Shown here: in pieces, positions 1 through 64,000 of the stretch | Layout: every line of letters starts with the position of its first letter | Position numbering within the stretch: the stretch's first letter is position 1 | Assembly: GCA_947588985.1 (NCBI GenBank) | Contig: CANQBG010000004.1 | Coordinates: 1,667-65,666 of the forward strand | Direction: 5' to 3' | Length of the DNA: 64,000 nucleotides | Source: an uncultured Clostridia bacterium | GTDB lineage: Bacteria > Bacillota > Clostridia > Christensenellales > Borkfalkiaceae | Translations under genes and position numbers: made by a program | The notes under the pieces: generated by a model | Told to the model about the DNA's origin: nothing | Seen by the model: the letters and a program-made list of their open reading frames with translations, nothing else | The model's database searches: none

Positions 1-519
1 ATGATCGAAAGCGGGTTGTTGAGCAAGCCGAGACTCTTTACGACGTTGTAGAAGGGAATGAGGCCGCCGCCGAAGAACATCGTGATGGTGAAGAACACCA
101 TGAAGAACTTGCGGAAGGGAAGCGTCTTTCTCGAGAGCGCCCATGCGGCCGTGAGGGTGAATCCCACGCTCAGCACGGTGTAGGTGAGCGTATACCAGAT
201 CGTGTTGCCGTAGCCGATCCAGATATCCGAGCGGGAGAAGCATTCCCGATAGCCCGCAAAGCTGATATCGACGGGCCACAGATACACTCTGCCGCCGATC
301 ACGGCGTCTGCGCTCGAGAAGGAGGCGATGACGACGAAATAGAGCGGGTATAAGACGATGAGCGCTAAAAGCGCAAGAACAATGTAGGTGATGATGTAGT
401 AGACGCGGTCCCCCACCGATTCCTTGACCTTCGTCCGCTTATGCTTCTTGGGCGCTTTCGTGGCACTCATGTCCGGAACGGGGGCTTCGGGGACTTTGTT
501 TTCCAAAATTTCTTCCATC
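1..519 (-). CDS. carbohydrate ABC transporter permease, LplC/YtcP-like (5' part only; gene runs off the left edge)
   Basis: Not in the ORF track because there is no stop in the window. My own translation from the ATG at 517-519 (GGAGG 7 nt upstream) reads MEEILENKVPEAP...LYPLYFVVIASFSS...FFGGGLIPFYNVVKSLGLLNNPLSI, a MalG-type permease N-terminus. It lies 11 nt downstream of the LplB-like gene. Confidence 0.75.
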
Positions 520-530
520 TTCGTTCCTCC

Positions 531-1568
531 TTAAAACAGCGAGTTCTCGGAGAACCGCTTAGACGTCGTGTTGGCCACGATGAGCAGCACGAGGTTGATG
601 ACGGAGTTGAAGAGACCCACCGCCGTCGCGTAGCCGGCGCGGACGCCGCGAATACCTTGCTGGTAGACGTACGTCGCGATGATCTCGCTCACGTTGATGT
701 TGCCGTCCGTCTGCATGAGGAGCACCTTTTCATAGCCGACGCCCATGAGCCCGCCGATGGACATGATGAGCATGACCGAAATGATGGGCATGATCGCGGG
801 GAGATCGACATGGAGCACGCGCTGGAAGCGGGAGGCGCCGTCGATCTGGGCCGCCTCATGTTGCGCCACGTCGACGCCCGAGAGCGCCGCGAGGTAGATG
901 ATGGAGCTCCAACCGAAATCCTGCCAGTTGCTCGAGAGGATGTACATCGGGCGGAAGGCTCCCTCCGACAGGAAGAAGGAGAACCGTTTGCCGCCCACCC
1001 CCGCAATGACGTTGTTCACGAGCCCGTATTGCCCGAAGAAGAGATAGAGCATCCCGACGAGGACGACGAGCGAGATGAAGTGCGGCCCGTTGAACACCGT
1101 CTGCAAGAACTTCGCGAGTTTCTTGTTCTTCGTCGTGTGCAACATGAGTGCCACGATGATGGGGAGCGGGAAGCCGATGATGAATCCGAGAATACACAGA
1201 AGGAAGGTATTCTTGATGAGCGGCCAGAACATCGCGTCCCCGAAGAATTCCTTGAAGTTCTGGAAGCCGATCCAGACCGTGCTCGGCCCGATGATCTCTT
1301 TCCCGGGAATGTAGTCCTGAAAGGCGATCAACACGCCGTACATCGGGATGTAGGCAAAGATGAACGTTACGACGACCGCGGGAATCAGGAAGAGCAGGTA
1401 GCTCCAGTTCCGCTTGAAGTTCCGCGCAAAATAGCTCCCCTTGAACTTCTCCCAAAGCGACGGCTTCTCGCTTTGACTTTGCATCCCGGAGGCGCCCGTC
1501 TCGGCCGGACGGGCTTGATCCGCTTCGGCCGCTTCCGCGCTTTCCGTCTGCAAAAGCTGAGTTTCCAT
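531..1568 (-). CDS. sugar/polysaccharide ABC transporter permease, LplB-like
   Basis: ORF 531..1682 trimmed to Met39 (METQLLQ), which has GGAGG upstream. It is a multi-TM MalF-type permease with the EAA-loop signature HEAAQIDGASRFQ. Confidence 0.85.
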   Translation of the reverse strand: METQLLQTESAEAAEADQARPAETGASGMQSQSEKPSLWEKFKGSYFARNFKRNWSYLLFLIPAVVVTFIFAYIPMYGVLIAFQDYIPGKEIIGPSTVWIGFQNFKEFFGDAMFWPLIKNTFLLCILGFIIGFPLPIIVALMLHTTKNKKLAKFLQTVFNGPHFISLVVLVGMLYLFFGQYGLVNNVIAGVGGKRFSFFLSEGAFRPMYILSSNWQDFGWSSIIYLAALSGVDVAQHEAAQIDGASRFQRVLHVDLPAIMPIISVMLIMSIGGLMGVGYEKVLLMQTDGNINVSEIIATYVYQQGIRGVRAGYATAVGLFNSVINLVLLIVANTTSKRFSENSLF

Positions 1569-1805
1569 AAAATTTACCTCCTTGTCACAATTCCGAAAGA
1601 GTGCCCTTCGAACGATTCCTATTATAATTTCTCCCCTATTTCCGTCAAGAGGGCCGAAATATTTTGTCAGAAAATTGTGCATTTGCCCAAATTACCCCAT
1701 TTTATTTGTGCAAAACCCGAAAAAATATTGGCGATTCCCTTGACTTTCTTTCAACTTGTGGTATAATAAAAACAAAAAAACCGTCCTCAGACGATTCGAA
1801 CGAAC

Positions 1806-2828
1806 ATGAAAAGAGAGAGAATCACAATTCAGGATATTGCAGACTCACTCGGTCTCTCCCGCAACACCGTCTCCAAGGCCTTAAACGGACAATACGTCCC
1901 GCCGCGCACGCGCGAGCTGGTATTGTCCGCCGCCATCGACCTCGGCTATAAAAGTTATCATGCCGTTGCGGATCAGAGTACGGATAGCACCCCCCCCCGC
2001 ATTGTCTTGATCGCCTCCAAGCTGCTCATGACGATGTCGTTTTTCGTGCACGTCGTGCGGGGGATCGAGGCCGCCCTCACCGAACAGGAGAATGTGGAAC
2101 TTCTGCAATTCACCGTTGCCAAGACTTCCTATTTTAACCGGCTCGTGGAATTCCTCCACGAGAACAAGGTAGACGGCATCATCTGCATGGAGCTCTTCCA
2201 TGCGGACTACGTCCCCAAGCTCATCGAGCTGGGCTACCCCACCGTCTTTTTCGACTTCCCCATCTACGTCTCCGCGACGGGCAATTACGACGTCGTGCTC
2301 GCGGAAAGTTTCTCGTCCGTCAAAAATTATTGTCTCTCGCTCATCGGCAATCAGGATTGCAGGAACTTCGGCTTCGTGGGGGATTACACCCACTGCACCT
2401 CCTTCTACGAGCGCTTCCTCGCTATGCGGGAGGCCATCTTCCTCGCGGGGCTCCCCTACGATCCGCGCTACTCCGTCATCGAAAAGGACTCCTTCCCCTA
2501 TGGGAACGCGCGCGAGCTCGCCGCCCTCTTTGCCGCGATGCCCGCCCTGCCCGATTGCTTTGTGGCCGCCAACGACACGATCGCCATCGGCGTCATCGAG
2601 GCCTTGAAGCTCCTGCATAAAAAAGTCCCCCGCGACGTCTTGGTCGTCGGGTTCGACAACCTCGCGGAGGCCAAATCGCACGACCCGCAGATCACGACCT
2701 TCAACGTCGATAAAACGGGGATCGGCAGAAAACTTCTCGCCGTCCTCTTGGACCGCATCCGCAATCCGCGCCAAAAGACGCAGACCATCTATCTCCAATC
2801 CAAGCTCATCATCCGTCAGACGACGTAA
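1806..2828 (+). CDS. LacI family transcriptional regulator
   Basis: N-terminal HTH ITIQDIADSLGLSRNTVSKALNG followed by a periplasmic-binding-protein-like sugar-binding fold. Divergent from the sugar ABC genes. Confidence 0.9.
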   Translation: MKRERITIQDIADSLGLSRNTVSKALNGQYVPPRTRELVLSAAIDLGYKSYHAVADQSTDSTPPRIVLIASKLLMTMSFFVHVVRGIEAALTEQENVELLQFTVAKTSYFNRLVEFLHENKVDGIICMELFHADYVPKLIELGYPTVFFDFPIYVSATGNYDVVLAESFSSVKNYCLSLIGNQDCRNFGFVGDYTHCTSFYERFLAMREAIFLAGLPYDPRYSVIEKDSFPYGNARELAALFAAMPALPDCFVAANDTIAIGVIEALKLLHKKVPRDVLVVGFDNLAEAKSHDPQITTFNVDKTGIGRKLLAVLLDRIRNPRQKTQTIYLQSKLIIRQTT

Positions 2829-2863
2829 AAGGCCGTAAATCTATTGGAAAAGGACATATAAAA

Positions 2864-2896
2864 AAGGGGGGAGCGCAGAGCTCTTCCCTTGTTTTA
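2864..2896 (+). terminator. putative rho-independent terminator after the LacI gene
   Basis: Stem AAGGGGGGAGC / GCTCTTCCCTT (11 bp including two G-U pairs), loop GCAGA, followed by GTTTTAT. Confidence 0.4.
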
Positions 2897-2971
2897 TGCC
2901 GAATTTTTATGGTATTGGAGCGAAAACGGGGCACCCATGTCTGAAACGGAGGCCCGCGTAAGCCTTCCCGG

Positions 2972-3436
2972 TCATTCCGGATATGTAAAGCGCTTTTCCG
3001 TAAGTTCCGTGAGATATTTGCCGATATAATACTTCGCGAGCGGGAGATTCTGATCCAAGTAGTTGCCGCATTCCTCCGCCGTGGCGCCCGGGATCTCCCC
3101 CTCGTAGTCGAGGATGAAATCGCACATCTCCGAGACGAGCCCGCAGAGTTCGGAGGGGGTGAGCTGGCCGAACATCACGAGGTAGAAGCCCGTGCGGCAG
3201 CCCATCGGGCCGAAGTAGATGACGTCGCTCTTCTTCCGGGAGTTCCGCAAAAAGGTCGCGCCCAAATGCTCGATGGTGTGCACCGCCGCCATGTCCATCG
3301 GCGGTTCGCGGTTAGGGGCCGTCATGCGGAGGTCGAACGTCGTTACGACGGTGAGCAGCTTCCTGTCGTAGCGCGAGACGTAGAGGCCGGGCAGCAGGCG
3401 GGTGTGATCGATCTGAAAGCTCGCGATCTTATTCAT
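2972..3436 (-). CDS. luxS: S-ribosylhomocysteine lyase
   Basis: 154 aa with the HTIEHL metal-binding motif and GPMGCRTGFY, both typical of LuxS. Confidence 0.93.
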   Translation of the reverse strand: MNKIASFQIDHTRLLPGLYVSRYDRKLLTVVTTFDLRMTAPNREPPMDMAAVHTIEHLGATFLRNSRKKSDVIYFGPMGCRTGFYLVMFGQLTPSELCGLVSEMCDFILDYEGEIPGATAEECGNYLDQNLPLAKYYIGKYLTELTEKRFTYPE

Positions 3437-4463
3437 CTCCCTTCTCCTTGAAGGCGGGGTTCTCCTCGCCCTTCTCCTGCGGCATCAAAAATTCCACCCC
3501 TTCCGACTTGAATCCGAGGCCGTGCACTTCGGAGACGACGGAGATCGTGATGAAGGCGTGCGGGTCGATCTTCTCCACCTCGCGCTTGAGCGAGACGAGC
3601 TGGCGGTGCGAGATGACGGTGAGGAGCATGTGGCAATTTTGCTTGAGATAGCCCGTCTGACCATATAGGATCGTGACGCCGCGGCTGATCTTGTGCAGGA
3701 TCATGTCGCGGATCTCGAGATAGGATTCGCTGATGATCTTCACCTGCGTCCGCCGCATGCCGATGGGCGAGACTTTGGCGACGACGAGGGAGGTGATGAG
3801 GGTAAGCATGATGCCGTAAAAGATGTTGGCGAGCCCCACCGTCTGCATGAAGTTGGGCACCGTGAATTCGAGCGCGATGATGATCCCATCGAGGATCCAC
3901 AGCGAGACGGAGACGGGGGTGCCGAAGTATTTTTGGAAGATGAGCGGCGGGATATCCGTGCCGCCCGTGGAGGCCCCCACCCGCACCACGATGCCGAGGC
4001 CGAGCCCGAAGATGAGCCCGCCCATCACGGCGCAAAGCATGGGATTTTGCAGCGATTGCCCGAGCGTCACGCCGCCGTTGGCCGACGCATAGAGGCCGTC
4101 GAGATAGGTATATAAGCTCATGAAGGCGGGGTAGAGGAGGGTGCCCGCGAGCGTCCCCGCGGCGAACTTCTTCCCGAGCGTGATAACCCCGATGATGAAG
4201 AGGATGATGTTGGCAACGTAGACGACGATATTCACGATCCAACGGCCCATCTCCGCGTCTACACTCGCGCCGAAGAGGTTTTTAACGTAGATCCCAAGGC
4301 CCGTAGAGCCCCCCATGGCGAAGCCGAGCGGCTCCACAAAGAAGGCCGTAGCCGCAGCCGCGATCGCGTTTCCGAAGAAGATGATCAGGCTGTTTAGGAG
4401 AAACCGCTGAACTTGCCGCTTGGTCGGCCGCTTCAGCGAATGTTTGTGAGGATGCGCTTTCAT
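3429..4463 (-). CDS. YitT family membrane protein (YitT N-domain + DUF2179-like C-domain)
   Basis: Multi-TM N-terminal half with a soluble C-terminal domain (LLTVISHRQLVSLKREVEKIDPHAFITISVVSEVHG). Overlaps the luxS start by 8 nt. Confidence 0.8.
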   Translation of the reverse strand: MKAHPHKHSLKRPTKRQVQRFLLNSLIIFFGNAIAAAATAFFVEPLGFAMGGSTGLGIYVKNLFGASVDAEMGRWIVNIVVYVANIILFIIGVITLGKKFAAGTLAGTLLYPAFMSLYTYLDGLYASANGGVTLGQSLQNPMLCAVMGGLIFGLGLGIVVRVGASTGGTDIPPLIFQKYFGTPVSVSLWILDGIIIALEFTVPNFMQTVGLANIFYGIMLTLITSLVVAKVSPIGMRRTQVKIISESYLEIRDMILHKISRGVTILYGQTGYLKQNCHMLLTVISHRQLVSLKREVEKIDPHAFITISVVSEVHGLGFKSEGVEFLMPQEKGEENPAFKEKGDE

Positions 4464-4486
4464 AAGTTACCTTCCTTTTCCCCGCT

Positions 4487-4515
4487 ATTATACCATTCCG
4501 CCGCCGATTTGGCAA
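4487..4515 (-). promoter_or_regulatory. sigma-A type promoter upstream of the YitT-family gene
   Basis: On the minus strand: TTGCCA, a 17-nt spacer, then TATAAT, ending about 24 nt upstream of the ATG at 4463. Confidence 0.45.
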
Positions 4516-4707
4516 CCACTTTCAAAAATTTTTTTTGCGCTCGCAACCAGCCCCTTCGCCCGCGCTCAAGGAAACGGAATCGGGGCGTCTTAATTTTATC
4601 CGTACTGTTAAGGTACTCGCATAATAACTTTTTCTGAAATCCCGGATGTGACATTCCTGGTCGCTGTTGGATCGTTCATCGTCTTGCTCCCAGCGATTGG
4701 CAGCCTG

Positions 4708-7563
4708 CTACCTTTCCCTTCGTCCTCGTAAATAATGCCATTTTTTATCATAATCGTTATGCAACGGGTAAAATGGCTTACATAGTTTCTTGATCTCAAA
4801 GCGCTTCTCCGCCTTTAGCTTCCCAAAGCCATGTTGGTTCGCTGATTTTTTTTGAGGCGCGGAATCACTCGGCTTAGGTATCGGTTTCTGCATATTTCCC
4901 CTAAGCTTACTTCCTCTTTGCCGCCAGAAACCTGGGCGGGGACTTCCCCATACGACAGGACAATTTCCATTCGCCTCCCGGTTTTTCACATTCCAAGCCT
5001 TCCCCCAGCAACTAGGCTCTTCGGGTGCTTCACAGTAAATCGTCAAACTGTTACAACCCCAGAACGCCTGTGTCCCTATCGAGGTCACGCTATCCGGAAT
5101 GGTAATGGAGGTCAAATCGCTATAACCATAGAACGCATATTCGCCAATCGAGACTACGCTATCGGGAATCATACTATTCCTACAACCTAAAATCAAGGCT
5201 TTCGAACGCTTTTCAATTAAGCAATCGTTTTCACTTCGATAGACGGCATTCCCCTTCGCCACTTCAATATAATCGAGTCCATTGCACTCAAAAAACGCCC
5301 GCTTCCCAATCAAAGTCACGCTTTCCGGAATGACAATGCCCGTAAGCCCGCTGCAGCCCCTGAACGCATCGCCCCCGATCGAAGTGATGCCCTCGGGAAT
5401 AACAATGCCCGCGAGCCCACTGCAACCCCTAAACGCATCCTGCCCAATCGTAGTCACGCCAAGGGGGATCACGCTGGTATTGCAACCCAAAATCAAGGTC
5501 TTAGAACGTCTTTTGATCAAGCAATTGTTTTCACTCCGATAGACGGCATTCCCCTTCGCCACTTCAATATACTCGAGTCCATTGCACCCAAAAAACGCCC
5601 GCTTCCCAATCGAATTCACACTGTCGGGAATGACGACTTGCTTGAGCCAACCGCAATCCAAAAAAGCCTTATCCCCAATTGAAGTCACGCCGAGAGGAAT
5701 TTGAACCTTCGCCGCTTTCCCTATGTACCGTTTTAAGATAGTCCCTTCTATTTGGAATTCTGGCTTATCATCAAGAGTAGGCGTGATCTCTGGTGCGGGT
5801 TGCGGTGCGGGCTTTTGTTGCGGTTTGGGTTCAGGTGCGGACTGCGACACGGGTTGCCGCGTTTCGGAAAAAGTTCTTCCTCCGCACTCCATACAAACTT
5901 TTGCGTGTTTCGGATTCTCCTGCCCGCAAAAAAGACAAAACTTAGTGGACGCAAATTGCTCCTCTAAAATAGCAATCCTTTGCCGTAGCTTTTCTATTTC
6001 TCTTTTCTGTGCCTCATTCTTTTCTCGTTCAAGTTCAAGCGCATCTTTATCGCGATCGCTCTTTCTGTTTGCCCACTCCAATGCATCAACAAGCGTTGTC
6101 CCGGGAGCCGGACATTTTGCACTGTTGCAAAACATTGCGTCAAGCAAATACGATTTCCCGCATATGGGACAATATTTCAACCCGCTCTCTACGTATTCCC
6201 CGGCATTTTTGACCGCATTCGCCACGCCCTGCAAAATCTCTTTTACGGGTTCCGCTCGGTCCCATTCTTCATACTTTCCATCCAGATCGTCTTCTAATTC
6301 AATGACTGTATCCTTGTAAACGACAATGATACGATCAAATGGATTTTTCCCTCTCTTTTCGCAAAATTTACAAAACCGGTTGATTTCATTTTCGACCCAA
6401 GGCGTTTTACGATATTCCTCCTTGCTGCACACAAGGAGCATGATTTTCACCCTTGAAAGCGCATAATGGATGAGGGACTCATATTCGATTGTTCCCTGCT
6501 TCGCACGTTGCTCTTTGCAATCCACATCGGAGAAGAAGGGATTTACACCAAGTTTTTTCAGCCCTTCATATACTTGCTGTTCCTTGATCCACTCGTAATC
6601 ATCGGTATAGGGCCCGTCTTTATACTCCGACACTTTCGTGCAGATGAAGCAATCATAAGAAAGACCCTTGTCACGGTACTCGCAGATATGCTTCCGGCTA
6701 CTTTTAAGTTTTTTAACAAATCCTCTGAATACGCTTTTTTGTTCATCCGAGGCATTGTCAAGCGCTTCACGATAAGAACCGTGATTTTCAAATAAATCCA
6801 TATTGTAATCAAACAATATGAACCGTTCGGCATTGGCTACATCATCCCAAATCAACTGGATCTTCCACTCCGCCAAGGCCATCCCAAAATAGGCGTCTGC
6901 CGACATGCCGCCCGTAGCGGCTTTCGTGGCTTCGTTGAAGCGCTCTTTGGCGAGTTCAAACTCTGCCGCTTGCAGTGCACGATATCCCAACAACAAGTTC
7001 CGTTCGCAATAGTCCTCTTCCCGTTGGTCCCTTTTGGCCTCGCGTTCGATGATCCGCCCTAAATCTCGCTGAACTTCATCCAATCTCCTATCCAAAGCGC
7101 TGTAGTACTGTTCCGCTAAATAGTTTGCCTTTTGCTGCAATGCCTGCATACTTTCCAGCAAACTCTTGTCTTCCGATAGCTTTTCGGTGAGTTGCGCGAT
7201 AAAACTCTTGAATAGCACCGCTTGGCCGCTCTGCAGGTCCTCGAATCTCTTTTGGACGGCTGCCTCGATCCGCTCCTCGCTTTGGGATTGCGCATCTTTT
7301 ATATTGCAAACATACTCGATAAATTTGCTCTCGACAAGTGCGCCGACTTGCTTTGCCACATCTTCGGTGACGGCATGCCTCTGCGCCCTTATTTCTCGCG
7401 TGAGCTGTTCGGTGAGTCGTTCGGTCTGTTTATCGAGATAATCCTCTACGGCCTTTTCGTCGAGACCTGTGGAAATTACAATATCCCTTGCTCTGATTTT
7501 GCCCGTATTGATTAAAGAGTTTTCGCCGGTATTACTTACGCTGCCTGCTTCTTTCCGCGCCAT
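4708..7563 (-). CDS. TIR-domain protein with coiled-coil/TPR-like N-region, two zinc ribbons, Pro-rich linker and BspA-type leucine-rich repeats
   Basis: The TIR-like core spans aa ~302-425 (SYDCFICTKVSEY...TPWVENEINRF, resembling the SxWCxxEL catalytic-Glu motif). Zinc ribbons are CPICGK..CNSAKC and CLFCGQ..CMECG. The Pro-rich linker reads PEPKPQQKPAPQPAP. About 23-aa repeats follow (IPDSVTSIGxxAFxGCSxLTxI) and end in LTIYCEA...PVVWG. GGAG RBS. Confidence 0.8.
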   Translation of the reverse strand: MARKEAGSVSNTGENSLINTGKIRARDIVISTGLDEKAVEDYLDKQTERLTEQLTREIRAQRHAVTEDVAKQVGALVESKFIEYVCNIKDAQSQSEERIEAAVQKRFEDLQSGQAVLFKSFIAQLTEKLSEDKSLLESMQALQQKANYLAEQYYSALDRRLDEVQRDLGRIIEREAKRDQREEDYCERNLLLGYRALQAAEFELAKERFNEATKAATGGMSADAYFGMALAEWKIQLIWDDVANAERFILFDYNMDLFENHGSYREALDNASDEQKSVFRGFVKKLKSSRKHICEYRDKGLSYDCFICTKVSEYKDGPYTDDYEWIKEQQVYEGLKKLGVNPFFSDVDCKEQRAKQGTIEYESLIHYALSRVKIMLLVCSKEEYRKTPWVENEINRFCKFCEKRGKNPFDRIIVVYKDTVIELEDDLDGKYEEWDRAEPVKEILQGVANAVKNAGEYVESGLKYCPICGKSYLLDAMFCNSAKCPAPGTTLVDALEWANRKSDRDKDALELEREKNEAQKREIEKLRQRIAILEEQFASTKFCLFCGQENPKHAKVCMECGGRTFSETRQPVSQSAPEPKPQQKPAPQPAPEITPTLDDKPEFQIEGTILKRYIGKAAKVQIPLGVTSIGDKAFLDCGWLKQVVIPDSVNSIGKRAFFGCNGLEYIEVAKGNAVYRSENNCLIKRRSKTLILGCNTSVIPLGVTTIGQDAFRGCSGLAGIVIPEGITSIGGDAFRGCSGLTGIVIPESVTLIGKRAFFECNGLDYIEVAKGNAVYRSENDCLIEKRSKALILGCRNSMIPDSVVSIGEYAFYGYSDLTSITIPDSVTSIGTQAFWGCNSLTIYCEAPEEPSCWGKAWNVKNREANGNCPVVWGSPRPGFWRQRGSKLRGNMQKPIPKPSDSAPQKKSANQHGFGKLKAEKRFEIKKLCKPFYPLHNDYDKKWHYLRGRRER

Positions 7564-7583
7564 TTTCGCGTCTCCTGATATTT

Positions 7584-8219
7584 TTACTTATCGGTGGTTT
7601 TGAAGAGCTCTTCTATATTTATTGTAATATTTTTTGCTTGAATTTTTCCCGTATTGTTAAAAGATCCCTTGCCGGTATTATTGATATCACCAGAGCCTTC
7701 ATAGTACTTCCTTATAACCTCCGTGTTTCCGGCGCTTATATTTGCTTCGTTGAGTTTATCATCGCAATATTCATAGATAAAGAAAATCAAGCCGAAGGAA
7801 CAATCGCAAACGCCTATAACATTACACCATACCGCCGGAATATACTCAAGTGCACTTAAAATTCCCAAAGCAAGCACCGCCCCCGTTACGACGGCGAGAA
7901 TAACGATTACCCAAACGGCCCTCTTTTTTTTGCTCGCCCGCATTGAACCGAGCGCTTCATCTTTGACTTGTTTCCGCACGTCTTCCAATTGCTTCTTCAG
8001 TTCAGCATGCAGACTCTCCAAATAGGAATCTGCATTTTCTATTCTTGATTCCCGATACAGATAATTATCTATGAGGCCAAACGCCTTTTCGGCCTTTTTT
8101 AACCTATTTTCAGGCAAACAATCGATAAGTTCGCAACTTTCATCAATCAAAAATTTACCTAATTCGTCCACTTTTGGCTTCAACTCGCCAAGTTTTTTCG
8201 TCATTTCTGTTTTTATCAT
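7584..8219 (-). CDS. small membrane protein (helical N-domain, TM hairpin, C-terminal NTGK motif)
   Basis: 211 aa with an AAGGAG RBS. Two hydrophobic helices (AVWVIVILAVVTGAVLALGILSAL, VIGVCDCSFGLIFFIYEY). I recognise no family. Confidence 0.65.
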   Translation of the reverse strand: MIKTEMTKKLGELKPKVDELGKFLIDESCELIDCLPENRLKKAEKAFGLIDNYLYRESRIENADSYLESLHAELKKQLEDVRKQVKDEALGSMRASKKKRAVWVIVILAVVTGAVLALGILSALEYIPAVWCNVIGVCDCSFGLIFFIYEYCDDKLNEANISAGNTEVIRKYYEGSGDINNTGKGSFNNTGKIQAKNITINIEELFKTTDK

Positions 8220-8270
8220 GATGGCTTTCTCCTTTTTTATAAACCACGCGCGTTGGCATAGGATTCATGC

Positions 8271-9782
8271 TCATTCATGCTTCAAATAGTTGATCGCTTT
8301 TTCAGTAAGACTTCTGCCGCGGCCGGTGACGATAATAAATCCAATCCTAATAAGATACGGTTCGTATTCGGAGAGGTACTTCTTGGGGTCCAATCCAATA
8401 CGGGCAGCAAGCGTATCGGCGCCGATCGCACCGCTCATATCCTCTGCGATTGCGTTCAGGATCTCCAAATCCTTCTTTTCAAGGCCGATCTCATTGATGC
8501 CCTTTTCTTCAAAATACCGCTTCACGACGTCGAGATCGATGCTCGTTGAAACGCGCTGGCCCTTATCGTCGTAGAGTGCCGTATCCAACCCGTCCACAAA
8601 AGAATTGACATAGCGAATAGACCCGCGGCTACGGGGAATACAAGCGTCTATTGCTTCGTCGGTAATGGTAAGGCCCTTCGATGCTACTTTGTTCTTATAA
8701 ATGCGTTTCAGCTCATCGGGCGTATAGTCCACCATCTGGAACTTCAATCTGAGGCATCTGTCTTTTATGGTATTGAGGACCTTATCATCGTCGGTGGTTG
8801 CCGCGATAAAGGTGAAGTTGTCGATCGGAATGCGTTTCACCACGCCGTTTATGTCGGGCGGCGAGACATACACGCGACTGTTGAGCAACGTTAAAAGGCT
8901 CGATTGCAGCTCGTCCGTCAACATATGTATTTCGTCAAAGGCGATCACGACGGGTTCGTTCTCCCTTGCGACCTTCATCAAGAAATTCTGCAAGGCCTTC
9001 AGGGATTGCTGGCTGTTGCGATATTGCGAACAGTCCATCCACTCATACCGAACGCCGAGCGCCTTTGCGATAAGTTCCATGAGCGTGGATTTCCCAAGCC
9101 CGGGATTGCCGAAAAGCAGGATGTTATCGAGATACTTCCTTCCCTGCGCTTTGGCAATGGCGATTTCTTTTAACAAAGGTTTGACGATATGCTGCTGACC
9201 GATAAATCCCTCCAATGTATCCGGAGAGAACAACGGCTCATCTTTTCCTCCGCCGTCAACTTCTTCTCCCTCCGAAGCGGGCACAACGGGTGCGACGGGG
9301 GCATCAACTTTCGGCTCGTCGTCCTGCCCCTTTATGATCGGCTCCACGGGGATAAGCGGCTCCGCGGGTTCGGAAATAATGGGCGAAGGCTTGACGTCGG
9401 GCTCTTGCGGTCCTACAATGCCGTCTATATTCACGCCGCCGCTTGGAATCGACGGTCCTTGAGGGGGCAAAGCGCGTCCGCCCCCGCCCAAGATATCCCC
9501 GAAGGAAGGGATATCCGTGTCTGCAATCAGCCCGAAGAACTTTTGGACACGCCTGTCCTGCAGGCCGTTTTTGCGGATGATTTCTATGTAACTTCCGAAA
9601 ACATCCTGCCAATGGGATAGCTTTGCCTTGATAACGATGGGATCGCCGTTGTTGAGCGAATATTGCCCGGCAAACAGCTTGTACAGCTCTAAGAGCCCTT
9701 GCAACGTGGCCTCTTGATCGTTTGCCCGCGCGGCATGCAATGCCGCTCTGTACTTCTCACGAAATAAATCTGCAAATGTCAT
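8271..9782 (-). CDS. RuvB-like AAA+ ATPase with N-terminal MIT-like helical domain and Pro-rich linker
   Basis: FIGQQHIVKPL, Walker A GNPGLGKST, Walker B VVIAFDEIHML, and FTFIAATTDD...IKDRC. The C-terminal winged helix YEPYLIRIGFIIVTGRGRSLTEKAINYL closely matches the RuvB C-terminus (EPYLIQxGFxxRTPRGR). The first ~175 aa are extra relative to RuvB. Confidence 0.8.
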   Translation of the reverse strand: MTFADLFREKYRAALHAARANDQEATLQGLLELYKLFAGQYSLNNGDPIVIKAKLSHWQDVFGSYIEIIRKNGLQDRRVQKFFGLIADTDIPSFGDILGGGGRALPPQGPSIPSGGVNIDGIVGPQEPDVKPSPIISEPAEPLIPVEPIIKGQDDEPKVDAPVAPVVPASEGEEVDGGGKDEPLFSPDTLEGFIGQQHIVKPLLKEIAIAKAQGRKYLDNILLFGNPGLGKSTLMELIAKALGVRYEWMDCSQYRNSQQSLKALQNFLMKVARENEPVVIAFDEIHMLTDELQSSLLTLLNSRVYVSPPDINGVVKRIPIDNFTFIAATTDDDKVLNTIKDRCLRLKFQMVDYTPDELKRIYKNKVASKGLTITDEAIDACIPRSRGSIRYVNSFVDGLDTALYDDKGQRVSTSIDLDVVKRYFEEKGINEIGLEKKDLEILNAIAEDMSGAIGADTLAARIGLDPKKYLSEYEPYLIRIGFIIVTGRGRSLTEKAINYLKHE

Positions 9783-9808
9783 AATTATTTACTCCTTTCG
9801 ATTCTTTG

Positions 9809-12406
9809 TTAAGATTTTTCTTTATATCCCCAAACCACGGGCCGGCCCGAGTTCCAATCGTTGTCCCATCCCTTCGGCTGTTCTTTTGCTTCACAATAAA
9901 TCGTCAAGTTGCTGCAACCATCGAACGCCCAACTCCCAATTGAAGTCACGCTGTCGGGAATGGTAATGGAAGTCAACCCGCTGCAACCATCGAACGCCCA
10001 ACTCCCAATCGAGGTCACGCCGTCGGGAATGGTAATGGAAGTCAATCCACTACAACCGCTGAACGCATTCCAGCTAATCGAAGTCACGCTGTTAGGGATG
10101 GTAATGGAAGTCAATCCGCCACAACCATAGAGCGCATAACTTTCAATCGAGGTCACGCCGAGAGGAATCTTGATATTCTTACAACCCAAAATCAAGGCAT
10201 TCGAATCCCTTTCAATGATACAATTTCCTTCACTACGATAGACAGCATTCCCCTCCGCTACTTCAATATGTTCGAGTCCAATACATCCGCGAAACGCATA
10301 ATTCCCAATCGATGTCACGCCGTCGGGAATGGTAATGGAAGTCAATCCACTACAATCCTCGAACGCATAACTTCCAATCGATGTCACACTGTCCGGAATG
10401 GTAATGGAGGGCAACCCGCTGCAATCCTGGAACGCATCATTCCCAATCGATGTCACACTGTCCGGAATGGTAATTGAGGTCAAAGCACTACAATTATAGA
10501 ACGCAGAATTCCCAATTGAGGTGCCTCCTGTGATGATGACTTCTTTCAGCGATGCCGGAACAAATCTATAGTTAGAGGAATTATACTCTGCGCCGAAAAT
10601 GTAGCCGAAATGCGTATTTTCGGAACCCTCGTTCGAAGCGCCCACAAACGGAATCGTGATCCTCACAAGCGAACTACAATCCTCGAACACACCGCCTCCA
10701 ATCGAGGTCACGCTATCGGGAATAAATACCGATTGTAGGCGTAATGAATCAACGTCTTTTCCCCGACCGACGGCTGTAACAGGCTCCCCGCGGTATTCAG
10801 AAGGAATCTCCAAGTATTCCGTCATTTTGTTGCAAATAACGTAAGTATATGTTCCGTCCGCATTTTCCGTGTAATAATCCAACTTTACGAAATTCGGGAA
10901 GGTGCTCACCCCCCCTGTCATGATTGCATAGACAAAAAATAAGCTACCCGAGCAAACAAGGAGAAAACGCGGTATGCATTTTCCTTTATGCTTTATAAGC
11001 CCCCATATTATGAGCCCTAAATACGCAACAAGTGCAATAACAAATCCTAAAATTATCCACCACTTCCAATCGCCCACCGCTTGATAGACAAAAATCCATT
11101 CTGATAAAAAAATTCCGACATCAACTGAGGCCGCGCCTTGCCAATCGACGCCAAACCCTTCGAAATTTGGGTTTTTACTAACAAAGGATAGCACTATCCA
11201 CAATGCGGCTAACCCCAAAACAGCCAAGCAATTTAGCCCGTAAATGATCGTGAACAACCAACCCGTATAATCATCAAACGACTTAACAGGAAGATAAAAA
11301 TCCAAAATCATAACCGCAATGGAGAGGGCAATCGGAAGAATCAGTACAGTATATATTCCGATTTGTTGTAAAACCGGAATGGCACGTTTAAGACGTTCAC
11401 GGCGTTTTTCTTTCCTTTTTTGCCTATGTAGTTTTTTGTCATCGCTTTCCGCGACGGAAATTTCTATGGCTCTTAAGCGCTTTTCCTTCTCCTCGCTCAA
11501 ATATTCGTCGTATTGAGTTTTATATTCTCTGTAATCATCATCTATTAGAGTACCGCTTTGTCCCCTGTATCTCTCAATCGCTTCAATATATTTTTTGATT
11601 TCTGACCCGCGAAATTTCGTGAAATTTTTTGAGGCAATTCGCAAAAGTCCGACATAACCGTTTGCATCCTTCGGGTTGGAATCAAGCGCCTTGTTGAAAA
11701 TTTGCTTGGCCTTTCGCAAGGCGTTCTTTTTCCGAGGATGCGCCGGAGCGCCGCACAATCTTATTGCTTCTTTGATCTCTTTTTCGTATTCTTCTTCGGG
11801 AGTGATAAGACTTTTGGCTTCAGCAATGGAAATGCCGTAGGTACTATGAAATTTCTTCTTTTGTACCCAGTTGCAAATTCCGGCAACGGCGGCAACTACA
11901 AGAGTAACGATCTCCGCTCCACCTGTACAATAAAAGCCGATTCCATCGTAATCCATCCCAAAATACATCGCGACGGGACTAAGCAAAAGTATAAATATCG
12001 CGGATATGATTGCCGTCCACTTTGAAATGGTTTCTCCGTCGATTGCCTTTTGGGCGGCGTCTCCATTCCGCTTCAAACACTCCCTGATCTCCCGCAAATG
12101 CTCCATCTCGCGATCATGCCATGTTTGGACCTCGGCGCATATCGCGGCAAACCTGTTGTCTACTGTTCTTTCTTTGCCATCTTTGTTTTCTCCTCTCAGC
12201 GTATCGAATCTGAGAAACGACTCTAATTCGGTTTTATCCGTCAGACCTTCCAAACTGCTTAATCCTTCAAGCGTACAATCGTTAAATCCGCGAAGGAGCG
12301 CCTCTATACGATCGTAATATTTTTCGTATATTTGAGGATAGTCGGACTTCCACCTACTATCCTTAAGCATCTGCAAAAATTTTCCTGCCTTAATTGCGTT
12401 CTTCAT
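9809..12406 (-). CDS. polytopic membrane protein with C-terminal BspA-type leucine-rich repeat domain
   Basis: 865 aa. A helical N-domain is followed by a TM hairpin (aa ~130-180), a basic coiled coil and about 6 further TM helices (aa ~345-520). About 13 LRR units follow (ITIPDSVTSIGSWAFDGCSGLTS), ending in LTIYCEAKEQP...PVVWG. Confidence 0.8.
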   Translation of the reverse strand: MKNAIKAGKFLQMLKDSRWKSDYPQIYEKYYDRIEALLRGFNDCTLEGLSSLEGLTDKTELESFLRFDTLRGENKDGKERTVDNRFAAICAEVQTWHDREMEHLREIRECLKRNGDAAQKAIDGETISKWTAIISAIFILLLSPVAMYFGMDYDGIGFYCTGGAEIVTLVVAAVAGICNWVQKKKFHSTYGISIAEAKSLITPEEEYEKEIKEAIRLCGAPAHPRKKNALRKAKQIFNKALDSNPKDANGYVGLLRIASKNFTKFRGSEIKKYIEAIERYRGQSGTLIDDDYREYKTQYDEYLSEEKEKRLRAIEISVAESDDKKLHRQKRKEKRRERLKRAIPVLQQIGIYTVLILPIALSIAVMILDFYLPVKSFDDYTGWLFTIIYGLNCLAVLGLAALWIVLSFVSKNPNFEGFGVDWQGAASVDVGIFLSEWIFVYQAVGDWKWWIILGFVIALVAYLGLIIWGLIKHKGKCIPRFLLVCSGSLFFVYAIMTGGVSTFPNFVKLDYYTENADGTYTYVICNKMTEYLEIPSEYRGEPVTAVGRGKDVDSLRLQSVFIPDSVTSIGGGVFEDCSSLVRITIPFVGASNEGSENTHFGYIFGAEYNSSNYRFVPASLKEVIITGGTSIGNSAFYNCSALTSITIPDSVTSIGNDAFQDCSGLPSITIPDSVTSIGSYAFEDCSGLTSITIPDGVTSIGNYAFRGCIGLEHIEVAEGNAVYRSEGNCIIERDSNALILGCKNIKIPLGVTSIESYALYGCGGLTSITIPNSVTSISWNAFSGCSGLTSITIPDGVTSIGSWAFDGCSGLTSITIPDSVTSIGSWAFDGCSNLTIYCEAKEQPKGWDNDWNSGRPVVWGYKEKS

Positions 12407-12426
12407 TCACCACCACGCTCCTCTCC

Positions 12427-13449
12427 TCACAATTCGATATCATTGCTTTCGCACCACTTCTTGAGCAGTTCCTCAATCGCATCCATCGGCGTGGCGTTGG
12501 CATAGCCTTCGGCAGAAACGTTGTTCACGGCGACGGTCTTTGATTTGTTGATACCGATACACTCGCCCAGCCTGTTGAGGACGGGCCCGCCCGAATCGCC
12601 CGGATTGGACGGCGCGGTATAGACCAAATTCCCCTCGTCGTTTTGTGTGAAGCGAACAACGCCCGCAAAGGGAGCAAGGCCCATCCCGAAGGCATTGCCG
12701 ATTACAAGGCAATCCGCGCCTTGCAACACCTGCGAATAATCGGGTACGCGCTTTATAACTGTAAATTCACCCACCTCGGCGGGATCAAAGCTGCAAAGCG
12801 CAACATCCGCTTTCTTGTCGGAGAACAAAATATTTATCTTATAGCTCTTTTTCTCCCCCAAAAAGGACATTTTTGCTTTCGGATAATAGCATTGCGTTTT
12901 CTCATTGAACACAACATGGTCGTTGGTAAGGAGATATCCGTTTTTAGAAATAATGAAGCCCGTCCCTGTCGCGCCGACGCGAGAATCGGAAACAGAGATT
13001 GCAACAACGGATCGCTTGCTTTTTTCAAACAGCTCGGCACACCAACCTTGCGTTTTGGCGGATTCGTCTATCAGTCCCGCGATATCAATTTCATCGCTCG
13101 GCGGGGAAGGTTGCGCAGGTTGATCGGCGCTCGACGGTTTTTTGGGTTCCTGCTCAGCAGGCTTTTTCACCACTTTCGGCAAATTTTGTTCTTGTTTTGT
13201 CGGAAGCCCGAAACATTTCAAAACAAAATCGGTGATGCCCTTTGTCCGAAGCTCTTTTGATACCGCGATCCATTTATCTAAAAAAGCCTGCGTCTTTGCT
13301 TTGATGAGAATGGTTTTCGCCTGATTATATGTTTCAACCGCATAATTCAAAATGGCGAGAACATATGCTCTCGCCGCTTTGGGGTTATTTTGTTTGATAA
13401 GCTCCCTTGCGTTCGAGTAGTAGGTAGCTATCTTATCCCGATCGTTCAC
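12427..13449 (-). CDS. trypsin-like serine protease (S1/HtrA-like core, no PDZ) with N-terminal MIT-like helical domain
   Basis: GTG start directly after the upstream stop, with AAGGAG 8 nt upstream. Catalytic triad context: LTNDHVV, ADVALC, GDSGGPV. The N-terminal ~85 aa helical domain is followed by a Pro/Lys-rich linker. Confidence 0.8.
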   Translation of the reverse strand: MNDRDKIATYYSNARELIKQNNPKAARAYVLAILNYAVETYNQAKTILIKAKTQAFLDKWIAVSKELRTKGITDFVLKCFGLPTKQEQNLPKVVKKPAEQEPKKPSSADQPAQPSPPSDEIDIAGLIDESAKTQGWCAELFEKSKRSVVAISVSDSRVGATGTGFIISKNGYLLTNDHVVFNEKTQCYYPKAKMSFLGEKKSYKINILFSDKKADVALCSFDPAEVGEFTVIKRVPDYSQVLQGADCLVIGNAFGMGLAPFAGVVRFTQNDEGNLVYTAPSNPGDSGGPVLNRLGECIGINKSKTVAVNNVSAEGYANATPMDAIEELLKKWCESNDIEL

Positions 13450-14643
13450 TCATTTGCTCCTTTTAAGTCTCAAAAGTAACTCCTCGTAGGATATTCCCAT
13501 ATCATACGCCTTAAATCTCAACAACATCTCGTTCGTTACGCCGTTGATATAGTATTTAATTACCTTGTCGCAATCTGCAAGAGTTATCATCTCGCCTTGC
13601 TCGCGCCCCTTCTTCATAATGTTAAGAATTTCGCGCCTTAAAGGTTCATTCGCGATTTGCTTCATGATCGCCCTGATATCGGCACCCGCATATCCTTCTA
13701 ACCTTTGCGCGAGATATTCGACAGTGACGTCCGGCGCATGGGGCAAGTGAGCGAGGTCAAGTGCAACAAATTTTTCTCGGGCATCCGCATCGGGAAGCGG
13801 AACGTAAATTTGCGTTTCGAACCTTCCGCCCCGTTTGAGTGCGGGATCGAGTTTCCACGGCAAATTCGTTGCCGCTACAATGATCCGAAGTTGATTGGGC
13901 TTTTGGGTTTTCATAAAGCCGTCCATGCAAGTCAACATGGTGGTCAGTATGGATTTTGTATGCCTCGAATCATCGCTGCTCCGATCTGAACAGATACTAT
14001 CGATTTCGTCGAGAAAGATGATGCATCTGTCAAGCTCTGCCGCCTGCGCAAAGATGTCCCGCATATTCTTTTCGGCAACACCTACGACGCTTGCCAAAAC
14101 TTCGCTTGTTTGGACAACGGCTATCTTGCAGTTCAATGCCCCTGCAAGACACTTTACGATGTGCGTCTTCCCTGTCCCGGGAGGCCCGTATAACAGGATT
14201 TGCGTTCCGAGTTGATTCCCTCTGAACTTATGATACACAGTCTGGAATTCGGGCCTCAAGGGAGCGACGACGTCCACCATAAAGGCATCCTTGACTTCTT
14301 GGACGCCGATGATGTTCGTAAAATTAAGTTTCGGCACTTCGTCCGAAAACCACTTCCTCTCGGAATAATAGGGGTCAACGCCACCTTCCCCGTCACTCGA
14401 ACAAGCAACGGAGAGAGGCGGCTGCTTTGCGTAGCGAACAAGGTGACTGATTACGACGGAACATTGTTTGCGATAGGCATCTTTTGTCGTCGTGCTTACG
14501 TTTGGATTGGAACATTGCTCCATGGCCATATGAAGCATTTCGGCGCCAACCTCACAAATGGCATCTATGTCTCCTGCAGCCACTGCTTCATTAAAGGTGC
14601 CTATCTTACTATTGAAGACACTAATCATGCTCGCTTCTGCCAT
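13450..14643 (-). CDS. Vps4/CdvC-like meiotic-clade AAA+ ATPase with N-terminal helical (MIT-like) domain
   Basis: Walker A LLYGPPGTGKT and Walker B IIFLDEIDS. AATNLPWKLDPALKRGGRFETQIYVPLPD matches my recollection of Vps4 (ATNIPWQLDxAxRRRFExRIYIPLPD). The lid reads LEGYAGADIRAI. Single AAA cassette, 397 aa. Confidence 0.75.
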   Translation of the reverse strand: MAEASMISVFNSKIGTFNEAVAAGDIDAICEVGAEMLHMAMEQCSNPNVSTTTKDAYRKQCSVVISHLVRYAKQPPLSVACSSDGEGGVDPYYSERKWFSDEVPKLNFTNIIGVQEVKDAFMVDVVAPLRPEFQTVYHKFRGNQLGTQILLYGPPGTGKTHIVKCLAGALNCKIAVVQTSEVLASVVGVAEKNMRDIFAQAAELDRCIIFLDEIDSICSDRSSDDSRHTKSILTTMLTCMDGFMKTQKPNQLRIIVAATNLPWKLDPALKRGGRFETQIYVPLPDADAREKFVALDLAHLPHAPDVTVEYLAQRLEGYAGADIRAIMKQIANEPLRREILNIMKKGREQGEMITLADCDKVIKYYINGVTNEMLLRFKAYDMGISYEELLLRLKRSK

Positions 14644-14657
14644 AATTGTATGTTACC

Positions 14658-15281
14658 TTAGTCCTTTTTTCCGTTCTCTTCGGCAACGATCCCCGCATAG
14701 TCGATGTCGCCGGTTGCGGTTGCGTCTGCGCCTTCAGGCTTAGAAACGGCTTCGGGAGTAATTTTCCCCTTCACGCGCTCTATCATGGCCGCATACTCAG
14801 CTTTGAATTGATCGGATTGCTCAATCTCATCCGCCGTAGTTCCATCCAAACGGCTCGAAATGCTCTCAACCGGCTTGGGATCGAGAATTTCATTCAGCTT
14901 TGCAAGTTCCGCTTCGGATTTGTTGATGTCTTTGAAAATTGCCGTGATGCTCTTCCCAAGTTTGGTAAAATCGGGCGATTCTGCCAACAGGCCTTTGCAA
15001 CCCGCAATTGCCGCAGGGAGTTTCCCGAGTTCCGAAATCGCCAGTGCCGTGTATGCCCCGAGTTCAATGTTGCTCTTGAGCGTTTTGAGTTGTTCGATAA
15101 GCGCATATACGCGAATCTTCTGCTTGATCAGTTGTTTGGCTCTCGCATCGTCGCTACGCAATGCGGCTTCGTCGATATAGACATCATACTTTGCTCCAAA
15201 CTTTTGAAGATTGCGAACGGACTTATCGAGTGCATCCAATGCCGCAATGATTTTTTGGTCATTTGTTTGTTTCTTAGCCAT
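14658..15281 (-). CDS. Snf7/ESCRT-III-like helical protein (candidate)
   Basis: 207 aa with a basic N-terminus (MAKKQTNDQK) and predicted long helices (ARAKQLIKQKIRVYALIEQLKTLKSNIELGAYTA; ISELGKLPAAIAGCKGLL; FTKLGKSITAIFKDINKSEAELAKLNEIL). The tail is acidic. Size, charge polarity and helix pattern resemble CdvB/Snf7. It lies immediately upstream of the Vps4-like gene. Assignment is by eye only. Confidence 0.5.
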   Translation of the reverse strand: MAKKQTNDQKIIAALDALDKSVRNLQKFGAKYDVYIDEAALRSDDARAKQLIKQKIRVYALIEQLKTLKSNIELGAYTALAISELGKLPAAIAGCKGLLAESPDFTKLGKSITAIFKDINKSEAELAKLNEILDPKPVESISSRLDGTTADEIEQSDQFKAEYAAMIERVKGKITPEAVSKPEGADATATGDIDYAGIVAEENGKKD

Positions 15282-15332
15282 AATATTTATCTCCTTATTA
15301 TTTTTTTACATATTTGAATCCAATCTGCCGGT

Positions 15333-15809
15333 CTACTTCCTGTCTGGAATTGCCGCTTCCGCGGCACGAATCAATTCTTCGATTGCCTCACTTTCCATCT
15401 CGTCGCAAAGCTCGCGCACCAGTTCGATCCCCATTTTTTTTAATTCGGGCAAATGCCGCATGTCCTTTGCCGCCATCATTAAAGCGCCTTCATGGATGGC
15501 TTTCCAAACCTTTTTATAATCGCCCGAACGGATAGCCATTTGTGCTGCACCGATTGCCGCATTGAAAATGTCGATTATGGCGGAAAATTTTTCGATGTTC
15601 TGCCGGGCCGTCATATCATCTGCTGCTTCTCTTGCGGCCTTTAGTCGGAGACTATACAAATTGACGATATCTTCCAAGAGATAAAATTCAACAAAAGCCT
15701 CCCTGTCGATGAGCGAAACCCGTATCTGCTGATATATCGGACTTTTTTTCAACATGCAATTTGCCTGTACAACACGTGCTCTATGCGAGCGAATTATGCT
15801 TTTCGCCAT
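15333..15809 (-). CDS. hypothetical helical protein, paralogue B (conserved C-terminal tail IRAAEAAIPDRK)
   Basis: ORF 15333..15887 trimmed to Met27 (MAKSIIRSH). Clearly paralogous to the upstream gene (IDREAFVEFYLLEDIV, NIEKFSAII.IFNAAIGAA, SGDYKKVWKAIHEGALM). Confidence 0.7.
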   Translation of the reverse strand: MAKSIIRSHRARVVQANCMLKKSPIYQQIRVSLIDREAFVEFYLLEDIVNLYSLRLKAAREAADDMTARQNIEKFSAIIDIFNAAIGAAQMAIRSGDYKKVWKAIHEGALMMAAKDMRHLPELKKMGIELVRELCDEMESEAIEELIRAAEAAIPDRK

Positions 15810-15825
15810 AAAATCCGTCTCGGTT

Positions 15826-16440
15826 TTAGGTATTCGGATCCATTCTGCTGGTCTTCTTCCTGTCGGGAATCGCCGCTTCCGCGGCACGGATCACTTCTTC
15901 GATTTCATCCATGGTAGGAGGAAGATCTTTTACCCTGCGCACGTTTTCCTCATGCGCATCCAAATCGTCCAAATCTTCATCCAATTCATGACTAATGTCT
16001 ACCGCAGTCATCATGTCTTCGGACAGCTCACGCAACAGCTCTATTGCTAAGCTCTTTAATTCGGGCAAATTTTTGACACTACTCGCCGCCGCCATCAAAG
16101 CGCCTTCATGGATGGCTTTCCAAACCTTTTTATAATCGCCCGAATTGATAGCTGATCTCGCTGCCCCGATTGCCGCGTTGAAAATGTTGATGATGGCAGA
16201 AAATTTTTCGATATTCTGCTTCCTGCCTTTTTCATCGGCGCGGCCCTGAGGGACATATGCCTTTTCTTCTCCCAGGCGGATATTGTATAACTTAACAATA
16301 TCCTCCAATAAGTAAAACTCGACAAAAGCCTCTCGGTCGATGATTGAAATACGCTCTCTACTAAATTTCGGATGTTTTTTCAGCGTTTCATTTGCCTGCT
16401 TCACCCGAGCCATGTGTGAACGGATTGTTTTTTCTCCCAT
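15826..16440 (-). CDS. hypothetical helical protein, paralogue A (acidic C-region plus tail IRAAEAAIPDRK)
   Basis: 204 aa with a GGAGG RBS. First gene downstream of a consensus promoter. Basic N-terminus and an acidic C-terminal third (ELDEDLDDLDAHEE). Confidence 0.7.
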   Translation of the reverse strand: MGEKTIRSHMARVKQANETLKKHPKFSRERISIIDREAFVEFYLLEDIVKLYNIRLGEEKAYVPQGRADEKGRKQNIEKFSAIINIFNAAIGAARSAINSGDYKKVWKAIHEGALMAAASSVKNLPELKSLAIELLRELSEDMMTAVDISHELDEDLDDLDAHEENVRRVKDLPPTMDEIEEVIRAAEAAIPDRKKTSRMDPNT

Positions 16441-16543
16441 AAATGTTTCCTCCGAATTATATGGATGTTATTTTTGTCGAAAACTATGAATGTACCAACA
16501 GCCAAAAGAGTCGGCCGAAGAATACTACATTTTACATAATTTT

Positions 16544-16572
16544 TCTGTTTATCATTATAAACCGTTTCCTTA
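16544..16572 (-). promoter_or_regulatory. consensus sigma-A promoter of the ESCRT-like operon
   Basis: On the minus strand: TTGACA, a 17-nt spacer (TAATTAAGGAAACGGTT), then TATAAT, about 100 nt upstream of the ATG at 16440. Confidence 0.6.
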
Positions 16573-16690
16573 ATTATGTCAACTGTTATCCGCTATATTT
16601 CCCTCAAAAAGCCGAAAAAATCTTCTCTTTCGTCCATTTCCGCATCCCTCCTTGTTTGATGTCATTATAATCCATCCTGATTGCAAGTTA

Positions 16691-16936
16691 TCAGTTCTTT
16701 TTCCGCCCTTCCAGCAAGTCGTAATATTCCTCGAATATATCGAGTGCCGCAAGCTCATCCGTTTCGATTTTGAGATATGGCGGCCCTTGGGGCGGTTCTC
16801 CCACATAAAAGACCATCGCCTCATCATCGGCAACCCCCTCCATCGGAGTAATGGGTTTCAAGACGCAATACAGTTTCTCGTCGTGTGGGATGACCGCCAC
16901 CTGTTCAAAAAGAATTTCGTGGCCATGTTCATCCAC
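16691..16936 (-). CDS. DUF1292 family protein (N-terminus apparently frameshifted; see finding)
   Basis: VDEHGHEILFEQVAVIPHDEKLYCVLKPI...YLKIETDELAALDIFEEYYDLL fits the DUF1292 pattern (compare B. subtilis YrzB). The ORF starts at GTG. A much better RBS+ATG lies at 16992 in another frame. Confidence 0.65.
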   Translation of the reverse strand: MDEHGHEILFEQVAVIPHDEKLYCVLKPITPMEGVADDEAMVFYVGEPPQGPPYLKIETDELAALDIFEEYYDLLEGRKKN

Positions 16937-17004
16937 AAGACGGATCGGATCACGGTGTCTGCATCAAGCAACACATCGATAATGGTTTCCATAGCGTAAC
17001 CTCC

Positions 17005-19491
17005 TTATCCGTCAAGCGGTCCATATTTCTTGATGAACTGCTCTTTCGTTATGAGTATACGGCGTCCCTTCGACCTATCGAGCGGAGAGATGTATCCCAT
17101 GCTTTCCATCCAGTCGATGATTTTCCCCGCATGGTTGTATCCAATACAGCATTTCCGCTGCACGAGGGAAATTGACGCCTCACCTTCTTGGATCACGATT
17201 GCCAGAGCCTTAATATAGAGCGGGCTTTCCGGGGACGCATCCGTGTCCTTGTCGGAAGCATTCGAGGCAGTTTTCTTGGTGGCACGCCGGATATATTGCT
17301 TGGCCCCCTCATTAAACTTTGCCTCATGCGTCTTCTTTGTTGCCGCAACGGCTGCGGCCAATGCCTCATACGGAAGATAGGCGCCCTGTATTCGTTCGCA
17401 CAGCGAAGTGAATTCGCTCCACATGAGCAGATCGCCAAACCCAAGCAGTTTTTCTGCTCCGCTTTCATTGATGAGTATACGCGAATCGTTTTCCCGGATC
17501 ACCCGAAACGCAATGCGCGTGGGGAAATTTGATTTCAACGCACCCGTAACGACATCTGGGGTCGGTCGTTGGGTAGCAAGAACGAGGTGGATTCCTGCCG
17601 CACGTGCTTTTTGCGCCAACCGTAGCACGCCCTCCCCAATGGCGCGATTTACTGCGACAAAATCCGCATATTCGTCGATGATGATGACGATGCGCGGAAG
17701 ATTTTCCTCCCCTTCTTTACGCGCCGCATGATAATCTTCGATATTCCTTATCGGATCTCCCGCAGCAATCTTGCCTTGAAAGATTTGATACCGGCGTTCC
17801 ATTTCATGGATTGCCCACGTCAGCATGCGAGCCATGGGCTCCGCGTCTGTGATGATATGCCCCGTGAGAAGGTGCGGCATCTCATCATAGTGCATAAACT
17901 CCGATTGTTTAGAGTCGCACAATATGAGCCGGACATCGTCGGGAGAGTATTTTGTTACCAAGTTGTAGATCATCGTATGGAGGAACGTGGATTTCCCGGA
18001 ACCGATTGTGCCTCCGATCAAAATGTTTTTGAGGCGTACAATGTCTCCGTAAACGGAATTCCCGTCCACATCTTTACCGATGGCGAAGTAGAGCGACTCC
18101 GGCTTGCTCCACCGTTCGTTGGCATCGTGGATCAATTCCTCCGCCGGAACCGTCTCGCGCTCGGACCGAACGCGCGGCACCTCGATGCAGATCCGTCTGC
18201 TGCCCGCGGGATCGGTATAGACCCGCACCCCTTCCCTTTGCCCAAGGCGCATGGCAAGCTCGGTGGCTCTTTTGGTTACGGCGGATGGGGAAACCGCGCT
18301 CGGAATCACAAGTGCAAAGCGCATAACCGTCGCCCCCACGGAAACATTGGCGATCCCGGAATCAATGTGGAATCCCGCCAATGTCCCGGTGATGATGTCT
18401 GCGGTTCTCGTCACTTCATCGGACAAGATCCTCTTGTCGAAAAGTTCGTCATCTACGTCCTCCTCATCGAAGGCCTCTTTTTCTTCCTTTTCGACGCCTA
18501 CGGCTTGCCCGGATTCTCTTGCGAGGAGGGTATCGCGGATTTTTGCATAATCCGCCTCCGTCATCTTGGCAAACTCCTTCACCGCCCTTGCGTAGACGAC
18601 AATGTCGTCAATGTTTTCGCCGTCCTTCACTCTCTGATAGCGTTCCCGCATGCGCAGGATCAGCTGCCCGCGATCCATCTCCGGATCGGCGGTCAACAAT
18701 TCCTTCGCGACGCCTAAAATGCTTTCATTCTCTTTGCCGGTATCCACGCACATGGCGACCTCATCCGCGTCGATCGCAACAATACGCTCTATTGCTGCAA
18801 ATAGTTGTAACATATAGGTTACGGTATTCTCGGGAGAGGGAACTTCGATCCAAAGCTCGTCCTCGACAATGCTGATCTGATAGCGATCCGCAATCGAGTG
18901 GATTCGTTCTGAGATTCCCTCCGCGTCAAGCGGCGTGTGCATCTTGAGAAAGCGAAGCGCGATTGCATCGTCCGAAAGATAGACATCGTCATCCCGGATC
19001 ACAATCTTGAACCGGATCGTCCTTCCGCGGATATTTAGCCCTTCGGGGGCGAGATAATGTTCGCCGTTTATTTGGATAATCGAAACGCCTTCGTCCAACT
19101 CATGGGTGATGGCATAAACTTCCGGCGGAGTATCGTCGCCCGATTCCTTGTCGTCCGATTCGTCGTCATCCGATTCCTCGTCGTCCTCCAAAGTTTCCTT
19201 CTCACATTCCTCACGCATTCTCCGAAGGATCTCCCGCCTGCGCGCCTCTAAAGACGCGCGTCTTGATCTCAGATCATACAACTCGTCGAATCTCCCGGCT
19301 TCCCTTTTTCTGTCTGTCTGTAAGACGAAATATTGAATGCCCGAATCCAAACGGAGCACCCCGTCCTCCACACATTTTTCGATTAGTTTGGAGATGCTAC
19401 GATAATCGGCAGAAAATCTTTTCTGCAATTCCGGGATCGAAACCTTCTGCTGCGCCTTAATATAATTGAGTATTTCTTGATCGTTTGCCAT
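17005..19491 (-). CDS. FtsK/SpoIIIE-family DNA translocase, soluble (no TM region), with wHTH domains at both ends
   Basis: Trimmed to MANDQEIL (AAGGAG RBS). Walker A GGTIGSGKST, Walker B IVIIIDEYADF, and ATQRPTPDVVTG. The C-terminal gamma-like wHTH reads ISLVQRKCCIGYNHAGKIIDWMESMGYI. An N-terminal wHTH is followed by an acidic stretch. I see no hydrophobic helices. Confidence 0.85.
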   Translation of the reverse strand: MANDQEILNYIKAQQKVSIPELQKRFSADYRSISKLIEKCVEDGVLRLDSGIQYFVLQTDRKREAGRFDELYDLRSRRASLEARRREILRRMREECEKETLEDDEESDDDESDDKESGDDTPPEVYAITHELDEGVSIIQINGEHYLAPEGLNIRGRTIRFKIVIRDDDVYLSDDAIALRFLKMHTPLDAEGISERIHSIADRYQISIVEDELWIEVPSPENTVTYMLQLFAAIERIVAIDADEVAMCVDTGKENESILGVAKELLTADPEMDRGQLILRMRERYQRVKDGENIDDIVVYARAVKEFAKMTEADYAKIRDTLLARESGQAVGVEKEEKEAFDEEDVDDELFDKRILSDEVTRTADIITGTLAGFHIDSGIANVSVGATVMRFALVIPSAVSPSAVTKRATELAMRLGQREGVRVYTDPAGSRRICIEVPRVRSERETVPAEELIHDANERWSKPESLYFAIGKDVDGNSVYGDIVRLKNILIGGTIGSGKSTFLHTMIYNLVTKYSPDDVRLILCDSKQSEFMHYDEMPHLLTGHIITDAEPMARMLTWAIHEMERRYQIFQGKIAAGDPIRNIEDYHAARKEGEENLPRIVIIIDEYADFVAVNRAIGEGVLRLAQKARAAGIHLVLATQRPTPDVVTGALKSNFPTRIAFRVIRENDSRILINESGAEKLLGFGDLLMWSEFTSLCERIQGAYLPYEALAAAVAATKKTHEAKFNEGAKQYIRRATKKTASNASDKDTDASPESPLYIKALAIVIQEGEASISLVQRKCCIGYNHAGKIIDWMESMGYISPLDRSKGRRILITKEQFIKKYGPLDG

Positions 19492-19501
19492 ATTTTTCTC
19501 C

Positions 19502-21214
19502 TTAATCGTCAAAGAAACTTCGTCTGCCGCTTTGCATGGAATCTTTCATATCTAACCGGAAGGTGTATTTTGCGTCGAACGGGTTGGCCTTGCCGACATA
19601 CTGTTTCTCGTCAGAAAGCGACATATCCGTGAATTCTTTGCAGAGATAGTACCGCTCCAGCTTGGAGAAAAGCACATACCCGCAATTCGCTTCCGTAACA
19701 ATGCACTCTCCGGGCGAGAAATGCGCAAGCATACTTTTGGGAATCAGCGGGATCGTCTCAAATTGATAGTTATCCATTTCCGGCTCCTTCCCGTTCAAAG
19801 CCGACGCGGGCGCAAGTCGTGTATATTGACCGCACTCCTTCGAGAATTCCTCAAGCGTTTGAGGATTATTTGAGCCGAAAAAGATGTGCATATTGAGGTT
19901 ATCCCGGATAATGGCGGCGACGGCGTCTCCATACACACTGTTGAGCTGCGCATACGACTGCACGATGAGGATGAAGAAGATATTGCGCCCCGCACAGGCG
20001 GAGATCGTCGTTTCGAAGTCTTTCATGGGCGGGAAATTGCCGAACTCATCGAGGATGAAATAGAAGGGAACTTTGCGCTTCCCGTCCGGCTCGCTGTTGG
20101 CATGTTCGATGAGAAGCCGATAGGCGTCCTGAATAAACAGACTGATAACCTTAAAATGGACTTTGAGCTCATCGCGGTAGTCGATAAAGAGCGCAACGGG
20201 CTTTTTCCCCGTGAGAACGCCCATATCGAAGGAGTTGCAACTCGTGACAAGGCGCATCGCGCTCTCGCGGAAGATGGACATCTGCGTACTAAATACGCTC
20301 GTGATACATTGCCGCGTTGTTCGAGCTTCTTCCGGAATGGTCGCTTTTTCGATTTGATAGGCGCGAGAAGTCTTGGGGCGGTTAGTAAAGTATCCCCCGT
20401 CAAAATCATGATCAGACTTGTTCAAAAGCCCCATGAGCGTGATGATCGTCGCGAAGGAGTAGGTCTCTTCCGTGATCTGTGTCCTCCCAGAATCGCCCAA
20501 AAGCTCAGGGCGGCTGTCCTCTAACATCGCCCACAGAAAGGCTTTGAGAAGTTCGCGGCCGCTGTCCTCCCAATACGGATCGTTTGCTTTACTCGTGGGC
20601 GCGATCATAATCGCGAGACTATCGATATCGTTCCCAACTTCCTCCATCATGAGGTTTTCCCATCGTCTGAGTTCTTCATCCAATTCGGCTTGGCTCTCAT
20701 AGATCTTTCCGTGCAGACGGTTACGGGGACCATTTTCCGTATCTACGACCTCGATCTCATTGTAGATATTGAAAATCGAATGATATTTCCGGTAGATGGG
20801 CGTCAGCGGATTCCAACACTCGGAATGCTTGTAGTCGCGGAAGTTGAGAAAGAGGAGCTCATAGCCCTCCGCACGGAGCGTCGAGGCGGTGTGGCGGTAG
20901 ATCTCCCCCTTGGGATCGGAGATGATCATGCTCTTCTTATTCTTCGCCCGTGCAAAAGACAGCACCGTCGGGACGACATAGGATGTCGTCTTGCCGAGCC
21001 GCGTCGCTGCGATGACGCCGACATGATTCTCCTTCTCCGAATAGGTTTGCAGAAGCCGTCCGTTTACATAGCGGCATGCCTTCAAGACGCCCGTCACTTC
21101 ATGTTCGGGAAGTTCGTCATACCAAAAGCTGTTGGAAAACGATTCTCCGAGTTCGTCATAGTGGTAATATTTGGTGTTTTCGTACCCATTCAAAAGTTCA
21201 TTCGTGGTCGTCAT
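19502..21214 (-). CDS. VirD4/TraG-like (type IV coupling protein family) ATPase, soluble
   Basis: Trimmed to MTTTNELL (GGAGGGAG RBS). Overlaps the upstream gene by 17 nt. Walker A AATRLGKTTS and Walker B FYFILDEFGNF, the latter typical of the TraG/VirD4 family. No N-terminal TM helices. Confidence 0.75.
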   Translation of the reverse strand: MTTTNELLNGYENTKYYHYDELGESFSNSFWYDELPEHEVTGVLKACRYVNGRLLQTYSEKENHVGVIAATRLGKTTSYVVPTVLSFARAKNKKSMIISDPKGEIYRHTASTLRAEGYELLFLNFRDYKHSECWNPLTPIYRKYHSIFNIYNEIEVVDTENGPRNRLHGKIYESQAELDEELRRWENLMMEEVGNDIDSLAIMIAPTSKANDPYWEDSGRELLKAFLWAMLEDSRPELLGDSGRTQITEETYSFATIITLMGLLNKSDHDFDGGYFTNRPKTSRAYQIEKATIPEEARTTRQCITSVFSTQMSIFRESAMRLVTSCNSFDMGVLTGKKPVALFIDYRDELKVHFKVISLFIQDAYRLLIEHANSEPDGKRKVPFYFILDEFGNFPPMKDFETTISACAGRNIFFILIVQSYAQLNSVYGDAVAAIIRDNLNMHIFFGSNNPQTLEEFSKECGQYTRLAPASALNGKEPEMDNYQFETIPLIPKSMLAHFSPGECIVTEANCGYVLFSKLERYYLCKEFTDMSLSDEKQYVGKANPFDAKYTFRLDMKDSMQSGRRSFFDD

Positions 21215-22817
21215 GAATACTCCCTCCAAAGCCAAATGCTTTCTTCCGCGCGCCGACGCTGCCGATATAAGGACGCACCAACGATTCTGTAAGAAGAAGC
21301 TTCTCCAGACGATGTTCGCGCACGGCGGCATCGATCGCTCTATCGATCTCATCGATGCTATATCCGGAAAGTTTCTCGGCAAGCCCTTCCTGCATCGCAA
21401 GCTCTTGCACCCCATAGGCGATCCCCTTCTCGCGTACCACACGTTCCGTAAATTGCCGCTTTTCCTCCATGGTCAGCTCCGAAATGCGCACCATATCGCA
21501 ATAGGGCTTTAATTTCTTGGCATTCTCTCTGTCGCAGAAGCAGATCGGAAGCACGGACGAAAGATCAAGCGACACGCTCGGATGATTCAGACGGTATTTC
21601 CCGCGCTTATCGCTCTGTAGGAAGTTCTTCGCCATATCAAACGCCCTTTCGGAGATTTCCCCGCGAAACGTGAGCAGATACAGGTTGAATGCGTCCTCAT
21701 CGCAACCGCGCACGAAGATGTTGTTTTTCGTGGGTTCGAAGTCGTATTCTACAAGGTCGCCTATCTCGACCCGCTCCATATGAGACGCCTCGAAACACCG
21801 CATGAGCAATCCGGCATAGTAGTCGAGCATATATTTACTGTCCGAAACAAAGCAGAGCGGGCGATAGGTAGCCATCGTTCTCAAGTCGATATTTTCGAGC
21901 GCGCAAAGGATCTTTTCGCCCTCTTCGGGATGGTCGGGGCGAACCCCGTCAAGCGCCTTTGCATGGAATTCCGCCGTACCATGTCCGAGTTTGAGGGGCA
22001 ACGAACTCGCTTCGGCAAAGAGTTCCGCATTCGGCGTGAGAAGAAGCGTTTCCTTGTCGCGCTCGCTGAGGATCTCCGAATAGACGAGCCGCGCATAGGA
22101 CTTATTGTAGACGTCCCGCTTGATGATCCCCTGCCGAAACGCCTTTTCAAGAAGTCGATACTCCCCATGCCGCCCCTTTACATACGAGCCATACTTCTCC
22201 CGCACCCGTTCGAACACTTCGGCATGTCCGATGCGGACAAGGCAATCTTGCAGACATTCGAGATACTTTTCCCGATTGTCAGGGTCATAATACAGAGCCG
22301 CAAGCAGACCTTCCTCGCTGTTCCATTCCGCCGCACAGAGAATTTTCTTGCGTCCGCTTCCCTCGTCCTTGTGAAAAACAATGCCCTCCGACTGCAAGAT
22401 ACCAAGCGCGTTGAGCGCAATCACAAGTCCGTTTTCTACGGCAAGCGTCAGATTTTCACAAGCGACGGAGCGCACATCCTTCCCATCGCACGCGAGATGA
22501 AAGTTTTGCGCCAACGTAAACGCTGTCCCCTTCAAATCGATGATCTCTTCGCACTCGGGATCTCTGCCGTGCAAACGGTCATTCATGGAAAGATACTGCT
22601 TTATGCGGAGATGTTGGTTATATTTGAATACGCTCTGAATTTGCACGACTTCTTGCGTTTGCGACAACGCAAAGATGTGTTCCGCCTCCTCCTGCGGCAA
22701 GAGAAAGATATTGGCATAGGCGAAGAAAAGCGGCCGCTTGTCCGCACAGAAACGCCCAACGGTGTTCTCCGCAATATAATAATTTTTCAACATGGTTTCC
22801 GTTAGATGGTCAAACAT
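21198..22817 (-). CDS. hypothetical protein with Sel1-like repeat region and a C-terminal degenerate AAA+-like domain (tentative)
   Basis: 539 aa. LNALGILQSEGIVFHKDEGSGRKKILCAAEWNSEEGLLAALYY resembles Sel1 repeats. The C-terminus (LSGYSIDEIDRAIDAAV) resembles an AAA+ lid, but I find no Walker A GKT. Start overlaps the ClpP stop by 8 nt. Confidence 0.45.
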   Translation of the reverse strand: MFDHLTETMLKNYYIAENTVGRFCADKRPLFFAYANIFLLPQEEAEHIFALSQTQEVVQIQSVFKYNQHLRIKQYLSMNDRLHGRDPECEEIIDLKGTAFTLAQNFHLACDGKDVRSVACENLTLAVENGLVIALNALGILQSEGIVFHKDEGSGRKKILCAAEWNSEEGLLAALYYDPDNREKYLECLQDCLVRIGHAEVFERVREKYGSYVKGRHGEYRLLEKAFRQGIIKRDVYNKSYARLVYSEILSERDKETLLLTPNAELFAEASSLPLKLGHGTAEFHAKALDGVRPDHPEEGEKILCALENIDLRTMATYRPLCFVSDSKYMLDYYAGLLMRCFEASHMERVEIGDLVEYDFEPTKNNIFVRGCDEDAFNLYLLTFRGEISERAFDMAKNFLQSDKRGKYRLNHPSVSLDLSSVLPICFCDRENAKKLKPYCDMVRISELTMEEKRQFTERVVREKGIAYGVQELAMQEGLAEKLSGYSIDEIDRAIDAAVREHRLEKLLLTESLVRPYIGSVGARKKAFGFGGSIHDDHE

Positions 22818-23409
22818 GGTGACTTCCTCCTTTCGCTTTGTTTGCGCCCGGGATCACATGGTCGATGAGGCCGTATTCCTTCGCGGCGGCAGCACTCATG
22901 ATGGTGTCGCGGTCGGTGTCCTTTTGAATCTTCCGGACGGGTTGATTCGTATTCTCGGCCATGATTTTGTTGAGCCTTGCGCGGATACGCTCGATATGAT
23001 TGGCCGCAATGATGATATCCGACGCCTGCCCGCTCGCCCCGCCGAGGGGCTGGTGGATGAGGATCTCACAGTTCTCCGTAGCCCTGCGCATCCCGCGCGT
23101 CCCCGATGAAAGCAGGAACGCCGCCATACTTGCGCACATCCCCAGCCCTACCGTCGCGATCTTTGCGTCGATGTAGTTCATTGTATCATAGATGGCCAGC
23201 CCGTCCGAGACGCTTCCTCCGGGGCTGTCGATCTGAATGGTGATGATGCGCTCCTCCATCGGTACTTCATCCGTGCGGAATTTGTCGTCGAGATATTGGA
23301 GCTGGCTGATAACGCGCTCCGCCGTCTCCGCCGTGATCGGTTCAAAAATATTGATGGTATTCCGCTTCAGACTGTATTGCCATGAAAATTCTTCCTTTTG
23401 GTCTATCAT
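22810..23409 (-). CDS. ClpP-family serine protease (paralogue encoded in the island)
   Basis: Trimmed to MIDQKEEF (AAGGAG RBS). IDSPGGSVSDGLAIYDTM, GMCASMAAFLL (Ser), IHQPLGG (His) and DTDRD (Asp) are closely similar to canonical ClpP. Confidence 0.88.
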   Translation of the reverse strand: MIDQKEEFSWQYSLKRNTINIFEPITAETAERVISQLQYLDDKFRTDEVPMEERIITIQIDSPGGSVSDGLAIYDTMNYIDAKIATVGLGMCASMAAFLLSSGTRGMRRATENCEILIHQPLGGASGQASDIIIAANHIERIRARLNKIMAENTNQPVRKIQKDTDRDTIMSAAAAKEYGLIDHVIPGANKAKGGSHHV

Positions 23410-23504
23410 GTTTTTCTCCTTACGAATTAGTTTCGGTTGAAAATCTACAACTCGGTGCGGCTTGGGATCCATCGTTCCCATATAATCCAATGTTCTTTGA
23501 TATA

Positions 23505-23533
23505 ATTATACACGATTTCGTCAATCGTGTCAT
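23505..23533 (-). promoter_or_regulatory. putative promoter of the ClpP-to-DUF1292 operon
   Basis: On the minus strand: ATGACA, a 17-nt spacer ending in TG, then TATAAT (extended -10), about 95 nt upstream of the ClpP ATG. Confidence 0.45.
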
Positions 23534-23617
23534 AACTGCATCTCGCTGAAATTTACAAGTATTCCATCCGTTTTGAATAGATTGTTGCAAAAAATACAAG
23601 ATTTCCGCTTTATATGG

Positions 23618-23650
23618 CAAAAAAGAATCTTGTATTCGCTACAAGATTCT
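23618..23650 (-). terminator. rho-independent terminator after the HTH gene
   Basis: Perfect 11-bp stem AGAATCTTGTA / TACAAGATTCT with loop GCGAA (minus strand), followed by TTTTTTG. Lies 30 nt downstream of the stop at 23681. Confidence 0.7.
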
Positions 23651-23680
23651 ACAAAACCGATTTTTATTGATTGAGCAATA

Positions 23681-24088
23681 TCAATTATGAACTACTACGA
23701 TATCGTCTAATTTCACATGGGCAATTTGACAATAAAAAAGTAAGTTCTCAATGCTAATGTGTGAACGCGCCTTTTCCCAGTTGTTGATTACATTTGAGGA
23801 CACGCCGAAAACCTCTGCAAGCTCCGGACAACTAATACTGTTGTCCATGTCCCTGAAAGTACAGGTTTCGCAATCTCCGGTTATATTTGTACATTTTATG
23901 GTATCCTTTCGAAGCATGCTACAGACATATCGCCTGAGATATTCATTGTTGCGCCGCAAATTGAATAATTTATTTCCGGTAGCTTCCCAATCTACAAATT
24001 GCCGAACGATCCTCATGTATGCCATTATATCATCATTTGCATGAATGCACAACTGTTTTTGAATAAAATGAAAATCTTTTTTGTGCAC
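23681..24088 (-). CDS. XRE-type helix-turn-helix protein
   Basis: C-terminal HTH ISCPELAEVFGVSSNVINNWEKARSHISIENLLFYCQI. AT-rich like the island. Forms its own transcription unit. Confidence 0.7.
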   Translation of the reverse strand: MHKKDFHFIQKQLCIHANDDIMAYMRIVRQFVDWEATGNKLFNLRRNNEYLRRYVCSMLRKDTIKCTNITGDCETCTFRDMDNSISCPELAEVFGVSSNVINNWEKARSHISIENLLFYCQIAHVKLDDIVVVHN

Positions 24089-24245
24089 GATCCTTCTCTT
24101 CCAAACTCCACAGAGTTTGTTGGGACCAAACTGCTACGCTTCGTCGGACAATCCCTTATATAATAAGCGATTTGACTAACCGCCAAACCGCTTAATTCTG
24201 TATCTCTATGGAAATCACCCGTGAGGGGGAGGGGATATGGAACGC

Positions 24246-24719
24246 TCAGGAGTTGCAGGGGCAGGTGGCCGTTTGGCTGAAGGGGCCGAGCGCGTATTGT
24301 TGGGCGTAGTACGCGTCGTAACAACGGTTGCAGCAGCCAGTGTAGCCGGAGAGATCGCCGGTCCCGCCGCAACCGCAGCCGCAGCTTCCGTTGTTATTTC
24401 CGCAACCGCAGCCGGTGCCGTTGGTGTTGCCGATGGTGCTGACGCCGTTATTGCCGCAGCCGCAACCCGTGTTACCGTTATTGCCGCAGCCGCAGCCGGT
24501 GTTGCCGTTATTGCCGGTGTTGCCGAGGGCATAGATTTGGTTGGCCGCGTTTACGCCGTCTACGAAGCCGTTTGTGAAGGCGACGGGGTTGTTGCGTTGG
24601 CAGCTGCTGCAGTAAGGCGCGGGGGAGAAGAGATTATTGATTGCATTTGCAAAACTATTCATGAGGCAACAGCCGGGATTGTTGCTTTGGCCGTTGCACG
24701 AATTGCAGGAATTGCTCAT
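24246..24719 (-). CDS. Cys/Gly/Asn-rich repeat protein (unknown function)
   Basis: Trimmed to MSNSCNSCNG (GGAGG 6 nt upstream). 157 aa with about 20 Cys and repeated GNTGCGCGNNG units. No signal peptide. Confidence 0.65.
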   Translation of the reverse strand: MSNSCNSCNGQSNNPGCCLMNSFANAINNLFSPAPYCSSCQRNNPVAFTNGFVDGVNAANQIYALGNTGNNGNTGCGCGNNGNTGCGCGNNGVSTIGNTNGTGCGCGNNNGSCGCGCGGTGDLSGYTGCCNRCYDAYYAQQYALGPFSQTATCPCNS

Positions 24720-24942
24720 ATTGACCTCCGTATGTCGTCGGCTCATGCCGACATTCCATTCTATGCGCCCGCGCCGAAAGGTGTTCCTCTCCCCCATTTT
24801 GGCGATTAAGAGCGAAAAGCCCCATACCATGTCCGCGATGGAGGGTGCGCGCGCGGTTTTTCGGCAAAAGAAAGCGCGGGCGGGGCGCATAAAAGGAGCG
24901 CGAGCGGGGCATACTTCTCCCATCAACCTTGCGAGGTGCGCC

Positions 24943-25017
24943 ATGGCAAAACAGAAGGTCAAAAAGCTGACGGAGGCGGAGTATGAAGCCTACCTCCGCA
25001 AACTGCTTGGAAAATGA
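24943..25017 (+). CDS. possible 24-aa small protein
   Basis: MAKQKVKKLTEAEYEAYLRKLLGK, with GAGGTG 6 nt upstream. The stop abuts a strong terminator hairpin. Too short to validate. Confidence 0.25.
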   Translation: MAKQKVKKLTEAEYEAYLRKLLGK

Positions 25018-25044
25018 AAAATCGGAGCGAAAGCTCCGATTTTT
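25017..25044. terminator. bidirectional rho-independent terminator
   Basis: AAAAATCGGAGC, loop GAAA, GCTCCGATTTTT: a perfect 12-bp stem with A/T runs on both sides. It sits between the convergent small ORF and the ABC fusion gene. Confidence 0.8.
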
Positions 25045-25066
25045 CGTATGTTCGTTATGCGCGATC

Positions 25067-28000
25067 TTACTCGGTGCGGAGGGCGATGACGGGGTCCTTC
25101 TTGGCGGCCGCCTGCGCGGGGATGAGGCCGGAGATGAGGGTGAGGACGACGCTGACGCACACCATGATGAAGGCGGTGAGCGGCGGGAGCGACGCGATGC
25201 CCGCGATGCCCGAGAGCGAGAAGATGATGAGCGAGATGATCCACGAGAGGAGGTAGGTCACGGCGATGCCGATGAGGCCGGCCGCGAGGCCGATGATGAA
25301 GGTCTCCGCGTTGAAGAGGTTGCGGATGTCCTTCTTGCGTGCGCCGAGGCTTCGAAGCACGCCGATCTCCTTGACGCGCTCGACGACGGAGACATAGGTG
25401 ATGATGCCGATCATCACGGAGGAGACGACGAGCGAGATGGCCGTGAACGCCACGAGGACGTAGGTGATGACGTTGAGCATCGTCTGGACCATGCCCATGA
25501 GCAGACCCACGCGGTCGGTATAGGTGATCTTATCCTCTTCGGCGCGCCCCTCCATGTCGTTCCACGCATCGAGATAGGTGAGGATGTGTTCCTTGGCGTC
25601 GAAATCGGAGGCGTAGATGAGGATGTCGTTGGGGGCGGGATTGCCGCCGAGGACGCGCACGACGGCTTCGGGGGCCATCGTGATATAGATGATGCCCTTG
25701 AGGGAGAGGCCCTGCTGTTCCATCGCGTTCTCGAAGAACGCCGTACAGCCGGCGTTTGCGGCGAGCGGTTTTCCGAGCGCATTGGCAAGCGCCGTGCCCT
25801 CCACCTTGCCCTCCTCATCCGCCGTGAGGGCGGCGACGTTTTGCTTGATGGCGTCCACAATTTCCGTGGCTGCCGACATCCCGCCTGTTGCGATGAACGC
25901 GAGCGTTCCCGTGAGCCGCTGTCCGTTGCGTTCGAAATAGTTCTCGATCCCCTCCTTGGTGTCGGGCATGGGGTCGTTGGGGAAGAGGGTCCCTTCCAAT
26001 AGATTCAAAAATCCCATACCCATGAACGGCTCTTTGAACTCCGCGAGGCTGAGGGCGGTATAGTTGGCGTTGAGCTGTTCCGCGGGGGAGCGGTAGGCCT
26101 GCATGCCGCCGACGTTGAGCGGGAATTGCCCCTCGTCGCCCGTCATCCATTGGATGAGTTTGGAGTGCTCGGCGTTGTAAGCGACGTACTGCTCGACGGT
26201 AGCCTCGGTGAGGTTGAGCCCTTCCTGAAGGCACCCATAGGTGAAGTTCTCCTTGAGGCGGAGGATGCCCGAGATCTTGAACGAGATGCCCTGCTCCTCC
26301 GTTGCGTCCATCTCCTCGCGCGTGCCGTGATACTCGAAGGGATACTCGGTGAGCCCCGTCTTGCCCGTCTCGCGGTAGAGCTCATCGGCGTAGTAGAGCA
26401 CGTAGTCCTGTTCGAAGATGCGGTCGAAGGGCAGAAGATTGACGTCCTCCTCCGCCGCCGCGGGGTCATCCGTGAGCGCCATGGGCACGGCGGGGACTTC
26501 CCCTTCCTCCGCATTCTGCAGGCCGGCGTTGAAGAGCTCCAAGAAGCGCTCCTCCGTCAAGAACCCGAGCTGCACGAGCGTGAGGTCGATGATGGCGTTG
26601 TTTTCCCCGACGACGAGCACGGCTTCCTTCTCGTTTTCGGGGAAGCGGCCGGCGATGAGATCGTATTGCGACTGCACATATTTGCCGTAATCTTCGCTCT
26701 CAAAGTCCGAGGTCCCCGGCATCTTATTGATGACGTTGGTGAAGAAATCGACGAAGCGGAGGAGGCTCGTGTATTGCGGCGCCTCGTTGATGAGTTCCTG
26801 AATGAGGAAATTCTTGAGGTCGGTGACGGAGTTGTAGCGCAGGGAGACCTCGTCGCCCGTGGCGCCGCCGCCCACCGTCATCGAGGTGAAGAGCGCATCG
26901 GCAATGTTGAGCCCATAGGCATATTGCACGGCGGAGAACCACTCGGGATGCTCCTCTTTGCCCTGTTCGACGTAGTCGATGTATTCCGCGCTGACGTTAT
27001 TTTGCACGGCGACGCCCTGCGCGAGGCCGGTGAGGAAGGAGTTGATATAGACCTTATCCTCGATCTGCTCGGGCGAAGGGAGCTCCTGCGGCGATTGGAT
27101 GCCCTCCATGACGGACATGACGTCGAGCGCCGTCTCGGAAATCTCCAAGGGATAGTAGGAGAGCATATCCTCCTCGGTGTGGCGGATGTAGGCGTTGAAC
27201 CCGCTCGAGAGGGCGAGGACGAGGCAGACGCTGATGATGCCGATGCTCCCCGCGACGGAGGTGACGATCGTGCGCCCCTTCTTGGTGAGAAGATTGCGGA
27301 AGGAGAGCGCGAGCGACGTGAAGAACCCCATCTTCGCGCGCGGTTGCTTGGTCTTTTTCTTGGCCTTGACCTCTTTGGAGGGTACCATGTCCCCGATGTA
27401 GGGGTTGGAATCGCCTTCGACGAGGCCGTCTCTGAGGCGGACGATGCGGGTCGCATATTCCTCGGCAAGGTCGGCATTGTGCGTGACCATGATGACGAGG
27501 CGCTCGTGCGCAATCTCCTTGATGAGCTCCATGACCTCGACGCTCGTCTTGGAATCGAGGGCGCCCGTGGGCTCATCGGCAAGCAAAATGTCGGGGTCGT
27601 TGACGAGGGCGCGGGCGATGGCGACGCGTTGCATCTGCCCGCCCGAGAGCTGGTTGGGCTTCTTCTTGAGCTCCGAGCCGAGGCCGACGCGCTCCAAGGC
27701 CCGCGTGGCCCGCCGTTTCCGCTCCGCCTTCCCCACGCCCGCGATGGTGAGCGCGAGCTCGACGTTTTCGAGCACCGTCTGGTGCGGGATGAGGTTATAC
27801 GTCTGGAAGATGAAGCCGATGCGGTGGTTGCGGTAGACGTCCCAATCGCGGTCGCGGTACTTCTTGGTGGACTTGCCCTGAATGACGAGGTCGCCCGAGG
27901 TGTAGTGGTCGAGGCCGCCGATGATGTTGAGGAGGGTCGTCTTGCCGCAGCCGCTCTGGCCGAGGATGCAGACGAACTCGCTCTTACGGAACTCGAGGCT

Positions 28001-28423
28001 GATCCCCTTGAGAGCGGGGACCGCGCCGGAAGCCACCTTGTAATCCTTCTTGATGTCGGTGAGCTTGAGCATGGCGGGCGCGCCGTGTTCGGGGGTCCCG
28101 TTCAAGACATGGTGCCCACGGACGCCGTGCCCCCCCTGCGGATAGGGCATGGGCGCGGGCTGCCCCGGCTGTGGCATGGGTTGCCCCGGCTGCGGCATGG
28201 GATAGGCTCCCATCGGCATGGGAGGATTCCCCGGCTGCGCGGGTTGGGCGGGGTAGAGGGGCGCGTTCGTGTAGAGATAGACTCCCGCGATGGGCTGCGG
28301 AGAATATTCCACCGGAAGATAGCGCACGGGCACCCCGGGGACTCCTACGAGCGGATAGCGGCAGACGGGGCAGAACCGAAGGCCGCTCTTGCATTTCCTC
28401 CCGCAATGTTGACATTTTTTCAT
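25067..28423 (-). CDS. MacB-like ABC transporter, fused ATPase + FtsX-type permease, with N-terminal zinc ribbon and Pro-rich segment
   Basis: N-terminus [14 protein letters not shown] followed by a P/Q/G-rich stretch. Walker [25 protein letters not shown] and [12 protein letters not shown] large extracytoplasmic domain is followed by a C-terminal FtsX-like 3-TM bundle. Confidence 0.85.
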
Positions 28424-28461
28424 ACTAACTCCTTTCGCCGTCCGGCGAGATCGGGGATTTT

Positions 28462-28914
28462 TTAAGCGTGAGGGTACGACGCGCGGACCTTCCGGAAGGT
28501 AGCCGCAAATTCATCGTATGCCGTCATGAGACCTTGCAGTTTCTCCGCGCCGAGTTCTTTTTCGACGCCCTCCATGATCTCGTTGGCCTGCCGGCATTGC
28601 TCGTTGAACACGGCAAGCGAATGCTCGGAGAGGCAGACATATGCGATTTTTTTATCGGTGGGAGAGGCCTTTCGCGTGACGATGCCCTGCTTTTCGAGCT
28701 TGGTGACGACCTGCGAGACGGCCGACCGCGTGATGCCGATGCGGCGCGCGAGCTCGGAGGAGATGATGTTTTTCCCCTTCTCCCCCTCCATGATGATCTC
28801 CTGCAACATCCGGAATTCCGTCTTGGAGAGCTTGGCGGCGTCGGCAAAGAGATTGAGCTCCTCCATGTCTTTAATCGTCTGAAATAATTTCAGAAGATAT
28901 ACATTGATCTCCAT
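28462..28914 (-). CDS. MarR family transcriptional regulator
   Basis: 150 aa. Winged HTH SSELARRIGITRSAVSQVVTKLEKQGIVTRK. Confidence 0.85.
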   Translation of the reverse strand: MEINVYLLKLFQTIKDMEELNLFADAAKLSKTEFRMLQEIIMEGEKGKNIISSELARRIGITRSAVSQVVTKLEKQGIVTRKASPTDKKIAYVCLSEHSLAVFNEQCRQANEIMEGVEKELGAEKLQGLMTAYDEFAATFRKVRASYPHA

Positions 28915-29094
28915 ATTTTTTCCCTTTCCTCGTTGTCATATGCTAAACAAAAATATTATACTCCGCGCGCGCGCGGTTGTCAAACGCTTGGTCTCGACTT
29001 TTGGAAAGATTCACAATTTGTTCACATTCTACACGGGTTGAAAACAGGGAACATGCGCCGATTGGCGATTTTTGCGGCGACGGCGCGGCGGCAT

Positions 29095-29131
29095 GAAAAA
29101 ACGCACCCGCCCAAGCGGCGGATGCGGGTCT
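29095..29131 (-). terminator. putative terminator after the methyltransferase gene
   Basis: Minus-strand hairpin ACCCGCATCCGCC / GGCGGGTGCGT with loop GCTT, followed by TTTTTT. Confidence 0.5.
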
Positions 29132-29188
29132 GCTCCCCGAAAGATGTTTGTTGGCAAAAGTTCCCTCCCCCTTTGCGGGGAAGCGGCC

Positions 29189-30307
29189 TCAGGCGCGGGG
29201 CTTTTTGCCGAAATAGACGAGGAGGGAGCATTTGAGGTCGGCATTGTAGAGGAGGCGGCGCTTATCGGGCCGCCCGAGGAGGCGTTCACAATCCTCATAG
29301 CCCGAGAGGAGGTAGGCGCTCCAATCGGGGAGGGCGCGGAACATGCTCCGAAGGTCGCGATAGAGGAGGGCGAGGTCCTCCCCCTTCATGCGCTCGCCGT
29401 AGGGCGGGTTGGAGACGAGGACGCCGCAACGCTCGGGGGCCGTGAAGGCGCGCATATCCTGCTCCGCGAGGAGGAGATCGGAAAGAACGCCCGCGCGCCG
29501 CGCATGTTCCCGGGTGATGGCCACCGCCCGCGGGGAGAGGTCGGAGGCGTATACGGGCGCGATGGGACCGCGGTATTCGCCGGCCTCGGCCTCGGCACGG
29601 GCCGCCTGAAGGACGCCTTGGGGGACGCATTTGAAGCGGCAGAAATCGAACTCGCGCGACTTCCCCGGGGCGATGTTGCGGGCGTATAGCGCGGCCTCGA
29701 TGGGAATGGTCCCGCTGCCGCAGAAGGGATCGCAGAAGGCCTTGTCGCGGCGGTAGAAGGAGTCCTCCACGATGGCGGCCGCCGTCGTCTCGCGAAGAGG
29801 GGCGTCGTAAGTGAGCACGCGGTATCCCCGCCTGTGCAGGCCCTCCCCCGTCGTATCGAGGGTGACGGTGGCGACGTCCTCATAGAGGGAGACCCCCACC
29901 ACGGCGCGCTCCCCCGCTTCGTCGAGCGTGCGCACATGCAGCCGCTCTCTGAGCCGCTCCACGATGGCCTTCTGCGCCACGCCCCCCGCCGCTTTGATGG
30001 CGGCGAGCTTGCTCTTCACACTCTTGCCGTCGATGCGGACGCGGGCATGCGCCGAGAGGTACTCCTCCCACGGGATAGAGAACACGCCCGCAAAGAGCTC
30101 GTCGAACGAGGTGGCGGGAAACTCCTTGAGCACGATGAGGACGCGCTCTCCCGCACGCAGAAAGACATTCAAACGGGCGACCGTATTCCAGTCGCCCTCG
30201 AGGGTGACACGACCGCGAATGGCGGGGGCATGTCCGAGACCCATATGTTCGATTTCACGTTTGACGGCGGCTTCGATGCCCGTCGCCGCCGGAATTTGCA
30301 GCACCAT
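29189..30307 (-). CDS. THUMP-domain class I SAM-dependent RNA methyltransferase (RlmL/YpsC-like)
   Basis: N-terminal THUMP-like region, DPFCGSGTIPIEAAL (SAM motif I) and NPPYGERM (motif IV). Confidence 0.85.
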   Translation of the reverse strand: MVLQIPAATGIEAAVKREIEHMGLGHAPAIRGRVTLEGDWNTVARLNVFLRAGERVLIVLKEFPATSFDELFAGVFSIPWEEYLSAHARVRIDGKSVKSKLAAIKAAGGVAQKAIVERLRERLHVRTLDEAGERAVVGVSLYEDVATVTLDTTGEGLHRRGYRVLTYDAPLRETTAAAIVEDSFYRRDKAFCDPFCGSGTIPIEAALYARNIAPGKSREFDFCRFKCVPQGVLQAARAEAEAGEYRGPIAPVYASDLSPRAVAITREHARRAGVLSDLLLAEQDMRAFTAPERCGVLVSNPPYGERMKGEDLALLYRDLRSMFRALPDWSAYLLSGYEDCERLLGRPDKRRLLYNADLKCSLLVYFGKKPRA

Positions 30308-30313
30308 AATTTG

Positions 30314-31384
30314 CTATTCTTCCGTTTCGTCCACCGTCTCCGCTTCGGCGGGTTCGGGTTCGGGGATGTAGGGATGGAGGGGCTCGGTATCGGGCGTCAT
30401 GTCGTATTTATCGTCGATATCCTCCCCGAGGAGTTCCTCGATCATGTCCTCGCGGGTGATGAGGCCGAGCGCATTGCCCTCCGAGCCGACGATGACCATG
30501 TGTTCGCGCATCGCCTGCATGTGTTTCATGAGGTCGGAGACCTTTTCGTCGGTAGACGTGTAGGAGATGGGCCGGATGATGTTGCCGAAATCCCGCCGCC
30601 CCGCCAATAAGTTCTCATAGAAATCGGCGCGATACAGAATGCCGATGATGTTTTGCTTGGTCCCCTTATAGATGGGGAGACGCGAGAAGTTGGTCTCGCG
30701 GAAGATCTTATAGACGACGCGGGAGCTATCCCTCACTTCCGCCAAGATCACCCGGTCGAGGGGGATCATGCACGAGCCGACGTGGAGGTCGTCGTAGCGG
30801 AGGGTACGGGTGATGAGATCGTGCTCGGTGGCGTTTAAGACGCCCTCCTCCCGCACGTCCGTCACGAGCATGCGGAATTCCTCCTCCGTGATCTTCTTTT
30901 TCTTTTTATCGAGGCCGAAGAGAAAGAAAATAAACTTCTTCCACCAGCCGAACACGTAGCTCAGCGGCCAGAAGAGGATGGAGCAGACGATGAGCGGATA
31001 GGCCATGAAGCAGGCGAAGTGCTCGGGCTCCTCCTTGGCGAGCGACTTCGGTGTGATCTCCCCGAAGATGAGCACGACGACGGTGAGGATGATCGTGGAG
31101 AGCGTGGGGCCGAGTTCCGCGCCCATGAGATTTGTAAACAAAACGGTGGCGATCGTCGCCGCCGCAATGTTGACGATGTTGTTGCCGATGAGAAGCGTCG
31201 TGAGGACCTTATTGTAGTCCTCACTGAGCTTAAGCGCCGCCTTTGCCGCCCTGTTCTTTTGGGCAAACCGACGCATTCTCACTGTGGAAAAACTCGTGTA
31301 CGCCGTCTCCGTGGCGGAAAAACAGCCCGAGAGAAAGACGAGCACGATGAGTGCGACTAAGAGTCCTATGTCGCTACCGTCCAT
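30314..31384 (-). CDS. CNNM/hemolysin-family membrane protein (DUF21 + CBS pair)
   Basis: Trimmed to MDGSDIGLL (GGAGG RBS). FLSGCFSATETAYTS is the DUF21 signature. A CBS pair and an acidic tail follow. Confidence 0.85.
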   Translation of the reverse strand: MDGSDIGLLVALIVLVFLSGCFSATETAYTSFSTVRMRRFAQKNRAAKAALKLSEDYNKVLTTLLIGNNIVNIAAATIATVLFTNLMGAELGPTLSTIILTVVVLIFGEITPKSLAKEEPEHFACFMAYPLIVCSILFWPLSYVFGWWKKFIFFLFGLDKKKKKITEEEFRMLVTDVREEGVLNATEHDLITRTLRYDDLHVGSCMIPLDRVILAEVRDSSRVVYKIFRETNFSRLPIYKGTKQNIIGILYRADFYENLLAGRRDFGNIIRPISYTSTDEKVSDLMKHMQAMREHMVIVGSEGNALGLITREDMIEELLGEDIDDKYDMTPDTEPLHPYIPEPEPAEAETVDETEE

Positions 31385-31452
31385 GAAAAAAAATACCTCC
31401 GCGCGGCACGTTCGCCGCTCTTGCGCGATCGGTCCGATCGATCGATTGAGTG

Positions 31453-32238
31453 TTATTGGGCAAAAACGAGGCGGACAAAGCGTTCGAGGCCCTCGTTCCA
31501 TACGCCGAAATCGTGGACGCCGCCCTTCACCGTCTCAAAGACAAAGTTCTCGACGGCCTTCCCCGCGTGCGCTATGAGGGAATGCTCAAGCCCGCGGTGG
31601 ATGGGATAGCAGAGCGGATCGGCGTCTCCGCAGTTGAGATACAAGACCTTCACCTTTTCGCCGCTCTCCCGGATGGCGTCCCCGAGGCGGGCGCCCGGCT
31701 TGGTCGTGGGGCCGCAGGAGAAACTGCCGAGAGAGGAGAAGAGATCGAGGTTTTCCGTGCCGATGTTGAGCGTCTGGATGCCGCCCATGGAGAGACCGGC
31801 GAGCGCACGGCCCGCACGGGAGCTTTCCGCGGAATATTCCCGTTCGACGGCGGGGATGAGGTCGCGGCGGAGCTCCTCCCCGAAGGCATAGAAGCCCTTG
31901 ACCGCAGGCGTCATGACGACGGCGCCATCGATGACCTCGCCCTTAAGGTCGGTAAACTCCCTGCACGTCCGCCCGTTGGGAAAGACGACGAGAAAGGGCC
32001 GCACCGTGCCGGAGGCGATGAGGCGGTCGAAGATGTGCACGCATTCCCCCCTCCCCACTTCCTCGATGGGAGAGAGCCACTCGCGCTCGTCCTTGCAGAT
32101 GCCGTGCAGAAGATAGAGTACGGGGTATTGCCGCGCGGGACAATAACCGCCCGGAACATAGACGAAGGCGTGCTTTTGCGGCGCGCCCTCGATACTTGTT
32201 GCCGTGTAATAGAGATCGCAGACCGCGCCCTTAGTCAT
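31453..32238 (-). CDS. esterase-family alpha/beta hydrolase (CE1 / esterase D-like)
   Basis: Trimmed to MTKGAVCDLY. YPVLYLLHG and the nucleophile elbow GLSMGG. Confidence 0.8.
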   Translation of the reverse strand: MTKGAVCDLYYTATSIEGAPQKHAFVYVPGGYCPARQYPVLYLLHGICKDEREWLSPIEEVGRGECVHIFDRLIASGTVRPFLVVFPNGRTCREFTDLKGEVIDGAVVMTPAVKGFYAFGEELRRDLIPAVEREYSAESSRAGRALAGLSMGGIQTLNIGTENLDLFSSLGSFSCGPTTKPGARLGDAIRESGEKVKVLYLNCGDADPLCYPIHRGLEHSLIAHAGKAVENFVFETVKGGVHDFGVWNEGLERFVRLVFAQ

Positions 32239-33007
32239 GCGCAGGCTCCGAGGGCTCCTCGCCTTCGGCCTTCTCCGTCTCTTCCGTGCCTTCCGTCTCT
32301 TCGACGACTTCGACGGGCTCCGTCTCAACGAGCTCGGTTTCCGCCGGCTCTTCGACAGCTTCCGTCTCCTCGACGACCTCGGCCTCTTCAACGACCTCGG
32401 CCTCGGCCTCTTCGACGGGTTCCGTTTCAACGGGTTCTGTTTCGACTTCCTCGACCGGCTCTTCGACGGCTTCCGCCTCTGCCGGCTCATCGACGGCTTC
32501 CGTCTCCTCGACGGGCTCGGCTTCGACGGCTTCCGCCTCTGCCGGCTCTTCGACGGCTTCCGTCTCCTCGACGACCTCGGCCGTTTCGACGACTTCCGCC
32601 TCGCCTTCTTCTACAGGCTCCGCTTCGACGGGCTGCTCGAAATCGACGGGCTCGACAGCCTCGACTTCCTCGACGCCCTCCAACTCGACGGGTGCGACGG
32701 GTTCGGTCTCTTCCGCGGGCTCGAGATCGACGGGCTCGACGGGTTCGGCTTCTTCTTCCGTCCACTGCGCCTTTGCGGTGTGCTTGAAATGAAAGAGCGG
32801 GTAGAGTTTGCCGCCCGTGGGAGCGCTTCTTTCGATGAACGACGGGCGCTCGGAAGGCTCTCCATCGGACATGGGTGCCCCGTTTTTCGTCTGCCCTGCG
32901 GAAACCTGCGTTTGATGCAGGAGACGAAGGGTGGTGGCCGTGATGTCCTCAGCTTTGGTTTCTCCGTGTTTCAGTTGCTCTTCCATACGATCCTCCGATT
33001 GTATCAT
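32231..33007 (-). CDS. acidic E/P/V/A-rich repeat protein (frame assignment tentative)
   Basis: Four overlapping ORFs cover the repeat. This frame has a non-repetitive N-terminus and its stop overlaps the esterase ATG (ATGA-type coupling). It contains an exact-length 60-bp tandem repeat. Confidence 0.5.
   Translation of the reverse strand: MIQSEDRMEEQLKHGETKAEDITATTLRLLHQTQVSAGQTKNGAPMSDGEPSERPSFIERSAPTGGKLYPLFHFKHTAKAQWTEEEAEPVEPVDLEPAEETEPVAPVELEGVEEVEAVEPVDFEQPVEAEPVEEGEAEVVETAEVVEETEAVEEPAEAEAVEAEPVEETEAVDEPAEAEAVEEPVEEVETEPVETEPVEEAEAEVVEEAEVVEETEAVEEPAETELVETEPVEVVEETEGTEETEKAEGEEPSEPAHD
32461..32580. repeat. 60-bp tandem repeat (2 near-identical copies, degenerate copies on both sides)
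   Basis: 32461-32520 and 32521-32580 differ at only about 3 positions (cttcgacggcttccgcctctgccggctc...). Related units extend over about 32280-32760. Confidence 0.85.
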
Positions 33008-33081
33008 TCCGTGTATAATCCTATTATACTATGAATTTTCGGATTTTACAAGGGATATTCAAAAAAAATTCCGAAATTTTA

Positions 33082-33945
33082 CTAATTTTTCGAGTTTTTC
33101 AGGAAATTTTTCGCGGAATGGGCCGCAACGCACCCCTCTCCGGCGGCTTTGGCGTATTGATACGGCCTTCCCGTGACGTCTCCGGCGGCAAACAGACCCT
33201 CTAAATTGGTGGAGAGCGACCGATCGACGGCGATGTGGCCGTCTTTTTTCGTCTTGACCCCGAAGGCGATGGCCTCGGGTGGCGCGGAGTCCCGTAAGAA
33301 AAATACGCCGCTCACCGCAAGCGTGTTCTCGCGGAGCACGAGCCGCTCCACGCGGCCCTCCCCCTCGACGGCGAGGGGAACGCCCTCCACGCATTGGATG
33401 TTTTCCCCCGCGGGCGCGAAGGCCCGATCTCGGCAGACGCAGTATACCTTCGCGGCGAACTGCGCGAGGTAGCGCACTTCCTCCGCAAACTTGGGGGAGG
33501 AGAGCACGGCGGCGATCGTCTTTCCGCGGTAGAGCGCCCCATCGCACACGGCGCAATAACTCACGCCGCGGCCAAGTAGCTCCCGCTCCCCTCGGACGCT
33601 TCCGCGCGCCTCCACGCCGATGGCGAGAATGACGGTCCGCGCCAAAAACTGTTCCCTGCCGCAGGTGACGGTGAAGCGGTCGCCCGTCTTGTAAACGCCG
33701 TCCGCCCGCATGCGGGTAAGCGCGACATGCTCCCCCTCCATCTGCCGGGTGAGGGCTGCGGCGAAGTCTTTCCCGCTCCCCATGCAGGAGGGGAAATTCG
33801 TCACCCGCTCCGCACGGCAGAGCTTTTCGCCAAAGGCCGTATCGCCCAGCCAAAGGTAATCCATGAGGAGATTGCCCGCGGTGAGGGCGGCCGTGTAGCC
33901 TGCGATCCCGCCGCCGACGATCGCGACGTCATAGAGATGTTCCAT
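33082..33945 (-). CDS. thioredoxin reductase-like FAD/NAD(P)-dependent oxidoreductase
   Basis: Trimmed to MEHLYDVAIVGGGIAGYTAA. Redox CAVC motif (SYCAVCDG) and FAAGDVTG. Confidence 0.8.
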   Translation of the reverse strand: MEHLYDVAIVGGGIAGYTAALTAGNLLMDYLWLGDTAFGEKLCRAERVTNFPSCMGSGKDFAAALTRQMEGEHVALTRMRADGVYKTGDRFTVTCGREQFLARTVILAIGVEARGSVRGERELLGRGVSYCAVCDGALYRGKTIAAVLSSPKFAEEVRYLAQFAAKVYCVCRDRAFAPAGENIQCVEGVPLAVEGEGRVERLVLRENTLAVSGVFFLRDSAPPEAIAFGVKTKKDGHIAVDRSLSTNLEGLFAAGDVTGRPYQYAKAAGEGCVAAHSAKNFLKNSKN

Positions 33946-34008
33946 ATCCACAGGATCCCCCTTTCGCGCCCCTCTCATTCCCCCACCCGCGGCGGGGCGA
34001 GGGCGCCG

Positions 34009-35118
34009 TCAGTTCTGACGGATGAGTTCCACGATGCGCGTGACGGCGCTCTGCACGTCGTCTCCGACGTTGACCTCCACGTCGCAGACCTCGCTGTTGC
34101 GGTATTCGAAGTCGAGCGAGAGGATGCGGCGCGTCTTGTCGTCGATGTCGATCTCGCGGCCGATGATGCTCTTGATGGCGTCGGCCCGCTCCCTGCGCGT
34201 AAAGACGAGCATGGCGCGCTCGCGGTAGAGATTTTTGAGCGTGATCGCGCCGCAGATGTCGATGGGGATGACGGCGACATGGCCGCGCTCCACGATGGGC
34301 GCGATGTCCTTTTGCGACGTGCCGAAGTGGTAGCCGCTATAGACCGTCGTCTCGATGTAGCTTCCCGCGTTCTTTTCCTCAATGAAGCGCGCCTCGTCGA
34401 TGAAGCGGTAGGAGCCGGCCCCCTCCGTCTTGCGGCGGGGACGCGTTGTGGAAGTCAGCGGCTTTTCAAAGCCTTCGAGGCGCGTGAGCTCGTTGGCGAT
34501 CTCCGTCTTGGAGGAGCCGGAGGGCCCCACGAGGCACAAAACGCCCCCCTCCGAGAGATGGGGAAATCTCTCCGAAAAGGAGCTCAAGACCATCTCGCAG
34601 AAGTGCAGGAAGTCGTCGTAGCTGTTCACGGAGAGCAGACCGGAGAGATCGGCGTTCCACGGTTTGCGGAAGAGCACGGGATAGGCCGCGCGGGAGGAGG
34701 AGATGTTGTGCGCGCCGTCGTCGAGCATGATGTCGAGAGAGATGACGTCTTTGCGCGTCCCCATCATGATGTTCTGGGCGGGGATCTCGGGGAAGTCCGC
34801 GATGAGCCGTTCGGCGCGCGCGCTCATACAGCATGCGGGGACGGCTGTAATAAAGAATACGTCTGCGATCTCCGAGAGTTTTTTCACGAATTCCTGCGCG
34901 CCCGGAGAGATGGGCTGCGTGCGGACGAAATCGGGATCGGAATAGAAGGCGATCCGCTCGTCTGCATGGCGGCCGCTGTTGCCCCAGCTATTGATCTCCT
35001 CGATGCGCATGGGTTCTTCGTCGGGATGGCGGCTGTTGATGATGGAGACGGCGTAGGAATTGCATTCATAGAGCGTGTCGTCCACGTCCAAGCCGACGCG
35101 GATCCTATATTTTCTCAT
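34009..35118 (-). CDS. fusion protein: HAD-type 5'(3')-deoxyribonucleotidase-like domain + guanylate kinase-like domain
   Basis: The N-terminus VGLDVDDTLYE is the HAD DxDxT motif of the NT5C type. The C-terminal half has the P-loop GPSGSSKT, TTRPRRKTEGAGSYRFI and YHFGT, as in Gmk. Confidence 0.7.
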   Translation of the reverse strand: MRKYRIRVGLDVDDTLYECNSYAVSIINSRHPDEEPMRIEEINSWGNSGRHADERIAFYSDPDFVRTQPISPGAQEFVKKLSEIADVFFITAVPACCMSARAERLIADFPEIPAQNIMMGTRKDVISLDIMLDDGAHNISSSRAAYPVLFRKPWNADLSGLLSVNSYDDFLHFCEMVLSSFSERFPHLSEGGVLCLVGPSGSSKTEIANELTRLEGFEKPLTSTTRPRRKTEGAGSYRFIDEARFIEEKNAGSYIETTVYSGYHFGTSQKDIAPIVERGHVAVIPIDICGAITLKNLYRERAMLVFTRRERADAIKSIIGREIDIDDKTRRILSLDFEYRNSEVCDVEVNVGDDVQSAVTRIVELIRQN

Positions 35119-35306
35119 ACTCGACCTCTCAAACTGCTTTCTTCTTTTTTATTATAACGATTTCCGTGCCGTTTGTCAAGCCGCAACAGGTTGACAAGCG
35201 GATGAAAATATGGTATAATATTTTTCTCACAACCAAAGGCCGCCCATGCGGCCCTACCAAGACCCGCCGCCCCGCGCGGAGACCGAAATTTTCAGGGAGA
35301 AAACCT

Positions 35307-36248
35307 ATGTTTCAACAAGCACTCGCGCTCATTCAACAATTCGACCGGATCATCATCCACCGCCATGCGCACCCCGACGGCGACGCCTTGGGCAGCCAGA
35401 TGGGCCTTGCGCAACTCATCAAGGATAACTTCCCCCAAAAGGAGGTCTACATGGTGGGCGACGTTGCGACGCGCTTCCCCTTCGTGGACGTGACCTTCGA
35501 CGACATCCCCGACGAGGCCTACCGCGGCGCCCTCGCCGTCATCCTCGACTGCGGCTCCTCGCACCTCATCTGCGACGACCGCTACAAGCTCGCAACAAAG
35601 ACGTTGCGCTTCGACCATCACATCTACTGCGAGCACATTGCCGATCTCGACGTTGTGGACAGCTCCTATGAGAGCGCGTGCGGGCTCGTTGCAATGTTCG
35701 CCAAAGAGACGGGCCTCCGCCTCTCCAAGGCCTCCGCGACCTCCCTCTACATGGGCATGGTGACGGACAGCGGCAGGTTTGTGTTCGATTCCGTCACTGC
35801 GCGGACCTTCGAACTCGCGGCCTTCCTCCTCTCCCAGCCCATCGACCTCGCGTCGCTCTACTACGACCTCTATGCGGAGGAGTTCTCCGTGATCATCGAG
35901 CGGGCCGACAACATGCACAAGATCCAATTTACCGAGCACAGCGTGGCCTATATCTACACCGCGCGCGAGGACCTTCCCGAAAACAGCGACGCCGCGCCCG
36001 TGGTCTCCTCGGGGCTCGTCAGCCTCATGCACGACATCAAAGGCGTGTTCGTGTGGGTCAACTTCACGGAGGGAGAGGACGGCGTACACGTGGAGATCCG
36101 CTCCAACCGGTATAACATCAATCCCATCGCCGTAAAATACGGCGGAGGCGGGCACAAGAAGGCGAGCGGCTGTACCGTGCCCGACCGCGAGACGGCCATG
36201 GCGCTCCTTGCCGATCTCGACGCGCTCGCCGCTTCGGAGGGGGTGTAA
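35307..36248 (+). CDS. DHH/DHHA1 phosphoesterase, NrnA-like (copy 1)
   Basis: Trimmed to MFQQALALI. HRHAHPDGDALGS, FDHH and a C-terminal GGGH motif. Confidence 0.85.
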   Translation: MFQQALALIQQFDRIIIHRHAHPDGDALGSQMGLAQLIKDNFPQKEVYMVGDVATRFPFVDVTFDDIPDEAYRGALAVILDCGSSHLICDDRYKLATKTLRFDHHIYCEHIADLDVVDSSYESACGLVAMFAKETGLRLSKASATSLYMGMVTDSGRFVFDSVTARTFELAAFLLSQPIDLASLYYDLYAEEFSVIIERADNMHKIQFTEHSVAYIYTAREDLPENSDAAPVVSSGLVSLMHDIKGVFVWVNFTEGEDGVHVEIRSNRYNINPIAVKYGGGGHKKASGCTVPDRETAMALLADLDALAASEGV

Positions 36249-36249
36249 T

Positions 36250-37233
36250 ATGGACAACCGCGCGATCAAACTTGCCGTTCTCGAGACCATCGAGCGCTTC
36301 GATACCATCGTCATCTCCCGCCATATCCGCCCGGACGGGGACGCCGTCGGCTCCACCATGGGGCTTGCGCGCGTCTTGCGGGATACCTATCCGAGCAAGA
36401 AGATCTACCTCACGGACGAGGATTTTTCCGATTATCTCGCCTTCTGCGGCGGCGAGGACGAGGTGCCCGAGGAGGTCTATCGGGACGCCCTTCTCATCGT
36501 CATCGACACGGGCACGCGCAATCGCATCTCCAACAGCCGCTATGCCCTCGCGAAGTATTGCGTCAAGATCGACCATCACATCGAGGCCGACCCCTATGGC
36601 GACCTCAATTGGGTGGAGGATTTCCGCTCCTCGGCCTGCGAGATGATCGCGGATTTCTGCGTGGGATTTCGCGATCGGCTCAAAATCTCCAAGGAGGCCG
36701 CGACCTTCATCTATATGGGCATGGTGACGGACAGCGGCAGGTTCCGCTTCGAGGGCGTCACGGGCGAGACGATGCGGCTCGCGGGCGCGATGCTCGACTA
36801 TGGGGTGGACTGCGAGACCCTCTTCGCCAACCTCTATTCGGAGGAGTTTGCGAGCTTCAAGCTCAAATCGTACGTCTACGACCACATCCGGATCACCAAG
36901 AACGGCGTGGCGTATCTCTACATGGACGCGGAGGCGCAGGAGCGCTTTCAACTCACGCTCGAGGCGGCTTCGAGCTTCGTCTCCGAGCTCTCGGATATCC
37001 GCGGCAGCCTCATTTGGATCGCCTTTATCGACAACCTCGAAAAGCAGAATATCCGCGTACGGTTGCGCTCGCGCTTCCTCGGCATCAACGATCTCGCCAT
37101 CCGGCATCACGGCGGAGGGCACAACATGGCGGCCGGGGCCACCGTCTTTTCCAAACAGGAGATGGAAGAATTGATCGCGGAGGCCGACGCCCTGCTCGGG
37201 GAATATAAGGCCACGCACGAGGGGTGGTTATGA
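36250..37233 (+). CDS. DHH/DHHA1 phosphoesterase, NrnA-like (copy 2)
   Basis: Trimmed to MDNRAIKLA, 1 nt after the upstream stop. SRHIRPDGDAVGS, IDHH and GGGH. Confidence 0.85.
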   Translation: MDNRAIKLAVLETIERFDTIVISRHIRPDGDAVGSTMGLARVLRDTYPSKKIYLTDEDFSDYLAFCGGEDEVPEEVYRDALLIVIDTGTRNRISNSRYALAKYCVKIDHHIEADPYGDLNWVEDFRSSACEMIADFCVGFRDRLKISKEAATFIYMGMVTDSGRFRFEGVTGETMRLAGAMLDYGVDCETLFANLYSEEFASFKLKSYVYDHIRITKNGVAYLYMDAEAQERFQLTLEAASSFVSELSDIRGSLIWIAFIDNLEKQNIRVRLRSRFLGINDLAIRHHGGGHNMAAGATVFSKQEMEELIAEADALLGEYKATHEGWL

Positions 37234-37952
37234 AGATCTTACTGACAAACGACGACGGCATCGAGGCCGAGGGGCTCTCCTATCTCGTGGAATGGGCCAA
37301 GACGCTCGGAGAGGTGTGCGTCGTCGCGCCGAAATTCCAACAGAGCGCCAAGAGCCACTCCATTGAGATCCAAAACGGCTATGAGGTGAAAAGGCGCGAT
37401 TGCTTCGGGGATGTGGAGGCGTATAGCGTCGATTCCACCCCCGCCGACTGCGTGCGCGTGGCCATTCTCGGCATGAAACGGGAGTTTGACCTCGTCATCT
37501 CGGGGATCAACAACGGGCCCAACCTCGGGGCCGATATCCACTATTCGGGGACGGTGGCGGCGTGCTTCGAGGCCGCACTGCTCGGCGTGAAGGGACTCGC
37601 CGTCTCGGCCGCCTTCCACTCCTTCTCCAATGCCGTGAAAAACCTCGGGCGCGCCTACGACGCGATCTTGCAGCGGCGCATGTTCGACTTTGCGGAGATC
37701 GTCAACGTGAACTTTCCCGAAGCAGGCGAGGAGATCCTCGTCACCAAGATGGGCCCCGCCATCTATAGCGACAGCTTCGACTTTTTGCCGGACGGCACGG
37801 TGGTGCCCCGCCTCGTGTGTCTCTATAAGGACACGCACGACCTCTCGCTCGACACCGACGCCGTGATGTCCGGGTACATTTCTCTGACCCCTCTAAGGAG
37901 CGATCTCACCGATTTTTCCGCCCTCTCCGCCGCCACCAAAAAGGTGGGTTGA
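37230..37952 (+). CDS. surE: 5'/3'-nucleotidase SurE
   Basis: MKILLTNDDGIEAEGL and SGINNGPNLG. ATGA overlap with the upstream gene. Confidence 0.9.
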   Translation: MKILLTNDDGIEAEGLSYLVEWAKTLGEVCVVAPKFQQSAKSHSIEIQNGYEVKRRDCFGDVEAYSVDSTPADCVRVAILGMKREFDLVISGINNGPNLGADIHYSGTVAACFEAALLGVKGLAVSAAFHSFSNAVKNLGRAYDAILQRRMFDFAEIVNVNFPEAGEEILVTKMGPAIYSDSFDFLPDGTVVPRLVCLYKDTHDLSLDTDAVMSGYISLTPLRSDLTDFSALSAATKKVG

Positions 37953-37965
37953 GGGAAATTCTAAT

Positions 37966-38135
37966 CACGTCATTCCGAGCGCAGTCGAGGAATCCGCCTC
38001 ACGTCATTCCGAGCGCAGTCGAGGAATCCGCCTCGCGTCATTCCGAGCGCAGCCGAGGAATCCGCCTCACGTCATTCCGAGCGCAGCCGAGGAATCCGCC
38101 TCACGTCATTCCGAGCGCAGCCGAGGAATCTGCAT
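37966..38135. repeat. 34-bp tandem repeat array, 5 copies
   Basis: The unit cacgtcattccgagcgcag(t/c)cgaggaatccgcct starts at 37966, 38000, 38034, 38068 and 38102. There are no unique spacers. A sixth, isolated copy lies near 38209. Confidence 0.9.
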
Positions 38136-38141
38136 TATTTT

Positions 38142-38327
38142 AAGGAGATGCTTCGACTTCGCTCAGCATGACGAATTGGGAACATCAGCATGACGGATTG
38201 GGAGCCCTCACGTCATTCCGAGCGCAGCCGAGGAATCCGCATTATTTAAGGAGATGCTTCGACTTCGCTCAGCATGACGGATTGGGAGCATCGGCATGAC
38301 GAATTGGGAACTTCGGCACGACGAATT
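38142..38327. repeat. 186-bp direct repeat, left copy (flanks the GIY-YIG gene)
   Basis: aaggagatgcttcgacttcgctcagcatgac...cggcacgacgaatt is nearly identical (a few SNPs) to 38631..38816. Confidence 0.9.
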
Positions 38328-38350
38328 GGAAGCACAAAAAGGAGAACCCT

Positions 38351-38629
38351 ATGCCCTACGTTTACATGTTGACGAACGAAGAAAACACTGTGCTTTACAC
38401 GGGCGTAACGAACAATTTGGAACGTCGTATGCGGGAACACCGAAGCGGCGAATTCGACGGCTTCACAAAAAAATATCATTTGCACAAACTCGTCTATTGC
38501 GAGCAGTGGAATAACATGAATGACGCCATCCATCGTGAAAAGCAACTCAAAGGTTGGAGACGGTCGAAAAAAGATGCCCTCATTGCGGAATTAAATCCCA
38601 AGTGGGAAGAATTGATGCCCTATCGATAA
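38351..38629 (+). CDS. GIY-YIG nuclease family protein (UPF0213-like)
   Basis: 92 aa. YVYMLTN...LYTGVTNNLERRMREH...REKQLKGWRRSKK is the classic GIY-YIG small-protein pattern. GGAG RBS. Confidence 0.9.
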   Translation: MPYVYMLTNEENTVLYTGVTNNLERRMREHRSGEFDGFTKKYHLHKLVYCEQWNNMNDAIHREKQLKGWRRSKKDALIAELNPKWEELMPYR

Positions 38630-38630
38630 T

Positions 38631-38816
38631 AAGGAGATGCTTCGACTTCGCTCAGCATGACAAATTGGGAACATCGGCATGACGGATTGGGAGCCCTCAC
38701 GTCATTCCGAGCGCAGCCGAGGAATCCGCATTATTTAAGGAGATGCTTCGACTTCGCTCAGCATGACAAATTGGGAGCATCGGCATGACAAATTGGAAAC
38801 TTCGGCACGACGAATT
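38631..38816. repeat. 186-bp direct repeat, right copy
   Basis: Starts 2 nt after the GIY-YIG stop. Same composite of three sub-motifs as the left copy. Confidence 0.9.
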
Positions 38817-38826
38817 ATTTGCACAC

Positions 38827-38864
38827 AAAAAGACAGCCTTTCCGAAGAAAGGCTGTCTTTTTTG
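38827..38864. terminator. bidirectional rho-independent terminator
   Basis: AAAAAGACAGCCTTTC, loop CGAA, GAAAGGCTGTCTTTTT: a perfect 16-bp stem lying between convergent genes. Confidence 0.85.
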
Positions 38865-38873
38865 TTCTTACGT

Positions 38874-41800
38874 TCAGAACTGCTTGCCGGGAAGGACCGC
38901 AACTTCTGCGGGTGCGCTTACCGTAGCGGAAGCGGGAGTACCGTAGAACTCCAACTTATCAATACTGACATACTTGTTGCCCGACGCGCTGACAGTCAAG
39001 TTGAAAACGATCTGGTAGAAGCAGTCCGTCCAATCGTCTGTACCCGCCGTAATATCGACGGCAACGCCCTTCTGATAGGTGATTTCCTTCGTAGAAATCG
39101 GCGTAGCACCTTCAGCCGTGGGATCCGTTTTATAGACTTTAAGCGTCACACTATTGACCGTAATGCTCCCGCCGTCCGTCAACTGAAGCGTGATCTTTTC
39201 GACCTTTCCGGGAATCGCCGTCTTTCCTGTAAGGGCACGGTCTTTATCGGTGCAGTTCGAGTTCTTGCCGCCGAAACGCCAAGGCTTTTGCGTGTTTGCA
39301 TCCACCGCTGCATTTCCTTCCACAGCCCAAGTGACATTTTCATACTCCACATCGCCACTCTTGTCATAGGCGTTGTTTTTCCCTATGGGCTGTTCGTCGC
39401 TATTCAGGGAATAAAGCAACTCTGCAACCGCTTCGCTCTCGCCTGCGGTCTCTACCTCAATGGTAGCGTCACCATTGACCGTAAACTTATAGGTATTTTC
39501 GTCCGTTGCTGTGAGCGTTTCGCCGTAAACCTTCACGGAAACGATCTTCTTGCCCTGCTCCGGAACGACTTTGAACGTCACTTCTGCGCCATTCGTCGCT
39601 TTGTTGTTCTGAGGAAGTTCGCTGACCGTGGCACCTTCGTGTTCACCGATTGTAATCGTCGATTCGCCACGCGTATTCTTCACGAGATACACATATGTGC
39701 CGCTGTTGGAGGCGAATTCAATGGTGGTGCCCTCGTGATTCTTGATATAGCCGCAGATCACGACGATATCATGCTGAACAGGAGCCGCAACGCCATCGCT
39801 GAGATTGATCGTGTACACGAGAATCTCTTTTGTGGAATCGGTCAAATCCACCAAAGTGAGGTTTTGATAGTAGTTCCCCTTGTCGGTGGGATTGGCTTTG
39901 ACAATACCCGTCATATAGACGACTTGCTGCGTAAAGCTACCACTTCCCGTGCATTCCTCTTCTGCAAGGGCGAGGGCCTCTTCAACGGTAAGGGGCTCGG
40001 TTTCAGAACCGTATTTCTCGTCATCGTGCTCGGGCTCTTCTTCGCCGCCGGGGCCGGGAGCGGGCTCTTCGCCGCCGCCTACCTTCGTCCAAGTCGTGAA
40101 GGTGGGATAATTCGTGCCGTCTTTATCGACTTCGATCGTGCCTTGGAAATTCTTCACAAAGCCGTAGCAGACAACATAGTCGCCAACCGTAAGCGGGCTA
40201 TCCGCGGGGATGGGATTGGGGGCCGGCATAGCGTCGCCCCAATTGATCGTGTAGAGTTTGAGCTGCGTCGTGCCGCCCTTCTCGTCCGCGATCATAACGG
40301 AGCTGAGGCCGTAGGTTTTGAAAATGGTACCGACATTGGTGACATAGCCCTTGACATAGACTTTGGCATTTGCACCATTGACTTGATAATAGCTGCCGTC
40401 CGCAAGGTCCTGCGCGAGCTCGAGGATCTCGGCAACGGTGTAAGGATTGCTCTCGGTGCCCTTTTCGCCGCTCGGCGTTGTGCTGCCGGTGCCGCTCATG
40501 TTGCCGAAGTGGCCGACGAAGTTGGAGGAGCCGGACAAGTAGCTTACCGGGCTTGCGGAGATGGTGTTGAAATCGTTATAGGTGCCGAGGTAGTAGGTAA
40601 CGTTGTTGACGTCGAAGGTGAATACCTTGTTCGTGGTATCCCACTTCCAAGTCTGCGTGGAGGCATCGACGAACTCCATCCGATGGCTCGAGTTGAGTTC
40701 GAGATATTTGCCGTCGCTCTTGAGCTGGATCGTCCAACCATCGCCGGAGGCGGTGAGGGTATACTGAGCCGCTTCTTCATAGTTCTCGGTGGTGAAGCCG
40801 AAGTTGCTTTCGTTGACGGTTCCCGCGGAATACAGCCACTTTTCAAGATTGCCTTGATAGAGCGCGAAGATGTAATCGCCGGCAACGGGGGCTTCGAGCG
40901 CCTGGAAGGTGGCGGCGGGCTTGGCCGCGACGTTGAGGGTGATCGTGGCCGTCGTGGTCTCGGTGCCCAAGGTGAGGGTCGCGGTGAGGGTGAGGGCGGT
41001 AGCCTTGGCGGGGAGCTCGGTGATCGTGACGGTGTTGCCCGAAACGGACGCCCAAGCGGGAGCATCCGCGATCGCCCAAGAAATTTCCGCGCCCAAGAGG
41101 TCTACATCCGCGGGAAGGATGGTGACGTTGCCGGCCACCTTGGTTTCAAGCGGGCCGACAGCCTCCACGTTCGCCTTGGCGTCTGCGAGGAGTTCGGTGG
41201 CGCTCGCCTTATAGTTGCGGACGGTGAAGAAGCCATAGGCGGTGTAGTCCCCGATCGTGTAGGTGACTTCGACCTCGGTGTTCTTATTGGTCGCGACGGG
41301 ATTGACGGTGAGCGTGCCGTTCTCGTAGGAGACGGTGGCGCCGTCTTTCTTGCCCATGACGGTGTAGGTGATGGTGACGCCCTGTTCGGAAGTGGGCATC
41401 GGGAAGGACTGATCCGACGTGATGAGGCCCGAGAAGTTCGTCTTGACCTTGGCATTGACGGCGTCTACGGCGGCCTTGACCTTGGCGCCATCGGTATTGG
41501 TGCCCTCTGCGTTCACCTTGGTGATGTCGCTTGCGAGGACGGGCTGGATCTGGTAGCCATTGTAGTTGCCGAGGAGACCCGTGATATCGACGTAGGTATC
41601 GACCTCGATGGATTTCCACATAGCGAGGAGATCGGCGCGCTCCGCGTCGGTACGGCCAACATATTTGGAGAAACGGACGGGGATGGAGACATCGCCGCGC
41701 TCCACGGTGAACATGTAGGTGTTGGTCTGATCATCGACAGCATCGGGAGCCGTCTCGACGGATTTTACTTTCCAACCGGAGAGGCTGACGAGCGTGGACT

Positions 41801-42797
41801 CGTGCCAAATCATGGAAGGAACGCCGGAGAGGAGATCGGTATCGAACGCATAGATCTTTTCTCTCGGGTTGATGGGCTCTTGGTCGTCCACGGTAGCCGT
41901 GCCGCCGCCGTTGTTTTCCCAAAGGCCATTGAAATTCTTGGCGGTATCATTGGAGACGGTGATGTGCGCGCCTTCAACGTATTTATCGATGTTGTCCTTA
42001 TCGATCTTGATCCGATACAGATAGTAGCCGCTGCAGAAGTCGTCGTCGATCATGAAGAGGGTCGCATTGCCGTAGCTTGCGGACGTCTCCAAAACGTTGA
42101 CGATGTAGCCGCTGAGGGTGAGCGGGTAGCCGTCGATGGAATACATCTTATTGACGGACTGCCTGTGCGAGAGCGCGGGCACGACGTTGAAGGGATAGCT
42201 CATGGAAGCTTCTTCTTCGCCATAGGTGAAGGTAGCCTTGATCTTGACGGCCGTAAGCTCATCGCCGGGCGTGACGACGACTTTGGTCCCATCGAGCGCG
42301 ATGAAATCGGCGTAATCGGGATCGACGCTCCAAGCGATCGTAGCCGTCTTGCCCTGCACCGTGACGGAAGTATCGAGGTCGAAATCCTCGGAGACGGCGG
42401 TGTTCCTCTGCGGGAACGAATACCGCTGCATGAAGGTGTAGACATCGAGCTTGCCGACGCGGACGATGAAGTCTTTGGAGGCGCTGCCGGAGGAAATGGT
42501 GAGCGTGACTTCGGTGACTTCATCCTGAAGGGTGACTTTGGCAGTGTACTGCTCGCCGCCGTCCTCAATGGCGATCGCGTTCGTGTTGCTCGATTTCCAC
42601 TTGACAGAAACAGAGTTGTTTTCCCCGATCCGCTTGGGCAAGCTGAAGTCCTCGCTCACAAGCGTCTCGGCCTGAGGGAAGATATACGCTTTGATCGCGT
42701 CTCCCGCAGATCCGCCACCGCATGCGACGATGCCGAAGATCATGCAGATCGCACACAGGATCGTTGACGCAATAAGCGCCAGTTTCTTGCTTCTCAT
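38874..42797 (-). CDS. giant surface lipoprotein with Ig-like and several OB-fold-like modules (candidate extracellular nucleic-acid binding protein)
   Basis: Lipobox IFGIVAC-GGG. 1307 aa. Repeated beta-rich modules, and several segments resemble the OB modules of extracellular nucleases (KVYVKGYVTNVG...LKLYTINWG; VVYMTGIVKANP...ILVYTINL). The domain calls are tentative. Confidence 0.6.
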   Translation of the reverse strand: MRSKKLALIASTILCAICMIFGIVACGGGSAGDAIKAYIFPQAETLVSEDFSLPKRIGENNSVSVKWKSSNTNAIAIEDGGEQYTAKVTLQDEVTEVTLTISSGSASKDFIVRVGKLDVYTFMQRYSFPQRNTAVSEDFDLDTSVTVQGKTATIAWSVDPDYADFIALDGTKVVVTPGDELTAVKIKATFTYGEEEASMSYPFNVVPALSHRQSVNKMYSIDGYPLTLSGYIVNVLETSASYGNATLFMIDDDFCSGYYLYRIKIDKDNIDKYVEGAHITVSNDTAKNFNGLWENNGGGTATVDDQEPINPREKIYAFDTDLLSGVPSMIWHESTLVSLSGWKVKSVETAPDAVDDQTNTYMFTVERGDVSIPVRFSKYVGRTDAERADLLAMWKSIEVDTYVDITGLLGNYNGYQIQPVLASDITKVNAEGTNTDGAKVKAAVDAVNAKVKTNFSGLITSDQSFPMPTSEQGVTITYTVMGKKDGATVSYENGTLTVNPVATNKNTEVEVTYTIGDYTAYGFFTVRNYKASATELLADAKANVEAVGPLETKVAGNVTILPADVDLLGAEISWAIADAPAWASVSGNTVTITELPAKATALTLTATLTLGTETTTATITLNVAAKPAATFQALEAPVAGDYIFALYQGNLEKWLYSAGTVNESNFGFTTENYEEAAQYTLTASGDGWTIQLKSDGKYLELNSSHRMEFVDASTQTWKWDTTNKVFTFDVNNVTYYLGTYNDFNTISASPVSYLSGSSNFVGHFGNMSGTGSTTPSGEKGTESNPYTVAEILELAQDLADGSYYQVNGANAKVYVKGYVTNVGTIFKTYGLSSVMIADEKGGTTQLKLYTINWGDAMPAPNPIPADSPLTVGDYVVCYGFVKNFQGTIEVDKDGTNYPTFTTWTKVGGGEEPAPGPGGEEEPEHDDEKYGSETEPLTVEEALALAEEECTGSGSFTQQVVYMTGIVKANPTDKGNYYQNLTLVDLTDSTKEILVYTINLSDGVAAPVQHDIVVICGYIKNHEGTTIEFASNSGTYVYLVKNTRGESTITIGEHEGATVSELPQNNKATNGAEVTFKVVPEQGKKIVSVKVYGETLTATDENTYKFTVNGDATIEVETAGESEAVAELLYSLNSDEQPIGKNNAYDKSGDVEYENVTWAVEGNAAVDANTQKPWRFGGKNSNCTDKDRALTGKTAIPGKVEKITLQLTDGGSITVNSVTLKVYKTDPTAEGATPISTKEITYQKGVAVDITAGTDDWTDCFYQIVFNLTVSASGNKYVSIDKLEFYGTPASATVSAPAEVAVLPGKQF

Positions 42798-42812
42798 ACC
42801 TTATCTCCTTTT

Positions 42813-44084
42813 TTATTTGATCTTGATGTTGGAATAGCTCGGGACGGTGACTTGCCCGGAGCCCGCCTCGAATTGGTAACAGCCCTTGATGGTGAGGACC
42901 GACCCCACTTGGATCGCGCCGGAATAGCCTTCCGGCACTTCCACCGTGAAGGTGAAGGAGGGCGTGGAGCCGTCTACTTCCGTAGCGGTCCCCTCGAAGG
43001 TGAGCTTGGTCCCCTCGAGGTTGACGGACGTGACGGTGAGGTCGCTATAGAAATTGGAAGTGATCTTTTGGGTGTAGTACGTTTGCGTCTCGTCGAAGCA
43101 GAGATAGTAAGCGACTTGCGATCTCCACGTCTTATTCGGGTCGCCCTTGGAATTGTAGTCGCTGAGCTGTACGCCCGTGAGCTGCCAACCCCCATCGTGC
43201 TTTTGCAGGACCCCGATGATGTGATAGAGGTCCCCCACCCGCATGCTCGCCAAGGAGGCGATGTGGCCGGCATAGAGCGTGAGGCTATATACCTTGCCCG
43301 TCTCCTCGTCGTATTGCCCGAGCGTGAACGTGAGCGCGCCCGAGCTCGCCGTGTACATCTCCGAGGCGTAGGCCACAAGGCGGACCTTGGTGTATTCCGC
43401 GTATGTATTGGGCGACGTGACGATATCTTTCACCGTGGCGTCGATGGCCTCGATATCGTAGATGGGATCCTTGAGCTTGGAGAAGAGGTGGGCCTGTACG
43501 CTACGGGCGAACTCCTCGGCCTTCTGGAAATACTTATAGTAGCTGCTCGTGGCGTCCTCATTGTTATAGGAGAAACCGTTTTCGACGAGCTCGAGGTTGA
43601 GCAGTTTGAATTTTTCCTTGGCCGTCTTGCGGTACCACACATAGCACATGGGCCGGCCGCCCGAGGAATCGCCCTTGGGCACGTCGCCCGTGCCCGATTC
43701 GAGGACGACCTCGGCGCCCTGCAGACATTCGTTGGTGAAGTTACTCGCGGCCTTGCCCCAACGTTCCCAGCCTGCGGTGCTCTCGGGCGTATCCACGCCC
43801 AAGTAGCGCACGGCAATGGTGCCCCCCTCTTCGAGCGCGAAGTTGGAGGTGTCGCCATCGGTGGTGTCTCCGACAAGGGTGGCCTTGCCGATCCCGCCGC
43901 CGCCTTTCTTCATCAGCGTCTTGCCCTCGTAGCTCTTGGAGAGCTTGAGCGTCTTGGTGATCTTATCGAAGTGCTCGGTGTTGTCCGTGATCTTGGGCTT
44001 TCCGCCGCCGCACGCGCCGAGGATACTCCCCATCGCGATCGCCGCGACGGTGGCCAATATCAAAAATAATTTTTTCGTTTTCAT
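42813..44084 (-). CDS. lipoprotein with staphylococcal (thermo)nuclease domain
   Basis: Lipobox SILGAC-GGG. The SNase core is IAVRYLGVDTPES...CYVWY...LNLELVENGFS, followed by OB-like modules. Confidence 0.8.
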   Translation of the reverse strand: MKTKKLFLILATVAAIAMGSILGACGGGKPKITDNTEHFDKITKTLKLSKSYEGKTLMKKGGGGIGKATLVGDTTDGDTSNFALEEGGTIAVRYLGVDTPESTAGWERWGKAASNFTNECLQGAEVVLESGTGDVPKGDSSGGRPMCYVWYRKTAKEKFKLLNLELVENGFSYNNEDATSSYYKYFQKAEEFARSVQAHLFSKLKDPIYDIEAIDATVKDIVTSPNTYAEYTKVRLVAYASEMYTASSGALTFTLGQYDEETGKVYSLTLYAGHIASLASMRVGDLYHIIGVLQKHDGGWQLTGVQLSDYNSKGDPNKTWRSQVAYYLCFDETQTYYTQKITSNFYSDLTVTSVNLEGTKLTFEGTATEVDGSTPSFTFTVEVPEGYSGAIQVGSVLTIKGCYQFEAGSGQVTVPSYSNIKIK

Positions 44085-44096
44085 TCCTGTTTCCGA

Positions 44097-45530
44097 TTAT
44101 TTCCCGCCGCATGCGTAGTAGGCATCTTCGAGCGCTTTGTGCGGCGCCTTTTGGCCGAGCATCGCATACTGCACGACGGTCGTCATCTGCGCACGGGCCG
44201 TGGAGGAACCGACGAATGCGGGAGAGGTGAAGAAGCGCTCGGTGAGAAGCTGCGCCGCGGCAGCCGCCTTGGAAGTGACGAGATCCTTCTTGACGGTGAT
44301 ATCCTTCCCTGTCTCGGGGTCTTTCTGCGCGAGGAAGGCAGCGTAGCCCTCTTCCTCATAGACCTCGGTGCGCATGGGGTTGTAGCCGCTCTCTTTTGCA
44401 AACTTGGCCTGGAATTTGATATCGAGCAGTTCTTTGATGAACTGGAAGGTCATGATCTGCTTCTCGGTGGGGTTGGCCGCCTTGTGGCCGCCCGCAAGCA
44501 TGACAAGGGAAGGCCCCTGGCTGATGCACTCCGCGTGGAGCTCGCCATCGCGCATGGTGCCGGGGATGGGCGCGACTTCCGTCGTGAAATCGTTGCCGGC
44601 CTGGTTGCTTGCGCCGCCCGAGGAACCGATGCAGAATACGAGGCCGCCGTTCTCCGGCCCTTTGATGAAGAGGCCGCTCGTGTAGCTATTGTACTCCTGC
44701 TGCGTGGTGAAGTATCCGAGATCGTGGTATTCTGCGATCTCGCCAAGCCATTCTTCGGCGCCGCTGTTCACAAAGAGGAAGTGGTTGGCGGGATCGGGGT
44801 CCGTGTAGCCGAAGTTCCGCTGCGCCGCCATGGTGATGAACCAGTTGGCCTCGCTGTCGTAGCCGAGAGGGGTGCAGGTCGGCCACATCTGCCGCGCTTC
44901 CTTGCACATCTTCCAGAGATCGTCCCACGTTTCGGGAGCCTCACTATAGCCGAGCTTTTTGAGCGCATCGGGGTTGTAATAAAGAAGCTCGGTGGACTTG
45001 ACGAAGGGAAGGGTGAGGAGCGCCGTCTCGGTGAGGCCCGCATCGGCGTAGCCCGTGAAGTTCTTCGCGCGGCCCTCTTCGAGGTAGCCGGGGATGAAGT
45101 TTTCCACTTCCTCTTCGGTGAAGCCGATGCGATCCACGGTGTAGTCCACTTCATCTACGGTGTAGGTGTAGCTCTCGCCGTTTGTGAGGTATTGGTCCAT
45201 ATCCACCACTTTGCCGCTCTCGATGTACTGGGCGACGTGGTCGGCATAGCAATAGGCGAGATCGGGCTGGAGGCCTGCGGTAAGGTCCTGACGGACTTTA
45301 TCCAAAACCTCGTCGTATCCGCCGGGTTTGGTGTGCTCCACCGTCCAGCCGGGATACTTTTCCTCAAACGCCGCGATCGCCTCCTCCGTTACGGTAGCAA
45401 GCGCGTCGCCCTGCGAAGAGTAGAACAAAATCGTGTGATTATAGTCCGCTCCGCCGCCGCACGCCGCGATCGTAACGCAGCCCGTGATGGCCATACAGCT
45501 CGCCAGCGCAATTGTGATAAGCTTCTTCAT
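44097..45530 (-). CDS. ABC transporter substrate-binding lipoprotein (family 1 / CUT1-type)
   Basis: Lipobox TIAAC-GGG. 477 aa with a MalE-like fold pattern. Upstream of two MalFG-type permeases. Confidence 0.8.
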   Translation of the reverse strand: MKKLITIALASCMAITGCVTIAACGGGADYNHTILFYSSQGDALATVTEEAIAAFEEKYPGWTVEHTKPGGYDEVLDKVRQDLTAGLQPDLAYCYADHVAQYIESGKVVDMDQYLTNGESYTYTVDEVDYTVDRIGFTEEEVENFIPGYLEEGRAKNFTGYADAGLTETALLTLPFVKSTELLYYNPDALKKLGYSEAPETWDDLWKMCKEARQMWPTCTPLGYDSEANWFITMAAQRNFGYTDPDPANHFLFVNSGAEEWLGEIAEYHDLGYFTTQQEYNSYTSGLFIKGPENGGLVFCIGSSGGASNQAGNDFTTEVAPIPGTMRDGELHAECISQGPSLVMLAGGHKAANPTEKQIMTFQFIKELLDIKFQAKFAKESGYNPMRTEVYEEEGYAAFLAQKDPETGKDITVKKDLVTSKAAAAAQLLTERFFTSPAFVGSSTARAQMTTVVQYAMLGQKAPHKALEDAYYACGGK

Positions 45531-45617
45531 GTTGTTCTCCTTTTTTTAATTTTATCTCTGCCCTGCCCGAAGGGCCCGGGAGAAATCCGATGAGTTCGCG
45601 GCCGCAACCGCCAAATA

Positions 45618-46628
45618 TCAACCCTTCGTGCCGCTCTTGGAAACGCCGCGCATGATGTATTTCCGGCAGAAGATGAAGAGGATGAGAAGAGGAAGGCTGA
45701 CCATGCAGACGGCCGCCATCTTGAGGGTGTCGAGCGTCTCGGAGGTGCCGTAGAGACCGCCGTAGATCGTCCAATTCTCGCCCCAAGGGCTCGTCGGCTG
45801 GACGCGGTCTACAAATCCGCCCGTGACCCAGTTGGTGATGAGCTGCCACTGCTGGGCGTTGACGAGGCGGGGCCAGATGTAGCTATTCCATGTGCCGATG
45901 AATTTGAGCAGCGTGATGGAGATGAGCGTGGGCGCGGTGAGCGGGATCATGACTTTGAGCAGGTACCCGAGATCGCTGAGACCATCGACTTTCGCCGCTT
46001 GATAGAGCGAGTTGGGGATCTGCATGAAGTTGTTCCGAAGCAGGTAGATATAGTAGACGCTGACGAGGAAGGGCAAGATGAGCACCGTGTAGGAGTTGGT
46101 CATGCCCGCCTTGGCTACCGTGATGTAGTTGGAGACGGTGAAGAGTTCGCCGGGGATCATCATCGTGGCGAGCATGACGGCGAAGAGGATGTTCTTCCCC
46201 TTGAAGTCCATGCGCGCGAGGGCGTAGGCCGTTACCACAATGACGACGAGCCCCAAAAAGGTGGAGAGCAGCCCGACGACAATGGTGTTGATGAGGATCT
46301 GCCCGAAGGAGGCGCCTCCGCGCGTGCCCGTCACCTGATGGAATACCATCCAATAGTTCTTCCACTGGAAGCTGTGCGGGAAGAAGGTGGGCACCGATTC
46401 GCGGAACTCCATCTCCGTCTTGACGGAGGACATGAGCATCCAATAGAAGGGCAGGAAGGCAAGGACTGCGCAGACCGTCAAAAACAGATAGACAAAGACA
46501 TTTTTGACGATGTGCAGGATCTTGGCCCGCTTTTGGGCCTTCTCGGCGTCGAACCCCTCGTCGCCGGCGGAGAGATCCCATTGCCCGACAACTACGGGCG
46601 CTTTCTGATTCTTAGATGATTTCGCCAT
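45618..46628 (-). CDS. carbohydrate-type ABC transporter permease (MalG-like)
   Basis: Six TM helices. EAA loop YQAAKVDGLSDLGYLLKVMIPL. Confidence 0.85.
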   Translation of the reverse strand: MAKSSKNQKAPVVVGQWDLSAGDEGFDAEKAQKRAKILHIVKNVFVYLFLTVCAVLAFLPFYWMLMSSVKTEMEFRESVPTFFPHSFQWKNYWMVFHQVTGTRGGASFGQILINTIVVGLLSTFLGLVVIVVTAYALARMDFKGKNILFAVMLATMMIPGELFTVSNYITVAKAGMTNSYTVLILPFLVSVYYIYLLRNNFMQIPNSLYQAAKVDGLSDLGYLLKVMIPLTAPTLISITLLKFIGTWNSYIWPRLVNAQQWQLITNWVTGGFVDRVQPTSPWGENWTIYGGLYGTSETLDTLKMAAVCMVSLPLLILFIFCRKYIMRGVSKSGTKG

Positions 46629-46643
46629 GCCATTCTCTCCTTA

Positions 46644-47753
46644 TCAATACGTCGTCCGTTTTTTCGTGATCAAGTTGTTGATCCATGTGATGATCATGAT
46701 GATCACGAAGAGGATCAGCGATCCGGCATAGGCATAGCCCGTCTGCCCGAGGCCGATGTAATTATAGAGATAGCCGACCATGGTACCCATGTCGTAGTTC
46801 ATGCCCATCGTCTCCCCGAAGAGACCGACGATGGCGGAGTATTGCTTCATGCCGCCCATGATGCCCGTCACCAAGAGGTAACTGATCTGCGGCATGATCA
46901 TCGGCGCGGTGATGTGCCAAAGGACGGTCCAGCGGCTCGCGCCGTCTACCTTGGCGGCGTCGTAATACTGCTTGTTGATGGACTGCATCGCGCTGAAGAG
47001 GATGAGGATCTTGAAGGGAAGGCCCGACCAAACCTCATAGATGATCGTGACGATGTATTTCGCCCAAGGAATATTGAGCTTCCCGAGTTGCCAATGGGGC
47101 GATTGGAGGCCCACCCAGTCGATGGGCTTGATGCCGAACCAGCCGAGGACGATATTGACGATGCCCACCGTGTCCGTGTTGTTCGGCGTGCCGATGATCT
47201 TGAAGAAGGTCGCGAACACGGCGCCCATGGCGAGCGCGTTGGTGAGGTAGGGAAGGAAAAATACCGTCTGGTAGAGCTTCTGCACCCGCTTAATGGAGTT
47301 GAGCGCCACACTGATGAGAAGGGCGAGTAATGTAGAAAGGGGCACGGAAACAAAGGTCAGAAGCAACGTGTTCACTAAACATTGAACAAAGTTGGCTCCG
47401 CCGGTTCCCGTGTCGCCTTTCAAAACACGAATGAAATTGTCGAACCCCCACCCGTTGAAGGTGCCCGTCATCCCGTTGTATTGCTGTTGGAAAGATCCGA
47501 CAAACGCCGCGATGATGGGATAGAAGGTGAAAACGGCCATCAAAATGAGCGCCGGCGTGACGAAGAGCCAGCCGCTCTGCGACCGGAGACCGCGGCGGAA
47601 TCTCTCCCCGCGGCTGAGCGTGGGGCCTTCGGGAGTGAGGCCATCCCCTCCCGCAGGCGCCTTTTCGCGCTTGAAGCGTGCACCGAGGCCGGGCTTGTTG
47701 CGCTCCTTGGGCGTCTCGGCAAGCGTTGCAACGGTTTCTTTCTCTTCCATCAT
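46644..47753 (-). CDS. carbohydrate-type ABC transporter permease (MalF-like)
   Basis: EAA loop YDAAKVDGASRWTVLWHITAPM. 4-nt overlap with the ATPase gene. Confidence 0.85.
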   Translation of the reverse strand: MMEEKETVATLAETPKERNKPGLGARFKREKAPAGGDGLTPEGPTLSRGERFRRGLRSQSGWLFVTPALILMAVFTFYPIIAAFVGSFQQQYNGMTGTFNGWGFDNFIRVLKGDTGTGGANFVQCLVNTLLLTFVSVPLSTLLALLISVALNSIKRVQKLYQTVFFLPYLTNALAMGAVFATFFKIIGTPNNTDTVGIVNIVLGWFGIKPIDWVGLQSPHWQLGKLNIPWAKYIVTIIYEVWSGLPFKILILFSAMQSINKQYYDAAKVDGASRWTVLWHITAPMIMPQISYLLVTGIMGGMKQYSAIVGLFGETMGMNYDMGTMVGYLYNYIGLGQTGYAYAGSLILFVIIMIITWINNLITKKRTTY

Positions 47754-48835
47754 CTCAACCTCTCTTCCGTCTCGGCGTCAAACAGGAACAGCTTGTAGGG
47801 TTTGATATTGAATCGGAGCGTCTCGGCGTCCGGCGGCAACATTACGTCGCTGTCGATGATGGAGCGCACGGTCGGCTTGGTGGAGCACTCGTGCACGGAG
47901 ACGACCGATTTATCCCGCCCCATGACCTCGATGTGGTCCACGCGGAGCGTGAAGGCGCCCTCGGCGTCGTAGATGAAGCCCTCGGGGCGGATGCCGACGT
48001 AGACTTCCCGGTTCTCGTACCCGCACGACGCGGGCGCTTCGGCCACGGCCTCCCCGCCGATATACACCTTGCCGCCCTCCGTGTATCCCTTGAAGATGTT
48101 GATGGGGGGCGTGCCGAGGAAGTTGGCGACAAAGAGGTTGTTGGGATCGTCGTAAATGTCCTGCGGGGCGCCGATCTGCTGGACGACGCCGAGCTTCATG
48201 ACGACCATGGTATCGCAGATGCTCATCGCCTCTTCCTGATCGTGCGTGACGAACACCGTGGTGATCCCCGTCGTGCGCTGGATGCGCTTGATCTCCTCCC
48301 GCGTCTGCAATCTGAGGCGAGCGTCGAGGTTGGAGAGCGGCTCATCGAGAAGGAGCACGTTGGGCATCTTGACGAGCGCGCGGGCGATGGCGACGCGCTG
48401 CTGCTGGCCGCCCGAGAGCTCGTTGGGCTTGCGGGACATGAGGTCCTCGATCTGCACAAGCCGCGCCGCGTCGAGCGCACGGGCGTTGCCCTCTTCCTTC
48501 TTGATGCGCATGTTGTCGAGGGGGAAGCGGATATTTTGCTCCACCGTCATGTGAGGATAGAGCGCGTAGTTCTGGAACACCAAGCCGATGCCCCGTTTTT
48601 CGGCGGCAAGGGTGGTGACATCCTGGTCGTCGAAGAGGATCTTGCCCGAAGTCGGGCTCTCCAACCCGCTCAACATGAAGAGCGTGGTCGATTTCCCGCA
48701 ACCGGAGGGACCGAGCAGACCCACGAGCTGGCCGGAGGGGATCTCGATGTTCATGTCCTCCACGGCATGCACCGCTTCGCCGCCCTTCGTGCGGGAGGGA
48801 AAGATCTTGGTTAAGTGCTGAATGGATATCCTCAT
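47750..48835 (-). CDS. ABC transporter ATP-binding protein (MalK/MsmK/UgpC-like)
   Basis: [35 protein letters not shown] and a C-terminal TOBE-like regulatory domain. Confidence 0.9.
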   Translation of the reverse strand: MRISIQHLTKIFPSRTKGGEAVHAVEDMNIEIPSGQLVGLLGPSGCGKSTTLFMLSGLESPTSGKILFDDQDVTTLAAEKRGIGLVFQNYALYPHMTVEQNIRFPLDNMRIKKEEGNARALDAARLVQIEDLMSRKPNELSGGQQQRVAIARALVKMPNVLLLDEPLSNLDARLRLQTREEIKRIQRTTGITTVFVTHDQEEAMSICDTMVVMKLGVVQQIGAPQDIYDDPNNLFVANFLGTPPINIFKGYTEGGKVYIGGEAVAEAPASCGYENREVYVGIRPEGFIYDAEGAFTLRVDHIEVMGRDKSVVSVHECSTKPTVRSIIDSDVMLPPDAETLRFNIKPYKLFLFDAETEERLR

Positions 48836-48840
48836 AAGCG

Positions 48841-50118
48841 TTACACCTCGCGCTTTACTATTTTGATTGTTTTCTCCATCCGGTACCCCTCGACTTCGAG
48901 GTTCTCGGGCAGATCCAAGGGAGCGTAAGTTCTGTCGATATCAATGAACGGATTGACGTAGACGCCCGCTTTGAGGCGCTGCGTCGCGGTGTAGCCATCG
49001 GATTTGAGGAGGGAAAAGACGACTTCCTCGCCGCCAAAGGTGTACTTTATCTGCACGCTACCGTTGAACTCCGGCACCTCCGCCACGTCGAGCGTGAGCG
49101 TGACCGTGCTGAAGTAGTCGTGCCCGAACACCTCCCCTTTCGCGGGCGACTTTTGGCCCTTGCGGGGGATCTTGCACACCTTGAACAAAAACCATTGGAA
49201 AAAGCGGATGATGAAGTGCGTCCCCAAGAGGAAGTCTGCAATGATGTAGATCGCGACGAAATAGAGGATGATGAAGGGGATCGCCTTCTGATTGGCGCGC
49301 CGGCCGATCTCCTTGGCCGCGGCCGCGTATTCGGCGGAGGCGGCTGTCACCTCGCAGCCCGGCGCGGCGCCGAGCGCTTCCTTCACCTCTTTGACGTAAG
49401 CATTGCGCGCTTCGGCCGTATCCTCCCCTCTCGCGCTGCGGGCGACGAGCTCGTTGTAGGCACCCATGTCCGCAAAGCAATCGTAAAATTCGCTCTCGAA
49501 GGTGAGGTCCTCCTCGGGGGAGGCGGTGAAGGCGATCTCGCCCGTGCGGTCGGTAAACGCCAAGGACCGGATGGAGGAAACGTCCTCTTTGCGGATCTCG
49601 AGTAGGATGAATCCGCTCTGCAGGAAGTTGGAGATGCCGTCGTTGGAGCCATCCCCGTTTTGGTCGTAATCGAGGAGCGGGAGCGTGATTTCCCGCCCGT
49701 TCGCCTGCGTCACCTTGAGCGACGTGCCGTTCTTCTGCGTGGAGAACACATCGTAGCGCCCCTTCATGCCATAGACGAACCCGGTATAACAGGAATAGAG
49801 CATCCCGTGGGTGAGCTTGTCCGCGGTCTCATCGGGATCGACGGCGTCGCGGTCGAACACCTCCATCACCGCTTCGTATAAGATCACACCGCCGCCGCCC
49901 TCAAAACTCGCCTTTAGCGCGGGCTCGCGGGCAAAGCCGACGGGCTCCGTGAGGACGAGCCCCGTGACGAAATCGCCGCGCCCCAAGGCCTCTGCCACCA
50001 CGTCCGCGGGGACGGTGAAGGAGGCGAAATAGCCGGGCAACGTGAGCGAAAACACCACGCCGATGCCGAAGGTAAAGATAAAATAGATGACGGCCGGGAA
50101 GATCCTGTTCTTCTTCAT
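48841..50118 (-). CDS. membrane protein of unknown function
   Basis: 425 aa. An N-terminal TM helix, an extracytoplasmic domain and a central TM pair. Co-directional with and packed against the ABC genes. Confidence 0.6.
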   Translation of the reverse strand: MKKNRIFPAVIYFIFTFGIGVVFSLTLPGYFASFTVPADVVAEALGRGDFVTGLVLTEPVGFAREPALKASFEGGGGVILYEAVMEVFDRDAVDPDETADKLTHGMLYSCYTGFVYGMKGRYDVFSTQKNGTSLKVTQANGREITLPLLDYDQNGDGSNDGISNFLQSGFILLEIRKEDVSSIRSLAFTDRTGEIAFTASPEEDLTFESEFYDCFADMGAYNELVARSARGEDTAEARNAYVKEVKEALGAAPGCEVTAASAEYAAAAKEIGRRANQKAIPFIILYFVAIYIIADFLLGTHFIIRFFQWFLFKVCKIPRKGQKSPAKGEVFGHDYFSTVTLTLDVAEVPEFNGSVQIKYTFGGEEVVFSLLKSDGYTATQRLKAGVYVNPFIDIDRTYAPLDLPENLEVEGYRMEKTIKIVKREV

Positions 50119-50417
50119 TTCTCGTCGGCGCCGCCCGATTGTTCCGTGGGATCCTGCGCCTCGGCTGCAGGTTCATCGGAAAATTCTTCGGGTAAACCGG
50201 CAACGACCGACGGGGATCCGTCGGTTCGTTTCACATTGGACTGAAACGCGGCCTCCCTCTTTTTGAGGTTGTCCCGCATTTCCTGATATTGTTTTTTGTT
50301 GATCACGGGGATCAGAAAATAGGCGACGATACAGAGCACAACGAGTACTCCGAGCACAACGAAGAAGATGATATCCGTTGAACTGAGCGGATTGAGCGCA
50401 AGTAATGAGCGAAGCAT
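50115..50417 (-). CDS. small single-pass membrane protein
   Basis: 100 aa. TM helix IIFFVVLGVLVVLCIVAYFLIPV. GGAGG RBS. ATGA overlap with the downstream gene. Confidence 0.55.
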   Translation of the reverse strand: MLRSLLALNPLSSTDIIFFVVLGVLVVLCIVAYFLIPVINKKQYQEMRDNLKKREAAFQSNVKRTDGSPSVVAGLPEEFSDEPAAEAQDPTEQSGGADEK

Positions 50418-50636
50418 ATAATCTCTCTTCCTCCCAAGAGTGAATTCCGATTCAAACCGATCCGGACGAAAAGCGCGTCCCTTGTTCCGCTATGTATCCC
50501 AACAATTAAAATTATAGCATTCTGCGGCGGAGATGTCAATCTGAATTCAATTTATTGTTTCCCCAAAAACCGACAAATTTCCGAAAACTCCGCATTTTCC
50601 CAAACAAGGGAGGGGAAACGCCTCTCCCTCGCGAAA

Positions 50637-52277
50637 CTATTGCTTGCGCCGACGCACGAGCGCAGCCGCAACGGCCGCAGGAAAAGCCGCCGCCGCGAAC
50701 ATTCCCGCGCCTGCGCCGATGGTGCCGTTGCACCCTTTCTTGTTCGAGGAGCCCTCGGAAGGCGTGCTTCCGCCGGGATTCTCTTCGCCGGGGTTATCGT
50801 CGCCGCCGGGGTTATCTTCGCCGCCGGGGTTGACGTCGCCGCCGGGGTTGACGTCGCCGCCGGGATTCACGTCGCCGCCGGGGTTATCGTCGCCGCCGGG
50901 CGTTTCCGCGGGGGCATACTCTATCAGAATGCTATCGAGATACGCCGCGCCCGAACTCTTTTCTAATTCATAGGTCAGCGCAAAATAGGTATCCTCGCAA
51001 TCGAGCACCCATGTGACGCCGCCCTCCGTGACCGTCTTGGTGCCGTGGTCGGTGCCGTTCGTGGGCTTTTTCGCGACTTCGCCATAGGGCGTGTCCGAGG
51101 TGAGGAGCTTCCAAGGGCTGTCCGTCGTCCCCCGATAGCTCTTTACGGTGATCGATCGAATGGGGCGCGACGCAGCCACATTGCTCGCAAAGTAATAGCT
51201 ATCTCGATTTTTGTTGAACTGCATCCCCTTGTTCGCGGGATAAGAGCCGCTCCCGCCATAGATGAAGGCGACGCCGCCGATGCCGCCCTCGGACCATCTC
51301 TTGAATCCGTAGCCATCCGTGAGGGCAAAACTCTCGAGCGTGATCGTGATCGTATCCGCCTCGGGGTCCACCGGCCCTACCACGTCGCCCACGGGGTCCT
51401 TGGGGCCGACGGCGCCTTCCGACCATACCATGTCCGCGTACTCGGGGTGATCGACGAAGGGATTGCGGTTGCCCTGAATGTCCGCCGCCGCCTCGTTGCG
51501 CGCTATTTCGAGCGCGTCCACGGGGTCGTCATTGTGCCACTTTAAGAGCAGTTCCACCGCCTCATCCTCCGAGGCGGCCGAGATGACGTTGGTGAATTTC
51601 AGCGTGCCGAAGTAGCTCGCGTTCCCGCTTCCGTTGGTCGTGCCGCCGACGTTGGCATAGGTATTGTAGTGCGTGTACACATACATGACGATGCGCGCGA
51701 CGTCGCCCTTCACCGCGTCGATGGGTTCGAATACCGCCCCCTGCTCATACCCGGCAACGGCGATCTGCGTATCGCTCTTGTCGCGGTACCAAATCGTCGT
51801 ACCGCTTGTGGTTTCCCCGTATTTATCGTTGTCGCGCGCGGAGTTGACCCGGCTCTCGGTGGGACGGATGTGCAGTAGGTCGCTTCCGCCGCCGCCCTGC
51901 CCCCAAAGGCCGTTCGAGAGGCTCTGACACCAGACATGCTCCCTGTTCCACGTGCCCGAGTGGCCCGATTCCCACGTTGCGGAGAGCTTGGCTTGCGCAT
52001 AGAATTCCATGAGCTCGCCGTCGGGGCCGGGGTCCGTCCGCTGGACATAGGTGGGGTTCTTGCAGTCCTCGTAGCTCGTGTAGCGCGTATGCGTCTTTGT
52101 GATGAGGTCGTGGATCTGCCCGAGGAGAGGCAAGCCTTCCGTCTCGGTGACGGAGGCATAATAATCCCCTTCCGTGGCGGCCGACGCCGCCGTCCAACCG
52201 CCCCAGCCCGCGAACATGAGGGTAAGCCCCATGGCCGCCGCGGCCAAACCGAACACTGCCTTCTTTGCGTGGATCAT
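50637..52277 (-). CDS. secreted endonuclease I (EndA/Vvn-type) family nuclease with C-terminal repeats and hydrophobic anchor
   Basis: Trimmed to MIHAKKAVFGL (GGAGG RBS; signal peptide). NREHVWCQS, DLLHIRPTE and VNSARDNDKYGE match Endonuclease_1 motifs. The tail has (PGGDVN)n repeats, a TM helix and RRRKQ. Confidence 0.8.
   Translation of the reverse strand: MIHAKKAVFGLAAAAMGLTLMFAGWGGWTAASAATEGDYYASVTETEGLPLLGQIHDLITKTHTRYTSYEDCKNPTYVQRTDPGPDGELMEFYAQAKLSATWESGHSGTWNREHVWCQSLSNGLWGQGGGGSDLLHIRPTESRVNSARDNDKYGETTSGTTIWYRDKSDTQIAVAGYEQGAVFEPIDAVKGDVARIVMYVYTHYNTYANVGGTTNGSGNASYFGTLKFTNVISAASEDEAVELLLKWHNDDPVDALEIARNEAAADIQGNRNPFVDHPEYADMVWSEGAVGPKDPVGDVVGPVDPEADTITITLESFALTDGYGFKRWSEGGIGGVAFIYGGSGSYPANKGMQFNKNRDSYYFASNVAASRPIRSITVKSYRGTTDSPWKLLTSDTPYGEVAKKPTNGTDHGTKTVTEGGVTWVLDCEDTYFALTYELEKSSGAAYLDSILIEYAPAETPGGDDNPGGDVNPGGDVNPGGDVNPGGEDNPGGDDNPGEENPGGSTPSEGSSNKKGCNGTIGAGAGMFAAAAFPAAVAAALVRRRKQ
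50771..50899. repeat. 18-bp tandem coding repeat (PGGD[VD]N units)
   Basis: gccgccggggttgacgtc-type units repeat about 7 times inside the nuclease gene. Confidence 0.75.
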
Positions 52278-52867
52278 TGTATGTTTCCTCCTGCCTGTTG
52301 TTCGCGCATTCTGAGCCAGCACTTCCTGCACATCGCCACATAGCGGTCGTTGCCGCCGAGCAAAACTTGCGAGCCCTCCGTGACGATCATGCCCCGATCG
52401 TCGACGCGCGCGTTGACCGTTGCCTTGGCGCCGCATGTGCAGACCGATTTAATTTCGCTGATGGATTCCGCGATCTCAAACAGCCGCTTGCTGCCCGGGA
52501 ACAGATGCGTGGTGAAATCCGTCGCGAGGCCGAAGCACAGCACGGGGATGTCTTTCTCCATCACGATGTCGGAGAGCTCGTCTACCTGCTCGGGCGTGAG
52601 AAATTGACATTCATCGACGATGACGACGTCGCGATCGGCATACGACTCCTCATAGAGCCGGAAAAGATCGACGTCCGCCGCCACGGAGACGGCCTCCTGC
52701 CAAAGGCCGATGCGGGACTTCACGACGGTGGCCCCGTCGCGCGTGTCGATGGCGGGCTTGAGGAGGAGCACCTTCATGTTGCGCTCCTCGTAGTTGAACT
52801 TGGTGATGAGGGCCTGCGCCGTCTTGGAACAACCCATCGTCCCGAATTTGAAATAGAGTTTGGCCAT
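52274..52867 (-). CDS. tdk: thymidine kinase
   Basis: GTMGCSKT P-loop. 197 aa. C-terminal zinc motif CTCG...CRKC. Confidence 0.92.
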   Translation of the reverse strand: MAKLYFKFGTMGCSKTAQALITKFNYEERNMKVLLLKPAIDTRDGATVVKSRIGLWQEAVSVAADVDLFRLYEESYADRDVVIVDECQFLTPEQVDELSDIVMEKDIPVLCFGLATDFTTHLFPGSKRLFEIAESISEIKSVCTCGAKATVNARVDDRGMIVTEGSQVLLGGNDRYVAMCRKCWLRMREQQAGGNIQ

Positions 52868-52896
52868 AGGAATTTAAGCCCCGCAAACGCGCGGGA

Positions 52897-54198
52897 TCAT
52901 GCGATGATATCGTAAATGAGAGGCTCATCCTCGGGCATGGTGGGCCCGAACGTCGTCGCGGAGAGCAAGATCTGCGCGGCGTTTTCGAAGCGGGAGGGAT
53001 CGTTTGAGAAGAGATAGGCAACAGGCTCGCCCTTTTCGACGAAGTCCCCCGTCTTTTTCTTCAAGAGGATGCCCGCGCTGTAATCGATCGCGTCCTCCAC
53101 CTTGTTGCGGCCCGCGCCGAGCGCGAGGCTGGAAAGGCCGTATTGTTCGGCGTCCGCCCGCAAAATGTAGCCGCTCACAGGGCAGAGCACGGGATACGAA
53201 TATTGCGCCTTGGCGAATTTCTCCGTGTCTGCGATGCAACTTGCGTCTCCGCCCTGCGCCGCCACCGTCTCCATGAATTTTCGGAGCGCGCTGCCGTTTT
53301 CGATGGCCTTCCGTGCGAGCGCCTTGGCCTCTTCGGGGGTACCCATGTCCGCGAGGGAGAGCATGTAAGCCGCCAGCGTAAGGCACACTTCGGTGAAATC
53401 CTCCGGGCCGCGGCCCTTCAGCGTCTCCACCGCCTCGATGACCTCGAGGGAGTTGCCGATGGCATAGCCGAGCGGCCGATCCATGTTGGTGATGAGGGCC
53501 ACCGTCTTTTTGCCCGCGCCCTTGCCGATATCCACCATGAGGCGGGCGAGCGCCTTGCTCTCCTCCGTGCTCTTCATGAAGGAGCCGCTACCCGTCTTGA
53601 CGTCGAGCACGATGCAGTCGTCGTCGGCGGCGAGCTTTTTGCCCATGATGCTCGAGGCGATGAGGGGCATGCTGTCTACCGTCGCCGTCACGTCGCGCAG
53701 GGCGTAGAGCTTTTTATCGGCGGGGGCGAACTGCCGCGACTGCCCCACGATGGCGAGGCCGATCTCGTTGACCTGCCGCACAAACGCCTCGTCGGAGAGG
53801 GTGGTCGCAAAGCCAGGAATGGCCTCGAGCTTATCCACCGTGCCGCCCGTATGGCCGAGGCCGCGGCCGCTCATCTTGGCGACTTTCACGCCGTAGGAGG
53901 CGACGATGGGCGCGACGACGAGGCTCGTCTTATCCCCCACGCCGCCCGTGGAATGCTTGTCTACGCGGATCCCGCGGATGGCGGAGAAATTGAGCTTCTC
54001 CCCCGAATCGCGCACGGCATAGGTGAGGTCGCAGGTCTCCCGCACCGTCATGCCCTGAAAATAGATGGCCATGCACAGCGCGGAGATCTGGTAATCGGGG
54101 ATGCTGCCGTCGGTGACGCCGCGGATGAAGAAGCCGATCTCCTCCGTGGTGAGTTCGCCGCCGTCGCGTTTCTTCTTGATGATATCGTACATGCGCAT
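52897..54198 (-). CDS. pdp: pyrimidine-nucleoside (thymidine) phosphorylase
   Basis: Trimmed to MRMYDIIKKKRDG (AGGAGG RBS). DKHSTGGVGDKTSL motif. Confidence 0.92.
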   Translation of the reverse strand: MRMYDIIKKKRDGGELTTEEIGFFIRGVTDGSIPDYQISALCMAIYFQGMTVRETCDLTYAVRDSGEKLNFSAIRGIRVDKHSTGGVGDKTSLVVAPIVASYGVKVAKMSGRGLGHTGGTVDKLEAIPGFATTLSDEAFVRQVNEIGLAIVGQSRQFAPADKKLYALRDVTATVDSMPLIASSIMGKKLAADDDCIVLDVKTGSGSFMKSTEESKALARLMVDIGKGAGKKTVALITNMDRPLGYAIGNSLEVIEAVETLKGRGPEDFTEVCLTLAAYMLSLADMGTPEEAKALARKAIENGSALRKFMETVAAQGGDASCIADTEKFAKAQYSYPVLCPVSGYILRADAEQYGLSSLALGAGRNKVEDAIDYSAGILLKKKTGDFVEKGEPVAYLFSNDPSRFENAAQILLSATTFGPTMPEDEPLIYDIIA

Positions 54199-54248
54199 CG
54201 GAAATTCCTCCTGAAGGAAGCGGCTCTTGCCGCCCTCCTCTCTCAATG

Positions 54249-55724
54249 TTATGCCCGCTTGCCCGCGGCGATGTATTCCGCGAGAAGATCGCGCGCGTAG
54301 AATTCCTCCTGCAGGCGGGCGATCTCCGTGATGTTGTTCGATGAATATGTGGATGTGTAGCTGTCCACGATGATGTAATACGTCGCGTTGTCGGAGACGG
54401 CGGAGGTGGAAATCGTGGAGTAGCAGTGATAGTTGTCCCGATCGGACAGGAACCTCTTCCGAAGGTCGCTGCCCTTGATGGAGCCGAGCACGAGTTGATT
54501 ATCGAAGGGGAGGATGGAAAAGACGTCGGCATAGGTGACGTTTCCCTTCGCGAGCGAATAGGGGCTGCGCGTCTTGAGATACCCGCCGCCGAGCACGATG
54601 GAATATTCCTCCCCCCACACTTCCGTGCCCTTCTCATAGTAGAGCCGGGCCACCTGCTCCGCGATCGCATTGGAGCTCCACGAGGAGGAATTCTTGCCGA
54701 GCACCGTCTTATAGGGGTCGCTGTCGGGGAAGTACTTGCTATAGATCTCCTCCACGGAGGCGTCGGACCAATAGTTCTCCGAATAATCGGAGGCGGAAAC
54801 GATCCGCGGCGTCACTTCGTATTGCTTCGTATCGAAGTGGTAGACGACGTCCGCACAGCTCACGCCGCTGTTTTCCCCGCCGCCCTGCAAGTGGTAGACG
54901 CCGTATTCATCCTGCAAAATGTAGGCCTTGTGGGAATGCGCCTCAAACACGAGATCGACGGCGCCGTCGGAGAGGGCCGTGTCGTAGTAAGGGATATCCG
55001 CGTTGCTCACTTGTGTGACCTTGGAGGAAGAATAGCTGTCGCCGCCCTCATGGATGGAGTAGACGATGAACCCGCACCCCTCTTCGCTCCTCAGGCGCGC
55101 GGACTCCGCCTCGACGAGCGCGGTGAGTTCGTCGCCCGTCGCAAAGCGCAGACCCTTCTTAAAGTCGCCCGAGATGGAGCCGAGGCAGTCCCCGATGGCG
55201 CCGATGATGCCGATCTTGAGGCCGTCCCGCTCCACCACCGTGGAGGGCTGACAATAGCTGACGGGCTGCCCGTCTTGCGTGACGTTGATGGCGAGGAAGG
55301 GAAACTCCGCAAGCTCGCTGTTGGGCCCGAGCACGTCTGCGCCCCAATCGTATTCGTGGTTGCCGAGCGTCATGGAGACGAACCCGACTTCGTTCATCCA
55401 CTCCGTCATGAGCTTGCCCTTGGTCGTGGACGACTCCACCGTGCCCTGCCACATGTCTCCCGACGAGAGCAGAACTTCCTCGCGCGAGGGGTCGTCGTAG
55501 AGCCGCTTCATATACGCCGTAAACTCATCCACGCCGGGCTGCCCCGCCGTGTCGATGAATTTGCCGTGCAAGTCGTTGACGGCATAGAAGGTGAGCCGCG
55601 CGCTCCCTGCGGGATCGGGCGGGACGGGGTTGGGGGTTTGGGGCTTTTGGCAGGCGCAGAGGGCCGCAAGGCCAAAGGTCGCCGCAAGAAGCGCCGCAAC
55701 TACTCTATGCAAATGTTTTTTCAT
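54249..55724 (-). CDS. lipoprotein metallophosphatase / 5'-nucleotidase
   Basis: Lipobox LAALCAC-Q. NDLHG, GDMWQG and GNHEYDWG are calcineurin-like motifs. A C-terminal 5'-nucleotidase domain follows. Confidence 0.88.
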   Translation of the reverse strand: MKKHLHRVVAALLAATFGLAALCACQKPQTPNPVPPDPAGSARLTFYAVNDLHGKFIDTAGQPGVDEFTAYMKRLYDDPSREEVLLSSGDMWQGTVESSTTKGKLMTEWMNEVGFVSMTLGNHEYDWGADVLGPNSELAEFPFLAINVTQDGQPVSYCQPSTVVERDGLKIGIIGAIGDCLGSISGDFKKGLRFATGDELTALVEAESARLRSEEGCGFIVYSIHEGGDSYSSSKVTQVSNADIPYYDTALSDGAVDLVFEAHSHKAYILQDEYGVYHLQGGGENSGVSCADVVYHFDTKQYEVTPRIVSASDYSENYWSDASVEEIYSKYFPDSDPYKTVLGKNSSSWSSNAIAEQVARLYYEKGTEVWGEEYSIVLGGGYLKTRSPYSLAKGNVTYADVFSILPFDNQLVLGSIKGSDLRKRFLSDRDNYHCYSTISTSAVSDNATYYIIVDSYTSTYSSNNITEIARLQEEFYARDLLAEYIAAGKRA

Positions 55725-55776
55725 ACAAATTGAAAGTTTTTCGGGCGAAACTCAAAAGCCGAAAGGGCTTTGAAAT

Positions 55777-56181
55777 TCAGGAAAGATCCTTCTCGGTGAA
55801 GGAAAACGGCAGGAGCATGTCTAAGGGGTAGGCTTCGAAATGCGCCGAATTGCCGAGGAGGACCCGGAAATCTTTTCCGCAAAATTCCGCCATAACCTGC
55901 CTGCAAACGCCGCAGGGGGCGCAGAAGGGAGCCGTCTCCCCCTCCTTGCCGCCGACGATGGCGATGGCCGAAAATTCCCGCTCGCCCTCGCTCACGGCCT
56001 TGAAGATCGCCGTGCGTTCGGCACAGACGGTGGCGGGATAGGCCGCGTTTTCGATGTTGCAGCCCGTGTAGAGTTTTCCGCTCTTTGTGAGGAGCGCCGC
56101 CCCCACGCGAAAGTGGGAATAGGGCGAATACGACTGTTCCCGCGCGCCTTCCGCGGCGGCCATCAACTGTGCGTCTGTCAT
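55777..56181 (-). CDS. cdd: cytidine deaminase
   Basis: 134 aa. CAERTAI and PCGVCRQ zinc-binding motifs. Confidence 0.93.
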   Translation of the reverse strand: MTDAQLMAAAEGAREQSYSPYSHFRVGAALLTKSGKLYTGCNIENAAYPATVCAERTAIFKAVSEGEREFSAIAIVGGKEGETAPFCAPCGVCRQVMAEFCGKDFRVLLGNSAHFEAYPLDMLLPFSFTEKDLS

Positions 56182-57341
56182 TGCAAAACTTCCTTCAAAA
56201 AGCTCTCGCCGCTCGTATCTTTCTGCGGCACGCCGAAATAGTCGAGGACGGTCGCGCCGATATCCGAAAAGCTCGCGCGCGTGCCCAAATTCACCCCGCC
56301 CTTGATCTTGTTGCCATAGATGAGCATGGGCGTGTATTCGCGGGAATGGTCGGTGGAAGGCGTGGAGGGATCGCAGCCGTGGTCGGCCGTGATGAGGAGC
56401 ACGTCGTCCTCCCGCATCCCCGTGAGAAAGCCCGTGAGGAATTCATCGAACTCGGTGGCCGCGGCGGCATAGCCCGCGACGTCGTTGCGGTGGCCGTATT
56501 TCATGTCGAAATCCACGAGGTTGACAAAGCAGAGCCCGTTGAAATCGCGCGATTGCAGCTCCTGCGTCACCTGCATGCCGTGGGTGTTGGACGTCGTCCG
56601 ATGGCTCTCGGTGATGCCGCAGCCCGCAAAGATATCGAAGATCTTGCCGACGGAGACGGTATCATAGCCCGCCGCTTTCAAGAGGTCGAGCACGGTATCC
56701 GCGGGGGGCGTGAGGGAGAAATCGTGGCGATTGGCCGTGCGCGTGAAGGGGTAGTCCCCCGTGAAGGGACGCGCGATGACCCGGCCCACGTTGTGCGGTG
56801 CGGTGAGCATCTCGCGCGCGATCTCGCAGTCGCGGTAGAGCTCATCGAGGGGTACCATGTCCTCATGTGCGGCGATCTGAAAGACGCTGTCCGCCGACGT
56901 GTAGACGATGAGCGCGCCCGTTTCGAGGTGCTCGCGGCCGTAATCCTTGATGACTTCCGTGCCCGAATAGGGCAGGTTGCAGATGACTTTTCTCCCCGTG
57001 CGCTTCTCGAATTCCGCAAGAAGATCGGCAGGGAATCCATGGGGGTAGGTCGGGAGCGGGTCGGGCGAGACGATGCCGGCGATCTCCCAATGGCCGATCG
57101 TGGTATCCTTCCCCGCGGAACGCTCCGTCATGCGCGCGTAGCTCGCGATGGGCGACGCAACGCCGCCGCCCACACCCTCGATGTTGAAGAGCCCCATCCG
57201 GGTGAGATTGGGACAGGAAAAATTGGGATGATTGCGGATGGCGCCCAAGGTGTTGCTGCCTTCGTCGTGCCAGCGGCCGGCGTCGGGAAGTTCCCCCACG
57301 CCGAAACTATCGAGTACGATCAGAAAAAATCTCTTTGCCAC
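56178..57341 (-). CDS. deoB: phosphopentomutase
   Basis: ORF 56178..57368 trimmed to GTG (VAKRFFLIVLDSFGVGELPDA) with GGGAGG 5 nt upstream. Typical DeoB N-terminus and DHGCDP motif. Confidence 0.9.
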   Translation of the reverse strand: MAKRFFLIVLDSFGVGELPDAGRWHDEGSNTLGAIRNHPNFSCPNLTRMGLFNIEGVGGGVASPIASYARMTERSAGKDTTIGHWEIAGIVSPDPLPTYPHGFPADLLAEFEKRTGRKVICNLPYSGTEVIKDYGREHLETGALIVYTSADSVFQIAAHEDMVPLDELYRDCEIAREMLTAPHNVGRVIARPFTGDYPFTRTANRHDFSLTPPADTVLDLLKAAGYDTVSVGKIFDIFAGCGITESHRTTSNTHGMQVTQELQSRDFNGLCFVNLVDFDMKYGHRNDVAGYAAAATEFDEFLTGFLTGMREDDVLLITADHGCDPSTPSTDHSREYTPMLIYGNKIKGGVNLGTRASFSDIGATVLDYFGVPQKDTSGESFLKEVLQ

Positions 57342-57360
57342 GGTTGCCTCCCGGATTGCT

Positions 57361-58080
57361 TTACGCAAGCTCCAATGCGATCTTCATCATGGCCGTGAAG
57401 GAATTCTGGCGCTCCTCGGCCGTCGTGTTTTCCTCGGGATGGAGGAAGCTATCGCTCACGGTGCAGATGCAGAGCGCATGCTTGCCCGCGCGGGCGGCGT
57501 TGGCGTAGAGCGCCGCGCTCTCCATTTCCACCCCCAAAACGCCCATCTTGGCCCACTGCATGCCGCTCTGTGCGTCGTCGTAGAACATGTCCGAAGAGAA
57601 GATGTTGCCCACCTTGAAGCGGAGGCCCGCCTCTTCGCAGAGTTCCGCCGCACGGCGAAGGAGGCCGAAGTCGGCAATGGGACAGAAGGTGCCGGGCAGC
57701 CCATATTGCTGCATGTAGTTGCCGTTGGTGCACGCGCCTTGCGCCAAGATGAGGTCGCGCACGTGCAGGTCCTCATCGAAACTTCCGCACGAGCCGACGC
57801 GGATGATGTTCTCCACGCCATAGAAATTAAAGAGCTCGTAGGAGTAGATGCCGATGGAGGGCTGCCCCATGCCCGAGGCCATGACGGAGACGCGCTTGCC
57901 CTTATACGTTCCCGTGTAGCCGTTGACGCCGCGCACGTTGTTGACGAGGACGGGCGAGGAGAGGAAGTTCTCCGCGATGAATTTGGCGCGAAGGGGATCG
58001 CCGGGCATCAAAACGGTCTCGGCAAAGTCGCCGTAGGCGGCCGAGATGTGCGGCGTGGGGATATTCTTGTGTTCGCTCAT
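57361..58080 (-). CDS. deoD: purine nucleoside phosphorylase, DeoD-type
   Basis: Trimmed to [12 protein letters not shown] (GGAGG RBS). [14 protein letters not shown] and [10 protein letters not shown]. Confidence 0.92.
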
Positions 58081-58736
58081 AACAGGTGTTCCTCCTTGAC
58101 GATCTTCACGATCCGGGAAGTGCCCAAGCGGTCGGCGCCGAGCGCGACGAAGTCCTCTGCGTCCTTCACGGAGGAGATGCCCCCCGCCGCCTTGATCTTC
58201 ACGTCCTTCCCGACGTATTGTTTGAACAGTGCGACGTCCTCCCGCGTGGCGCCCGCCTTGGAGAAGCCCGTCGACGTCTTGATGAAGTCGGCCTTCGCCG
58301 CGGTGACGATCTCGCACATCTTGATCTTCTCTTCCTCCGTGAGAAGGCAGGTCTCGATGATGACCTTCAGGATCTTGCCCCCGCACGCCGCCTTGACGGC
58401 GACGATCTCATCGAGGATCTTTTCATAGTTCCTGGCCTTGAGGTCTCCGAGATTGATGACCATGTCGATCTCGTCGGCCCCCGCCGCGACGGCGTCCTTC
58501 GTCTCGAATACCTTCACGGCCGTGGAGCTATAGCCGTTGGGGAAGCCGATGACGGTGCAGATGGCGACGTTCCCCGCCGCATACTGCTTGGCCTGTCCCA
58601 CAAAGCAGGGCGGAATGCAGACGGAAGCCGTGCCGTAGCGGACGCCGTCGTCGATCAAGGCGCGGATGTCCTCCCACGTCGCCGTGACGGCGAGCTGCGT
58701 GTGATCGCATCTCTTCAAAATTTCCCGAATATCCAT
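58077..58736 (-). CDS. deoC: deoxyribose-phosphate aldolase
   Basis: 219 aa. [17 protein letters not shown] (Schiff-base Lys context) and IKAAGGI. Confidence 0.92.
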
Positions 58737-58902
58737 ATTTCCCTCCTGAAGGGGGGAAGTCCCCCTCTCTATGATGTTCTTGCTTGTAGTTTCATTATAA
58801 ACGAAAATCCGTCCGTTGTCAATGGAAATCTTCTTTTTTTTGCGGCCGCCCGCGGTTTTTGGAGAAAATTTTCACCGCGCAGCATGATGGCCGCCCGGAA
58901 GT

Positions 58903-59259
58903 TTATCGGCCCTCGCTCACCTTTTGCAACTTCGTCCCGCAGATGGTGCAGAAGTACTCCCGGCGCGGAGCGCCGAGTCCGCTATCGAATTTCGTCTCCT
59001 TGCAGACGGGGCAATAGAGCTTGACGCGGTAGGGCGGCCCATAGAGGAGCATGCTGGTGTAATCCAAATCGACGGCTTCCAACTCCTTCCATTCGAGCGC
59101 GCGCCCGCAGTATCCGCAGTAGTTATCTTTCTGGCCGAAATATTCCCGGCAGGACGGGCAAAACTTTTGCTTCAATAAATCTTCCATCTGTTTCAAACGC
59201 TCCTCTATTTCTTGCAATTTCTTCAATTCTTCCAATTCATCCGATTGGTCCGGTTTCAT
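58903..59259 (-). CDS. coiled-coil + double zinc-ribbon protein
   Basis: 118 aa with a GGAGG RBS. Four CxxC pairs (CPSC, CGYC, CPVC, CTIC). Confidence 0.6.
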   Translation of the reverse strand: MKPDQSDELEELKKLQEIEERLKQMEDLLKQKFCPSCREYFGQKDNYCGYCGRALEWKELEAVDLDYTSMLLYGPPYRVKLYCPVCKETKFDSGLGAPRREYFCTICGTKLQKVSEGR

Positions 59260-59286
59260 AAGATTCCTCCTGATTTTTTTTATTTT

Positions 59287-60369
59287 TTACGTTTCTGCGG
59301 TTTCTCCGGTCTCGCCCCAACATTTCATGCAGTAGAGCGGCCGATTGGCGTCGAAATCCCATGTGTGGGCGGAATCGCCCGCGCACGCGACGCGGGATTC
59401 ACAGGCCAAGCACTGCGCGCACAAGTCGCTGCGGTCATGCCGGAAGGGCGCAAAGCGGGTGTTCCACGCCTCGGCAAAGTCGTCGCGCTTGACGTTGCCC
59501 TGCACGAGATCGGGGCGGCGCCGGATATCGAGACAGGCGTAGTAATCGCCGTTGGATAGCACGCTCGCGACCGTGATCCCCGCCCCGCACAGGAAATTTC
59601 CGTCGCGGACGTCGCGATCGTGTGCGGCAAGGAAATGCGAACAGCCGTATGTGATCTGCATGCGCCCCTCCTCCGCCTTCTTGCGCACGATGTAGTCGAA
59701 GAGCGCCTCGAGTTCCTCCTTTTTTAAGAGCATGTCGGAATCCCGCGCGCGGCCGATGGGCTCCACGTTGGTGATCCGCCAAAAATCCACCCCGAGCGCC
59801 GAGACGATCTCATAGACGCGGTCGAGCCGATCCAGATTGCCCCGGTGAACGACCGTCGTTACCATCGTGGCGGCGTCGGGGCAGAATTTCACCAAATTTT
59901 TGATGCCCGCGATGCACCGATCAAAGGCATGGGTGGCCCCGCGCATGTCGTTGTGCGCCTCGGCGTCGCCGTCGAGACTGACGGCGATCGACGTAAGACG
60001 GCACTCTTGGAGGGCCTTTGCGGCCTCTTCGTCGATCAAAGTCCCGTTGGTGGTGATCCCCCAATCAAACTCCATCTCCTTGAGCCGCCGGGCGATCGCG
60101 AAAAATTCGGGGTGCAGGAAGGGTTCCCCGCCGCTCAGGCAGATGAGGGGGCGCGGCGAGAAATTTTCCACGCTCCGAAGGACTTTGAACACGTCCTCCT
60201 TGCAAAGGACCTCGCTCTCCGCGGGGGAACAGTTGCTCCCGCAGTGTTTGCAGGCAAGATTGCATCGCGATGTGAGCTCGAAAAAGAGCATTTTGAGCCG
60301 CGGACTGCGATGCAGGGCATGCCTGTATTGCGCCCGCCGCGCGTCGAGCGCGCTCGGATCGTACTTCAT
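59287..60369 (-). CDS. radical SAM / SPASM-domain protein
   Basis: CNLACKHC (CxxxCxxC). C-terminal Cys cluster CGAG...YACLD...CAQCLACESRVAC, typical of SPASM. Confidence 0.85.
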   Translation of the reverse strand: MKYDPSALDARRAQYRHALHRSPRLKMLFFELTSRCNLACKHCGSNCSPAESEVLCKEDVFKVLRSVENFSPRPLICLSGGEPFLHPEFFAIARRLKEMEFDWGITTNGTLIDEEAAKALQECRLTSIAVSLDGDAEAHNDMRGATHAFDRCIAGIKNLVKFCPDAATMVTTVVHRGNLDRLDRVYEIVSALGVDFWRITNVEPIGRARDSDMLLKKEELEALFDYIVRKKAEEGRMQITYGCSHFLAAHDRDVRDGNFLCGAGITVASVLSNGDYYACLDIRRRPDLVQGNVKRDDFAEAWNTRFAPFRHDRSDLCAQCLACESRVACAGDSAHTWDFDANRPLYCMKCWGETGETAET

Positions 60370-60393
60370 AGGCTCCTCCTTATCTTCATACGG

Positions 60394-61707
60394 TCATAAG
60401 ACGCGCAAGACGCACGCCGAAAAGGGCGCAAGGGCGATCTCCCCGAGCGCGATTCTCTTTCCCGAGAGCAGGTCCTCCCCCATCCCCTCCCCGGCGCGCA
60501 CGACGCATGCGTGCTCCGCGATGTTGAGGGCGATGAGAAGTTTCTCCTCCCCGCATTCGCGGAAGAAGGAAAAATCGGTGCTTGCAAGCGTCGCTTTTTT
60601 GTAGCTTCCGTAGGCGAGCGCCTTGGAATTTTTTCGGATCGCCGCGAGCTTTCGGATGTGAGCGGGAAGCGTTTCGCAGGTACCATGTCCGAGGTCATCC
60701 ACGCACGGACGCAATTTGTAGTCCAAATCCGACTTATCTCCGAGCACCCCTTTCTCCGAGCCGTAGTAGACGCAGGGGATGCCCGGCATGGTGAAGAGGA
60801 GAGTGTAGAGATTGTGGAGATTTTTGGGCTCCTTGAGGGCGGTGGCAGCGCGCTCGACATCGTGATTATCCACAAAGGAGAAGAGATTTTTACGGGGACA
60901 GAGCGCCCACGGGAGGTCGGCAAAGAGGCGGTTGATCGAGTATTCGATCTCGAAGAGGTTGCGGCTGTTGAAGGCCGAGAGCATGCTGCGGAAACCCTCG
61001 TAGTTGGTGATGCTGTTGAGGCGGTCGGGACGGACGTTTTGCACGAAATTCTGCAGGTGAATGACCTCGCCCATGAGGAAGAATTCCGGCTTCTCCGCAT
61101 CGACGGTTTTGCGAAGCAGTTCCAAAAACCACGGGGGAAGAAGATAGGAGACGTCGAGGCGGAGGCCGTCGATATCGAACTCGCGGATCCAAAAGCGCAC
61201 GGCGTCTAAAAGATAAGTTTGGAGACTTGCGTCCTCGAGACGGAGCTTCACAAGCTCGTCATGCCCCTCCCAATCGGCGTAGGAGAGGCCGTCGCCGTAG
61301 CGGTCGTTATCGTAAAAATTGACATAAAACCAGAAGCGGCGGTCCGTCTTTTCGCGCTCCTTTAAGACCTCTTGGAAGGGCCCGAACTTGCGGCCCGTGT
61401 GATTGAACACGCCGTCGAGCACGACGCGGATCCCCGCCGCGTGCAGCTTTTGCACGAGCCGCTTGAAGTCGGCGTTGTCCCCGAGACGGCGGTCGATCGT
61501 GTAAAAATCGACGGTATCGTAGCCGTGCCGCTCGCTCTCGAAGAGGGGGTTGAAGAAGACGGCGCCGATCCCGAGCTCCTTCAGCTCTCCGATGTGCTCC
61601 TCGATCTTATTGAGGCGGTGGCGGCAGGCGCCGAAGTCGTTTTCCCGCTCCGCGCCGCAATAGCCGAGGGGATAGATCTGATAGAATACGCATTCGTCAA
61701 ACCACAT
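60394..61707 (-). CDS. GH13 alpha-amylase-family glycoside hydrolase
   Basis: Trimmed to MWFDECVFYQIYP. GH13 regions DGVFNHTG, GLRLDV, FLMGEV and FVDNHD. Confidence 0.88.
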   Translation of the reverse strand: MWFDECVFYQIYPLGYCGAERENDFGACRHRLNKIEEHIGELKELGIGAVFFNPLFESERHGYDTVDFYTIDRRLGDNADFKRLVQKLHAAGIRVVLDGVFNHTGRKFGPFQEVLKEREKTDRRFWFYVNFYDNDRYGDGLSYADWEGHDELVKLRLEDASLQTYLLDAVRFWIREFDIDGLRLDVSYLLPPWFLELLRKTVDAEKPEFFLMGEVIHLQNFVQNVRPDRLNSITNYEGFRSMLSAFNSRNLFEIEYSINRLFADLPWALCPRKNLFSFVDNHDVERAATALKEPKNLHNLYTLLFTMPGIPCVYYGSEKGVLGDKSDLDYKLRPCVDDLGHGTCETLPAHIRKLAAIRKNSKALAYGSYKKATLASTDFSFFRECGEEKLLIALNIAEHACVVRAGEGMGEDLLSGKRIALGEIALAPFSACVLRVL

Positions 61708-63988
61708 GCGCGTCCTCCGTAAAAAATCCTTCGAGCGAGGCGAGCGTGCGGACGATCTCGACGGCATTGCGCTGCAATTCCCCAAGCGTGAGCCCCTCCC
61801 GCTTTCCGAGTTCATGGAGGGGGCTCCCGTGCTGCATGCCCTTCCCCACATAGTTGCCGCCCGGCATGAGGACGTTGACCCCGGCACGGATGCGGTAAGA
61901 ATTATTTTTGATGCGTTTGAAGTGCGGGCTCTTCCCCTTCTGCATCCACCAATCGGTGACGACGCAGCCCGCGAATCCCCATTCTTCGCGTAGGACGCCG
62001 CGCACGAGCGGGAAGTGGTAGTGCGCATAGACGCCGTTGACGAGGTTATAGGAGGTCATGAGGAACTTGGGTTTCCCCTCCTTGACGGCGATCTCGAAGG
62101 CGCGCAGATAGAGCTCGCGCAAGGGCTGTTCCGCGACGCGGGAATCATTCCGATTGCGGTTGAACTCCTGATTGTTGCACGCAAAATGCTTGGGGCATGC
62201 CGCGGCCCCCATGCTCTGGACGCCGCGGATAGCCGCCGCCGCGATCTTGCCGGCAAGGAGCGGGTCCTCGGAGAAATATTCGAAGTTGCGCCCGCAGAGC
62301 GGATCCCGATGGAGGTTGAGCGCGGGGGCGAGGAGGACATGGGAGCCGAGGCGGCGCAGTTCCCCTCCGAGCAGGGCATAGACCTCTGCGACGAGGGCGG
62401 GATCGAAGGTGGCGGCAAGAAGCGTCGCACAGGGGATGAGGGCCGTGACGGCTTTGAGGCGCACGCCCGAGGGGCCGTCCGTCATCGTCACCGGGGGCAC
62501 GCCCGCCGCCCGCAACGCCTCGCTGACGCCCCCCAGCACGCCCGCATTGCCCGCGGGGCCGAGCGGGGAATCCATCTTGAAGGCGCCGCGCGAGAGATCG
62601 CACAGGGCCTCCTCGGAGAGCGTGGCGACGAACTGCTCCGCCGTACACCGCCCCGCCCGCACATCGGCAAAGGTATAATTTTCGGTCTTTTCCAGAGGCG
62701 CGGGAAGCTGCGCGAGGATCTTGCTCTTGAGATCGGCGCGGAAAATATCGGAAAATTCTTCGACGATTTTTTCTTCCGAGACATCAAACGAGGCTACCAT
62801 GTCTGAAGAGCGCACGTCGAAACCCGCAAAAATCACATATTGGCCCGCCTCGAGGAGGAAGGCGTTTTTCTCGGGGCAGCACACCGAAAAGGCGCGCGCG
62901 GGAAGATCGATCTCCCCCGTCTCCGCCTCGCCGGGAGCGAGGAGCGCCGTCTTTTGAAATCCGATGAGTTCGCGGGAAGGCGCGCCGCGCGGCTTCCCGA
63001 CATAGACCTGCACCACCGTCTTTCCCGCGACTTCGCCCGTGTTTTGCACGCGGTAAAAGAGTTTCCCCTCCGCAAAGTTTGCCGAGAGCGCAAACGTCGT
63101 GTAGGAGAGGCCGAAGCCGAAGGGATAGAGGACGGCTTGGGGCGCGCGCGTCTCGAAATGGCAATAGCCCACAAAGAGCCCCTCGGCGTAGTCGTTGAAC
63201 TTGGCTCCGCCGAAATGGGCGGAAGTGGGATAGGAGGCGTAATCCCGCGCGGCGGTATCGGGCAGTTTGCCGCAGGGAGAGACCTTTCCGAGCAAGACGT
63301 CCGCACAGGCGTTGCCCGCTTCCATGCCGCCCTGATAGAGGAGGAGCACGGCGCCGATCGCGGGGTCCTCCGTCCACGAAAGATCGGGGATCCCTCCCGT
63401 ATTGAGCACCGCGACGACGTGCGGAAAGTGCCGTTTTACGGCCGCGAGCAGCGCTTCCTCCGCCTCGGTGAGAAGATAACTTCCCCGCGCGGGCGCCATG
63501 TCGCAGTCCTCGCCCGCCGCCCTGCCGAGCACGACGACGGCCGTCTCCTCCCGCTCTGCCGCCTCGCGAAAGAGCGCTTCCGGAGGGAGAGGTTCGGGGT
63601 TGGAATGGGGCCACGCGCCCCACCCGCCGGGCTCGGCAGGATGGGCCTTGCAAAACTCCTCATAGAAAGCGGCGACCTTCGCGTCGTAAGGCGCGCTTGC
63701 GGCCTTCAGACCCTCTAAGATGCAGACATGGTATGCCTTTCTCACGTCTCCGCCCGAGCCGTACCCCGTATAGAAGGTATCGAGCTGGGTCCGCCCGAAG
63801 AGGGCGAAGGGGGCGCGAAGAGGCAGCGAGCCGTCGTTTTTGAGGAGGATCGCTCCCTCCCCCGCCGCCCGGCGAAGGGGGGTGGGATCGAAGGAAACTC
63901 CTCCGCCCTCGGCGCCGGCCGCGAGTTCCTCCTGCTTCAAACTGCTCTCCGTGAGATTGATATAGAGCGTCGCAACGAAATTTTTCAA
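61697..63988 (-). CDS. GH3 beta-glucosidase-like glycoside hydrolase, permuted domain order (5' end uncertain, may extend past the window)
   Basis: The LLKNDGSLPL sandwich-domain motif comes first, then an Fn3-like module (ELIGFQKTALLAPGE). The catalytic domain is last (GRNFEYFSEDPLLAG, VVTDWW). The annotated TTG start is only 12 nt from the window edge. Confidence 0.8.
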   Translation of the reverse strand: MKNFVATLYINLTESSLKQEELAAGAEGGGVSFDPTPLRRAAGEGAILLKNDGSLPLRAPFALFGRTQLDTFYTGYGSGGDVRKAYHVCILEGLKAASAPYDAKVAAFYEEFCKAHPAEPGGWGAWPHSNPEPLPPEALFREAAEREETAVVVLGRAAGEDCDMAPARGSYLLTEAEEALLAAVKRHFPHVVAVLNTGGIPDLSWTEDPAIGAVLLLYQGGMEAGNACADVLLGKVSPCGKLPDTAARDYASYPTSAHFGGAKFNDYAEGLFVGYCHFETRAPQAVLYPFGFGLSYTTFALSANFAEGKLFYRVQNTGEVAGKTVVQVYVGKPRGAPSRELIGFQKTALLAPGEAETGEIDLPARAFSVCCPEKNAFLLEAGQYVIFAGFDVRSSDMVASFDVSEEKIVEEFSDIFRADLKSKILAQLPAPLEKTENYTFADVRAGRCTAEQFVATLSEEALCDLSRGAFKMDSPLGPAGNAGVLGGVSEALRAAGVPPVTMTDGPSGVRLKAVTALIPCATLLAATFDPALVAEVYALLGGELRRLGSHVLLAPALNLHRDPLCGRNFEYFSEDPLLAGKIAAAAIRGVQSMGAAACPKHFACNNQEFNRNRNDSRVAEQPLRELYLRAFEIAVKEGKPKFLMTSYNLVNGVYAHYHFPLVRGVLREEWGFAGCVVTDWWMQKGKSPHFKRIKNNSYRIRAGVNVLMPGGNYVGKGMQHGSPLHELGKREGLTLGELQRNAVEIVRTLASLEGFFTEDAHVV

Positions 63989-64000
63989 CTTCTGTTTGAG

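What the first reader, a model, noticed from the sequence alone, without database searches (positions are those of the whole stretch)
4708..24088. A ~19 kb island combines an ESCRT-III/Vps4-like pair with MIT-tagged enzymes, a TIR-LRR protein, three DNA motors and a ClpP paralogue: a candidate undescribed system
Sixteen co-directional genes sit in two tightly packed operons, with gaps of 0-51 nt and several overlaps.

- **Operon 1:** ClpP paralogue, Sel1-like/degenerate-AAA protein, soluble VirD4-like ATPase, soluble FtsK-like translocase, DUF1292.
- **Operon 2** (behind a consensus TTGACA-17-TATAAT promoter): two paralogous helical proteins, a Snf7-like protein, a Vps4-like AAA+ ATPase, a MIT-like-headed trypsin protease, a polytopic LRR membrane protein, a MIT-like-headed RuvB paralogue, a small membrane protein and a TIR/zinc-ribbon/LRR protein.

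I do not recognise this combination as any named defence system, ICE, prophage or secretion system. There is no integrase, relaxase, VirB4, capsid or portal gene.

In archaea and eukaryotes, MIT domains dock onto the tails of ESCRT-III polymers. Here an unfoldase, a protease and a DNA translocase all seem to carry such a head. That suggests a membrane-bound filament acts as a recruitment platform.

Two speculative readings:
- (a) an abortive-infection or conflict system, with LRR sensors, TIR and protease effectors, and membrane remodelling or repair;
- (b) a DNA-handling or vesicle-budding transfer module, in which FtsK, VirD4 and RuvB motors work with a scission machine.
Basis: partly seen in the sequence, partly recalled or inferred. 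Interest (0 to 1): 0.93.

Follow-up and report, generated by a model that had tools for sequence, protein, structure and literature searches.

The report
Bacterial ESCRT-III-like cassette with MIT-tagged enzymes
A mobile island in a gut Clostridia genome carries a conserved five-gene cassette in which an ESCRT-III-like filament protein sits next to an AAA+ unfoldase, a protease and a RuvB-like motor. The protease and the motor carry the same MIT-fold docking head, a layout so far described only in archaea and eukaryotes.

Summary
The island is real. It has 15 co-directional, tightly packed minus-strand genes at about 4.5-24.2 kb, with GC about 0.47 against about 0.60 in the flanks.

Across 29 non-redundant loci from Clostridia/Christensenellales and Acholeplasmatales/Anaeroplasma MAGs, only five genes are constant:
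- a 200-aa helical protein
- a Snf7-like protein
- a classic AAA+ ATPase
- an HtrA-type protease
- a RuvB paralogue

**Fold evidence**
- The 207-aa protein models as an ESCRT-III fold and has a conserved C-terminal tail.
- The protease and RuvB heads are homologous to each other. The protease head models confidently as a three-helix bundle whose best PDB matches are MIT domains.
- There is no sequence-level MIT signal.
- The AAA head is unverified, and the ATPase is no closer to Vps4 than to CDC48 or FtsH.

**Variable parts**
- The ClpP/VirD4/FtsK operon and the LRR/TIR proteins are variable accessories.
- The small membrane protein and the TIR-LRR protein share a pair-specific terminal motif, laid out like amyloid-signalling abortive-infection pairs.

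**Known systems**
- PADLOC profiles matched only generic AAA, FtsK and protease domains, not a described system. Phage, plasmid, IMG/VR and literature searches found none.

I read it as a candidate membrane-filament recruitment system, most likely used in conflict or defence.

The parts
23681..24088 (-). Xre-type HTH regulator (135 aa) at the island's upstream edge. Accessory.
   Evidence: Pfam HTH_3, E = 6e-5. Homologues lie next to the cassette in L025 and L036. GC is 0.31-0.41.
22810..23490 (-). ClpP paralogue. Accessory, not part of the conserved core.
   Evidence: Pfam CLP_protease, E = 2e-60. NCBIfam ClpP 200 bits, below the cut-off of 249. Closer to cellular ClpP than to phage head proteases. 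Linked to the core only in L008, L015/L030, L018 and L036. A promoter-like ATGACA-17-TATAAT sits at 23533..23505.
21198..22817 (-). 539-aa protein of unknown family that travels with ClpP.
   Evidence: No hit in Pfam, NCBIfam, PADLOC, PHROGs or plasmids. Orthologues follow ClpP in L008, L015 and L018, and one occurs in L021. The Sel1 / degenerate-AAA call is not confirmed.
19502..21214 (-). Soluble VirD4-like coupling-protein ATPase (CD1115 family). The likely start is MTTTNE at 21214. Accessory.
   Evidence: Pfam T4SS-DNA_transf, E = 2.5e-47. NCBIfam conju_CD1115 235 bits against a cut-off of 250. No TM segment. The 569-aa orthologue in L030 overlaps the upstream gene in the same way.
17005..19512 (-). 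Soluble FtsK-like translocase with alpha, motor and gamma domains and an N-terminal wHTH. Accessory.
   Evidence: Pfam FtsK_SpoIIIE 1e-41, FtsK_gamma 1.6e-23, FtsK_alpha 2e-9. No TM segment. Found next to the core only in L015/L030/L031, with a fragment in L028.
16691..16936 (-). DUF1292 protein (81 aa), last gene of the upstream operon.
   Evidence: Pfam DUF1292, E = 3e-6.
16554..16582 (-). Consensus sigma-70-type promoter, TTGACA-17-TATAAT, in front of the core cassette.
   Evidence: A 12/12 match in the 250-nt intergenic gap. The total count of promoter-like sites in the island is not above chance.
15826..16440 (-). Core gene 1: 204-aa all-helical protein ('helA') with an acidic linker and a conserved C-terminal helix (EEVIRAAEAAIPDRK). 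Fold unknown.
   Evidence: Always lies immediately upstream of the Snf7-like gene. A protein of 215-228 aa occupies the same position in the distant loci L034, L036 and L038; its homology to helA was not tested. No Pfam or PDB match. Not similar to the Snf7-like protein or to the heads.
15333..15809 (-). Tandem paralogue of helA ('helB'). The likely start is MAKSIIRSH.
   Evidence: DNA repeats with 616-631 nt spacing and 75-87% identity (families D4, D7, D8, D11). Two copies are also present in L006, L012 and L015.
14658..15281 (-). Core gene 2: ESCRT-III-like (Snf7-like) protein of 207 aa with a conserved C-terminal tail, TGDIDYAGIVAEENGKK.
   Evidence: AF2 model with helices 7-41, 45-100, 111-132, 157-171 and 195-204. 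Nearly all of the top ~35 Foldseek PDB hits are ESCRT-III superfamily proteins. Family profile against PDB gives CHMP2A at E = 0.007, colinear over 9-141. 10 of 60 relatives hit Pfam Snf7, best 3.4e-7. The tail carries 2.29 bits per column against 1.3 in the linkers.
13450..14643 (-). Core gene 3: classic-clade AAA+ ATPase (397 aa) with a conserved ~75-aa helical head of untested fold.
   Evidence: Pfam AAA, E = 4e-36. CDC48 175 bits, FtsH 162, CdvC 144. Walker A is GPPGTGKT and Walker B is IIFLDEID. The pore loop SVVG is nearly invariant (SIVG in three loci) and non-aromatic. The head is conserved in the distant loci L034 and L038 but has no MIT signal.
12427..13449 (-). Core gene 4: MIT-fold head (residues 1-80), a Pro/Lys-rich linker, and an HtrA/DegP-type serine protease domain without PDZ.
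   Evidence: Trypsin_2, E = 1.7e-17. DegP subfamily, E = 1e-22. The catalytic His, Asp and Ser (GDSGGP) are present in the sequence. The head model has pLDDT 89.6 and MIT domains are its top PDB hits.
9809..12406 (-). Variable cassette: polytopic membrane protein with a C-terminal BspA-type LRR_5 array.
   Evidence: LRR_5, E = 1.5e-68. About 6-8 hydrophobic segments. Present in 7 of 29 loci, inserted between the protease and the RuvB paralogue.
8271..9782 (-). Core gene 5: the same MIT-fold head, a Pro-rich linker, and a RuvB paralogue (AAA+ plus winged helix).
   Evidence: RuvB_N 2e-15 and RuvB_C 1e-16. Colinear with RuvB at 154.6 bits against a cut-off of 282. Its head is homologous to the protease head (hhalign 92%, E = 6e-7). 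The head is present on every orthologue, including the distant ones.
7584..8219 (-). Accessory: 2-TM protein (211 aa) ending in a G/N-rich ~26-aa motif.
   Evidence: TM segments at 102-145. The family occurs in 11 of 29 loci. Its C-terminal motif matches the N-terminus of the next protein (score 73, z = 11.5, 0 of 500 shuffles).
4708..7563 (-). Accessory: cytoplasmic protein built of the N-terminal paired motif, a coiled coil / TPR-like region, a TIR-like domain, two zinc ribbons, a Pro-rich linker and an LRR_5 array. The last ~80 codons are probably read-through at the island edge.
   Evidence: LRR_5, E = 9e-41. Zn_Ribbon_1, E = 0.002. TIR_2 at E = 4e-6 to 4.5e-5 in the window protein and two orthologues. 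No TM segment. C-terminal extension relative to L015.

Best explanation
**What it is.** The conserved unit is a five-gene cassette carried on integrative islands of gut and rumen Clostridia and wall-less Firmicutes relatives. Its genes are helA, a Snf7-like ESCRT-III protein, an AAA+ ATPase, a MIT-headed HtrA-type protease and a MIT-headed RuvB paralogue.

**Proposed mechanism**
1. The Snf7-like protein polymerises on the inner face of the membrane.
2. Its exposed, conserved C-terminal tail (and possibly helA's) serves as a docking peptide for the MIT-fold heads. This concentrates and activates a protease and a DNA translocase at the filament.
3. The AAA+ ATPase remodels or recycles the filament.

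**Proposed purpose.** I think this most likely serves biological conflict: anti-phage or anti-mobile-element defence, or abortive infection.
- Interchangeable LRR proteins act as sensors.
- In many loci, a membrane executioner is coupled to its LRR/TIR partner through a shared terminal motif, as in amyloid-signalling pairs.

**What is shown**
- The folds of the Snf7-like protein and of the protease head, the homology of the RuvB head to it, and the conserved tail.
- The intact catalytic motifs.
- The synteny and the variable cassettes.
- The paired motifs.

**What is inferred**
- Polymerisation and membrane binding.
- Head-tail docking.
- The targets of the protease and the motor.
- The defence role.

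The ClpP/539-aa/VirD4/FtsK operon in this window is a neighbouring accessory or element-backbone module, not part of the core.
For: **ESCRT-III fold and signal**
- Foldseek top hits for the model include CHMP2A/3, Loki CHMP4-7, CHMP1B, CdvB2 and Snf7.
- The family profile hits CHMP2A colinearly at E = 0.007.
- 10 of 60 relatives hit Pfam Snf7, best 3.4e-7.

**Tail**
- The C-terminal tail is conserved down to ~20% identity.

**MIT-fold head**
- Model pLDDT 89.6.
- Top PDB hits are the MIT domains of VPS4A/B, MITD1, katanin p60, spartin, NRBF2 and calpain-7. Target-normalised TM is 0.65-0.78 and rmsd 1.3-2.5 A.
- The same head sits on the protease and on the RuvB paralogue in every locus, and on no other protein with comparable confidence; the one other hit is a weak one (E = 0.0012) to a 566-aa protein in L021.

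**Synteny**
- AAA in 29 of 29 non-redundant loci and protease in 28 of 29. The RuvB paralogue was found in 22; in several of the others the contig ends soon after the protease (L010, L020, L028), but this was not checked for all of them.

**Conflict context**
- A tyrosine integrase lies immediately upstream in 7 loci.
- TIR_2, SIR2_2 and Band_7 are neighbours in L032.
- PDC-S04, SoFic and mad3 hits occur among the neighbours.
- LRR cassettes are shuffled between loci.
- A TIR-like domain is present.
- Six of nine pairs of membrane protein and downstream protein share class-specific terminal motifs (z = 6-14). This is the layout of BASS pairs and of the Bab/Agp Abi system (bioRxiv 10.1101/2020.01.06.895854; 10.1101/2024.11.07.622273).
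Against: - There is no sequence-level MIT signal for any head.
- Foldseek E-values are weak (0.015 for the ESCRT-III model, about 0.2 for the head), as expected for small helical folds. Three-helix bundles and helical hairpins can converge.
- The ESCRT-III model has only pLDDT 67.
- The AAA head is unmodelled, and the ATPase is not specifically Vps4-like. Its pore loop lacks the aromatic residue.
- The tail does not obviously match published MIM consensus motifs (my reading; not tested).
- Known defence genes are sparse among the immediate neighbours: a handful of 87 families.
- Several loci sit next to housekeeping genes with no visible integrase.
- LRR_5 / Flg_new proteins are usually surface adhesins, which would also fit a non-defence surface or vesicle role.
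- No experiment bears on any step.
Confidence: 0.45

Rival explanations
1. **Element-propagation module.** The mobile island uses the ESCRT-III-like filament and the AAA+ ATPase to bud membrane vesicles or form intercellular bridges. The filament-recruited RuvB-like motor, helped by FtsK and VirD4 where they are present, loads or pumps the element's DNA. This would resemble ESCRT-dependent vesicle DNA transfer in Sulfolobus or budding of plasmaviruses from wall-less hosts.
For: - The cassette sits on integrative islands next to an integrase.
- A DNA translocase is an invariant core member and carries the docking head.
- In this window and in L015/L030, soluble FtsK- and VirD4-like pumps lie directly upstream.
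- Hosts include wall-less Acholeplasmatales and Anaeroplasma.
- Surface-type LRR_5 / Flg_new proteins are frequent partners.
Against: - FtsK and VirD4 accompany the core in only a few of 29 loci.
- There is no relaxase, VirB4, capsid, portal or terminase. The core has no PHROG hits.
- No homologue turned up in 2.9 million IMG/VR contigs, 50,697 phage records or 72,556 plasmids.
- The constant protease and the TIR and paired-motif modules have no obvious role in transfer.
- Most hosts are Clostridia, which I assume to be walled (from general knowledge; not checked for these MAGs).
Confidence: 0.15
2. **Envelope-stress or membrane-repair and quality-control module.** This would be a PspA-like function. 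The filament patches damaged membrane, while the AAA+ ATPase and the HtrA-type protease (plus ClpP or HSP70 where present) remove damaged membrane-associated proteins. The island carries it as a fitness or addiction trait rather than as immunity. Alternatively, it protects the cell from the island's own membrane executioner, as ESCRT-III limits MLKL and gasdermin damage in animals.
For: - Membership of the ESCRT-III/PspA superfamily.
- HtrA/DegP-type protease.
- Recurrent ClpP and HSP70 neighbours.
- Co-occurrence with 2-TM proteins that carry signalling motifs.
Against: - A RuvB-type DNA motor with the same docking head is an invariant member, and this reading does not explain it.
- The distribution is rare, patchy and island-borne: 24 of 185,579 species genomes and 92 clusters at 50% identity. 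That is unlike a housekeeping stress system.
- There are no PspB/C, LiaI/F or Toastrack partners.
Confidence: 0.15
3. **The ESCRT/MIT resemblance is convergent or spurious.** The cassette is a real conserved operon, perhaps an AAA+/protease/AAA+ conflict system. But the 207-aa protein would be a generic coiled-coil adaptor and the heads ordinary three-helix bundles. No filament-docking logic would apply.
For: - All sequence signals are sub-threshold: Snf7 19 bits against a gathering score of 27.3, no MIT hits, and Foldseek E >= 0.015.
- The ESCRT-III model has pLDDT 67.
- The ATPase is not Vps4-specific.
Against: - Two independent helical proteins each retrieve specifically the two partner folds of one known interaction network, from 350,542 PDB chains.
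- Some relatives reach Snf7 at E = 3e-7.
- The profile alignment to CHMP2A is colinear over 130 residues.
- One head is shared by two unrelated enzymes, and the filament-like protein has a conserved terminal peptide. That is what a docking system predicts.
- The viral-library control gave only heterogeneous matches with mostly poor rmsd.
Confidence: 0.2
4. **A diverged member of a named defence system**, for example IetAS (AAA ATPase plus serine protease).
For: PADLOC IetA models hit the ATPase at E = 1e-34. NCBIfam IteA gives 112.7 bits. A protease gene follows the ATPase.
Against: - The IteA score is far below the cut-off of 510. The hit covers only the generic AAA module, and CDC48, FtsH and PAN score higher.
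- The protease is S1/HtrA-type, not the subtilase IetS.
- IetAS has no Snf7-like, helA or RuvB component (my knowledge of the two-gene IetAS system).
Confidence: 0.05

Closest known systems
Archaeal/eukaryotic ESCRT-III - Vps4 (CdvB/CdvC) module with MIT-MIM recruitment of enzymes (Vps4, spastin/katanin, calpain-7, MITD1, AMSH)
   Same: - A Snf7-type helical-hairpin protein is encoded next to a single-cassette classic AAA+ ATPase.
- A three-helix MIT-fold head is fused to catalytically unrelated enzymes, including a protease (compare calpain-7).
- The filament-like protein has a conserved C-terminal peptide after a variable linker, where MIMs sit.
   Different: - The host is bacterial and the cassette is island-borne.
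- The ATPase is not a Vps4/CdvC orthologue, has a non-aromatic pore loop and has a head of unverified fold.
- The heads have no sequence similarity to MIT.
- The tagged enzymes are an HtrA-type protease and a RuvB paralogue, neither of which I know as a MIT-tagged enzyme in eukaryotes.
- An extra invariant 200-aa helical protein is present.
- There are no ESCRT-I/II or CdvA components.
Bacterial PspA/Vipp1/LiaH (ESCRT-III superfamily) stress systems
   Same: Same superfamily fold. PspA and Vipp1 appear lower in the Foldseek list. The site of action is presumably membrane-proximal.
   Different: - The window protein and its relatives hit Pfam Snf7, not PspA_IM30.
- There are no PspBC/F or LiaIF partners.
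- A 2025 review states that a Vps4-like ATPase appears absent from bacterial ESCRT-III systems (PMC7619361). Ravi et al. 2024 report Vps4-like transfers to bacteria only where snf7 has been displaced (PMC11237479).
Amyloid-signalling pairs: fungal HET-S/NWD2, bacterial Bell/BASS-NLR pairs, E. coli Bab/Agp Abi system
   Same: Adjacent genes share one short motif. A small membrane-targeting protein carries it at its C-terminus and the larger receptor-like protein downstream carries it at its N-terminus. The motif classes co-vary pair by pair. Papers: 10.1101/2020.01.06.895854; 10.1101/2024.11.07.622273.
   Different: - This applies only to the accessory pair (7584-8219 and 4708-7563), not to the core.
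- The receptor has TIR plus LRR_5 and no NOD module.
- The effector has no detected Bell domain.
- Amyloid formation is untested.
- The hosts are unicellular gut anaerobes rather than filamentous bacteria.
IetAS (AAA ATPase + serine protease anti-plasmid/phage system)
   Same: An AAA ATPase gene is immediately followed by a serine protease gene. The PADLOC IetA profile hits the ATPase.
   Different: The score is far below the family cut-off. The protease belongs to a different clan. Three further invariant genes are present.
Tn1549/CTn4-type conjugative elements of Clostridia (VirD4-like CD1115 family coupling protein, FtsK-like ATPases)
   Same: The upstream operon encodes a CD1115-family VirD4-like ATPase (235 bits against a cut-off of 250) and an FtsK-like ATPase.
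   Different: Both lack TM anchors. The island has no relaxase, VirB4, VirB6 or integrase. The operon is not conserved with the core.

Membership tests
ESCRT-III superfamily (Snf7/CHMP/CdvB) | Helical hairpin (alpha1-alpha2/3) followed by shorter helices alpha4 and alpha5 | tested here: met
   The AF2 model has helices 7-41, 45-100, 111-132 and 157-171. Nearly all of the top ~35 Foldseek PDB matches are ESCRT-III proteins, although E >= 0.015 and query-normalised TM (TMq) is 0.35-0.42.
ESCRT-III superfamily (Snf7/CHMP/CdvB) | Sequence-profile match to Snf7 (PF03357) at the curated threshold | tested here: inconclusive
   The window protein scores 19.2 bits against a gathering score of 27.3. 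10 of 60 diverse relatives match, best E = 3.4e-7. The family profile hits CHMP2A at E = 0.007, colinear.
ESCRT-III superfamily (Snf7/CHMP/CdvB) | Polymerises into membrane-bound filaments | not testable with these tools
   Needs purified protein with liposomes and EM.
ESCRT-III superfamily (Snf7/CHMP/CdvB) | C-terminal MIT-interacting motif after a flexible linker | tested here: inconclusive
   The tail at 190-207 is among the most conserved segments (2.29 bits against 1.3 in the linkers) across 60 sequences. Match to MIM consensus motifs and binding were not tested.
Vps4/CdvC AAA+ ATPases | Single classic AAA cassette with intact Walker A, Walker B and second region of homology | tested here: met
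   Pfam AAA 4e-36 and AAA_lid_3. GPPGTGKT, IIFLDEID and ATN...RGGRF are read directly from the sequence.
Vps4/CdvC AAA+ ATPases | Specific sequence affinity to Vps4/CdvC over other classic AAA clades | tested here: not met
   CDC48 175 bits > FtsH 162 > CdvC 144 (cut-off 650). The C-terminal half matches p97 D2 best, then katanin.
Vps4/CdvC AAA+ ATPases | N-terminal MIT domain | tested here: inconclusive
   A conserved ~75-aa head exists. It shows no MIT signal in Pfam or PDB and only E = 0.0024 / probability 12% against the MIT-fold heads.
Vps4/CdvC AAA+ ATPases | Aromatic pore-loop-1 residue that grips the substrate | tested here: not met
   The pore loop is SVVG (SIVG in three loci) in all 26 aligned sequences (the window and 25 loci).
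Vps4/CdvC AAA+ ATPases | Encoded next to an ESCRT-III gene | tested here: met
   Directly downstream of the Snf7-like gene in every locus.
MIT domain | Asymmetric three-helix bundle of about 70-80 residues | tested here: met
   The protease head model has pLDDT 89.6 and helices 3-19, 23-43 and 47-69. Top PDB hits are MIT domains from seven protein families, with target-normalised TM 0.65-0.78 and rmsd 1.3-2.5 A. The RuvB head is homologous to it.
MIT domain | Sequence match to MIT profiles or solved MIT domains | tested here: not met
   No Pfam MIT hit at E <= 10. No MIT chain appears in the PDB profile searches.
MIT domain | Binds ESCRT-III C-terminal tails | not testable with these tools
   Needs a multimer prediction or a binding assay.
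RuvB (Holliday-junction motor) | Equivalog-level match and RuvA-dependent context | tested here: not met
   Colinear with RuvB over its full length, but 154.6 bits against a cut-off of 282. It carries an extra N-terminal head, no ruvA or ruvC is adjacent, and it is island-borne.
IetAS defence system | IetA-family ATPase plus IetS subtilase | tested here: not met
   IteA scores 112.7 bits against a cut-off of 510. The protease is Trypsin_2 / HtrA-like.
Conjugative element (T4SS/ICE) | Relaxase, VirB4 ATPase and a membrane-anchored coupling protein | tested here: not met
   Only a TM-less VirD4-like protein is present. Pfam and NCBIfam find no relaxase or VirB4 in the island.
Prophage | Capsid, portal, terminase; similarity to known phage genomes | tested here: not met
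   None by Pfam or PHROGs. The Snf7-like protein has no match in IMG/VR or INPHARED.
TIR domain | Profile match to TIR / TIR_2 | tested here: inconclusive
   TIR_2 scores 24.6, 24.4 and 27.8 bits (gathering score 28) in the window protein and two orthologues. PADLOC gives no hit. The catalytic Glu was not examined.
Amyloid-signalling (BASS-type) gene pair | Adjacent genes share a short motif at the effector's C-terminus and the receptor's N-terminus | tested here: met
   Six of nine pairs score 54-85 against 16-28 for cross-class pairs. z = 6-14 and 0 of 500 shuffles reach the observed score.
Amyloid-signalling (BASS-type) gene pair | The receptor is an NLR (NB-ARC/NACHT) and the effector carries a Bell domain | tested here: not met
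   The receptor has TIR-like, zinc-ribbon and LRR_5 domains only. The effector shows only a weak DUF2207_C hit.
Amyloid-signalling (BASS-type) gene pair | The motif forms amyloid and templates the partner | not testable with these tools
   Needs ThT, EM or ssNMR, or a prion assay.

The most novel reading that the evidence does not exclude
This would be the first bacterial ESCRT-III / AAA+ / MIT-MIM recruitment network. A Snf7-type filament would use its C-terminal tails to assemble a protease and a DNA motor at the membrane, as an immune or cell-death platform. In many loci it would be wired to LRR/TIR sensors through amyloid-like templating. That would be a prokaryotic counterpart, or an independent invention, of the eukaryotic link between amyloid-triggered membrane executioners and ESCRT-III.
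Probability: 0.35. Interest if true: 0.92.

Novelty: new variant of a known kind. Interest (0 to 1): 0.8.

Why it matters
Current reviews hold that bacteria have ESCRT-III relatives (PspA/Vipp1) but lack the Vps4-type ATPase partner (PMC7619361; PMC11237479).

If this reading is right:
- MIT-tail docking would be shown to work in bacteria. It would be used modularly to bring unrelated enzymes (an unfoldase, a protease, a DNA translocase) to a membrane polymer.
- A small, genetically compact model of ESCRT-III recruitment would become available.
- A new class of candidate defence system would be added for gut Firmicutes, which are poorly covered by current defence catalogues.
- Amyloid-type signalling pairs would be extended to LRR/TIR receptors that lack a NOD module.
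- The origin of the MIT-ESCRT-III partnership would be open to question: horizontal transfer, deep ancestry or convergence.

Tried and rejected
**Sequence routes to MIT**
- BLASTP between the heads found nothing. Only profile-profile comparison showed that the protease and RuvB heads are homologous.

**Searches that returned little**
- A head-profile search of the 5.8-billion-protein collection returned only nine fragments. It gave no picture of other head-tagged enzymes, but the fragments supplied an allowed alignment for modelling.
I used protein look-ups of distant relatives instead.
- helA has no Pfam, PHROG or PDB relative and is not similar to the Snf7-like protein or the heads.
- The 539-aa protein has no relative in Pfam, NCBIfam, PADLOC, PHROGs or plasmids.

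**Readings rejected**
- Prophage, plasmid or ICE identity of the core.
- IetAS membership.

**Other dead ends**
- No flanking direct repeats that could mark att sites were found, and the window has no tRNA gene.
- The viral structure library gave only non-specific helical matches for the head.
- The GC dip at 38-40 kb is just the start region of a large surface protein gene.

Full report
**1. Observation**

The window holds a low-GC block. GC is 0.44-0.52 inside and 0.58-0.62 in the flanks, with transitions near 4450-4700 and 24150-24200. The block carries 15 minus-strand genes from 24088 down to 4708.

- There are overlaps at ClpP/539-aa and 539-aa/VirD4. The VirD4 start is best placed at 21214, as in the orthologue of L030.
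- A 250-nt gap follows DUF1292. It holds a perfect TTGACA-17-TATAAT on the minus strand at 16582..16554.
- The remaining gaps, down to the last gene, are 0-51 nt.

Pfam and NCBIfam confirm these calls:
- ClpP
- a CD1115-family VirD4-like ATPase
- an FtsK with alpha, motor and gamma domains
- DUF1292
- a classic AAA ATPase
- an HtrA-type protease
- a polytopic LRR_5 protein
- a RuvB paralogue
- a zinc-ribbon/LRR_5 protein

VirD4 and FtsK have no hydrophobic segment.

Three calls did not hold as stated:
- The 539-aa protein shows no Sel1 or AAA signal.
- TIR is sub-threshold (24-28 bits against a gathering score of 28) but reproducible in three orthologues.
- I count 15 genes, not 16.

**2. The conserved unit**

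Homologues of the 207-aa protein form a small family. There are 255 clusters at 90% identity and 92 representatives at 50% identity among 1.84 billion proteins. It occurs in 24 of 185,579 species genomes. All are gut or rumen MAGs of Clostridia/Christensenellales ('Coproplasma') and Acholeplasmatales/Anaeroplasma.

tblastn of all 15 window proteins against the fetched loci, clustering of all ORFs, and look-ups of relatives only 20-27% identical give one picture. The constant set is:
- helA
- the Snf7-like protein
- the AAA ATPase (29 of 29 non-redundant loci)
- the protease (28 of 29)
- the RuvB paralogue, found in 22 of the 29; in several of the others the contig ends soon after the protease (not checked for all)

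The variable parts are:
- LRR_5 proteins inserted between the protease and the RuvB paralogue, or placed after it
- a 2-TM protein family (11 loci)
- an integrase immediately upstream (7 loci)
- HSP70 with two large unknown proteins (3-4 loci)
- ClpP with the 539-aa protein (about 4-5 loci, upstream or downstream)
- VirD4 plus FtsK (only this window and L015/L030/L031)

So the 19-kb island is a composite. It holds a five-gene core, sensor/effector cassettes, and a neighbouring accessory operon.

**3. Is the 207-aa protein ESCRT-III-like?**

- The AF2 model has mean pLDDT 67, with 80-89 over the hairpin. It has the expected helix order.
- Of 350,542 PDB chains, the best ~35 Foldseek matches are almost all ESCRT-III superfamily members: CHMP2A/3, Loki CHMP4-7, CHMP1B/IST1, Asgard ESCRT-IIIB, CdvB/CdvB2, Snf7, then PspA/Vipp1. 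The E-values are weak.
- Independently, a 60-sequence family profile finds CHMP2A at E = 0.007, colinear over residues 9-141.
- 10 of 60 relatives hit Pfam Snf7, best E = 3.4e-7.
- The last ~17 residues (TGDIDYAGIVAEENKKK; IDxxxLIxEENKK in distant relatives) are conserved behind a variable linker. They carry 2.29 bits per column against 1.3 in the linkers. This is where ESCRT-III proteins carry MIT-interacting motifs.

**4. Are the heads MIT-like?**

- The protease and RuvB heads are homologous (hhalign probability 92%, E = 6e-7 over 88 columns).
- This head occurs on both enzymes in every locus, including the distant ones. The only other hit is a weak one (E = 0.0012) to a 566-aa protein in L021.
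- The protease head models at pLDDT 89.6 and pTM 0.76 as three helices.
- Its best PDB matches are MIT domains of VPS4A/B, MITD1, katanin p60, spartin, NRBF2 and calpain-7. Target-normalised TM is 0.65-0.78 and rmsd 1.3-2.5 A.
- A search of viral models gave only heterogeneous matches, most with poor rmsd.
- There is no sequence-level MIT signal.

The ATPase has a different conserved head:
- It is only marginally similar to the others (E = 0.0024, probability 12%).
- It shows no MIT signal.
- I could not model it.

The ATPase itself is a classic AAA. It scores CDC48 175 > FtsH 162 > CdvC 144 bits, and its C-terminal half matches p97 D2 best, then katanin. Its pore loop is SVVG or SIVG in every locus, with no aromatic residue. 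'Vps4-like' therefore describes position and architecture, not family membership.

**5. Accessory modules and context**

- The 951-aa protein is built of a coiled coil, a TPR-like region, a TIR-like domain, two zinc ribbons and LRR_5 repeats. It has no TM segment.
- Unexpectedly, the last ~26 residues of the 2-TM protein (GSGDINNTGKGSFNNTGKIQAKNITIN) recur at the N-terminus of the 951-aa protein (AGSVSNTGENSLINTGKIRARDIVIS).
- The same relation holds in five other loci, with three distinct motif classes that match only within a class. Cognate scores are 54-85 and cross-class scores 16-28. z = 6-14, and 0 of 500 shuffles reach the observed score.
- This is the layout that defines amyloid-signalling pairs: Bell/BASS-NLR pairs (10.1101/2020.01.06.895854) and the Bab/Agp abortive-infection system (10.1101/2024.11.07.622273). 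Here, however, the receptor is an LRR/TIR protein without a NOD module.
- Neighbours elsewhere include TIR_2, SIR2_2 and Band_7 proteins, helicases beside an integrase, and a few PADLOC families (PDC-S04, SoFic, mad3). Most neighbours are unknown or housekeeping.

**6. Known systems**

- PADLOC profiles hit only generic AAA, FtsK and protease modules.
- IteA scores 112.7 bits against a cut-off of 510.
- The core has no PHROG hits.
- The Snf7-like protein has no match in IMG/VR, INPHARED phages or PLSDB plasmids.
- Six literature searches found no description of the cassette.
- A 2025 review states that a Vps4-like ATPase appears absent from bacterial ESCRT-III systems.
- Ravi et al. 2024 mention Vps4-like transfers to bacteria only where snf7 has been displaced.

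**7. Interpretation**

The best-supported reading is a filament-based recruitment system:
- A Snf7-type polymer's tails dock MIT-fold heads. This brings an HtrA-type protease and a RuvB-type motor to the membrane.
- An adjacent AAA+ ATPase acts as remodeller.

I favour a role in conflict or abortive infection, for four reasons:
- The cassette is island-borne and sits next to an integrase.
- The LRR cassettes are interchangeable.
- A TIR-like domain is present.
- The paired signalling motifs are present.

Rival readings are:
- vesicle or DNA transfer by the element
- membrane repair or quality control
- a merely convergent resemblance

Every mechanistic step beyond fold and synteny is inference. 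The docking, the polymerisation and the phenotype need the experiments listed under next steps.

Noticed in passing
window 7584-7700 (C-terminus of the 211-aa 2-TM protein) and 7470-7563 (N-terminus of the 951-aa protein); also L006, L015, L018, L022, L026: The membrane protein's last ~26 residues and the first ~30 residues of the protein encoded downstream share a G/N-rich motif. The motif co-varies pair by pair in three classes (z = 6-14). This is the layout of amyloid-signalling (BASS, Bab/Agp) pairs, but the receptor here is an LRR/TIR protein instead of an NLR.
   Followed up: partly
window 4708-4960: The 951-aa ORF runs about 80 codons past the point where its orthologues stop (after '...PVIWGYK'). 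The extension lies in the GC transition zone, so it looks like read-through across the island junction or a truncated element end. The island contains no integrase and no flanking direct repeat.
   Followed up: partly
window 24246-24962 (minus strand; tandem DNA repeats at 24393-24526): Just outside the island lies an ORF for a Cys/Gly/Asn-rich protein with repeated GCGCGNNGNT units (likely start MSNSCNSCNGQ...). Its identity is unknown; a coat-like or RiPP-like protein is a guess.
   Followed up: no
window 5040-5700 and 9855-10720: The two LRR_5 genes share 69-nt-period DNA repeats at 62-88% identity, within and between genes. This could be a substrate for the cassette shuffling seen between loci.
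   Followed up: no
window 13450-14643 (AAA residues ~185-192) and all orthologues: Pore loop 1 of the AAA ATPase is SVVG or SIVG in every locus, with no aromatic residue. This is unusual for a substrate-threading classic AAA protein.
   Followed up: partly
window 15333-16440: helA is tandemly duplicated (helA/helB, DNA identity 75-87%), as in L006, L012 and L015. Both copies keep the conserved C-terminal helix AAEAAIPDRK, which could be a second docking tail.
   Followed up: partly
L001 15085-20445, L014, L027, L038 17056-20630: An HSP70-family protein preceded by two large proteins with no family match (about 550 and 640 aa) recurs downstream of the cassette in several loci. This may be another accessory module.
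   Followed up: no
window 14646-15317 (+), 17728-18717 (+), 21780-22805 (+): Long antisense ORFs overlap the real minus-strand genes. One of them displaced the Snf7-like gene in my naive ORF caller. They look like artefacts of strand-asymmetric composition.
   Followed up: no
window 38000-42800: The GC dip at 38-40 kb is an intergenic stretch plus the start region of a 1307-aa putative surface lipoprotein gene on the minus strand. It is unrelated to the island.
   Followed up: partly

Follow-up and report, generated by a model that had tools for sequence, protein, structure and literature searches.

A basic helical domain common to a trypsin-like protease and a RuvB-like ATPase, encoded beside an Snf7-like protein in a bacterial gene cassette

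The window analysed here is a stretch of 64,000 nucleotides from an uncultured Clostridia bacterium (Borkfalkiaceae; contig CANQBG010000004.1). It carries a gene cassette in the order helical protein(s), Snf7-family protein, classical AAA ATPase, protease and RuvB-like ATPase, the last two being preceded by a common N-terminal domain, referred to below as the head. The genes and features are:

7584..8219, minus strand: small two-TM membrane protein (two hydrophobic segments; linked by BLASTP to neighbours in L001, L005, L007 and L020)
8271..9230, minus strand: RuvB-like AAA+ module and C-terminal winged helix (Pfam RuvB_N 2e-15, RuvB_C 9.8e-17)
9414..9434, minus strand: RuvB-like linker motif VNIDGIV, aa 117-123 (76 of the 120 homologues among the matches listed have the strict pattern)
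9483..9515, minus strand: DIPSFGDILGG segment immediately after the RuvB-like head, family-specific and conserved across related loci
9525..9782, minus strand: RuvB-like head, aa 1-86, paralogue of the protease head (AF2 pLDDT 85.9)
9809..12406, minus strand: BspA-type LRR surface protein, variable and multi-TM, its gene separating those of the protease and the RuvB-like ATPase (Pfam LRR_5 1.5e-68)
12427..13050, minus strand: Trypsin_2 (HtrA-like) serine protease domain (Pfam Trypsin_2 E=1.7e-17)
13069..13089, minus strand: protease motif IDIAGLI, aa 121-127, closing the Pro-rich linker (120 of 120 homologues among the matches listed)
13201..13449, minus strand: protease head, aa 1-83, a bundle of three long helices and one short helix with F-G-L at its end (AF2 pLDDT 93.4)
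13450..14643, minus strand: classical AAA ATPase, 397 aa (Pfam AAA 3.9e-36)
14425-14643, minus strand: helical N-domain of the AAA ATPase, ~73 aa
14658..15281, minus strand: Snf7-family (ESCRT-III-like) protein, 207 aa (Pfam Snf7 in 19 of 19 family members, best E=1.3e-7)
14685-14705, minus strand: motif IDYAGIV in the Snf7-like tail (117 of 120 homologues among the matches listed, always 6-9 residues from the C-terminus)
15333..15809, minus strand: second helical protein, paralogous to that at 15826..16440 and sharing its tail (IEELIRAAEAAIPDRK); probable start at 15809
15826..16440, minus strand: helical protein of no named family, in all 18 related loci
15853-15909, minus strand: conserved acidic amphipathic tail of the helical protein, DEIEEVIRAAEAAIPDRKK, from the tail alignment

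The cassette was found in 18 species-level gut MAG genomes and also on divergent metagenome contigs, its hosts being Clostridia of the gut and wall-less bacteria of the Mollicutes type. Without exception, the protease and RuvB-like genes share one cassette or operon; they are directly adjacent in eight of the 18 loci. The BspA-type LRR gene is present, absent or swapped between loci. In keeping with co-occurrence, the three families are similar in size (305, 296 and 264 clusters). Relatives of the two-TM protein accompany the cassette in many loci, and this protein may serve as a membrane anchor. Integrative elements carry the cassette, which often has an integrase next to it; a tRNA search of 1-30 kb of the window revealed no attachment site. 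No full-length relative of the head-protease was found in phage and plasmid collections or in IMG/VR, so a phage or plasmid origin is not supported. With respect to the conflict-system role suggested earlier, PADLOC gave only generic matches to the catalytic domains of the ATPase and the protease, with the heads and helical proteins unmatched, and neither PADLOC nor NCBIfam provided a system-level or family-level name for the cassette.

The catalytic portions of both enzymes are readable in the sequence. The protease, which begins with GTG immediately after the stop of the AAA gene, displays the triad motifs TNDHV (His), DVAL (Asp) and GDSGGP (Ser), with matches to the NCBIfam DegP/HtrA models that fall under their cut-offs. 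The RuvB-like ATPase contains a Walker A (GNPGLGKS) and a Walker B (FDEIH) and, as in the RuvB of the RuvAB motor, both RuvB_N and RuvB_C; T. maritima RuvB (1in4) aligns across the whole ATPase and winged helix (aa 185-503, E=1e-31). It differs from that motor subunit by its N-terminal head, a ~100-residue Pro-rich linker and scores under the RuvB equivalog cut-offs (TIGR00635/NF000868; 154.6 bits vs 282 and 140.8 vs 299). RuvB works with RuvA, which is usually encoded alongside; the comparison of gene families across related loci showed no RuvA-like gene conserved in the cassette, in agreement with the preliminary description of a RuvB paralogue that retains its winged helix and lacks a RuvA partner. 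The same description had reported an ~85-residue helical head, a Pro-rich linker and a catalytic domain in both proteins, and this layout is indeed seen in each (linkers at aa 84-133 in the protease and aa 87-184 in the RuvB-like protein); the head peptides quoted there, K45-P83 and D47-I86, were also correctly placed and read.

The first ~85 residues of the protease (12427-13449, minus strand) and of the RuvB-like ATPase (8271-9782, minus strand) are homologous. The pairwise BLASTP comparison of the two heads is weak by itself (E=0.044). The alignment by hhalign of head profiles built independently from the full-length homologues of each enzyme extends end to end over 81 columns, with E=6.7e-5 and a probability of 64%. 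Its score of 29.0 lies ~7.5 SD over the null of 200 column shuffles (11.5 +/- 2.3, maximum 19.5), and the reversed-profile control scored 16.8. When divergent members, assigned to the protease or RuvB-like set by their catalytic domain alone, were added to the profiles, the probability rose to 99.0% (E=8.1e-18, 86 columns). Chance resemblance is ruled out by the shuffle null and these bridging members, and the earlier proposal of a common N-terminal module on two chemically unrelated enzymes is thus borne out by profile comparison. The head is an unnamed basic helical bundle of ~85 residues, present as two old paralogues.

A search of 1.84 billion (1.84e9) representative proteins with the head yielded 64 clusters, and every full-length match was a head joined either to a Trypsin_2 protease or to a RuvB-like ATPase, with no other fusion partner. 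Two long matches to the head profile, P0274 and P0299, turned out to be NB-ARC/AAA_16 proteins with TPR_10/TPR_12 repeats and not head fusions. The list of catalytic domains fused to the head consequently comprises two entries, and the idea that the head serves as a promiscuous effector-recruitment module does not hold among these 1.84e9 representatives.

AlphaFold2 models predict an identical four-helix topology in both heads, with helices at residues 3-19, 23-43, 47-69 and 74-79 in the protease and 3-19, 23-42, 49-72 and 77-82 in the RuvB-like protein. At the level of fold, these models contain an antiparallel three-helix bundle of ~70-80 residues, as in MIT (PF04212). Around 20 of the 30 best Foldseek matches of the protease head in the PDB are MIT or MIT-like domains (VPS4A/B, katanin p60, MITD1, NRBF2), with target-normalised TM scores mostly of 0.61-0.77 and rmsd mostly of 1.3-3.3 (1.3-2.5 for the MIT domains that dominate the top matches of the heads); those of the RuvB-like head include NRBF2, the Sulfolobus Vps4 MIT (TM 0.76, rmsd 2.0), spartin and VPS4B. 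The E-values of these matches, 0.1-3, are non-significant, and FliS, cytochrome b562 and hemerythrin-like bundles appear among them. Neither MIT nor EAD models were matched in Pfam by the two heads or the N-domain of the AAA ATPase at E<=10, and head profiles run against PDB sequences returned neither an MIT chain nor any other match. The MIT likeness put forward in the preliminary description therefore stands in the structural ranking and fails in both sequence searches, and we regard the predicted head fold as MIT-like on grounds of fold alone.

The layout may also be compared with that of the eukaryotic MIT/MIM system. In both cases an N-terminal three-helix bundle of ~75 residues is followed by a flexible linker and an enzyme (Vps4, spastin, katanin, calpain-7; also MITD1 and NRBF2), the module is found on several different enzymes, a protease and AAA ATPases among them, and a co-encoded ESCRT-III-family protein has a conserved C-terminal tail motif; MIT domains are also the best structural matches of the heads. 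The differences are the lack of a sequence-level match, an extra short fourth helix ending in the invariant F-G-L, the bacterial host and the nature of the enzymes, a serine protease and a RuvB-like ATPase. The candidate tail ligands do not fit what we take to be the MIM1 and MIM2 consensus sequences.

The neighbouring AAA ATPase had been described as Vps4-like, with a MIT domain that the heads would mirror, and neither part is demonstrable from the following comparisons. It is a classical AAA ATPase whose closest solved structures are the D2 domains of VAT/Cdc48. In NCBIfam, it matches CDC48 (2e-51) and CdvC (6e-42), both under cut-off, the CdvC model covering positions 87-364 of 370 with 143.9 bits against a cut-off of 650, and VAT/Cdc48 scoring higher. 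The hhalign comparison of its N-domain with the heads gave E-values of 0.07 and 0.02 when close homologues were used and, for divergent ones, of 3e-3 to 3e-4 (probability 9-42%), only helices 1-2 being aligned. This is suggestive at best, and the possibility that both heads and this N-domain represent three copies of one module was not adopted.

The Snf7 assignment is a probable one, made at the level of the family. The window's own protein reaches 19.2 bits against a Pfam threshold of 27.3, PF03357 is on record for ~45% of its 120 homologues among the matches listed, and its divergent relatives show no Snf7 match on their own. The helical protein (15826..16440) has no Pfam or PDB match. It is unrelated to the Snf7-like protein at the sensitivity of hhalign (E=0.15), and L001 and L008, too, have two copies of it. 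When PDB sequences were searched with profiles of the heads, the N-domain of the AAA ATPase and the Snf7-like and helical families, nothing meaningful emerged. Alignments did confirm that the proteins at 14658-16440 carry conserved C-terminal tail motifs, although conservation of the helical-protein tail breaks down in L002, L015 and L017. The candidate head ligands are TGDIDYAGIVAEENKKK, the tail of the Snf7-like protein, and DEIEEVIRAAEAAIPDRKK, that of the helical protein. The tails are acidic (pI 4.1-4.9) and the N-domain of the AAA ATPase is neutral, while the heads are basic, with a mean net charge of +3.8 and a pI of ~9.2 in both families.

An acidic motif, I/V-D-x-x-G-I/L-I/V, recurs in the C-terminal tail of the Snf7-like protein and in the linker of each enzyme but is absent from the remainder of these loci: 41 matches occur in 109,020 residues of locus ORFs vs 1.2 expected by chance, all in the three families. 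This common motif is a new observation. In divergent systems, its variants shift together between the Snf7-like tail and the RuvB-like linker (IDSIDSIL and EIDSIIEE, respectively, in L024; INDLLGMM and GLFDILGE in L022). The motif is weak or missing in the RuvB-like proteins of L009, L010 and L017; neither enzyme of L020 has it, nor do short-linker proteases.

From the homology and predicted fold of the heads, their confinement to two families, the conservation of the cassette and the common motif, we infer that the most likely role of the head is that of a docking domain bringing both enzymes to an ESCRT-III-like scaffold, a reading to which we assign a probability of about 0.45. The Snf7-like and helical proteins would form a polymer, the head would bind their acidic C-terminal tails, and the protease and the DNA-motor-like ATPase would thereby be gathered in one place, on the polymer. 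For the copy of the motif in the linkers, the likeliest function would be that of an internal pseudo-ligand occupying the head until the tails of the polymer displace it; alternatively, it could be a common handle for the AAA ATPase. There is precedent for such steps in eukaryotes, where AAA ATPases with MIT domains and the protease CAPN7 are recruited by the tails of ESCRT-III (PMC9477494). For Vps4p, a further report describes an MIT domain that binds MIMs, leading to localisation to the substrate, and regulation that couples this localisation to release from autoinhibition (PMC12254338).

The main rival, which we consider unlikely, is that the heads pair with each other in the manner of EADs, so that the RuvB-like ATPase, once assembled (for example on DNA), would gather and activate the protease, with the ESCRT-III-like proteins and the AAA ATPase as downstream substrates or effectors. 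The layout does follow the published EAD pattern, in which an NTPase and an enzyme encoded next to it in the same operon each bear a small helical domain with no enzymatic function (Kaur et al. 2020, PMC7159879); exactly two partners carry the head, and the constant sharing of an operon by their genes, often side by side, would suit this arrangement. However, the head is not among the described EADs and matches no Pfam family, any EAD model there included; nor is it distributed over a range of effectors. The core of the cassette (RuvB-like, Snf7-like and AAA proteins) is not mentioned in PMC7159879. Unlike EADs, neighbouring copies are not closest relatives in the main clade, where heads of the same locus are no more alike than heads of different loci (mean score 48.4 vs 44.0) and the rank of the same-locus pair varies between 1st and 17th of 20; divergent systems show some tendency for same-locus heads to be closest relatives. 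In addition, two domains that both carry a net charge of +3.8 are not obvious partners, and the motif common to the Snf7-like tail and the enzyme linkers would be left unexplained.

It is less probable still that the head is a basic bundle that binds acidic membrane lipids or DNA, outside the cassette proteins, or drives self-assembly, its MIT appearance being generic. The pI of ~9.2 in both families, the non-significant Foldseek E-values, with unrelated bundles ranking beside MIT domains, and the weak match of the head profile to TPR_10/TPR_12 repeat proteins are consistent with this view. Nevertheless, the strict co-occurrence with Snf7-like, helical and AAA genes and the conserved tail motifs of these partners argue against it, and a generic lipid- or DNA-binder would be expected on more than two protein families. 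Finally, it is very improbable that the common motif is a protease cleavage site freeing both enzymes from their heads and trimming the Snf7-like tail: the motif is aliphatic-rich, as suits HtrA-type proteases, and its protease copy lies just ahead of the catalytic domain, but the Snf7-like protein would lose only 6-9 residues, the RuvB-like motif lies ~60 residues before the ATPase module, and the proposal concerns the motif rather than the head and is compatible with any other explanation.

Among described systems, archaeal Cdv (ESCRT-III/Vps4) resembles the cassette in its operon, where an Snf7-family protein is encoded together with helical partner(s) and with a classical AAA ATPase that has one AAA cassette and a helical N-domain. 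By contrast, the bacterial cassette has no CdvA, its ATPase scores far from the CdvC cut-off (144 bits vs 650) and higher with VAT/Cdc48 D2, two extra head-bearing enzymes are present, and it resides on an integrative element. As in IetAS defence pairs, a classical AAA ATPase gene lies directly upstream of a serine protease gene, and the PADLOC IetA model matches the ATPase cassette with E=1.2e-34. This identity (IetA/IteA) was rejected as generic AAA similarity, CDC48 scoring higher, and no match to IetS was found in PADLOC; IetS is reportedly a subtilisin-type protease, not a trypsin-type one.

As far as searched, the literature describes no system combining Snf7, AAA, protease and RuvB-like proteins. 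According to a 2025 review, a Vps4-like ATPase "appears absent in bacteria" (PMC7619361), and a survey of ESCRT systems places components in archaea "but not in bacteria" (PMC11188069). The cassette pairs an Snf7-family protein with a classical AAA ATPase in bacteria and adds two enzymes with a common MIT-like head; in eukaryotes, calpain-7, spastin and katanin are brought to ESCRT-III through such an arrangement. If docking through head and tail is correct, the recruitment of enzymes by ESCRT-III tails could be studied in a system of about six genes, the attachment of a docking domain to different enzymes would have arisen more than once, and a RuvB-type DNA motor would be linked to membrane-remodelling proteins, a connection of which we know no description.

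A wider and rather doubtful extension of the docking proposal is that the cassette constitutes a self-contained bacterial ESCRT-III/AAA machine on integrative elements. It would have its own MIT/MIM-like code (two paralogous heads, the N-domain of the AAA ATPase and at least two kinds of acidic tail motif) with which a protease and a RuvB paralogue resembling a dsDNA translocase would be assembled on a polymer associated with the membrane, as an independent counterpart of the eukaryotic network of MIT enzymes. Its purpose might be vesicle-mediated DNA export, an attractive idea for the Anaeroplasma and Acholeplasma hosts, which have no wall, or else membrane remodelling triggered by infection. 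As a separate observation, the DIPSFGDILGG segment that follows the RuvB-like head has a counterpart, PSFSDIMSG, in the divergent L020.

The protease and the RuvB-like ATPase of the cassette carry the same N-terminal helical domain of about 85 aa (the head), as the preliminary description had claimed from peptides whose sequences and coordinates are exact. The relationship is supported by independent family profiles, a shuffle null, divergent members and the AlphaFold2 topology. The comparison of the two N-terminal regions by BLASTP is marginal (E=0.044). The head is strongly conserved within each family (305 protease and 296 RuvB-like clusters), and hhalign of the separately built family profiles gives an end-to-end alignment of 81 columns (E=6.7e-5). 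Both halves of the head add to the score of 29.0; 200 column shuffles scored 11.5 ± 2.3 (maximum 19.5) and a reversed-profile control 16.8.

A search with the merged head profile against 1.84 billion representative proteins yielded 64 clusters; some of their members are divergent and form a bridge between the families, for example the RuvB-type head "NYVSARELTRTGD" beside the protease-type "YYSNARELVKQNN". When the comparison was repeated with divergent members, assigned to either side by catalytic domain only, it reached a probability of 99.0% and E=8.1e-18 over 86 columns; this value carries the caveat that these members were recruited via the merged profile, a dependence from which the E=6.7e-5 and the shuffle comparison are free. 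Among the residues conserved in the two families are Y11, A14, a basic residue at 19, Y41, I47, K50-A51-K52, G71, D74, V76 and F80-G81-L82. The heads are basic (mean charge +3.8, pI ~9.2).

All full-length matches in this exhaustive search consist of the head joined to a Trypsin_2 protease (~290–385 aa) or to a RuvB-like ATPase (~450–690 aa), the remainder being fragments and two TPR proteins; TPR_10/TPR_12 repeat proteins also match the head profile weakly. Since only these two enzyme families are found as fusion partners, the head is a two-member paralogous pair and not a broadly shared recruitment module.

The cassette is part of an island of low GC (window ~4.7–24 kb, 4700–24200; GC 0.44–0.52 versus 0.55–0.62 on the flanks), with all genes on the minus strand. 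A tRNA gene was not found within window positions 1–30 kb.

Genes of the island, in transcription order
23681–24088, minus: HTH protein (first)
22810–23490, minus: ClpP
21198–22817, minus: 539-aa protein without family match
19502–21442, minus: TraG/VirD4-like coupling protein
17005–19512, minus: FtsK-like translocase
16691–16936, minus: DUF1292
15826–16440 and 15333–15809, minus: two paralogous helical proteins
14658–15281, minus: Snf7-like protein, 207 aa
13450–14643, minus: classical AAA ATPase, 397 aa
12427–13449, minus: protease, 340 aa
9809–12406, minus: BspA-type LRR protein, multi-TM
8271–9782, minus: RuvB-like ATPase, 503 aa
7584–8219, minus: two-TM protein
4708–7563, minus: zinc-ribbon and LRR protein, 951 aa (last)

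A scan of 185,579 species, with one genome per species, revealed 18 loci, all of them in MAGs from the gut or rumen (uncultured Clostridia, Christensenella, Anaeroplasma, Acholeplasmatales and Coproplasma). In all 18, the gene or genes for helical proteins precede those for the Snf7-like protein, the AAA ATPase and the protease, in this order, and the RuvB-like gene comes next in the cassette in the 14 that reach far enough, in some loci after intervening LRR or TM genes. Divergent contigs keep the gene order as well. A tyrosine recombinase lies directly upstream of the cassette in six related loci; no full-length head-protease relative was found in phage collections, plasmid collections or IMG/VR.

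The 207-aa protein is predicted to belong to the Snf7 family, although the window copy falls below the Pfam threshold: Pfam Snf7 is matched by 19 of 19 family members (best E=1.3e-7), and PF03357 is recorded for about 45% of 120 listed homologues. The 397-aa ATPase is, judged by sequence, a classical AAA protein closest to the VAT/Cdc48 D2 domain; the CdvC model aligned along its whole cassette with a score far under the cut-off. According to a 2025 review, a Vps4-like ATPase is apparently absent from bacteria (PMC7619361). The ~73-aa N-domain of the ATPase, charge-neutral, aligns with the heads over helices 1–2 only (E from 3e-4 to 0.07) and is not counted as a third head copy. Pore loop 1 reads S-V-V-G where the aligned VAT (SKWVGE) has an aromatic residue, and K-Y-V-G and S-L-V-G in two divergent relatives (L021 and L024). 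The helical proteins matched no known family.

AlphaFold2 models of both heads share one topology, in which a short fourth helix follows three long ones (pLDDT 93 for the protease, 86 for the RuvB-like head). Foldseek searches of the PDB with the protease head returned MIT or MIT-like domains (VPS4A/B, katanin p60, MITD1, NRBF2) for about 20 of the 30 best matches, with target-normalised TM mostly 0.61–0.77 and rmsd mostly 1.3–3.3. The RuvB-like head matched NRBF2, Sulfolobus Vps4 MIT (TM 0.76, rmsd 2.0), spartin and VPS4B, interspersed with FliS and cytochrome b562. E-values were 0.1–3, and no link between the heads and MIT emerged from Pfam or from profile searching of PDB sequences. The head can fairly be described as a predicted MIT-like three-helix bundle and a candidate member of the MIT domain.

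A short acidic motif in tail and linkers, in outline I/V-D-x-x-G-I/L-I/V, is a second shared element, new beyond the preliminary description. The pattern [IV][DN][IFYLM]xG[IL][IVLM] occurs in exactly 3 of 15 island proteins.

Motif copies in the island
14685–14705, minus: IDYAGIV in the Snf7-like C-terminal tail, TGDIDYAGIVAEENGKKD
13069–13089, minus: IDIAGLI in the protease linker, DEIDIAGLIDE
9414–9434, minus: VNIDGIV in the RuvB-like linker, GGVNIDGIVGP

In the ORFs of the 18 loci (109,020 residues), 41 occurrences were counted against 1.2 expected, all confined to these three families. The motif is present in 120/120 protease, 76/120 RuvB-like and 117/120 Snf7-like homologues, in the last always 6–9 residues before the C-terminal end. 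Tail and linker variants co-vary in divergent systems: IDSIDSIL with EIDSIIEE in the RuvB-like linker (L024) and INDLLGMM with GLFDILGE (L022). In L020 the tail is IDAITAMI, and both enzymes are without the motif. The tails are acidic (pI 4.1–4.9). The helical proteins have their own conserved acidic amphipathic tail, DEIEEVIRAAEAAIPDRKK, distinct from the Snf7-like motif.

The head is best rated as a putative MIT-like or adaptor-type docking domain in an ESCRT-III/AAA-type system, with candidate binding partners. By recognizing acidic C-terminal tails, it would recruit the protease and the RuvB-like ATPase to one scaffold, a putative assembly of Snf7-like and helical proteins. Such docking would parallel MIT–MIM recruitment of Vps4, spastin, katanin and the protease calpain-7 (PMC9477494). 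The linker copy in each enzyme could be an internal competitor occupying the head until displaced by polymer tails, an idea with a precedent in Vps4p, whose MIT domain is reported to localise it to its substrate by binding MIMs, under regulation that couples this step to relief of autoinhibition (PMC12254338). Alternatively, the motif could be a handle for the AAA ATPase, common to its carriers. The main rival is that the two heads bind each other directly, in the way put forward for effector-associated domains (PMC7159879). The operon layout is compatible with this, but same-locus heads are not mutually closest relatives and the tail motif would be left unexplained. A generic lipid- or DNA-binding head, or a motif acting as a cleavage site, is possible.

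No model in Pfam, NCBIfam or PADLOC names the head or the system, and searches of a paper collection found no account of the system; database labels read "serine protease", "AAA family ATPase", "RuvB" or "hypothetical".

Both helical paralogues of the window (15853–15909, 15336–15383) end in the conserved acidic amphipathic tail (EIEEVIRAAEAAIPDRKK), which is replaced in the related loci L002, L015 and L017; the extreme C-terminus of most family members is (D/K)PN(T/I/L). BspA-type LRR surface/membrane proteins (window 9809–12406, 4708–7563) form a variable insert in or beside the cassette, also in L002, L004, L005, L008, L014, L015 and L017, with number and size varying by locus. One divergent system (L025:2635–6521) encodes, after its RuvB-like ATPase, a DUF6273 protein of 1123 aa and bAvd, the accessory protein of diversity-generating retroelements, a hint of a hypervariable surface protein.

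The protease reading frame begins with GTG (13447–13449) directly 3´ of the AAA stop codon (13450–13452); in other loci the two frames adjoin or share a few bases, which suggests translational coupling. BLASTP (E=6e-5) shows a similarity between the C-terminal end of the two-TM protein (NNTGKGSFNNTGKIQAKNITI, 7620–7682) and the N-terminal end of the protein encoded next, the zinc-ribbon/LRR protein of 951 aa (SNTGENSLINTGKIRARDIVI, 7474–7536); a comparable pairing occurs in L020. Beyond the island studied, a second GC dip is seen at window 38001–40000 (0.51 versus ~0.6 around it).

What the first reader, a model, noticed from the sequence alone, without database searches (positions are those of the whole stretch)
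13450..15281. Adjacent Snf7/CdvB-like and Vps4/CdvC-like genes in a bacterium
The 397-aa ATPase has a single AAA cassette carrying hallmarks of the meiotic clade (Vps4, katanin, spastin).
- ATNLPWKLDPALKRGGRFETQIYVPLPD compares with Vps4 ATNIPWQLD...RRFE.RIYIPLPD, recalled from memory.
- It also has an N-terminal ~80-aa helical domain where Vps4 has its MIT domain.

The gene 14 nt upstream encodes a 207-aa all-helical protein with a basic N-terminus and an acidic C-terminus. Its helix pattern can be laid over CdvB/Snf7 helices alpha1-alpha5.

Bacterial ESCRT-III superfamily members described so far are mainly PspA/Vipp1, which do not pair with Vps4-like ATPases. A bona fide Snf7-Vps4 pair in a Clostridia-like genome would therefore be notable.
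Basis: partly seen in the sequence, partly recalled or inferred. Interest (0 to 1): 0.85.

Follow-up and report, generated by a model that had tools for sequence, protein, structure and literature searches.

The report
Bacterial ESCRT-III-like protein with Vps4-style ATPase
A mobile island in a gut Clostridia genome carries a conserved operon in which a Snf7/ESCRT-III-like filament protein sits next to an ATPase built like Vps4. Reviews say this pairing is confined to archaea and eukaryotes, but the ATPase is a separate deep lineage, not a true Vps4 orthologue.

Summary
Positions 14658-15281(-) encode a 207-aa helical protein. Fourteen nt downstream, 13450-14643(-) encodes a 397-aa single-cassette AAA ATPase.

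**The 207-aa protein** is a divergent ESCRT-III superfamily member, nearer to Snf7/CHMP than to PspA:
- Pfam Snf7 hits in 11 of 72 family members.
- Colinear profile hits to CHMP2A.
- An AF2 model with the alpha1-alpha5 plus C-terminal-helix layout.
- 44 of the top 50 Foldseek hits are ESCRT-III proteins.

**The ATPase** has Vps4-like architecture:
- An N-terminal three-helix bundle whose best structural matches are MIT domains (TM 0.84 to Sulfolobus Vps4 MIT).
- One active classical AAA cassette.
- A Vps4/CdvC-type C-terminal helix.

It is not a Vps4/CdvC orthologue:
- It has no sequence-level MIT hit.
- It keeps RGGR where the meiotic clade has RR.
- Its pore loop has no aromatic residue.
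- Its phylogenetic position is unresolved.

**Context.** Both genes belong to an operon conserved in 27 loci from Clostridia and Mollicutes. The order is unknown helical protein(s), Snf7-like, AAA, trypsin-like protease, variable membrane/LRR proteins, RuvB-like ATPase. The operon often lies beside integrases or VirD4/FtsK genes. The protease and the RuvB-like enzyme share an N-terminal adaptor domain.

**Verdict.** This is a new bacterial variant of an ESCRT-III/AAA system. Its biological role is unknown.

The parts
16554..16582 (-). Promoter-like site (TTGACA-17-TATAAT, 12/12 consensus), about 110 nt upstream of the first cassette gene
   Evidence: It is the only perfect match in 20 kb. This is a consensus match, not proof of function.
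15826..16440 (-). H204: first cassette gene. A 204-aa helical protein of unknown family with a conserved C-terminal helix EIEEVIRAAEAAIPDRK.
   Evidence: Present directly upstream of the Snf7-like gene in nearly all of the 24 genome loci. No Pfam, PDB or ESCRT-III profile match. Alignment.
15333..15809 (-). G: shorter paralogue of H204, 158 aa from MAKSII. The mechanical ORF starts earlier, at 15887.
   Evidence: 67% identical to H204. Tandem H copies also occur in L001 and L007.
14658..15281 (-). F207: Snf7/ESCRT-III-like protein, with alpha1-alpha2 hairpin, alpha3-5, a flexible linker and a C-terminal helix
   Evidence: Pfam Snf7 E 1e-3 for the window protein; 11/72 members hit, best 3.4e-7. 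Profile against PDB: CHMP2A E 0.007, colinear. hhalign against verified Snf7/CHMP sequences E 1.5e-4 over 108 columns, against 0.13 for PspA. AF2 pLDDT 76. 44/50 Foldseek hits are ESCRT-III superfamily.
14661..14720 (-). C-terminal tail of F207 (TGDIDYAGIVAEENGKKD): an acidic amphipathic helix after a P/A/S/T linker. Candidate MIM-like docking peptide.
   Evidence: Invariant in close relatives. The pattern D-h-D-x-h-x-x-h-h-D-E-E-K/N-K-K is kept across the whole family. Predicted helix 195-204. Binding was not tested.
14419..14643 (-). N-terminal three-helix domain of E397 (residues 1-75), MIT-like by fold
   Evidence: AF2 pLDDT above 90 over residues 10-70. The best TM-scores in PDB are MIT domains: 2v6y/2w2u TMt 0.84 at rmsd 2.1 A, and 9bl8 at 0.73. 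13 of the top 50 hits are MIT domains, but all E-values are above 0.5. There is no sequence-level MIT signal.
13450..14418 (-). Linker, classical AAA cassette and C-terminal helix of E397. Walker A GPPGTGKT; Walker B IIFLDEID; sensor-1 ATN; Arg fingers RGGR; pore loop ASVVGV; C-terminal GVTNEMLLRFKAYDMG.
12427..13449 (-). D340: N-terminal ~85-aa helical adaptor, Pro-rich linker and trypsin/HtrA-like serine protease (His, Asp and GDSGGP intact). The GTG start directly follows the E397 stop.
   Evidence: Pfam Trypsin_2 1.7e-17. NCBIfam DegP/HtrA-like 1e-22. Junction sequence. Present in 26 of 27 loci.
9809..12406 (-). C865: variable module. Coiled-coil N-region, about 6 TM segments and a BspA-type LRR ectodomain.
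   Evidence: Pfam LRR_5 1.5e-68. Crude hydropathy. Position and content vary between loci.
8271..9782 (-). B503: the same N-terminal adaptor as D340, a Pro-rich linker, a RuvB-like AAA+ domain and a RuvB C-terminal winged helix
   Evidence: Pfam RuvB_N and RuvB_C. NCBIfam RuvB 2.9e-45, below cutoff. N-domains of the D and B families: hhalign 91%, E 1.2e-6, gapless alignment.
4708..8219 (-). A211 (7584-8219; coiled-coil plus TM hairpin) and g3 (4708-7563; 951 aa, BspA-type LRR): a second variable module at the operon end
16691..23490 (-). Upstream operon of the same low-GC island: ClpP-like (22810-23490), unknown 539 aa (21198-22817), VirD4-like coupling protein (19502-21442), soluble FtsK/SpoIIIE-like (17005-19512) and DUF1292 (16691-16936). 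It is linked to the cassette in some loci only.
   Evidence: Co-occurrence in L010, partial in L003, L013 and L016.

Best explanation
The two genes are the core of a mobile-element-borne operon that works like an ESCRT-III/Vps4 module, without being an orthologue of the archaeal or eukaryotic one.

**Shown**
- F207 has the ESCRT-III subunit architecture: basic N-terminus, alpha1-alpha2 hairpin, alpha3-5, a flexible linker and a conserved C-terminal amphipathic helix.
- E397 is an intact single-ring-type classical AAA ATPase. It has an MIT-like three-helix N-domain on a flexible linker and a Vps4/CdvC-type C-terminal helix.
- The two genes are always adjacent and co-oriented.

**Inferred**
- F207, possibly together with the unknown helical proteins H and G, polymerises on the inner face of the membrane. 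The sites would be defined by the variable coiled-coil/TM and LRR membrane proteins encoded in the same operon.
- The N-domain of E397 docks on the C-terminal helix of polymerised F207. ATP hydrolysis then extracts or remodels subunits, giving filament turnover and membrane remodelling (scission, repair or budding).
- The trypsin-like protease D340 and the RuvB-like motor B503 share a second N-terminal adaptor domain on Pro-rich tethers. They would be recruited to the same scaffold, as MIT-domain enzymes are recruited to eukaryotic ESCRT-III.

**Biological outcome: not determined.** The operon has a constant enzymatic core, diversifying surface-exposed modules and carriage on integrative or conjugative islands. 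I therefore rank a conflict or defence role at the envelope first. Membrane-linked DNA export or transfer comes second.
For: **F207 is ESCRT-III-like**
- Searches give the Snf7, CHMP2A, AF2 and Foldseek evidence.
- One search shows family-wide conservation of the C-terminal helix. It also shows alpha0-like N-termini (MGVFSNIK, MSLLDIFKKK) in distant members.

**E397**
- All catalytic motifs are intact.
- MIT-like fold.
- The E-family HMM aligns through the C-terminal helix only with CdvC, katanin and spastin.
- The C-terminal profile's top PDB hit is CdvC 4lcb (E 0.21), and 5 of its 9 hits are archaeal Vps4.
- ATNxPW and FExxIYxPLPD are shared with Vps4, CdvC and katanin.

**Coupling**
- The order F then E then D is kept in 27 loci, including L025 and L028 at 22-25% F identity.
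- The gaps are 14 nt and 0 nt, with a Shine-Dalgarno sequence inside the upstream gene.
- A single consensus promoter lies upstream of H.

**Shared adaptor and mobile context**
- D and B share an adaptor domain.
- Low-GC island, VirD4/FtsK genes and an integrase next to the cassette in 6 of 24 loci.
Against: - The window protein's Snf7 score (19.2 bits) is below Pfam's gathering score (27.3). All ESCRT-III and MIT structural hits have weak Foldseek E-values (best 7e-3 and 0.5), as is usual for small helical folds.
- No sequence method detects MIT in E397, while the CdvC-versus-eukaryote MIT control gives 92.6%.
- E397 lacks the meiotic-clade RR deletion, and its pore loop 1 is S-V-V-G without the aromatic residue that Vps4 uses to grip ESCRT-III.
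- The tree is unresolved: 1% support with Vps4/CdvC and 15% with the meiotic clade.
- HMM discrimination gives only -1.6 to +11.9 bits towards the meiotic side.
- The ATPase is translationally coupled to a protease, which fits an ATP-dependent proteolytic pair equally well.
- The H/G proteins and the D/B adaptor domain have unknown folds.
- No polymerisation, binding or membrane data exist.
Confidence: 0.55

Rival explanations
1. E397 and D340 form a two-component ATP-dependent protease or defence pair, with an AAA unfoldase or switch plus a serine protease, analogous to IetA-IetS. F207 and H/G would be regulators, sensors or substrates, much as PspA restrains the AAA+ protein PspF, rather than a membrane-remodelling polymer serviced by the ATPase.
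For: - The stop of E397 is immediately followed by the start of D340, with a Shine-Dalgarno sequence inside E397.
- E and D co-occur in all loci where the downstream sequence is available.
- E397 matches PADLOC IetA (118 bits) and NCBIfam IteA (113 bits) over the AAA core.
- D340 matches protease modules of defence candidates.
- The operon has a variable module and sits on mobile elements, as defence islands do.
Against: - The IetA/IteA scores are lower than those for CDC48 (175), FtsH (162) and CdvC (144), and are far below the NCBIfam IteA cutoff of 510.
- No PADLOC system matches.
- The non-aromatic pore loop argues against a threading unfoldase as much as it argues against Vps4.
- This reading does not explain why the protease shares its N-domain with a RuvB-like motor.
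- It does not explain why the ATPase carries an MIT-like domain and the neighbouring ESCRT-III-like protein a conserved C-terminal docking-type helix.
Confidence: 0.22
2. The pair is a horizontally acquired, fast-evolving true orthologue of archaeal CdvB/CdvC (ESCRT-III/Vps4).
For: - The architecture, gene adjacency and C-terminal helix match.
- The best MIT match is Sulfolobus Vps4.
- The NCBIfam CdvC model aligns over residues 93-380, the longest span of any model.
- The best PDB profile hits of F207 include CHMP2A and CdvB.
Against: - The RGGR segment keeps the ancestral two residues that all sampled meiotic-clade members lack (Vps4, CdvC, katanin, spastin, Msp1, ATAD1). Regaining them is unlikely.
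- Support for grouping with Vps4/CdvC is 1%.
- The CdvC equivalog score is 144 against a cutoff of 650.
- The absolute score against the meiotic HMM (about 195 bits) is far below that of any held-out meiotic subfamily (245-331 bits).
- There is no CdvA or ESCRT-II-like winged-helix partner.
Confidence: 0.08
3. The ESCRT-III and MIT resemblances are artefacts of helical, charged sequence. The cassette is an unrelated system whose helical proteins merely look like coiled coils.
For: - All decisive scores are sub-threshold or weak.
- Helical hairpins and three-helix bundles are common folds.
- The sister protein H204 has no detectable relative.
Against: - Independent methods converge on the same family with colinear alignments of 95-134 residues.
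- 44 of the 50 top fold hits are ESCRT-III, and 13 of 50 are MIT, although each is a tiny fraction of PDB.
- The highest TM-scores for the N-domain are all MIT domains.
- N- and C-terminal family features match ESCRT-III conventions.
- The same hhalign set-up gives E 0.037 for PspA against the eukaryotic ESCRT-III alignment, a weaker score for a relationship that is accepted.
Confidence: 0.1

Closest known systems
Archaeal Cdv system: CdvB (ESCRT-III) with CdvC (Vps4)
   Same: - An adjacent ESCRT-III-like gene and a single-cassette AAA ATPase.
- A three-helix N-domain superposes on the Sulfolobus Vps4 MIT domain (TM 0.84).
- The ATPase has a C-terminal helix and no beta-domain.
- The ESCRT-III protein carries a conserved C-terminal docking-type segment.
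   Different: - The ATPase is not in the CdvC clade: RGGR instead of RR, an S-V-V-G pore loop, and 144 bits against a 650-bit cutoff.
- MIT is not detectable by sequence.
- There is no CdvA and no winged-helix domain on the ESCRT-III protein.
- There are extra obligatory partners: a protease, a RuvB-like motor, the H protein and variable LRR membrane proteins.
- It is carried on mobile islands in bacteria that divide with FtsZ (general knowledge for Bacillota).
Eukaryotic ESCRT-III with its MIT-domain enzymes (Vps4, spastin, katanin, calpain-7, AMSH and others; PMC9477494)
   Same: The design principle is shared. Several different enzymes (an AAA ATPase, a protease and another motor) each carry a small N-terminal helical adaptor on a flexible linker. 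They are encoded together with a filament protein that bears a C-terminal peptide helix.
   Different: - The adaptor of the protease and the RuvB-like enzyme is a distinct domain. It has no demonstrated MIT relationship (hhalign E 0.003-0.02 only).
- Recruitment is inferred, not shown.
- There is no ESCRT-0/I/II and no ubiquitin link.
Bacterial PspA/Vipp1 (ESCRT-III superfamily), with PspF in Proteobacteria
   Same: [quoted passage not shown] A membrane-stress or repair role is plausible.
   Different: - F207 matches Snf7/CHMP rather than PspA (Pfam 11 members against 1; hhalign 1.5e-4 against 0.13).
- The partner is a classical AAA with an MIT-like domain, not a sigma-54 enhancer-binding protein.
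- There is no PspB, PspC or Toastrack context.
Bacterial MIT+Vps4-like ATPases and Snf7/PspA-AAA+ neighbourhoods noted by Ravi, Aravind and co-workers (PMC11237479)
   Same: That paper records that Vps4-like AAA+ genes and Snf7-clade genes occur sporadically in bacteria. It suggests ATP-dependent membrane remodelling.
   Different: - In the reported cases (Opitutus ACB74714.1, M. smegmatis CKH37208.1) snf7 is absent or replaced by a TPR+6TM gene.
- Alternatively, PspA/Snf7 sits with a double AAA and ABC transporters.
- The present cassette was not found in that paper's text or supplement.
IetAS (IetA AAA ATPase with IetS protease) anti-phage system
   Same: An AAA ATPase gene is tightly coupled to a serine protease gene on mobile islands. 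E397 gives partial IetA matches.
   Different: - The scores are far below family cutoffs.
- The protease is trypsin/HtrA-like. IetS is, from my recollection, subtilase-like.
- IetAS has no ESCRT-III-like, RuvB-like or LRR components.

Membership tests
ESCRT-III, Snf7 family (Pfam PF03357) - F207 | Sequence match to the Snf7 profile at the curated threshold | tested here: inconclusive
   - Window protein: 19.2 bits, E 1e-3, against a gathering score of 27.3.
- 11 of 72 diverse family members hit at E<=0.01, best 3.4e-7.
- Many close relatives carry a precomputed PF03357 hit.
- hhalign against verified Snf7/CHMP4B/CHMP2A/CHMP1B: E 1.5e-4, 108 colinear columns.
ESCRT-III, Snf7 family - F207 | Fold: long alpha1-alpha2/3 hairpin followed by alpha4 and alpha5 | tested here: met
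   - AF2 helices at 7-41, 45-96, 106-133 and 157-174, with hairpin pLDDT above 90.
- Foldseek: CHMP2A/CHMP3 at probability 1.0; also CHMP1B, Asgard ESCRT-IIIB, Snf7, CdvB2 and IST1.
- 44 of the top 50 hits are ESCRT-III superfamily.
ESCRT-III, Snf7 family - F207 | Basic or amphipathic N-terminus, and a C-terminal MIT-interacting-type helix after a flexible linker | tested here: met
   This is a sequence pattern only. The basic N-terminus, the alpha0-like motifs in distant members and the conserved acidic amphipathic C-terminal helix are shown. Binding to the ATPase could not be tested with these tools.
ESCRT-III, Snf7 family - F207 | Polymerisation on membranes | not testable with these tools
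   Needs in vitro assembly, EM or imaging.
PspA/Vipp1 (PF04012) - F207 | Closer to the PspA_IM30 profile than to Snf7 | tested here: not met
   - 1 of 72 members hits PspA_IM30, against 11 for Snf7.
- No PspA or Vipp1 chain appears at E<=1 in the PDB profile search, although many are deposited.
- hhalign against E. coli PspA: E 0.13.
- Foldseek probabilities of 0.06-0.6 for PspA/Vipp1, against up to 1.0 for CHMPs.
Vps4/CdvC - E397 | N-terminal MIT domain, sequence level (PF04212) | tested here: not met
   No Pfam MIT hit. hhalign of the N-domain against CdvC and eukaryotic MIT alignments gives E 0.09-0.6, while the control pair gives 92.6%.
Vps4/CdvC - E397 | N-terminal MIT domain, fold level | tested here: met
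   - AF2 three-helix bundle, pLDDT 81.6.
- The highest TM-scores in PDB are MIT domains: 2v6y/2w2u at 0.84 and rmsd 2.1 A over 76 columns, 9bl8 at 0.73, and 1yxr/2k3w at 0.70-0.73.
- 13 of the top 50 hits are MIT domains.
- Foldseek E-values are individually non-significant (above 0.5).
Vps4/CdvC - E397 | Single classical AAA cassette with intact Walker A/B, sensor-1 and arginine fingers | tested here: met
   GPPGTGKT, IIFLDEID, ATN and R-GG-R. Pfam AAA 3.9e-36.
Vps4/CdvC and the wider meiotic clade - E397 | Second-region-of-homology signature: adjacent arginines (RR), that is, loss of the two residues present as RPGR in Cdc48/PAN/FtsH | tested here: not met
   In the alignment with verified references, E has KRGGRFE. 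All 14 meiotic references have the two-residue gap.
Vps4/CdvC - E397 | Aromatic pore loop 1 (K-W/Y-x-G) | tested here: not met
   A-S-V-V-G-V. V-V or I-V in the aligned members; columns nearly invariant (at least 90%) across 59 relatives.
Vps4/CdvC - E397 | C-terminal helix after the lid (Vps4_C region) | tested here: inconclusive
   - GVTNEMLLRFKAYDMG aligns with Vps4, CdvC, katanin and spastin, and also with p97-D2.
- The HMM alignment runs to the C-terminus only with CdvC, katanin and spastin.
- The PDB profile's top hit is CdvC 4lcb residues 308-361, at E 0.21.
- Pfam Vps4_C hits 3 of 25 members, best E 0.014.
Vps4/CdvC - E397 | Phylogenetic placement inside the clade, or passing the family model cutoff | tested here: not met
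   - NCBIfam CdvC: 143.9 bits against a cutoff of 650. CDC48 scores 175 and FtsH 162.
- NJ bootstrap support is 1% with Vps4/CdvC and 15% with the meiotic clade. Deep nodes are unresolved, and the meiotic clade itself gets only 20%.
- HMM discrimination gives -1.6 to +11.9 bits. Held-out meiotic subfamilies give +12 to +105, and the other classical families -33 to -86.
Vps4/CdvC - E397 | Genomic linkage to an ESCRT-III gene | tested here: met
   Immediately downstream of the Snf7-like gene in 27 of 27 loci.
   - FtsH model: 162 bits against a cutoff of 600, with no TM segment and no M41 protease domain.
- The E-family HMM gives no hit to SpoVK or CbbX.
- They separate at 100% bootstrap.
IetAS / IteA anti-phage ATPase - E397 | Match to the family model at its cutoff, with the cognate partner | tested here: not met
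   NCBIfam IteA: 112.7 bits against a cutoff of 510. PADLOC IetA: 118 bits over the AAA core only, and no other system component was found.

The most novel reading that the evidence does not exclude
The cassette is a genuine bacterial ESCRT-type membrane-scission machine carried by integrative or conjugative elements of gut Bacillota and Mollicutes.

- Its parts would be a Snf7-like filament, an MIT-AAA disassemblase, and a protease and a RuvB-like DNA motor recruited to the filament through a second adaptor domain.
- It would be aimed at membrane sites marked by diversifying LRR surface proteins.
- Possible uses are pinching off DNA-loaded vesicles or membrane bridges during element transfer, or abscising phage-attacked membrane.
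- Its ATPase would represent a lineage that split from the Cdc48/Vps4 stem before the meiotic-clade RR deletion. The ESCRT-III-plus-AAA partnership would then not be an archaeal invention confined to archaea and eukaryotes.
Probability: 0.35. Interest if true: 0.9.

Novelty: new variant of a known kind. Interest (0 to 1): 0.78.

Why it matters
[quoted passage not shown] They also state that a Vps4-like ATPase appears absent in bacteria, so that PspA/Vipp1 dynamics must be regulated otherwise (PMC7619361).

A conserved bacterial operon pairing a Snf7-type protein with an MIT-like AAA ATPase would be an exception that can be tested directly with a handful of small soluble proteins.
- It offers a minimal, possibly pre-meiotic-clade model for how AAA ATPases service ESCRT-III polymers.
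- The non-aromatic pore loop asks whether threading is needed at all.
- It shows the 'adaptor domain plus enzyme' recruitment logic of eukaryotic ESCRT-III in a prokaryotic mobile element.
- It may reveal a new envelope-level function, in defence or in DNA transfer, in abundant but poorly studied gut Clostridia and wall-less Mollicutes.

Tried and rejected
- **MIT at sequence level.** I tested the N-domains of E397 and of D340/B503 with Pfam, PDB profiles and hhalign against CdvC and eukaryotic MIT alignments. All were negative or insignificant.
- **Structure of the D/B adaptor.** The second and last prediction went to the E397 N-domain, so the fold of the D/B adaptor remains untested.
- **H204/G family.** There is no Pfam, NCBIfam, PADLOC, PHROG or PDB relative, and no profile similarity to F207 or to ESCRT-III.
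- **Phylogeny.** NJ with 300 bootstraps on 277 columns did not resolve deep AAA nodes and did not recover the meiotic clade itself. I therefore used indel and motif characters and a leave-subfamily-out HMM discrimination test instead. No ML program was available.
- **Reference sequences.** The two CdvC/Vps4 sequences (S. acidocaldarius, S. solfataricus) and B. subtilis FtsH failed exact look-up. Only CdvC was replaced, by database sequences.
- **Plasmid, phage and IMG/VR searches with F207.** No hits. The cassette is not a typical plasmid or phage gene.
- **Known defence system.** Rejected as a member of any PADLOC system.
- **Alignment A2 for locus retrieval.** Too divergent for pattern-based retrieval. 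A1 was used instead.
- **Literature.** No description of this cassette was found. The library lacks most subscription-journal papers, so absence is not proof.

Full report
**1. What is at the coordinates**

All genes of interest are on the minus strand.
- F207 (14658-15281) encodes 207 aa.
- E397 (13450-14643) encodes 397 aa, 14 nt after the F207 stop codon.
- The E397 stop TGA is followed at once by the GTG start of a 340-aa protease gene, and an AAGGAG lies inside the last codons of E397.
- F207 itself has a good Shine-Dalgarno sequence.

Both genes are conserved.
- F207 has 255 relatives at E<=1e-3 among 5.8 billion cluster representatives. A profile finds 94 clusters at 50% identity.
- E397 has more than 100 relatives at 68% identity or higher.

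The window's proteins occur, unnamed, on one 70-kb NCBI contig. The nearest loci are gut MAGs of Clostridia/Christensenellales ('Candidatus Coproplasma') and of Anaeroplasma/Acholeplasmatales.

**2. The 207-aa protein is a divergent Snf7-type ESCRT-III protein**

Sequence evidence:
- The window protein hits Pfam Snf7 below threshold (E 1e-3, 19.2 bits against 27.3; residues 8-73 on profile positions 3-68).
- Many close relatives carry a precomputed PF03357 hit.
- Among 72 diverse family members, 11 hit Snf7 (best 3.4e-7) and only one hits PspA_IM30.
- A profile of those 72 sequences against all PDB sequences gives CHMP2A as the best full-length, colinear hit (E 0.007; 9-142 on 9-141), and also CdvB (E 0.11). 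No PspA or Vipp1 chain appears at E<=1.
- hhalign against an alignment of yeast Snf7 and human CHMP4B, CHMP2A and CHMP1B (each verified by exact look-up) gives E 1.5e-4 over 108 colinear columns. E. coli PspA gives 0.13. In the same set-up the accepted PspA-to-ESCRT-III relationship scores only 0.037.

Structural evidence:
- The AF2 model (pLDDT 76; above 90 in the hairpin) has helices at 7-41, 45-96, 106-133, 157-174 and 195-204. This is the alpha1, alpha2/3, alpha4, alpha5 and terminal-helix layout.
- In Foldseek against PDB, 44 of the top 50 hits are ESCRT-III superfamily structures. CHMP2A/CHMP3 reach probability 1.0, followed by CHMP1B, Asgard ESCRT-IIIB, Loki CHMP4-7, Snf7, CdvB2 and IST1. 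PspA and Vipp1 come lower.

Family-wide features:
- A P/A/S/T-rich linker is followed by a terminal acidic amphipathic helix (D-h-D-x-h-x-x-h-h-D-E-E-K/N-K-K).
- Some distant members start with alpha0-like motifs (MGVFSNIK, MSLLDIFKKK).

I rate 'ESCRT-III superfamily, Snf7-side' at about 0.85.

**3. The ATPase: Vps4-like in build, not in descent**

*Architecture.*
- The catalytic motifs are intact: Walker A GPPGTGKT, Walker B IIFLDEID, sensor-1 ATN and arginines R-GG-R.
- The first 75 residues fold, with pLDDT above 90, into three helices at 3-23, 26-44 and 51-73.
- Foldseek E-values for so small a bundle are weak (all above 0.5). Even so, the best superpositions are all MIT domains:
  - S. 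solfataricus Vps4-like MIT 2v6y/2w2u: TM 0.84, rmsd 2.1 A over the whole 75-residue target.
  - Yeast Vps4 MIT 9bl8: 0.73.
  - VPS4A: 0.70-0.73.
  - VPS4B: 0.71.
  - 13 of the top 50 hits are MIT domains. The rest are bS20, AcrA hairpins and designed bundles with lower TM-scores.
- No sequence method detects MIT, although the CdvC-to-eukaryote MIT control gives 92.6%.

*C-terminus.*
- The segment GVTNEMLLRFKAYDMG aligns with the C-terminal helix of Vps4, CdvC, katanin and spastin, and also with p97-D2.
- The E-family HMM aligns through this region only with CdvC, katanin and spastin.
- A profile of the last 73 residues has CdvC 4lcb residues 308-361 as its top PDB hit (E 0.21). Five of its nine hits are archaeal Vps4 C-termini.
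- Pfam Vps4_C appears faintly, in 3 of 25 members.

*Clade.*
- PDB and NCBIfam searches rank Cdc48/VAT D2 (142 bits per domain; 175 bits for the CDC48 model), FtsH (162), CdvC (144) and PAN (142). All are far below family cutoffs.
- In the reverse direction, the E-family HMM scores VPS4A 147, katanin 145, Vps4 141, p97-D2 136, CdvC 133, FtsH 131 and PAN 122. SpoVK and CbbX give no hit.
- I built a tree from 25 reference domains. The sequences came from exact look-ups or database searches.
  - The E family is monophyletic (100%).
  - It lies inside the classical AAA group (100% against SpoVK/CbbX).
  - Its deeper position is unresolved: 1% with Vps4/CdvC and 15% with the meiotic clade, which itself gets only 20%.
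- A leave-subfamily-out HMM test separates known groups cleanly. Held-out meiotic subfamilies score +12 to +105 bits, and the other classical families -33 to -86. The E family scores -1.6 to +11.9. Its absolute scores (about 195 bits) are below those of any held-out subfamily.

*Discrete characters*.
- E shares ATNxPW and FExxIYxPLPD with Vps4, CdvC and katanin.
- It keeps RGGRF where all 14 meiotic references have a two-residue deletion (R--RF).
- Its pore loop 1 is A-S-V-V-G, without the aromatic residue (V-V or I-V in the aligned members; nearly invariant across 59 relatives).

*Conclusion.* E397 belongs to an independent deep branch of classical AAA ATPases. It has MIT-like, AAA and C-terminal-helix architecture. 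It is neither a Vps4/CdvC orthologue nor a member of FtsH, SpoVK or IetA.

**4. The genes are part of a larger conserved operon on mobile DNA**

*Gene order.* In 24 genome loci and in two longer metagenome contigs (L025 and L028, with F identity of only 22-25%), the order is as follows:
1. H, in one or two copies.
2. F.
3. E.
4. D, the trypsin/HtrA-like protease.
5. A variable module.
6. B, a RuvB-like AAA+ protein with the RuvB winged helix.

*Shared adaptor.* D and B share an approximately 85-aa N-terminal helical domain (hhalign 91%, E 1.2e-6; gapless alignment), followed by Pro-rich linkers. Three different enzymes in the operon therefore have the plan 'small helical N-domain, flexible tether, catalytic domain'.

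*Variable module*. It lies between D and B, or after B. It consists of:
- small proteins with a coiled-coil and a TM hairpin (A211-like), together with
- large multi-TM BspA-type LRR proteins, or
- in three loci, a 1050-1260-aa P-loop protein without a Pfam hit.

*Unknown partner.* H has no detectable relatives.

*Operon structure.* A perfect TTGACA-17-TATAAT lies about 110 nt upstream of H, and no convincing terminator interrupts the operon.

*Island.* In the window the operon lies in a low-GC island (0.44-0.52 against about 0.6).
- The island also contains a second operon encoding a ClpP-like protease, an unknown 539-aa protein, a VirD4-like coupling protein (CD1115 family), a soluble FtsK/SpoIIIE-like ATPase and DUF1292.
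- That second operon accompanies the cassette in only some loci.
- In six other loci a tyrosine integrase lies directly upstream of H.

*Negative searches.* No close relative of F207 was found in plasmid, phage or IMG/VR collections. No PADLOC system matches.

**5. How it most likely works**

*Shown.* An ESCRT-III-type subunit with a conserved terminal helix is always encoded beside an active AAA ATPase carrying an MIT-like domain. A protease and a DNA-motor-like ATPase in the same operon share another adaptor domain. Membrane proteins with variable ectodomains are encoded alongside them.

*Inferred.*
- F207 (with or without H/G) polymerises at the membrane.
- E397 docks on its tail and uses ATP to remodel or recycle the polymer.
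- D340 and B503 are tethered to the same scaffold.
- The TM/LRR proteins determine where or when assembly occurs.

*Open points.*
- The V-V pore loop raises the question of whether subunit extraction uses classical threading.
- The tight E-D coupling keeps open a rival in which E397 serves the protease.
- The physiological output is unknown. I rank envelope-level conflict or defence first, because of the constant core, the diversifying surface module and island carriage. Membrane-coupled DNA export or transfer comes second, because of the RuvB-like motor and the VirD4/FtsK neighbours. Membrane repair comes third.

**6. Relation to what is known**

- Makarova et al. [quoted passage not shown]
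- A 2025 review says a Vps4-like ATPase appears absent in bacteria.
- The PSP survey by Ravi, Aravind and colleagues records sporadic bacterial MIT-Vps4-like genes in which snf7 is displaced. It also records PspA/Snf7 genes beside double-AAA proteins and transporters, and suggests ATP-dependent remodelling. This cassette does not appear in its text or supplement.
- I found no description of this cassette in four further full-text searches.
- Pfam-based annotation already flags many family members as Snf7, so the domain assignment as such is latent in databases.

I file the finding as a new variant of a known kind of system: an ESCRT-III filament with a dedicated AAA ATPase. It differs from known examples in its bacterial, mobile-element setting, in additional enzyme partners and in an ATPase of separate descent.

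**7. Caveats**

- Every structural and remote-homology score is modest.
- The structural models are predictions.
- The tree method (NJ) is weak.
- The fold of H204 and of the D/B adaptor is unknown.
- No interaction was tested.

Noticed in passing
window 12427-13449 and 8271-9782 (N-terminal ~85 codons of each: 13204-13449 and 9513-9782): The trypsin-like protease and the RuvB-like ATPase share a homologous N-terminal helical domain (hhalign 91%, E 1.2e-6), followed by Pro-rich linkers. It looks like a common recruitment adaptor. There is no significant MIT or other match by sequence, and its fold was not tested.
   Followed up: partly
window 15826-16440 and 15333-15809: Two paralogous helical proteins (H204 and G) head the operon. 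They belong to an orphan family with invariant DREAFVEF..LLEDI and VWKAI.E.ALM motifs and a conserved C-terminal helix EIEEVIRAAEAAIPDRK. No relative was found in any library.
   Followed up: partly
window ~4600-24100: A low-GC island (0.44-0.52) lies in a ~0.6 GC genome. It is flanked by host genes: LuxS and YitT on one side, and a MacB-like ABC/FtsX gene on the other. There is no tRNA in the window and no integrase in this copy. I did not search for att-like repeats.
   Followed up: partly
window 16554-16582 (-) and 23505-23533 (-): A perfect sigma-70 consensus promoter lies upstream of H204, and an 11/12 match lies upstream of the ClpP-like gene. Together they suggest two operons in the island.
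   Followed up: no
window 16691-23490: The upstream operon encodes a ClpP-like protease (which also matches phage prohead protease families), an unknown 539-aa protein, a VirD4-like CD1115-family coupling protein, an FtsK/SpoIIIE-like ATPase without TM segments, and DUF1292. No relaxase or VirB4 was seen among the ORFs I scanned. It is only sometimes linked to the cassette (L010; partly L003, L013, L016).
   Followed up: partly
L001, L002, L005, L006, L021, L022 (gene directly upstream of the H homologue, e.g. L002:8017-8928): A tyrosine recombinase (Phage_integrase plus SAM-like N-domain) sits immediately upstream of the cassette in 6 of 24 genome loci.
   Followed up: partly
L006:15951-19193, L019:8225-12007, L021:10084-13230: In three loci the LRR protein of the variable module is replaced by a 1050-1260-aa protein. 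It carries a P-loop (GISQSGKST) and a DLPGG motif and has no Pfam hit. It may be a large GTPase-like component.
   Followed up: no
window 14076-14093 (E397 residues ~184-189): Pore loop 1 of the ATPase is S-V-V-G instead of K-(W/Y/F)-x-G. It is V-V or I-V in the aligned members and nearly invariant (at least 90%) across 59 relatives. This is unusual for an AAA protein expected to grip a polypeptide.
   Followed up: partly
window 3429-4463 and L028:3316-4158: A YitT/DUF2179 membrane-protein gene lies next to the cassette, both in the window and in the very divergent locus L028. This could be coincidence, a preferred insertion site or a functional link.
   Followed up: no
window 13453-13500 (last ~16 residues of E397): The extreme C-terminus (ISYEELLLRLKRSK) gives short hits to Pfam 'Ubiq-assoc' PF09145 in 15 of 25 family members (best E 4e-4, below the gathering score). 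Its significance is unclear.
   Followed up: no
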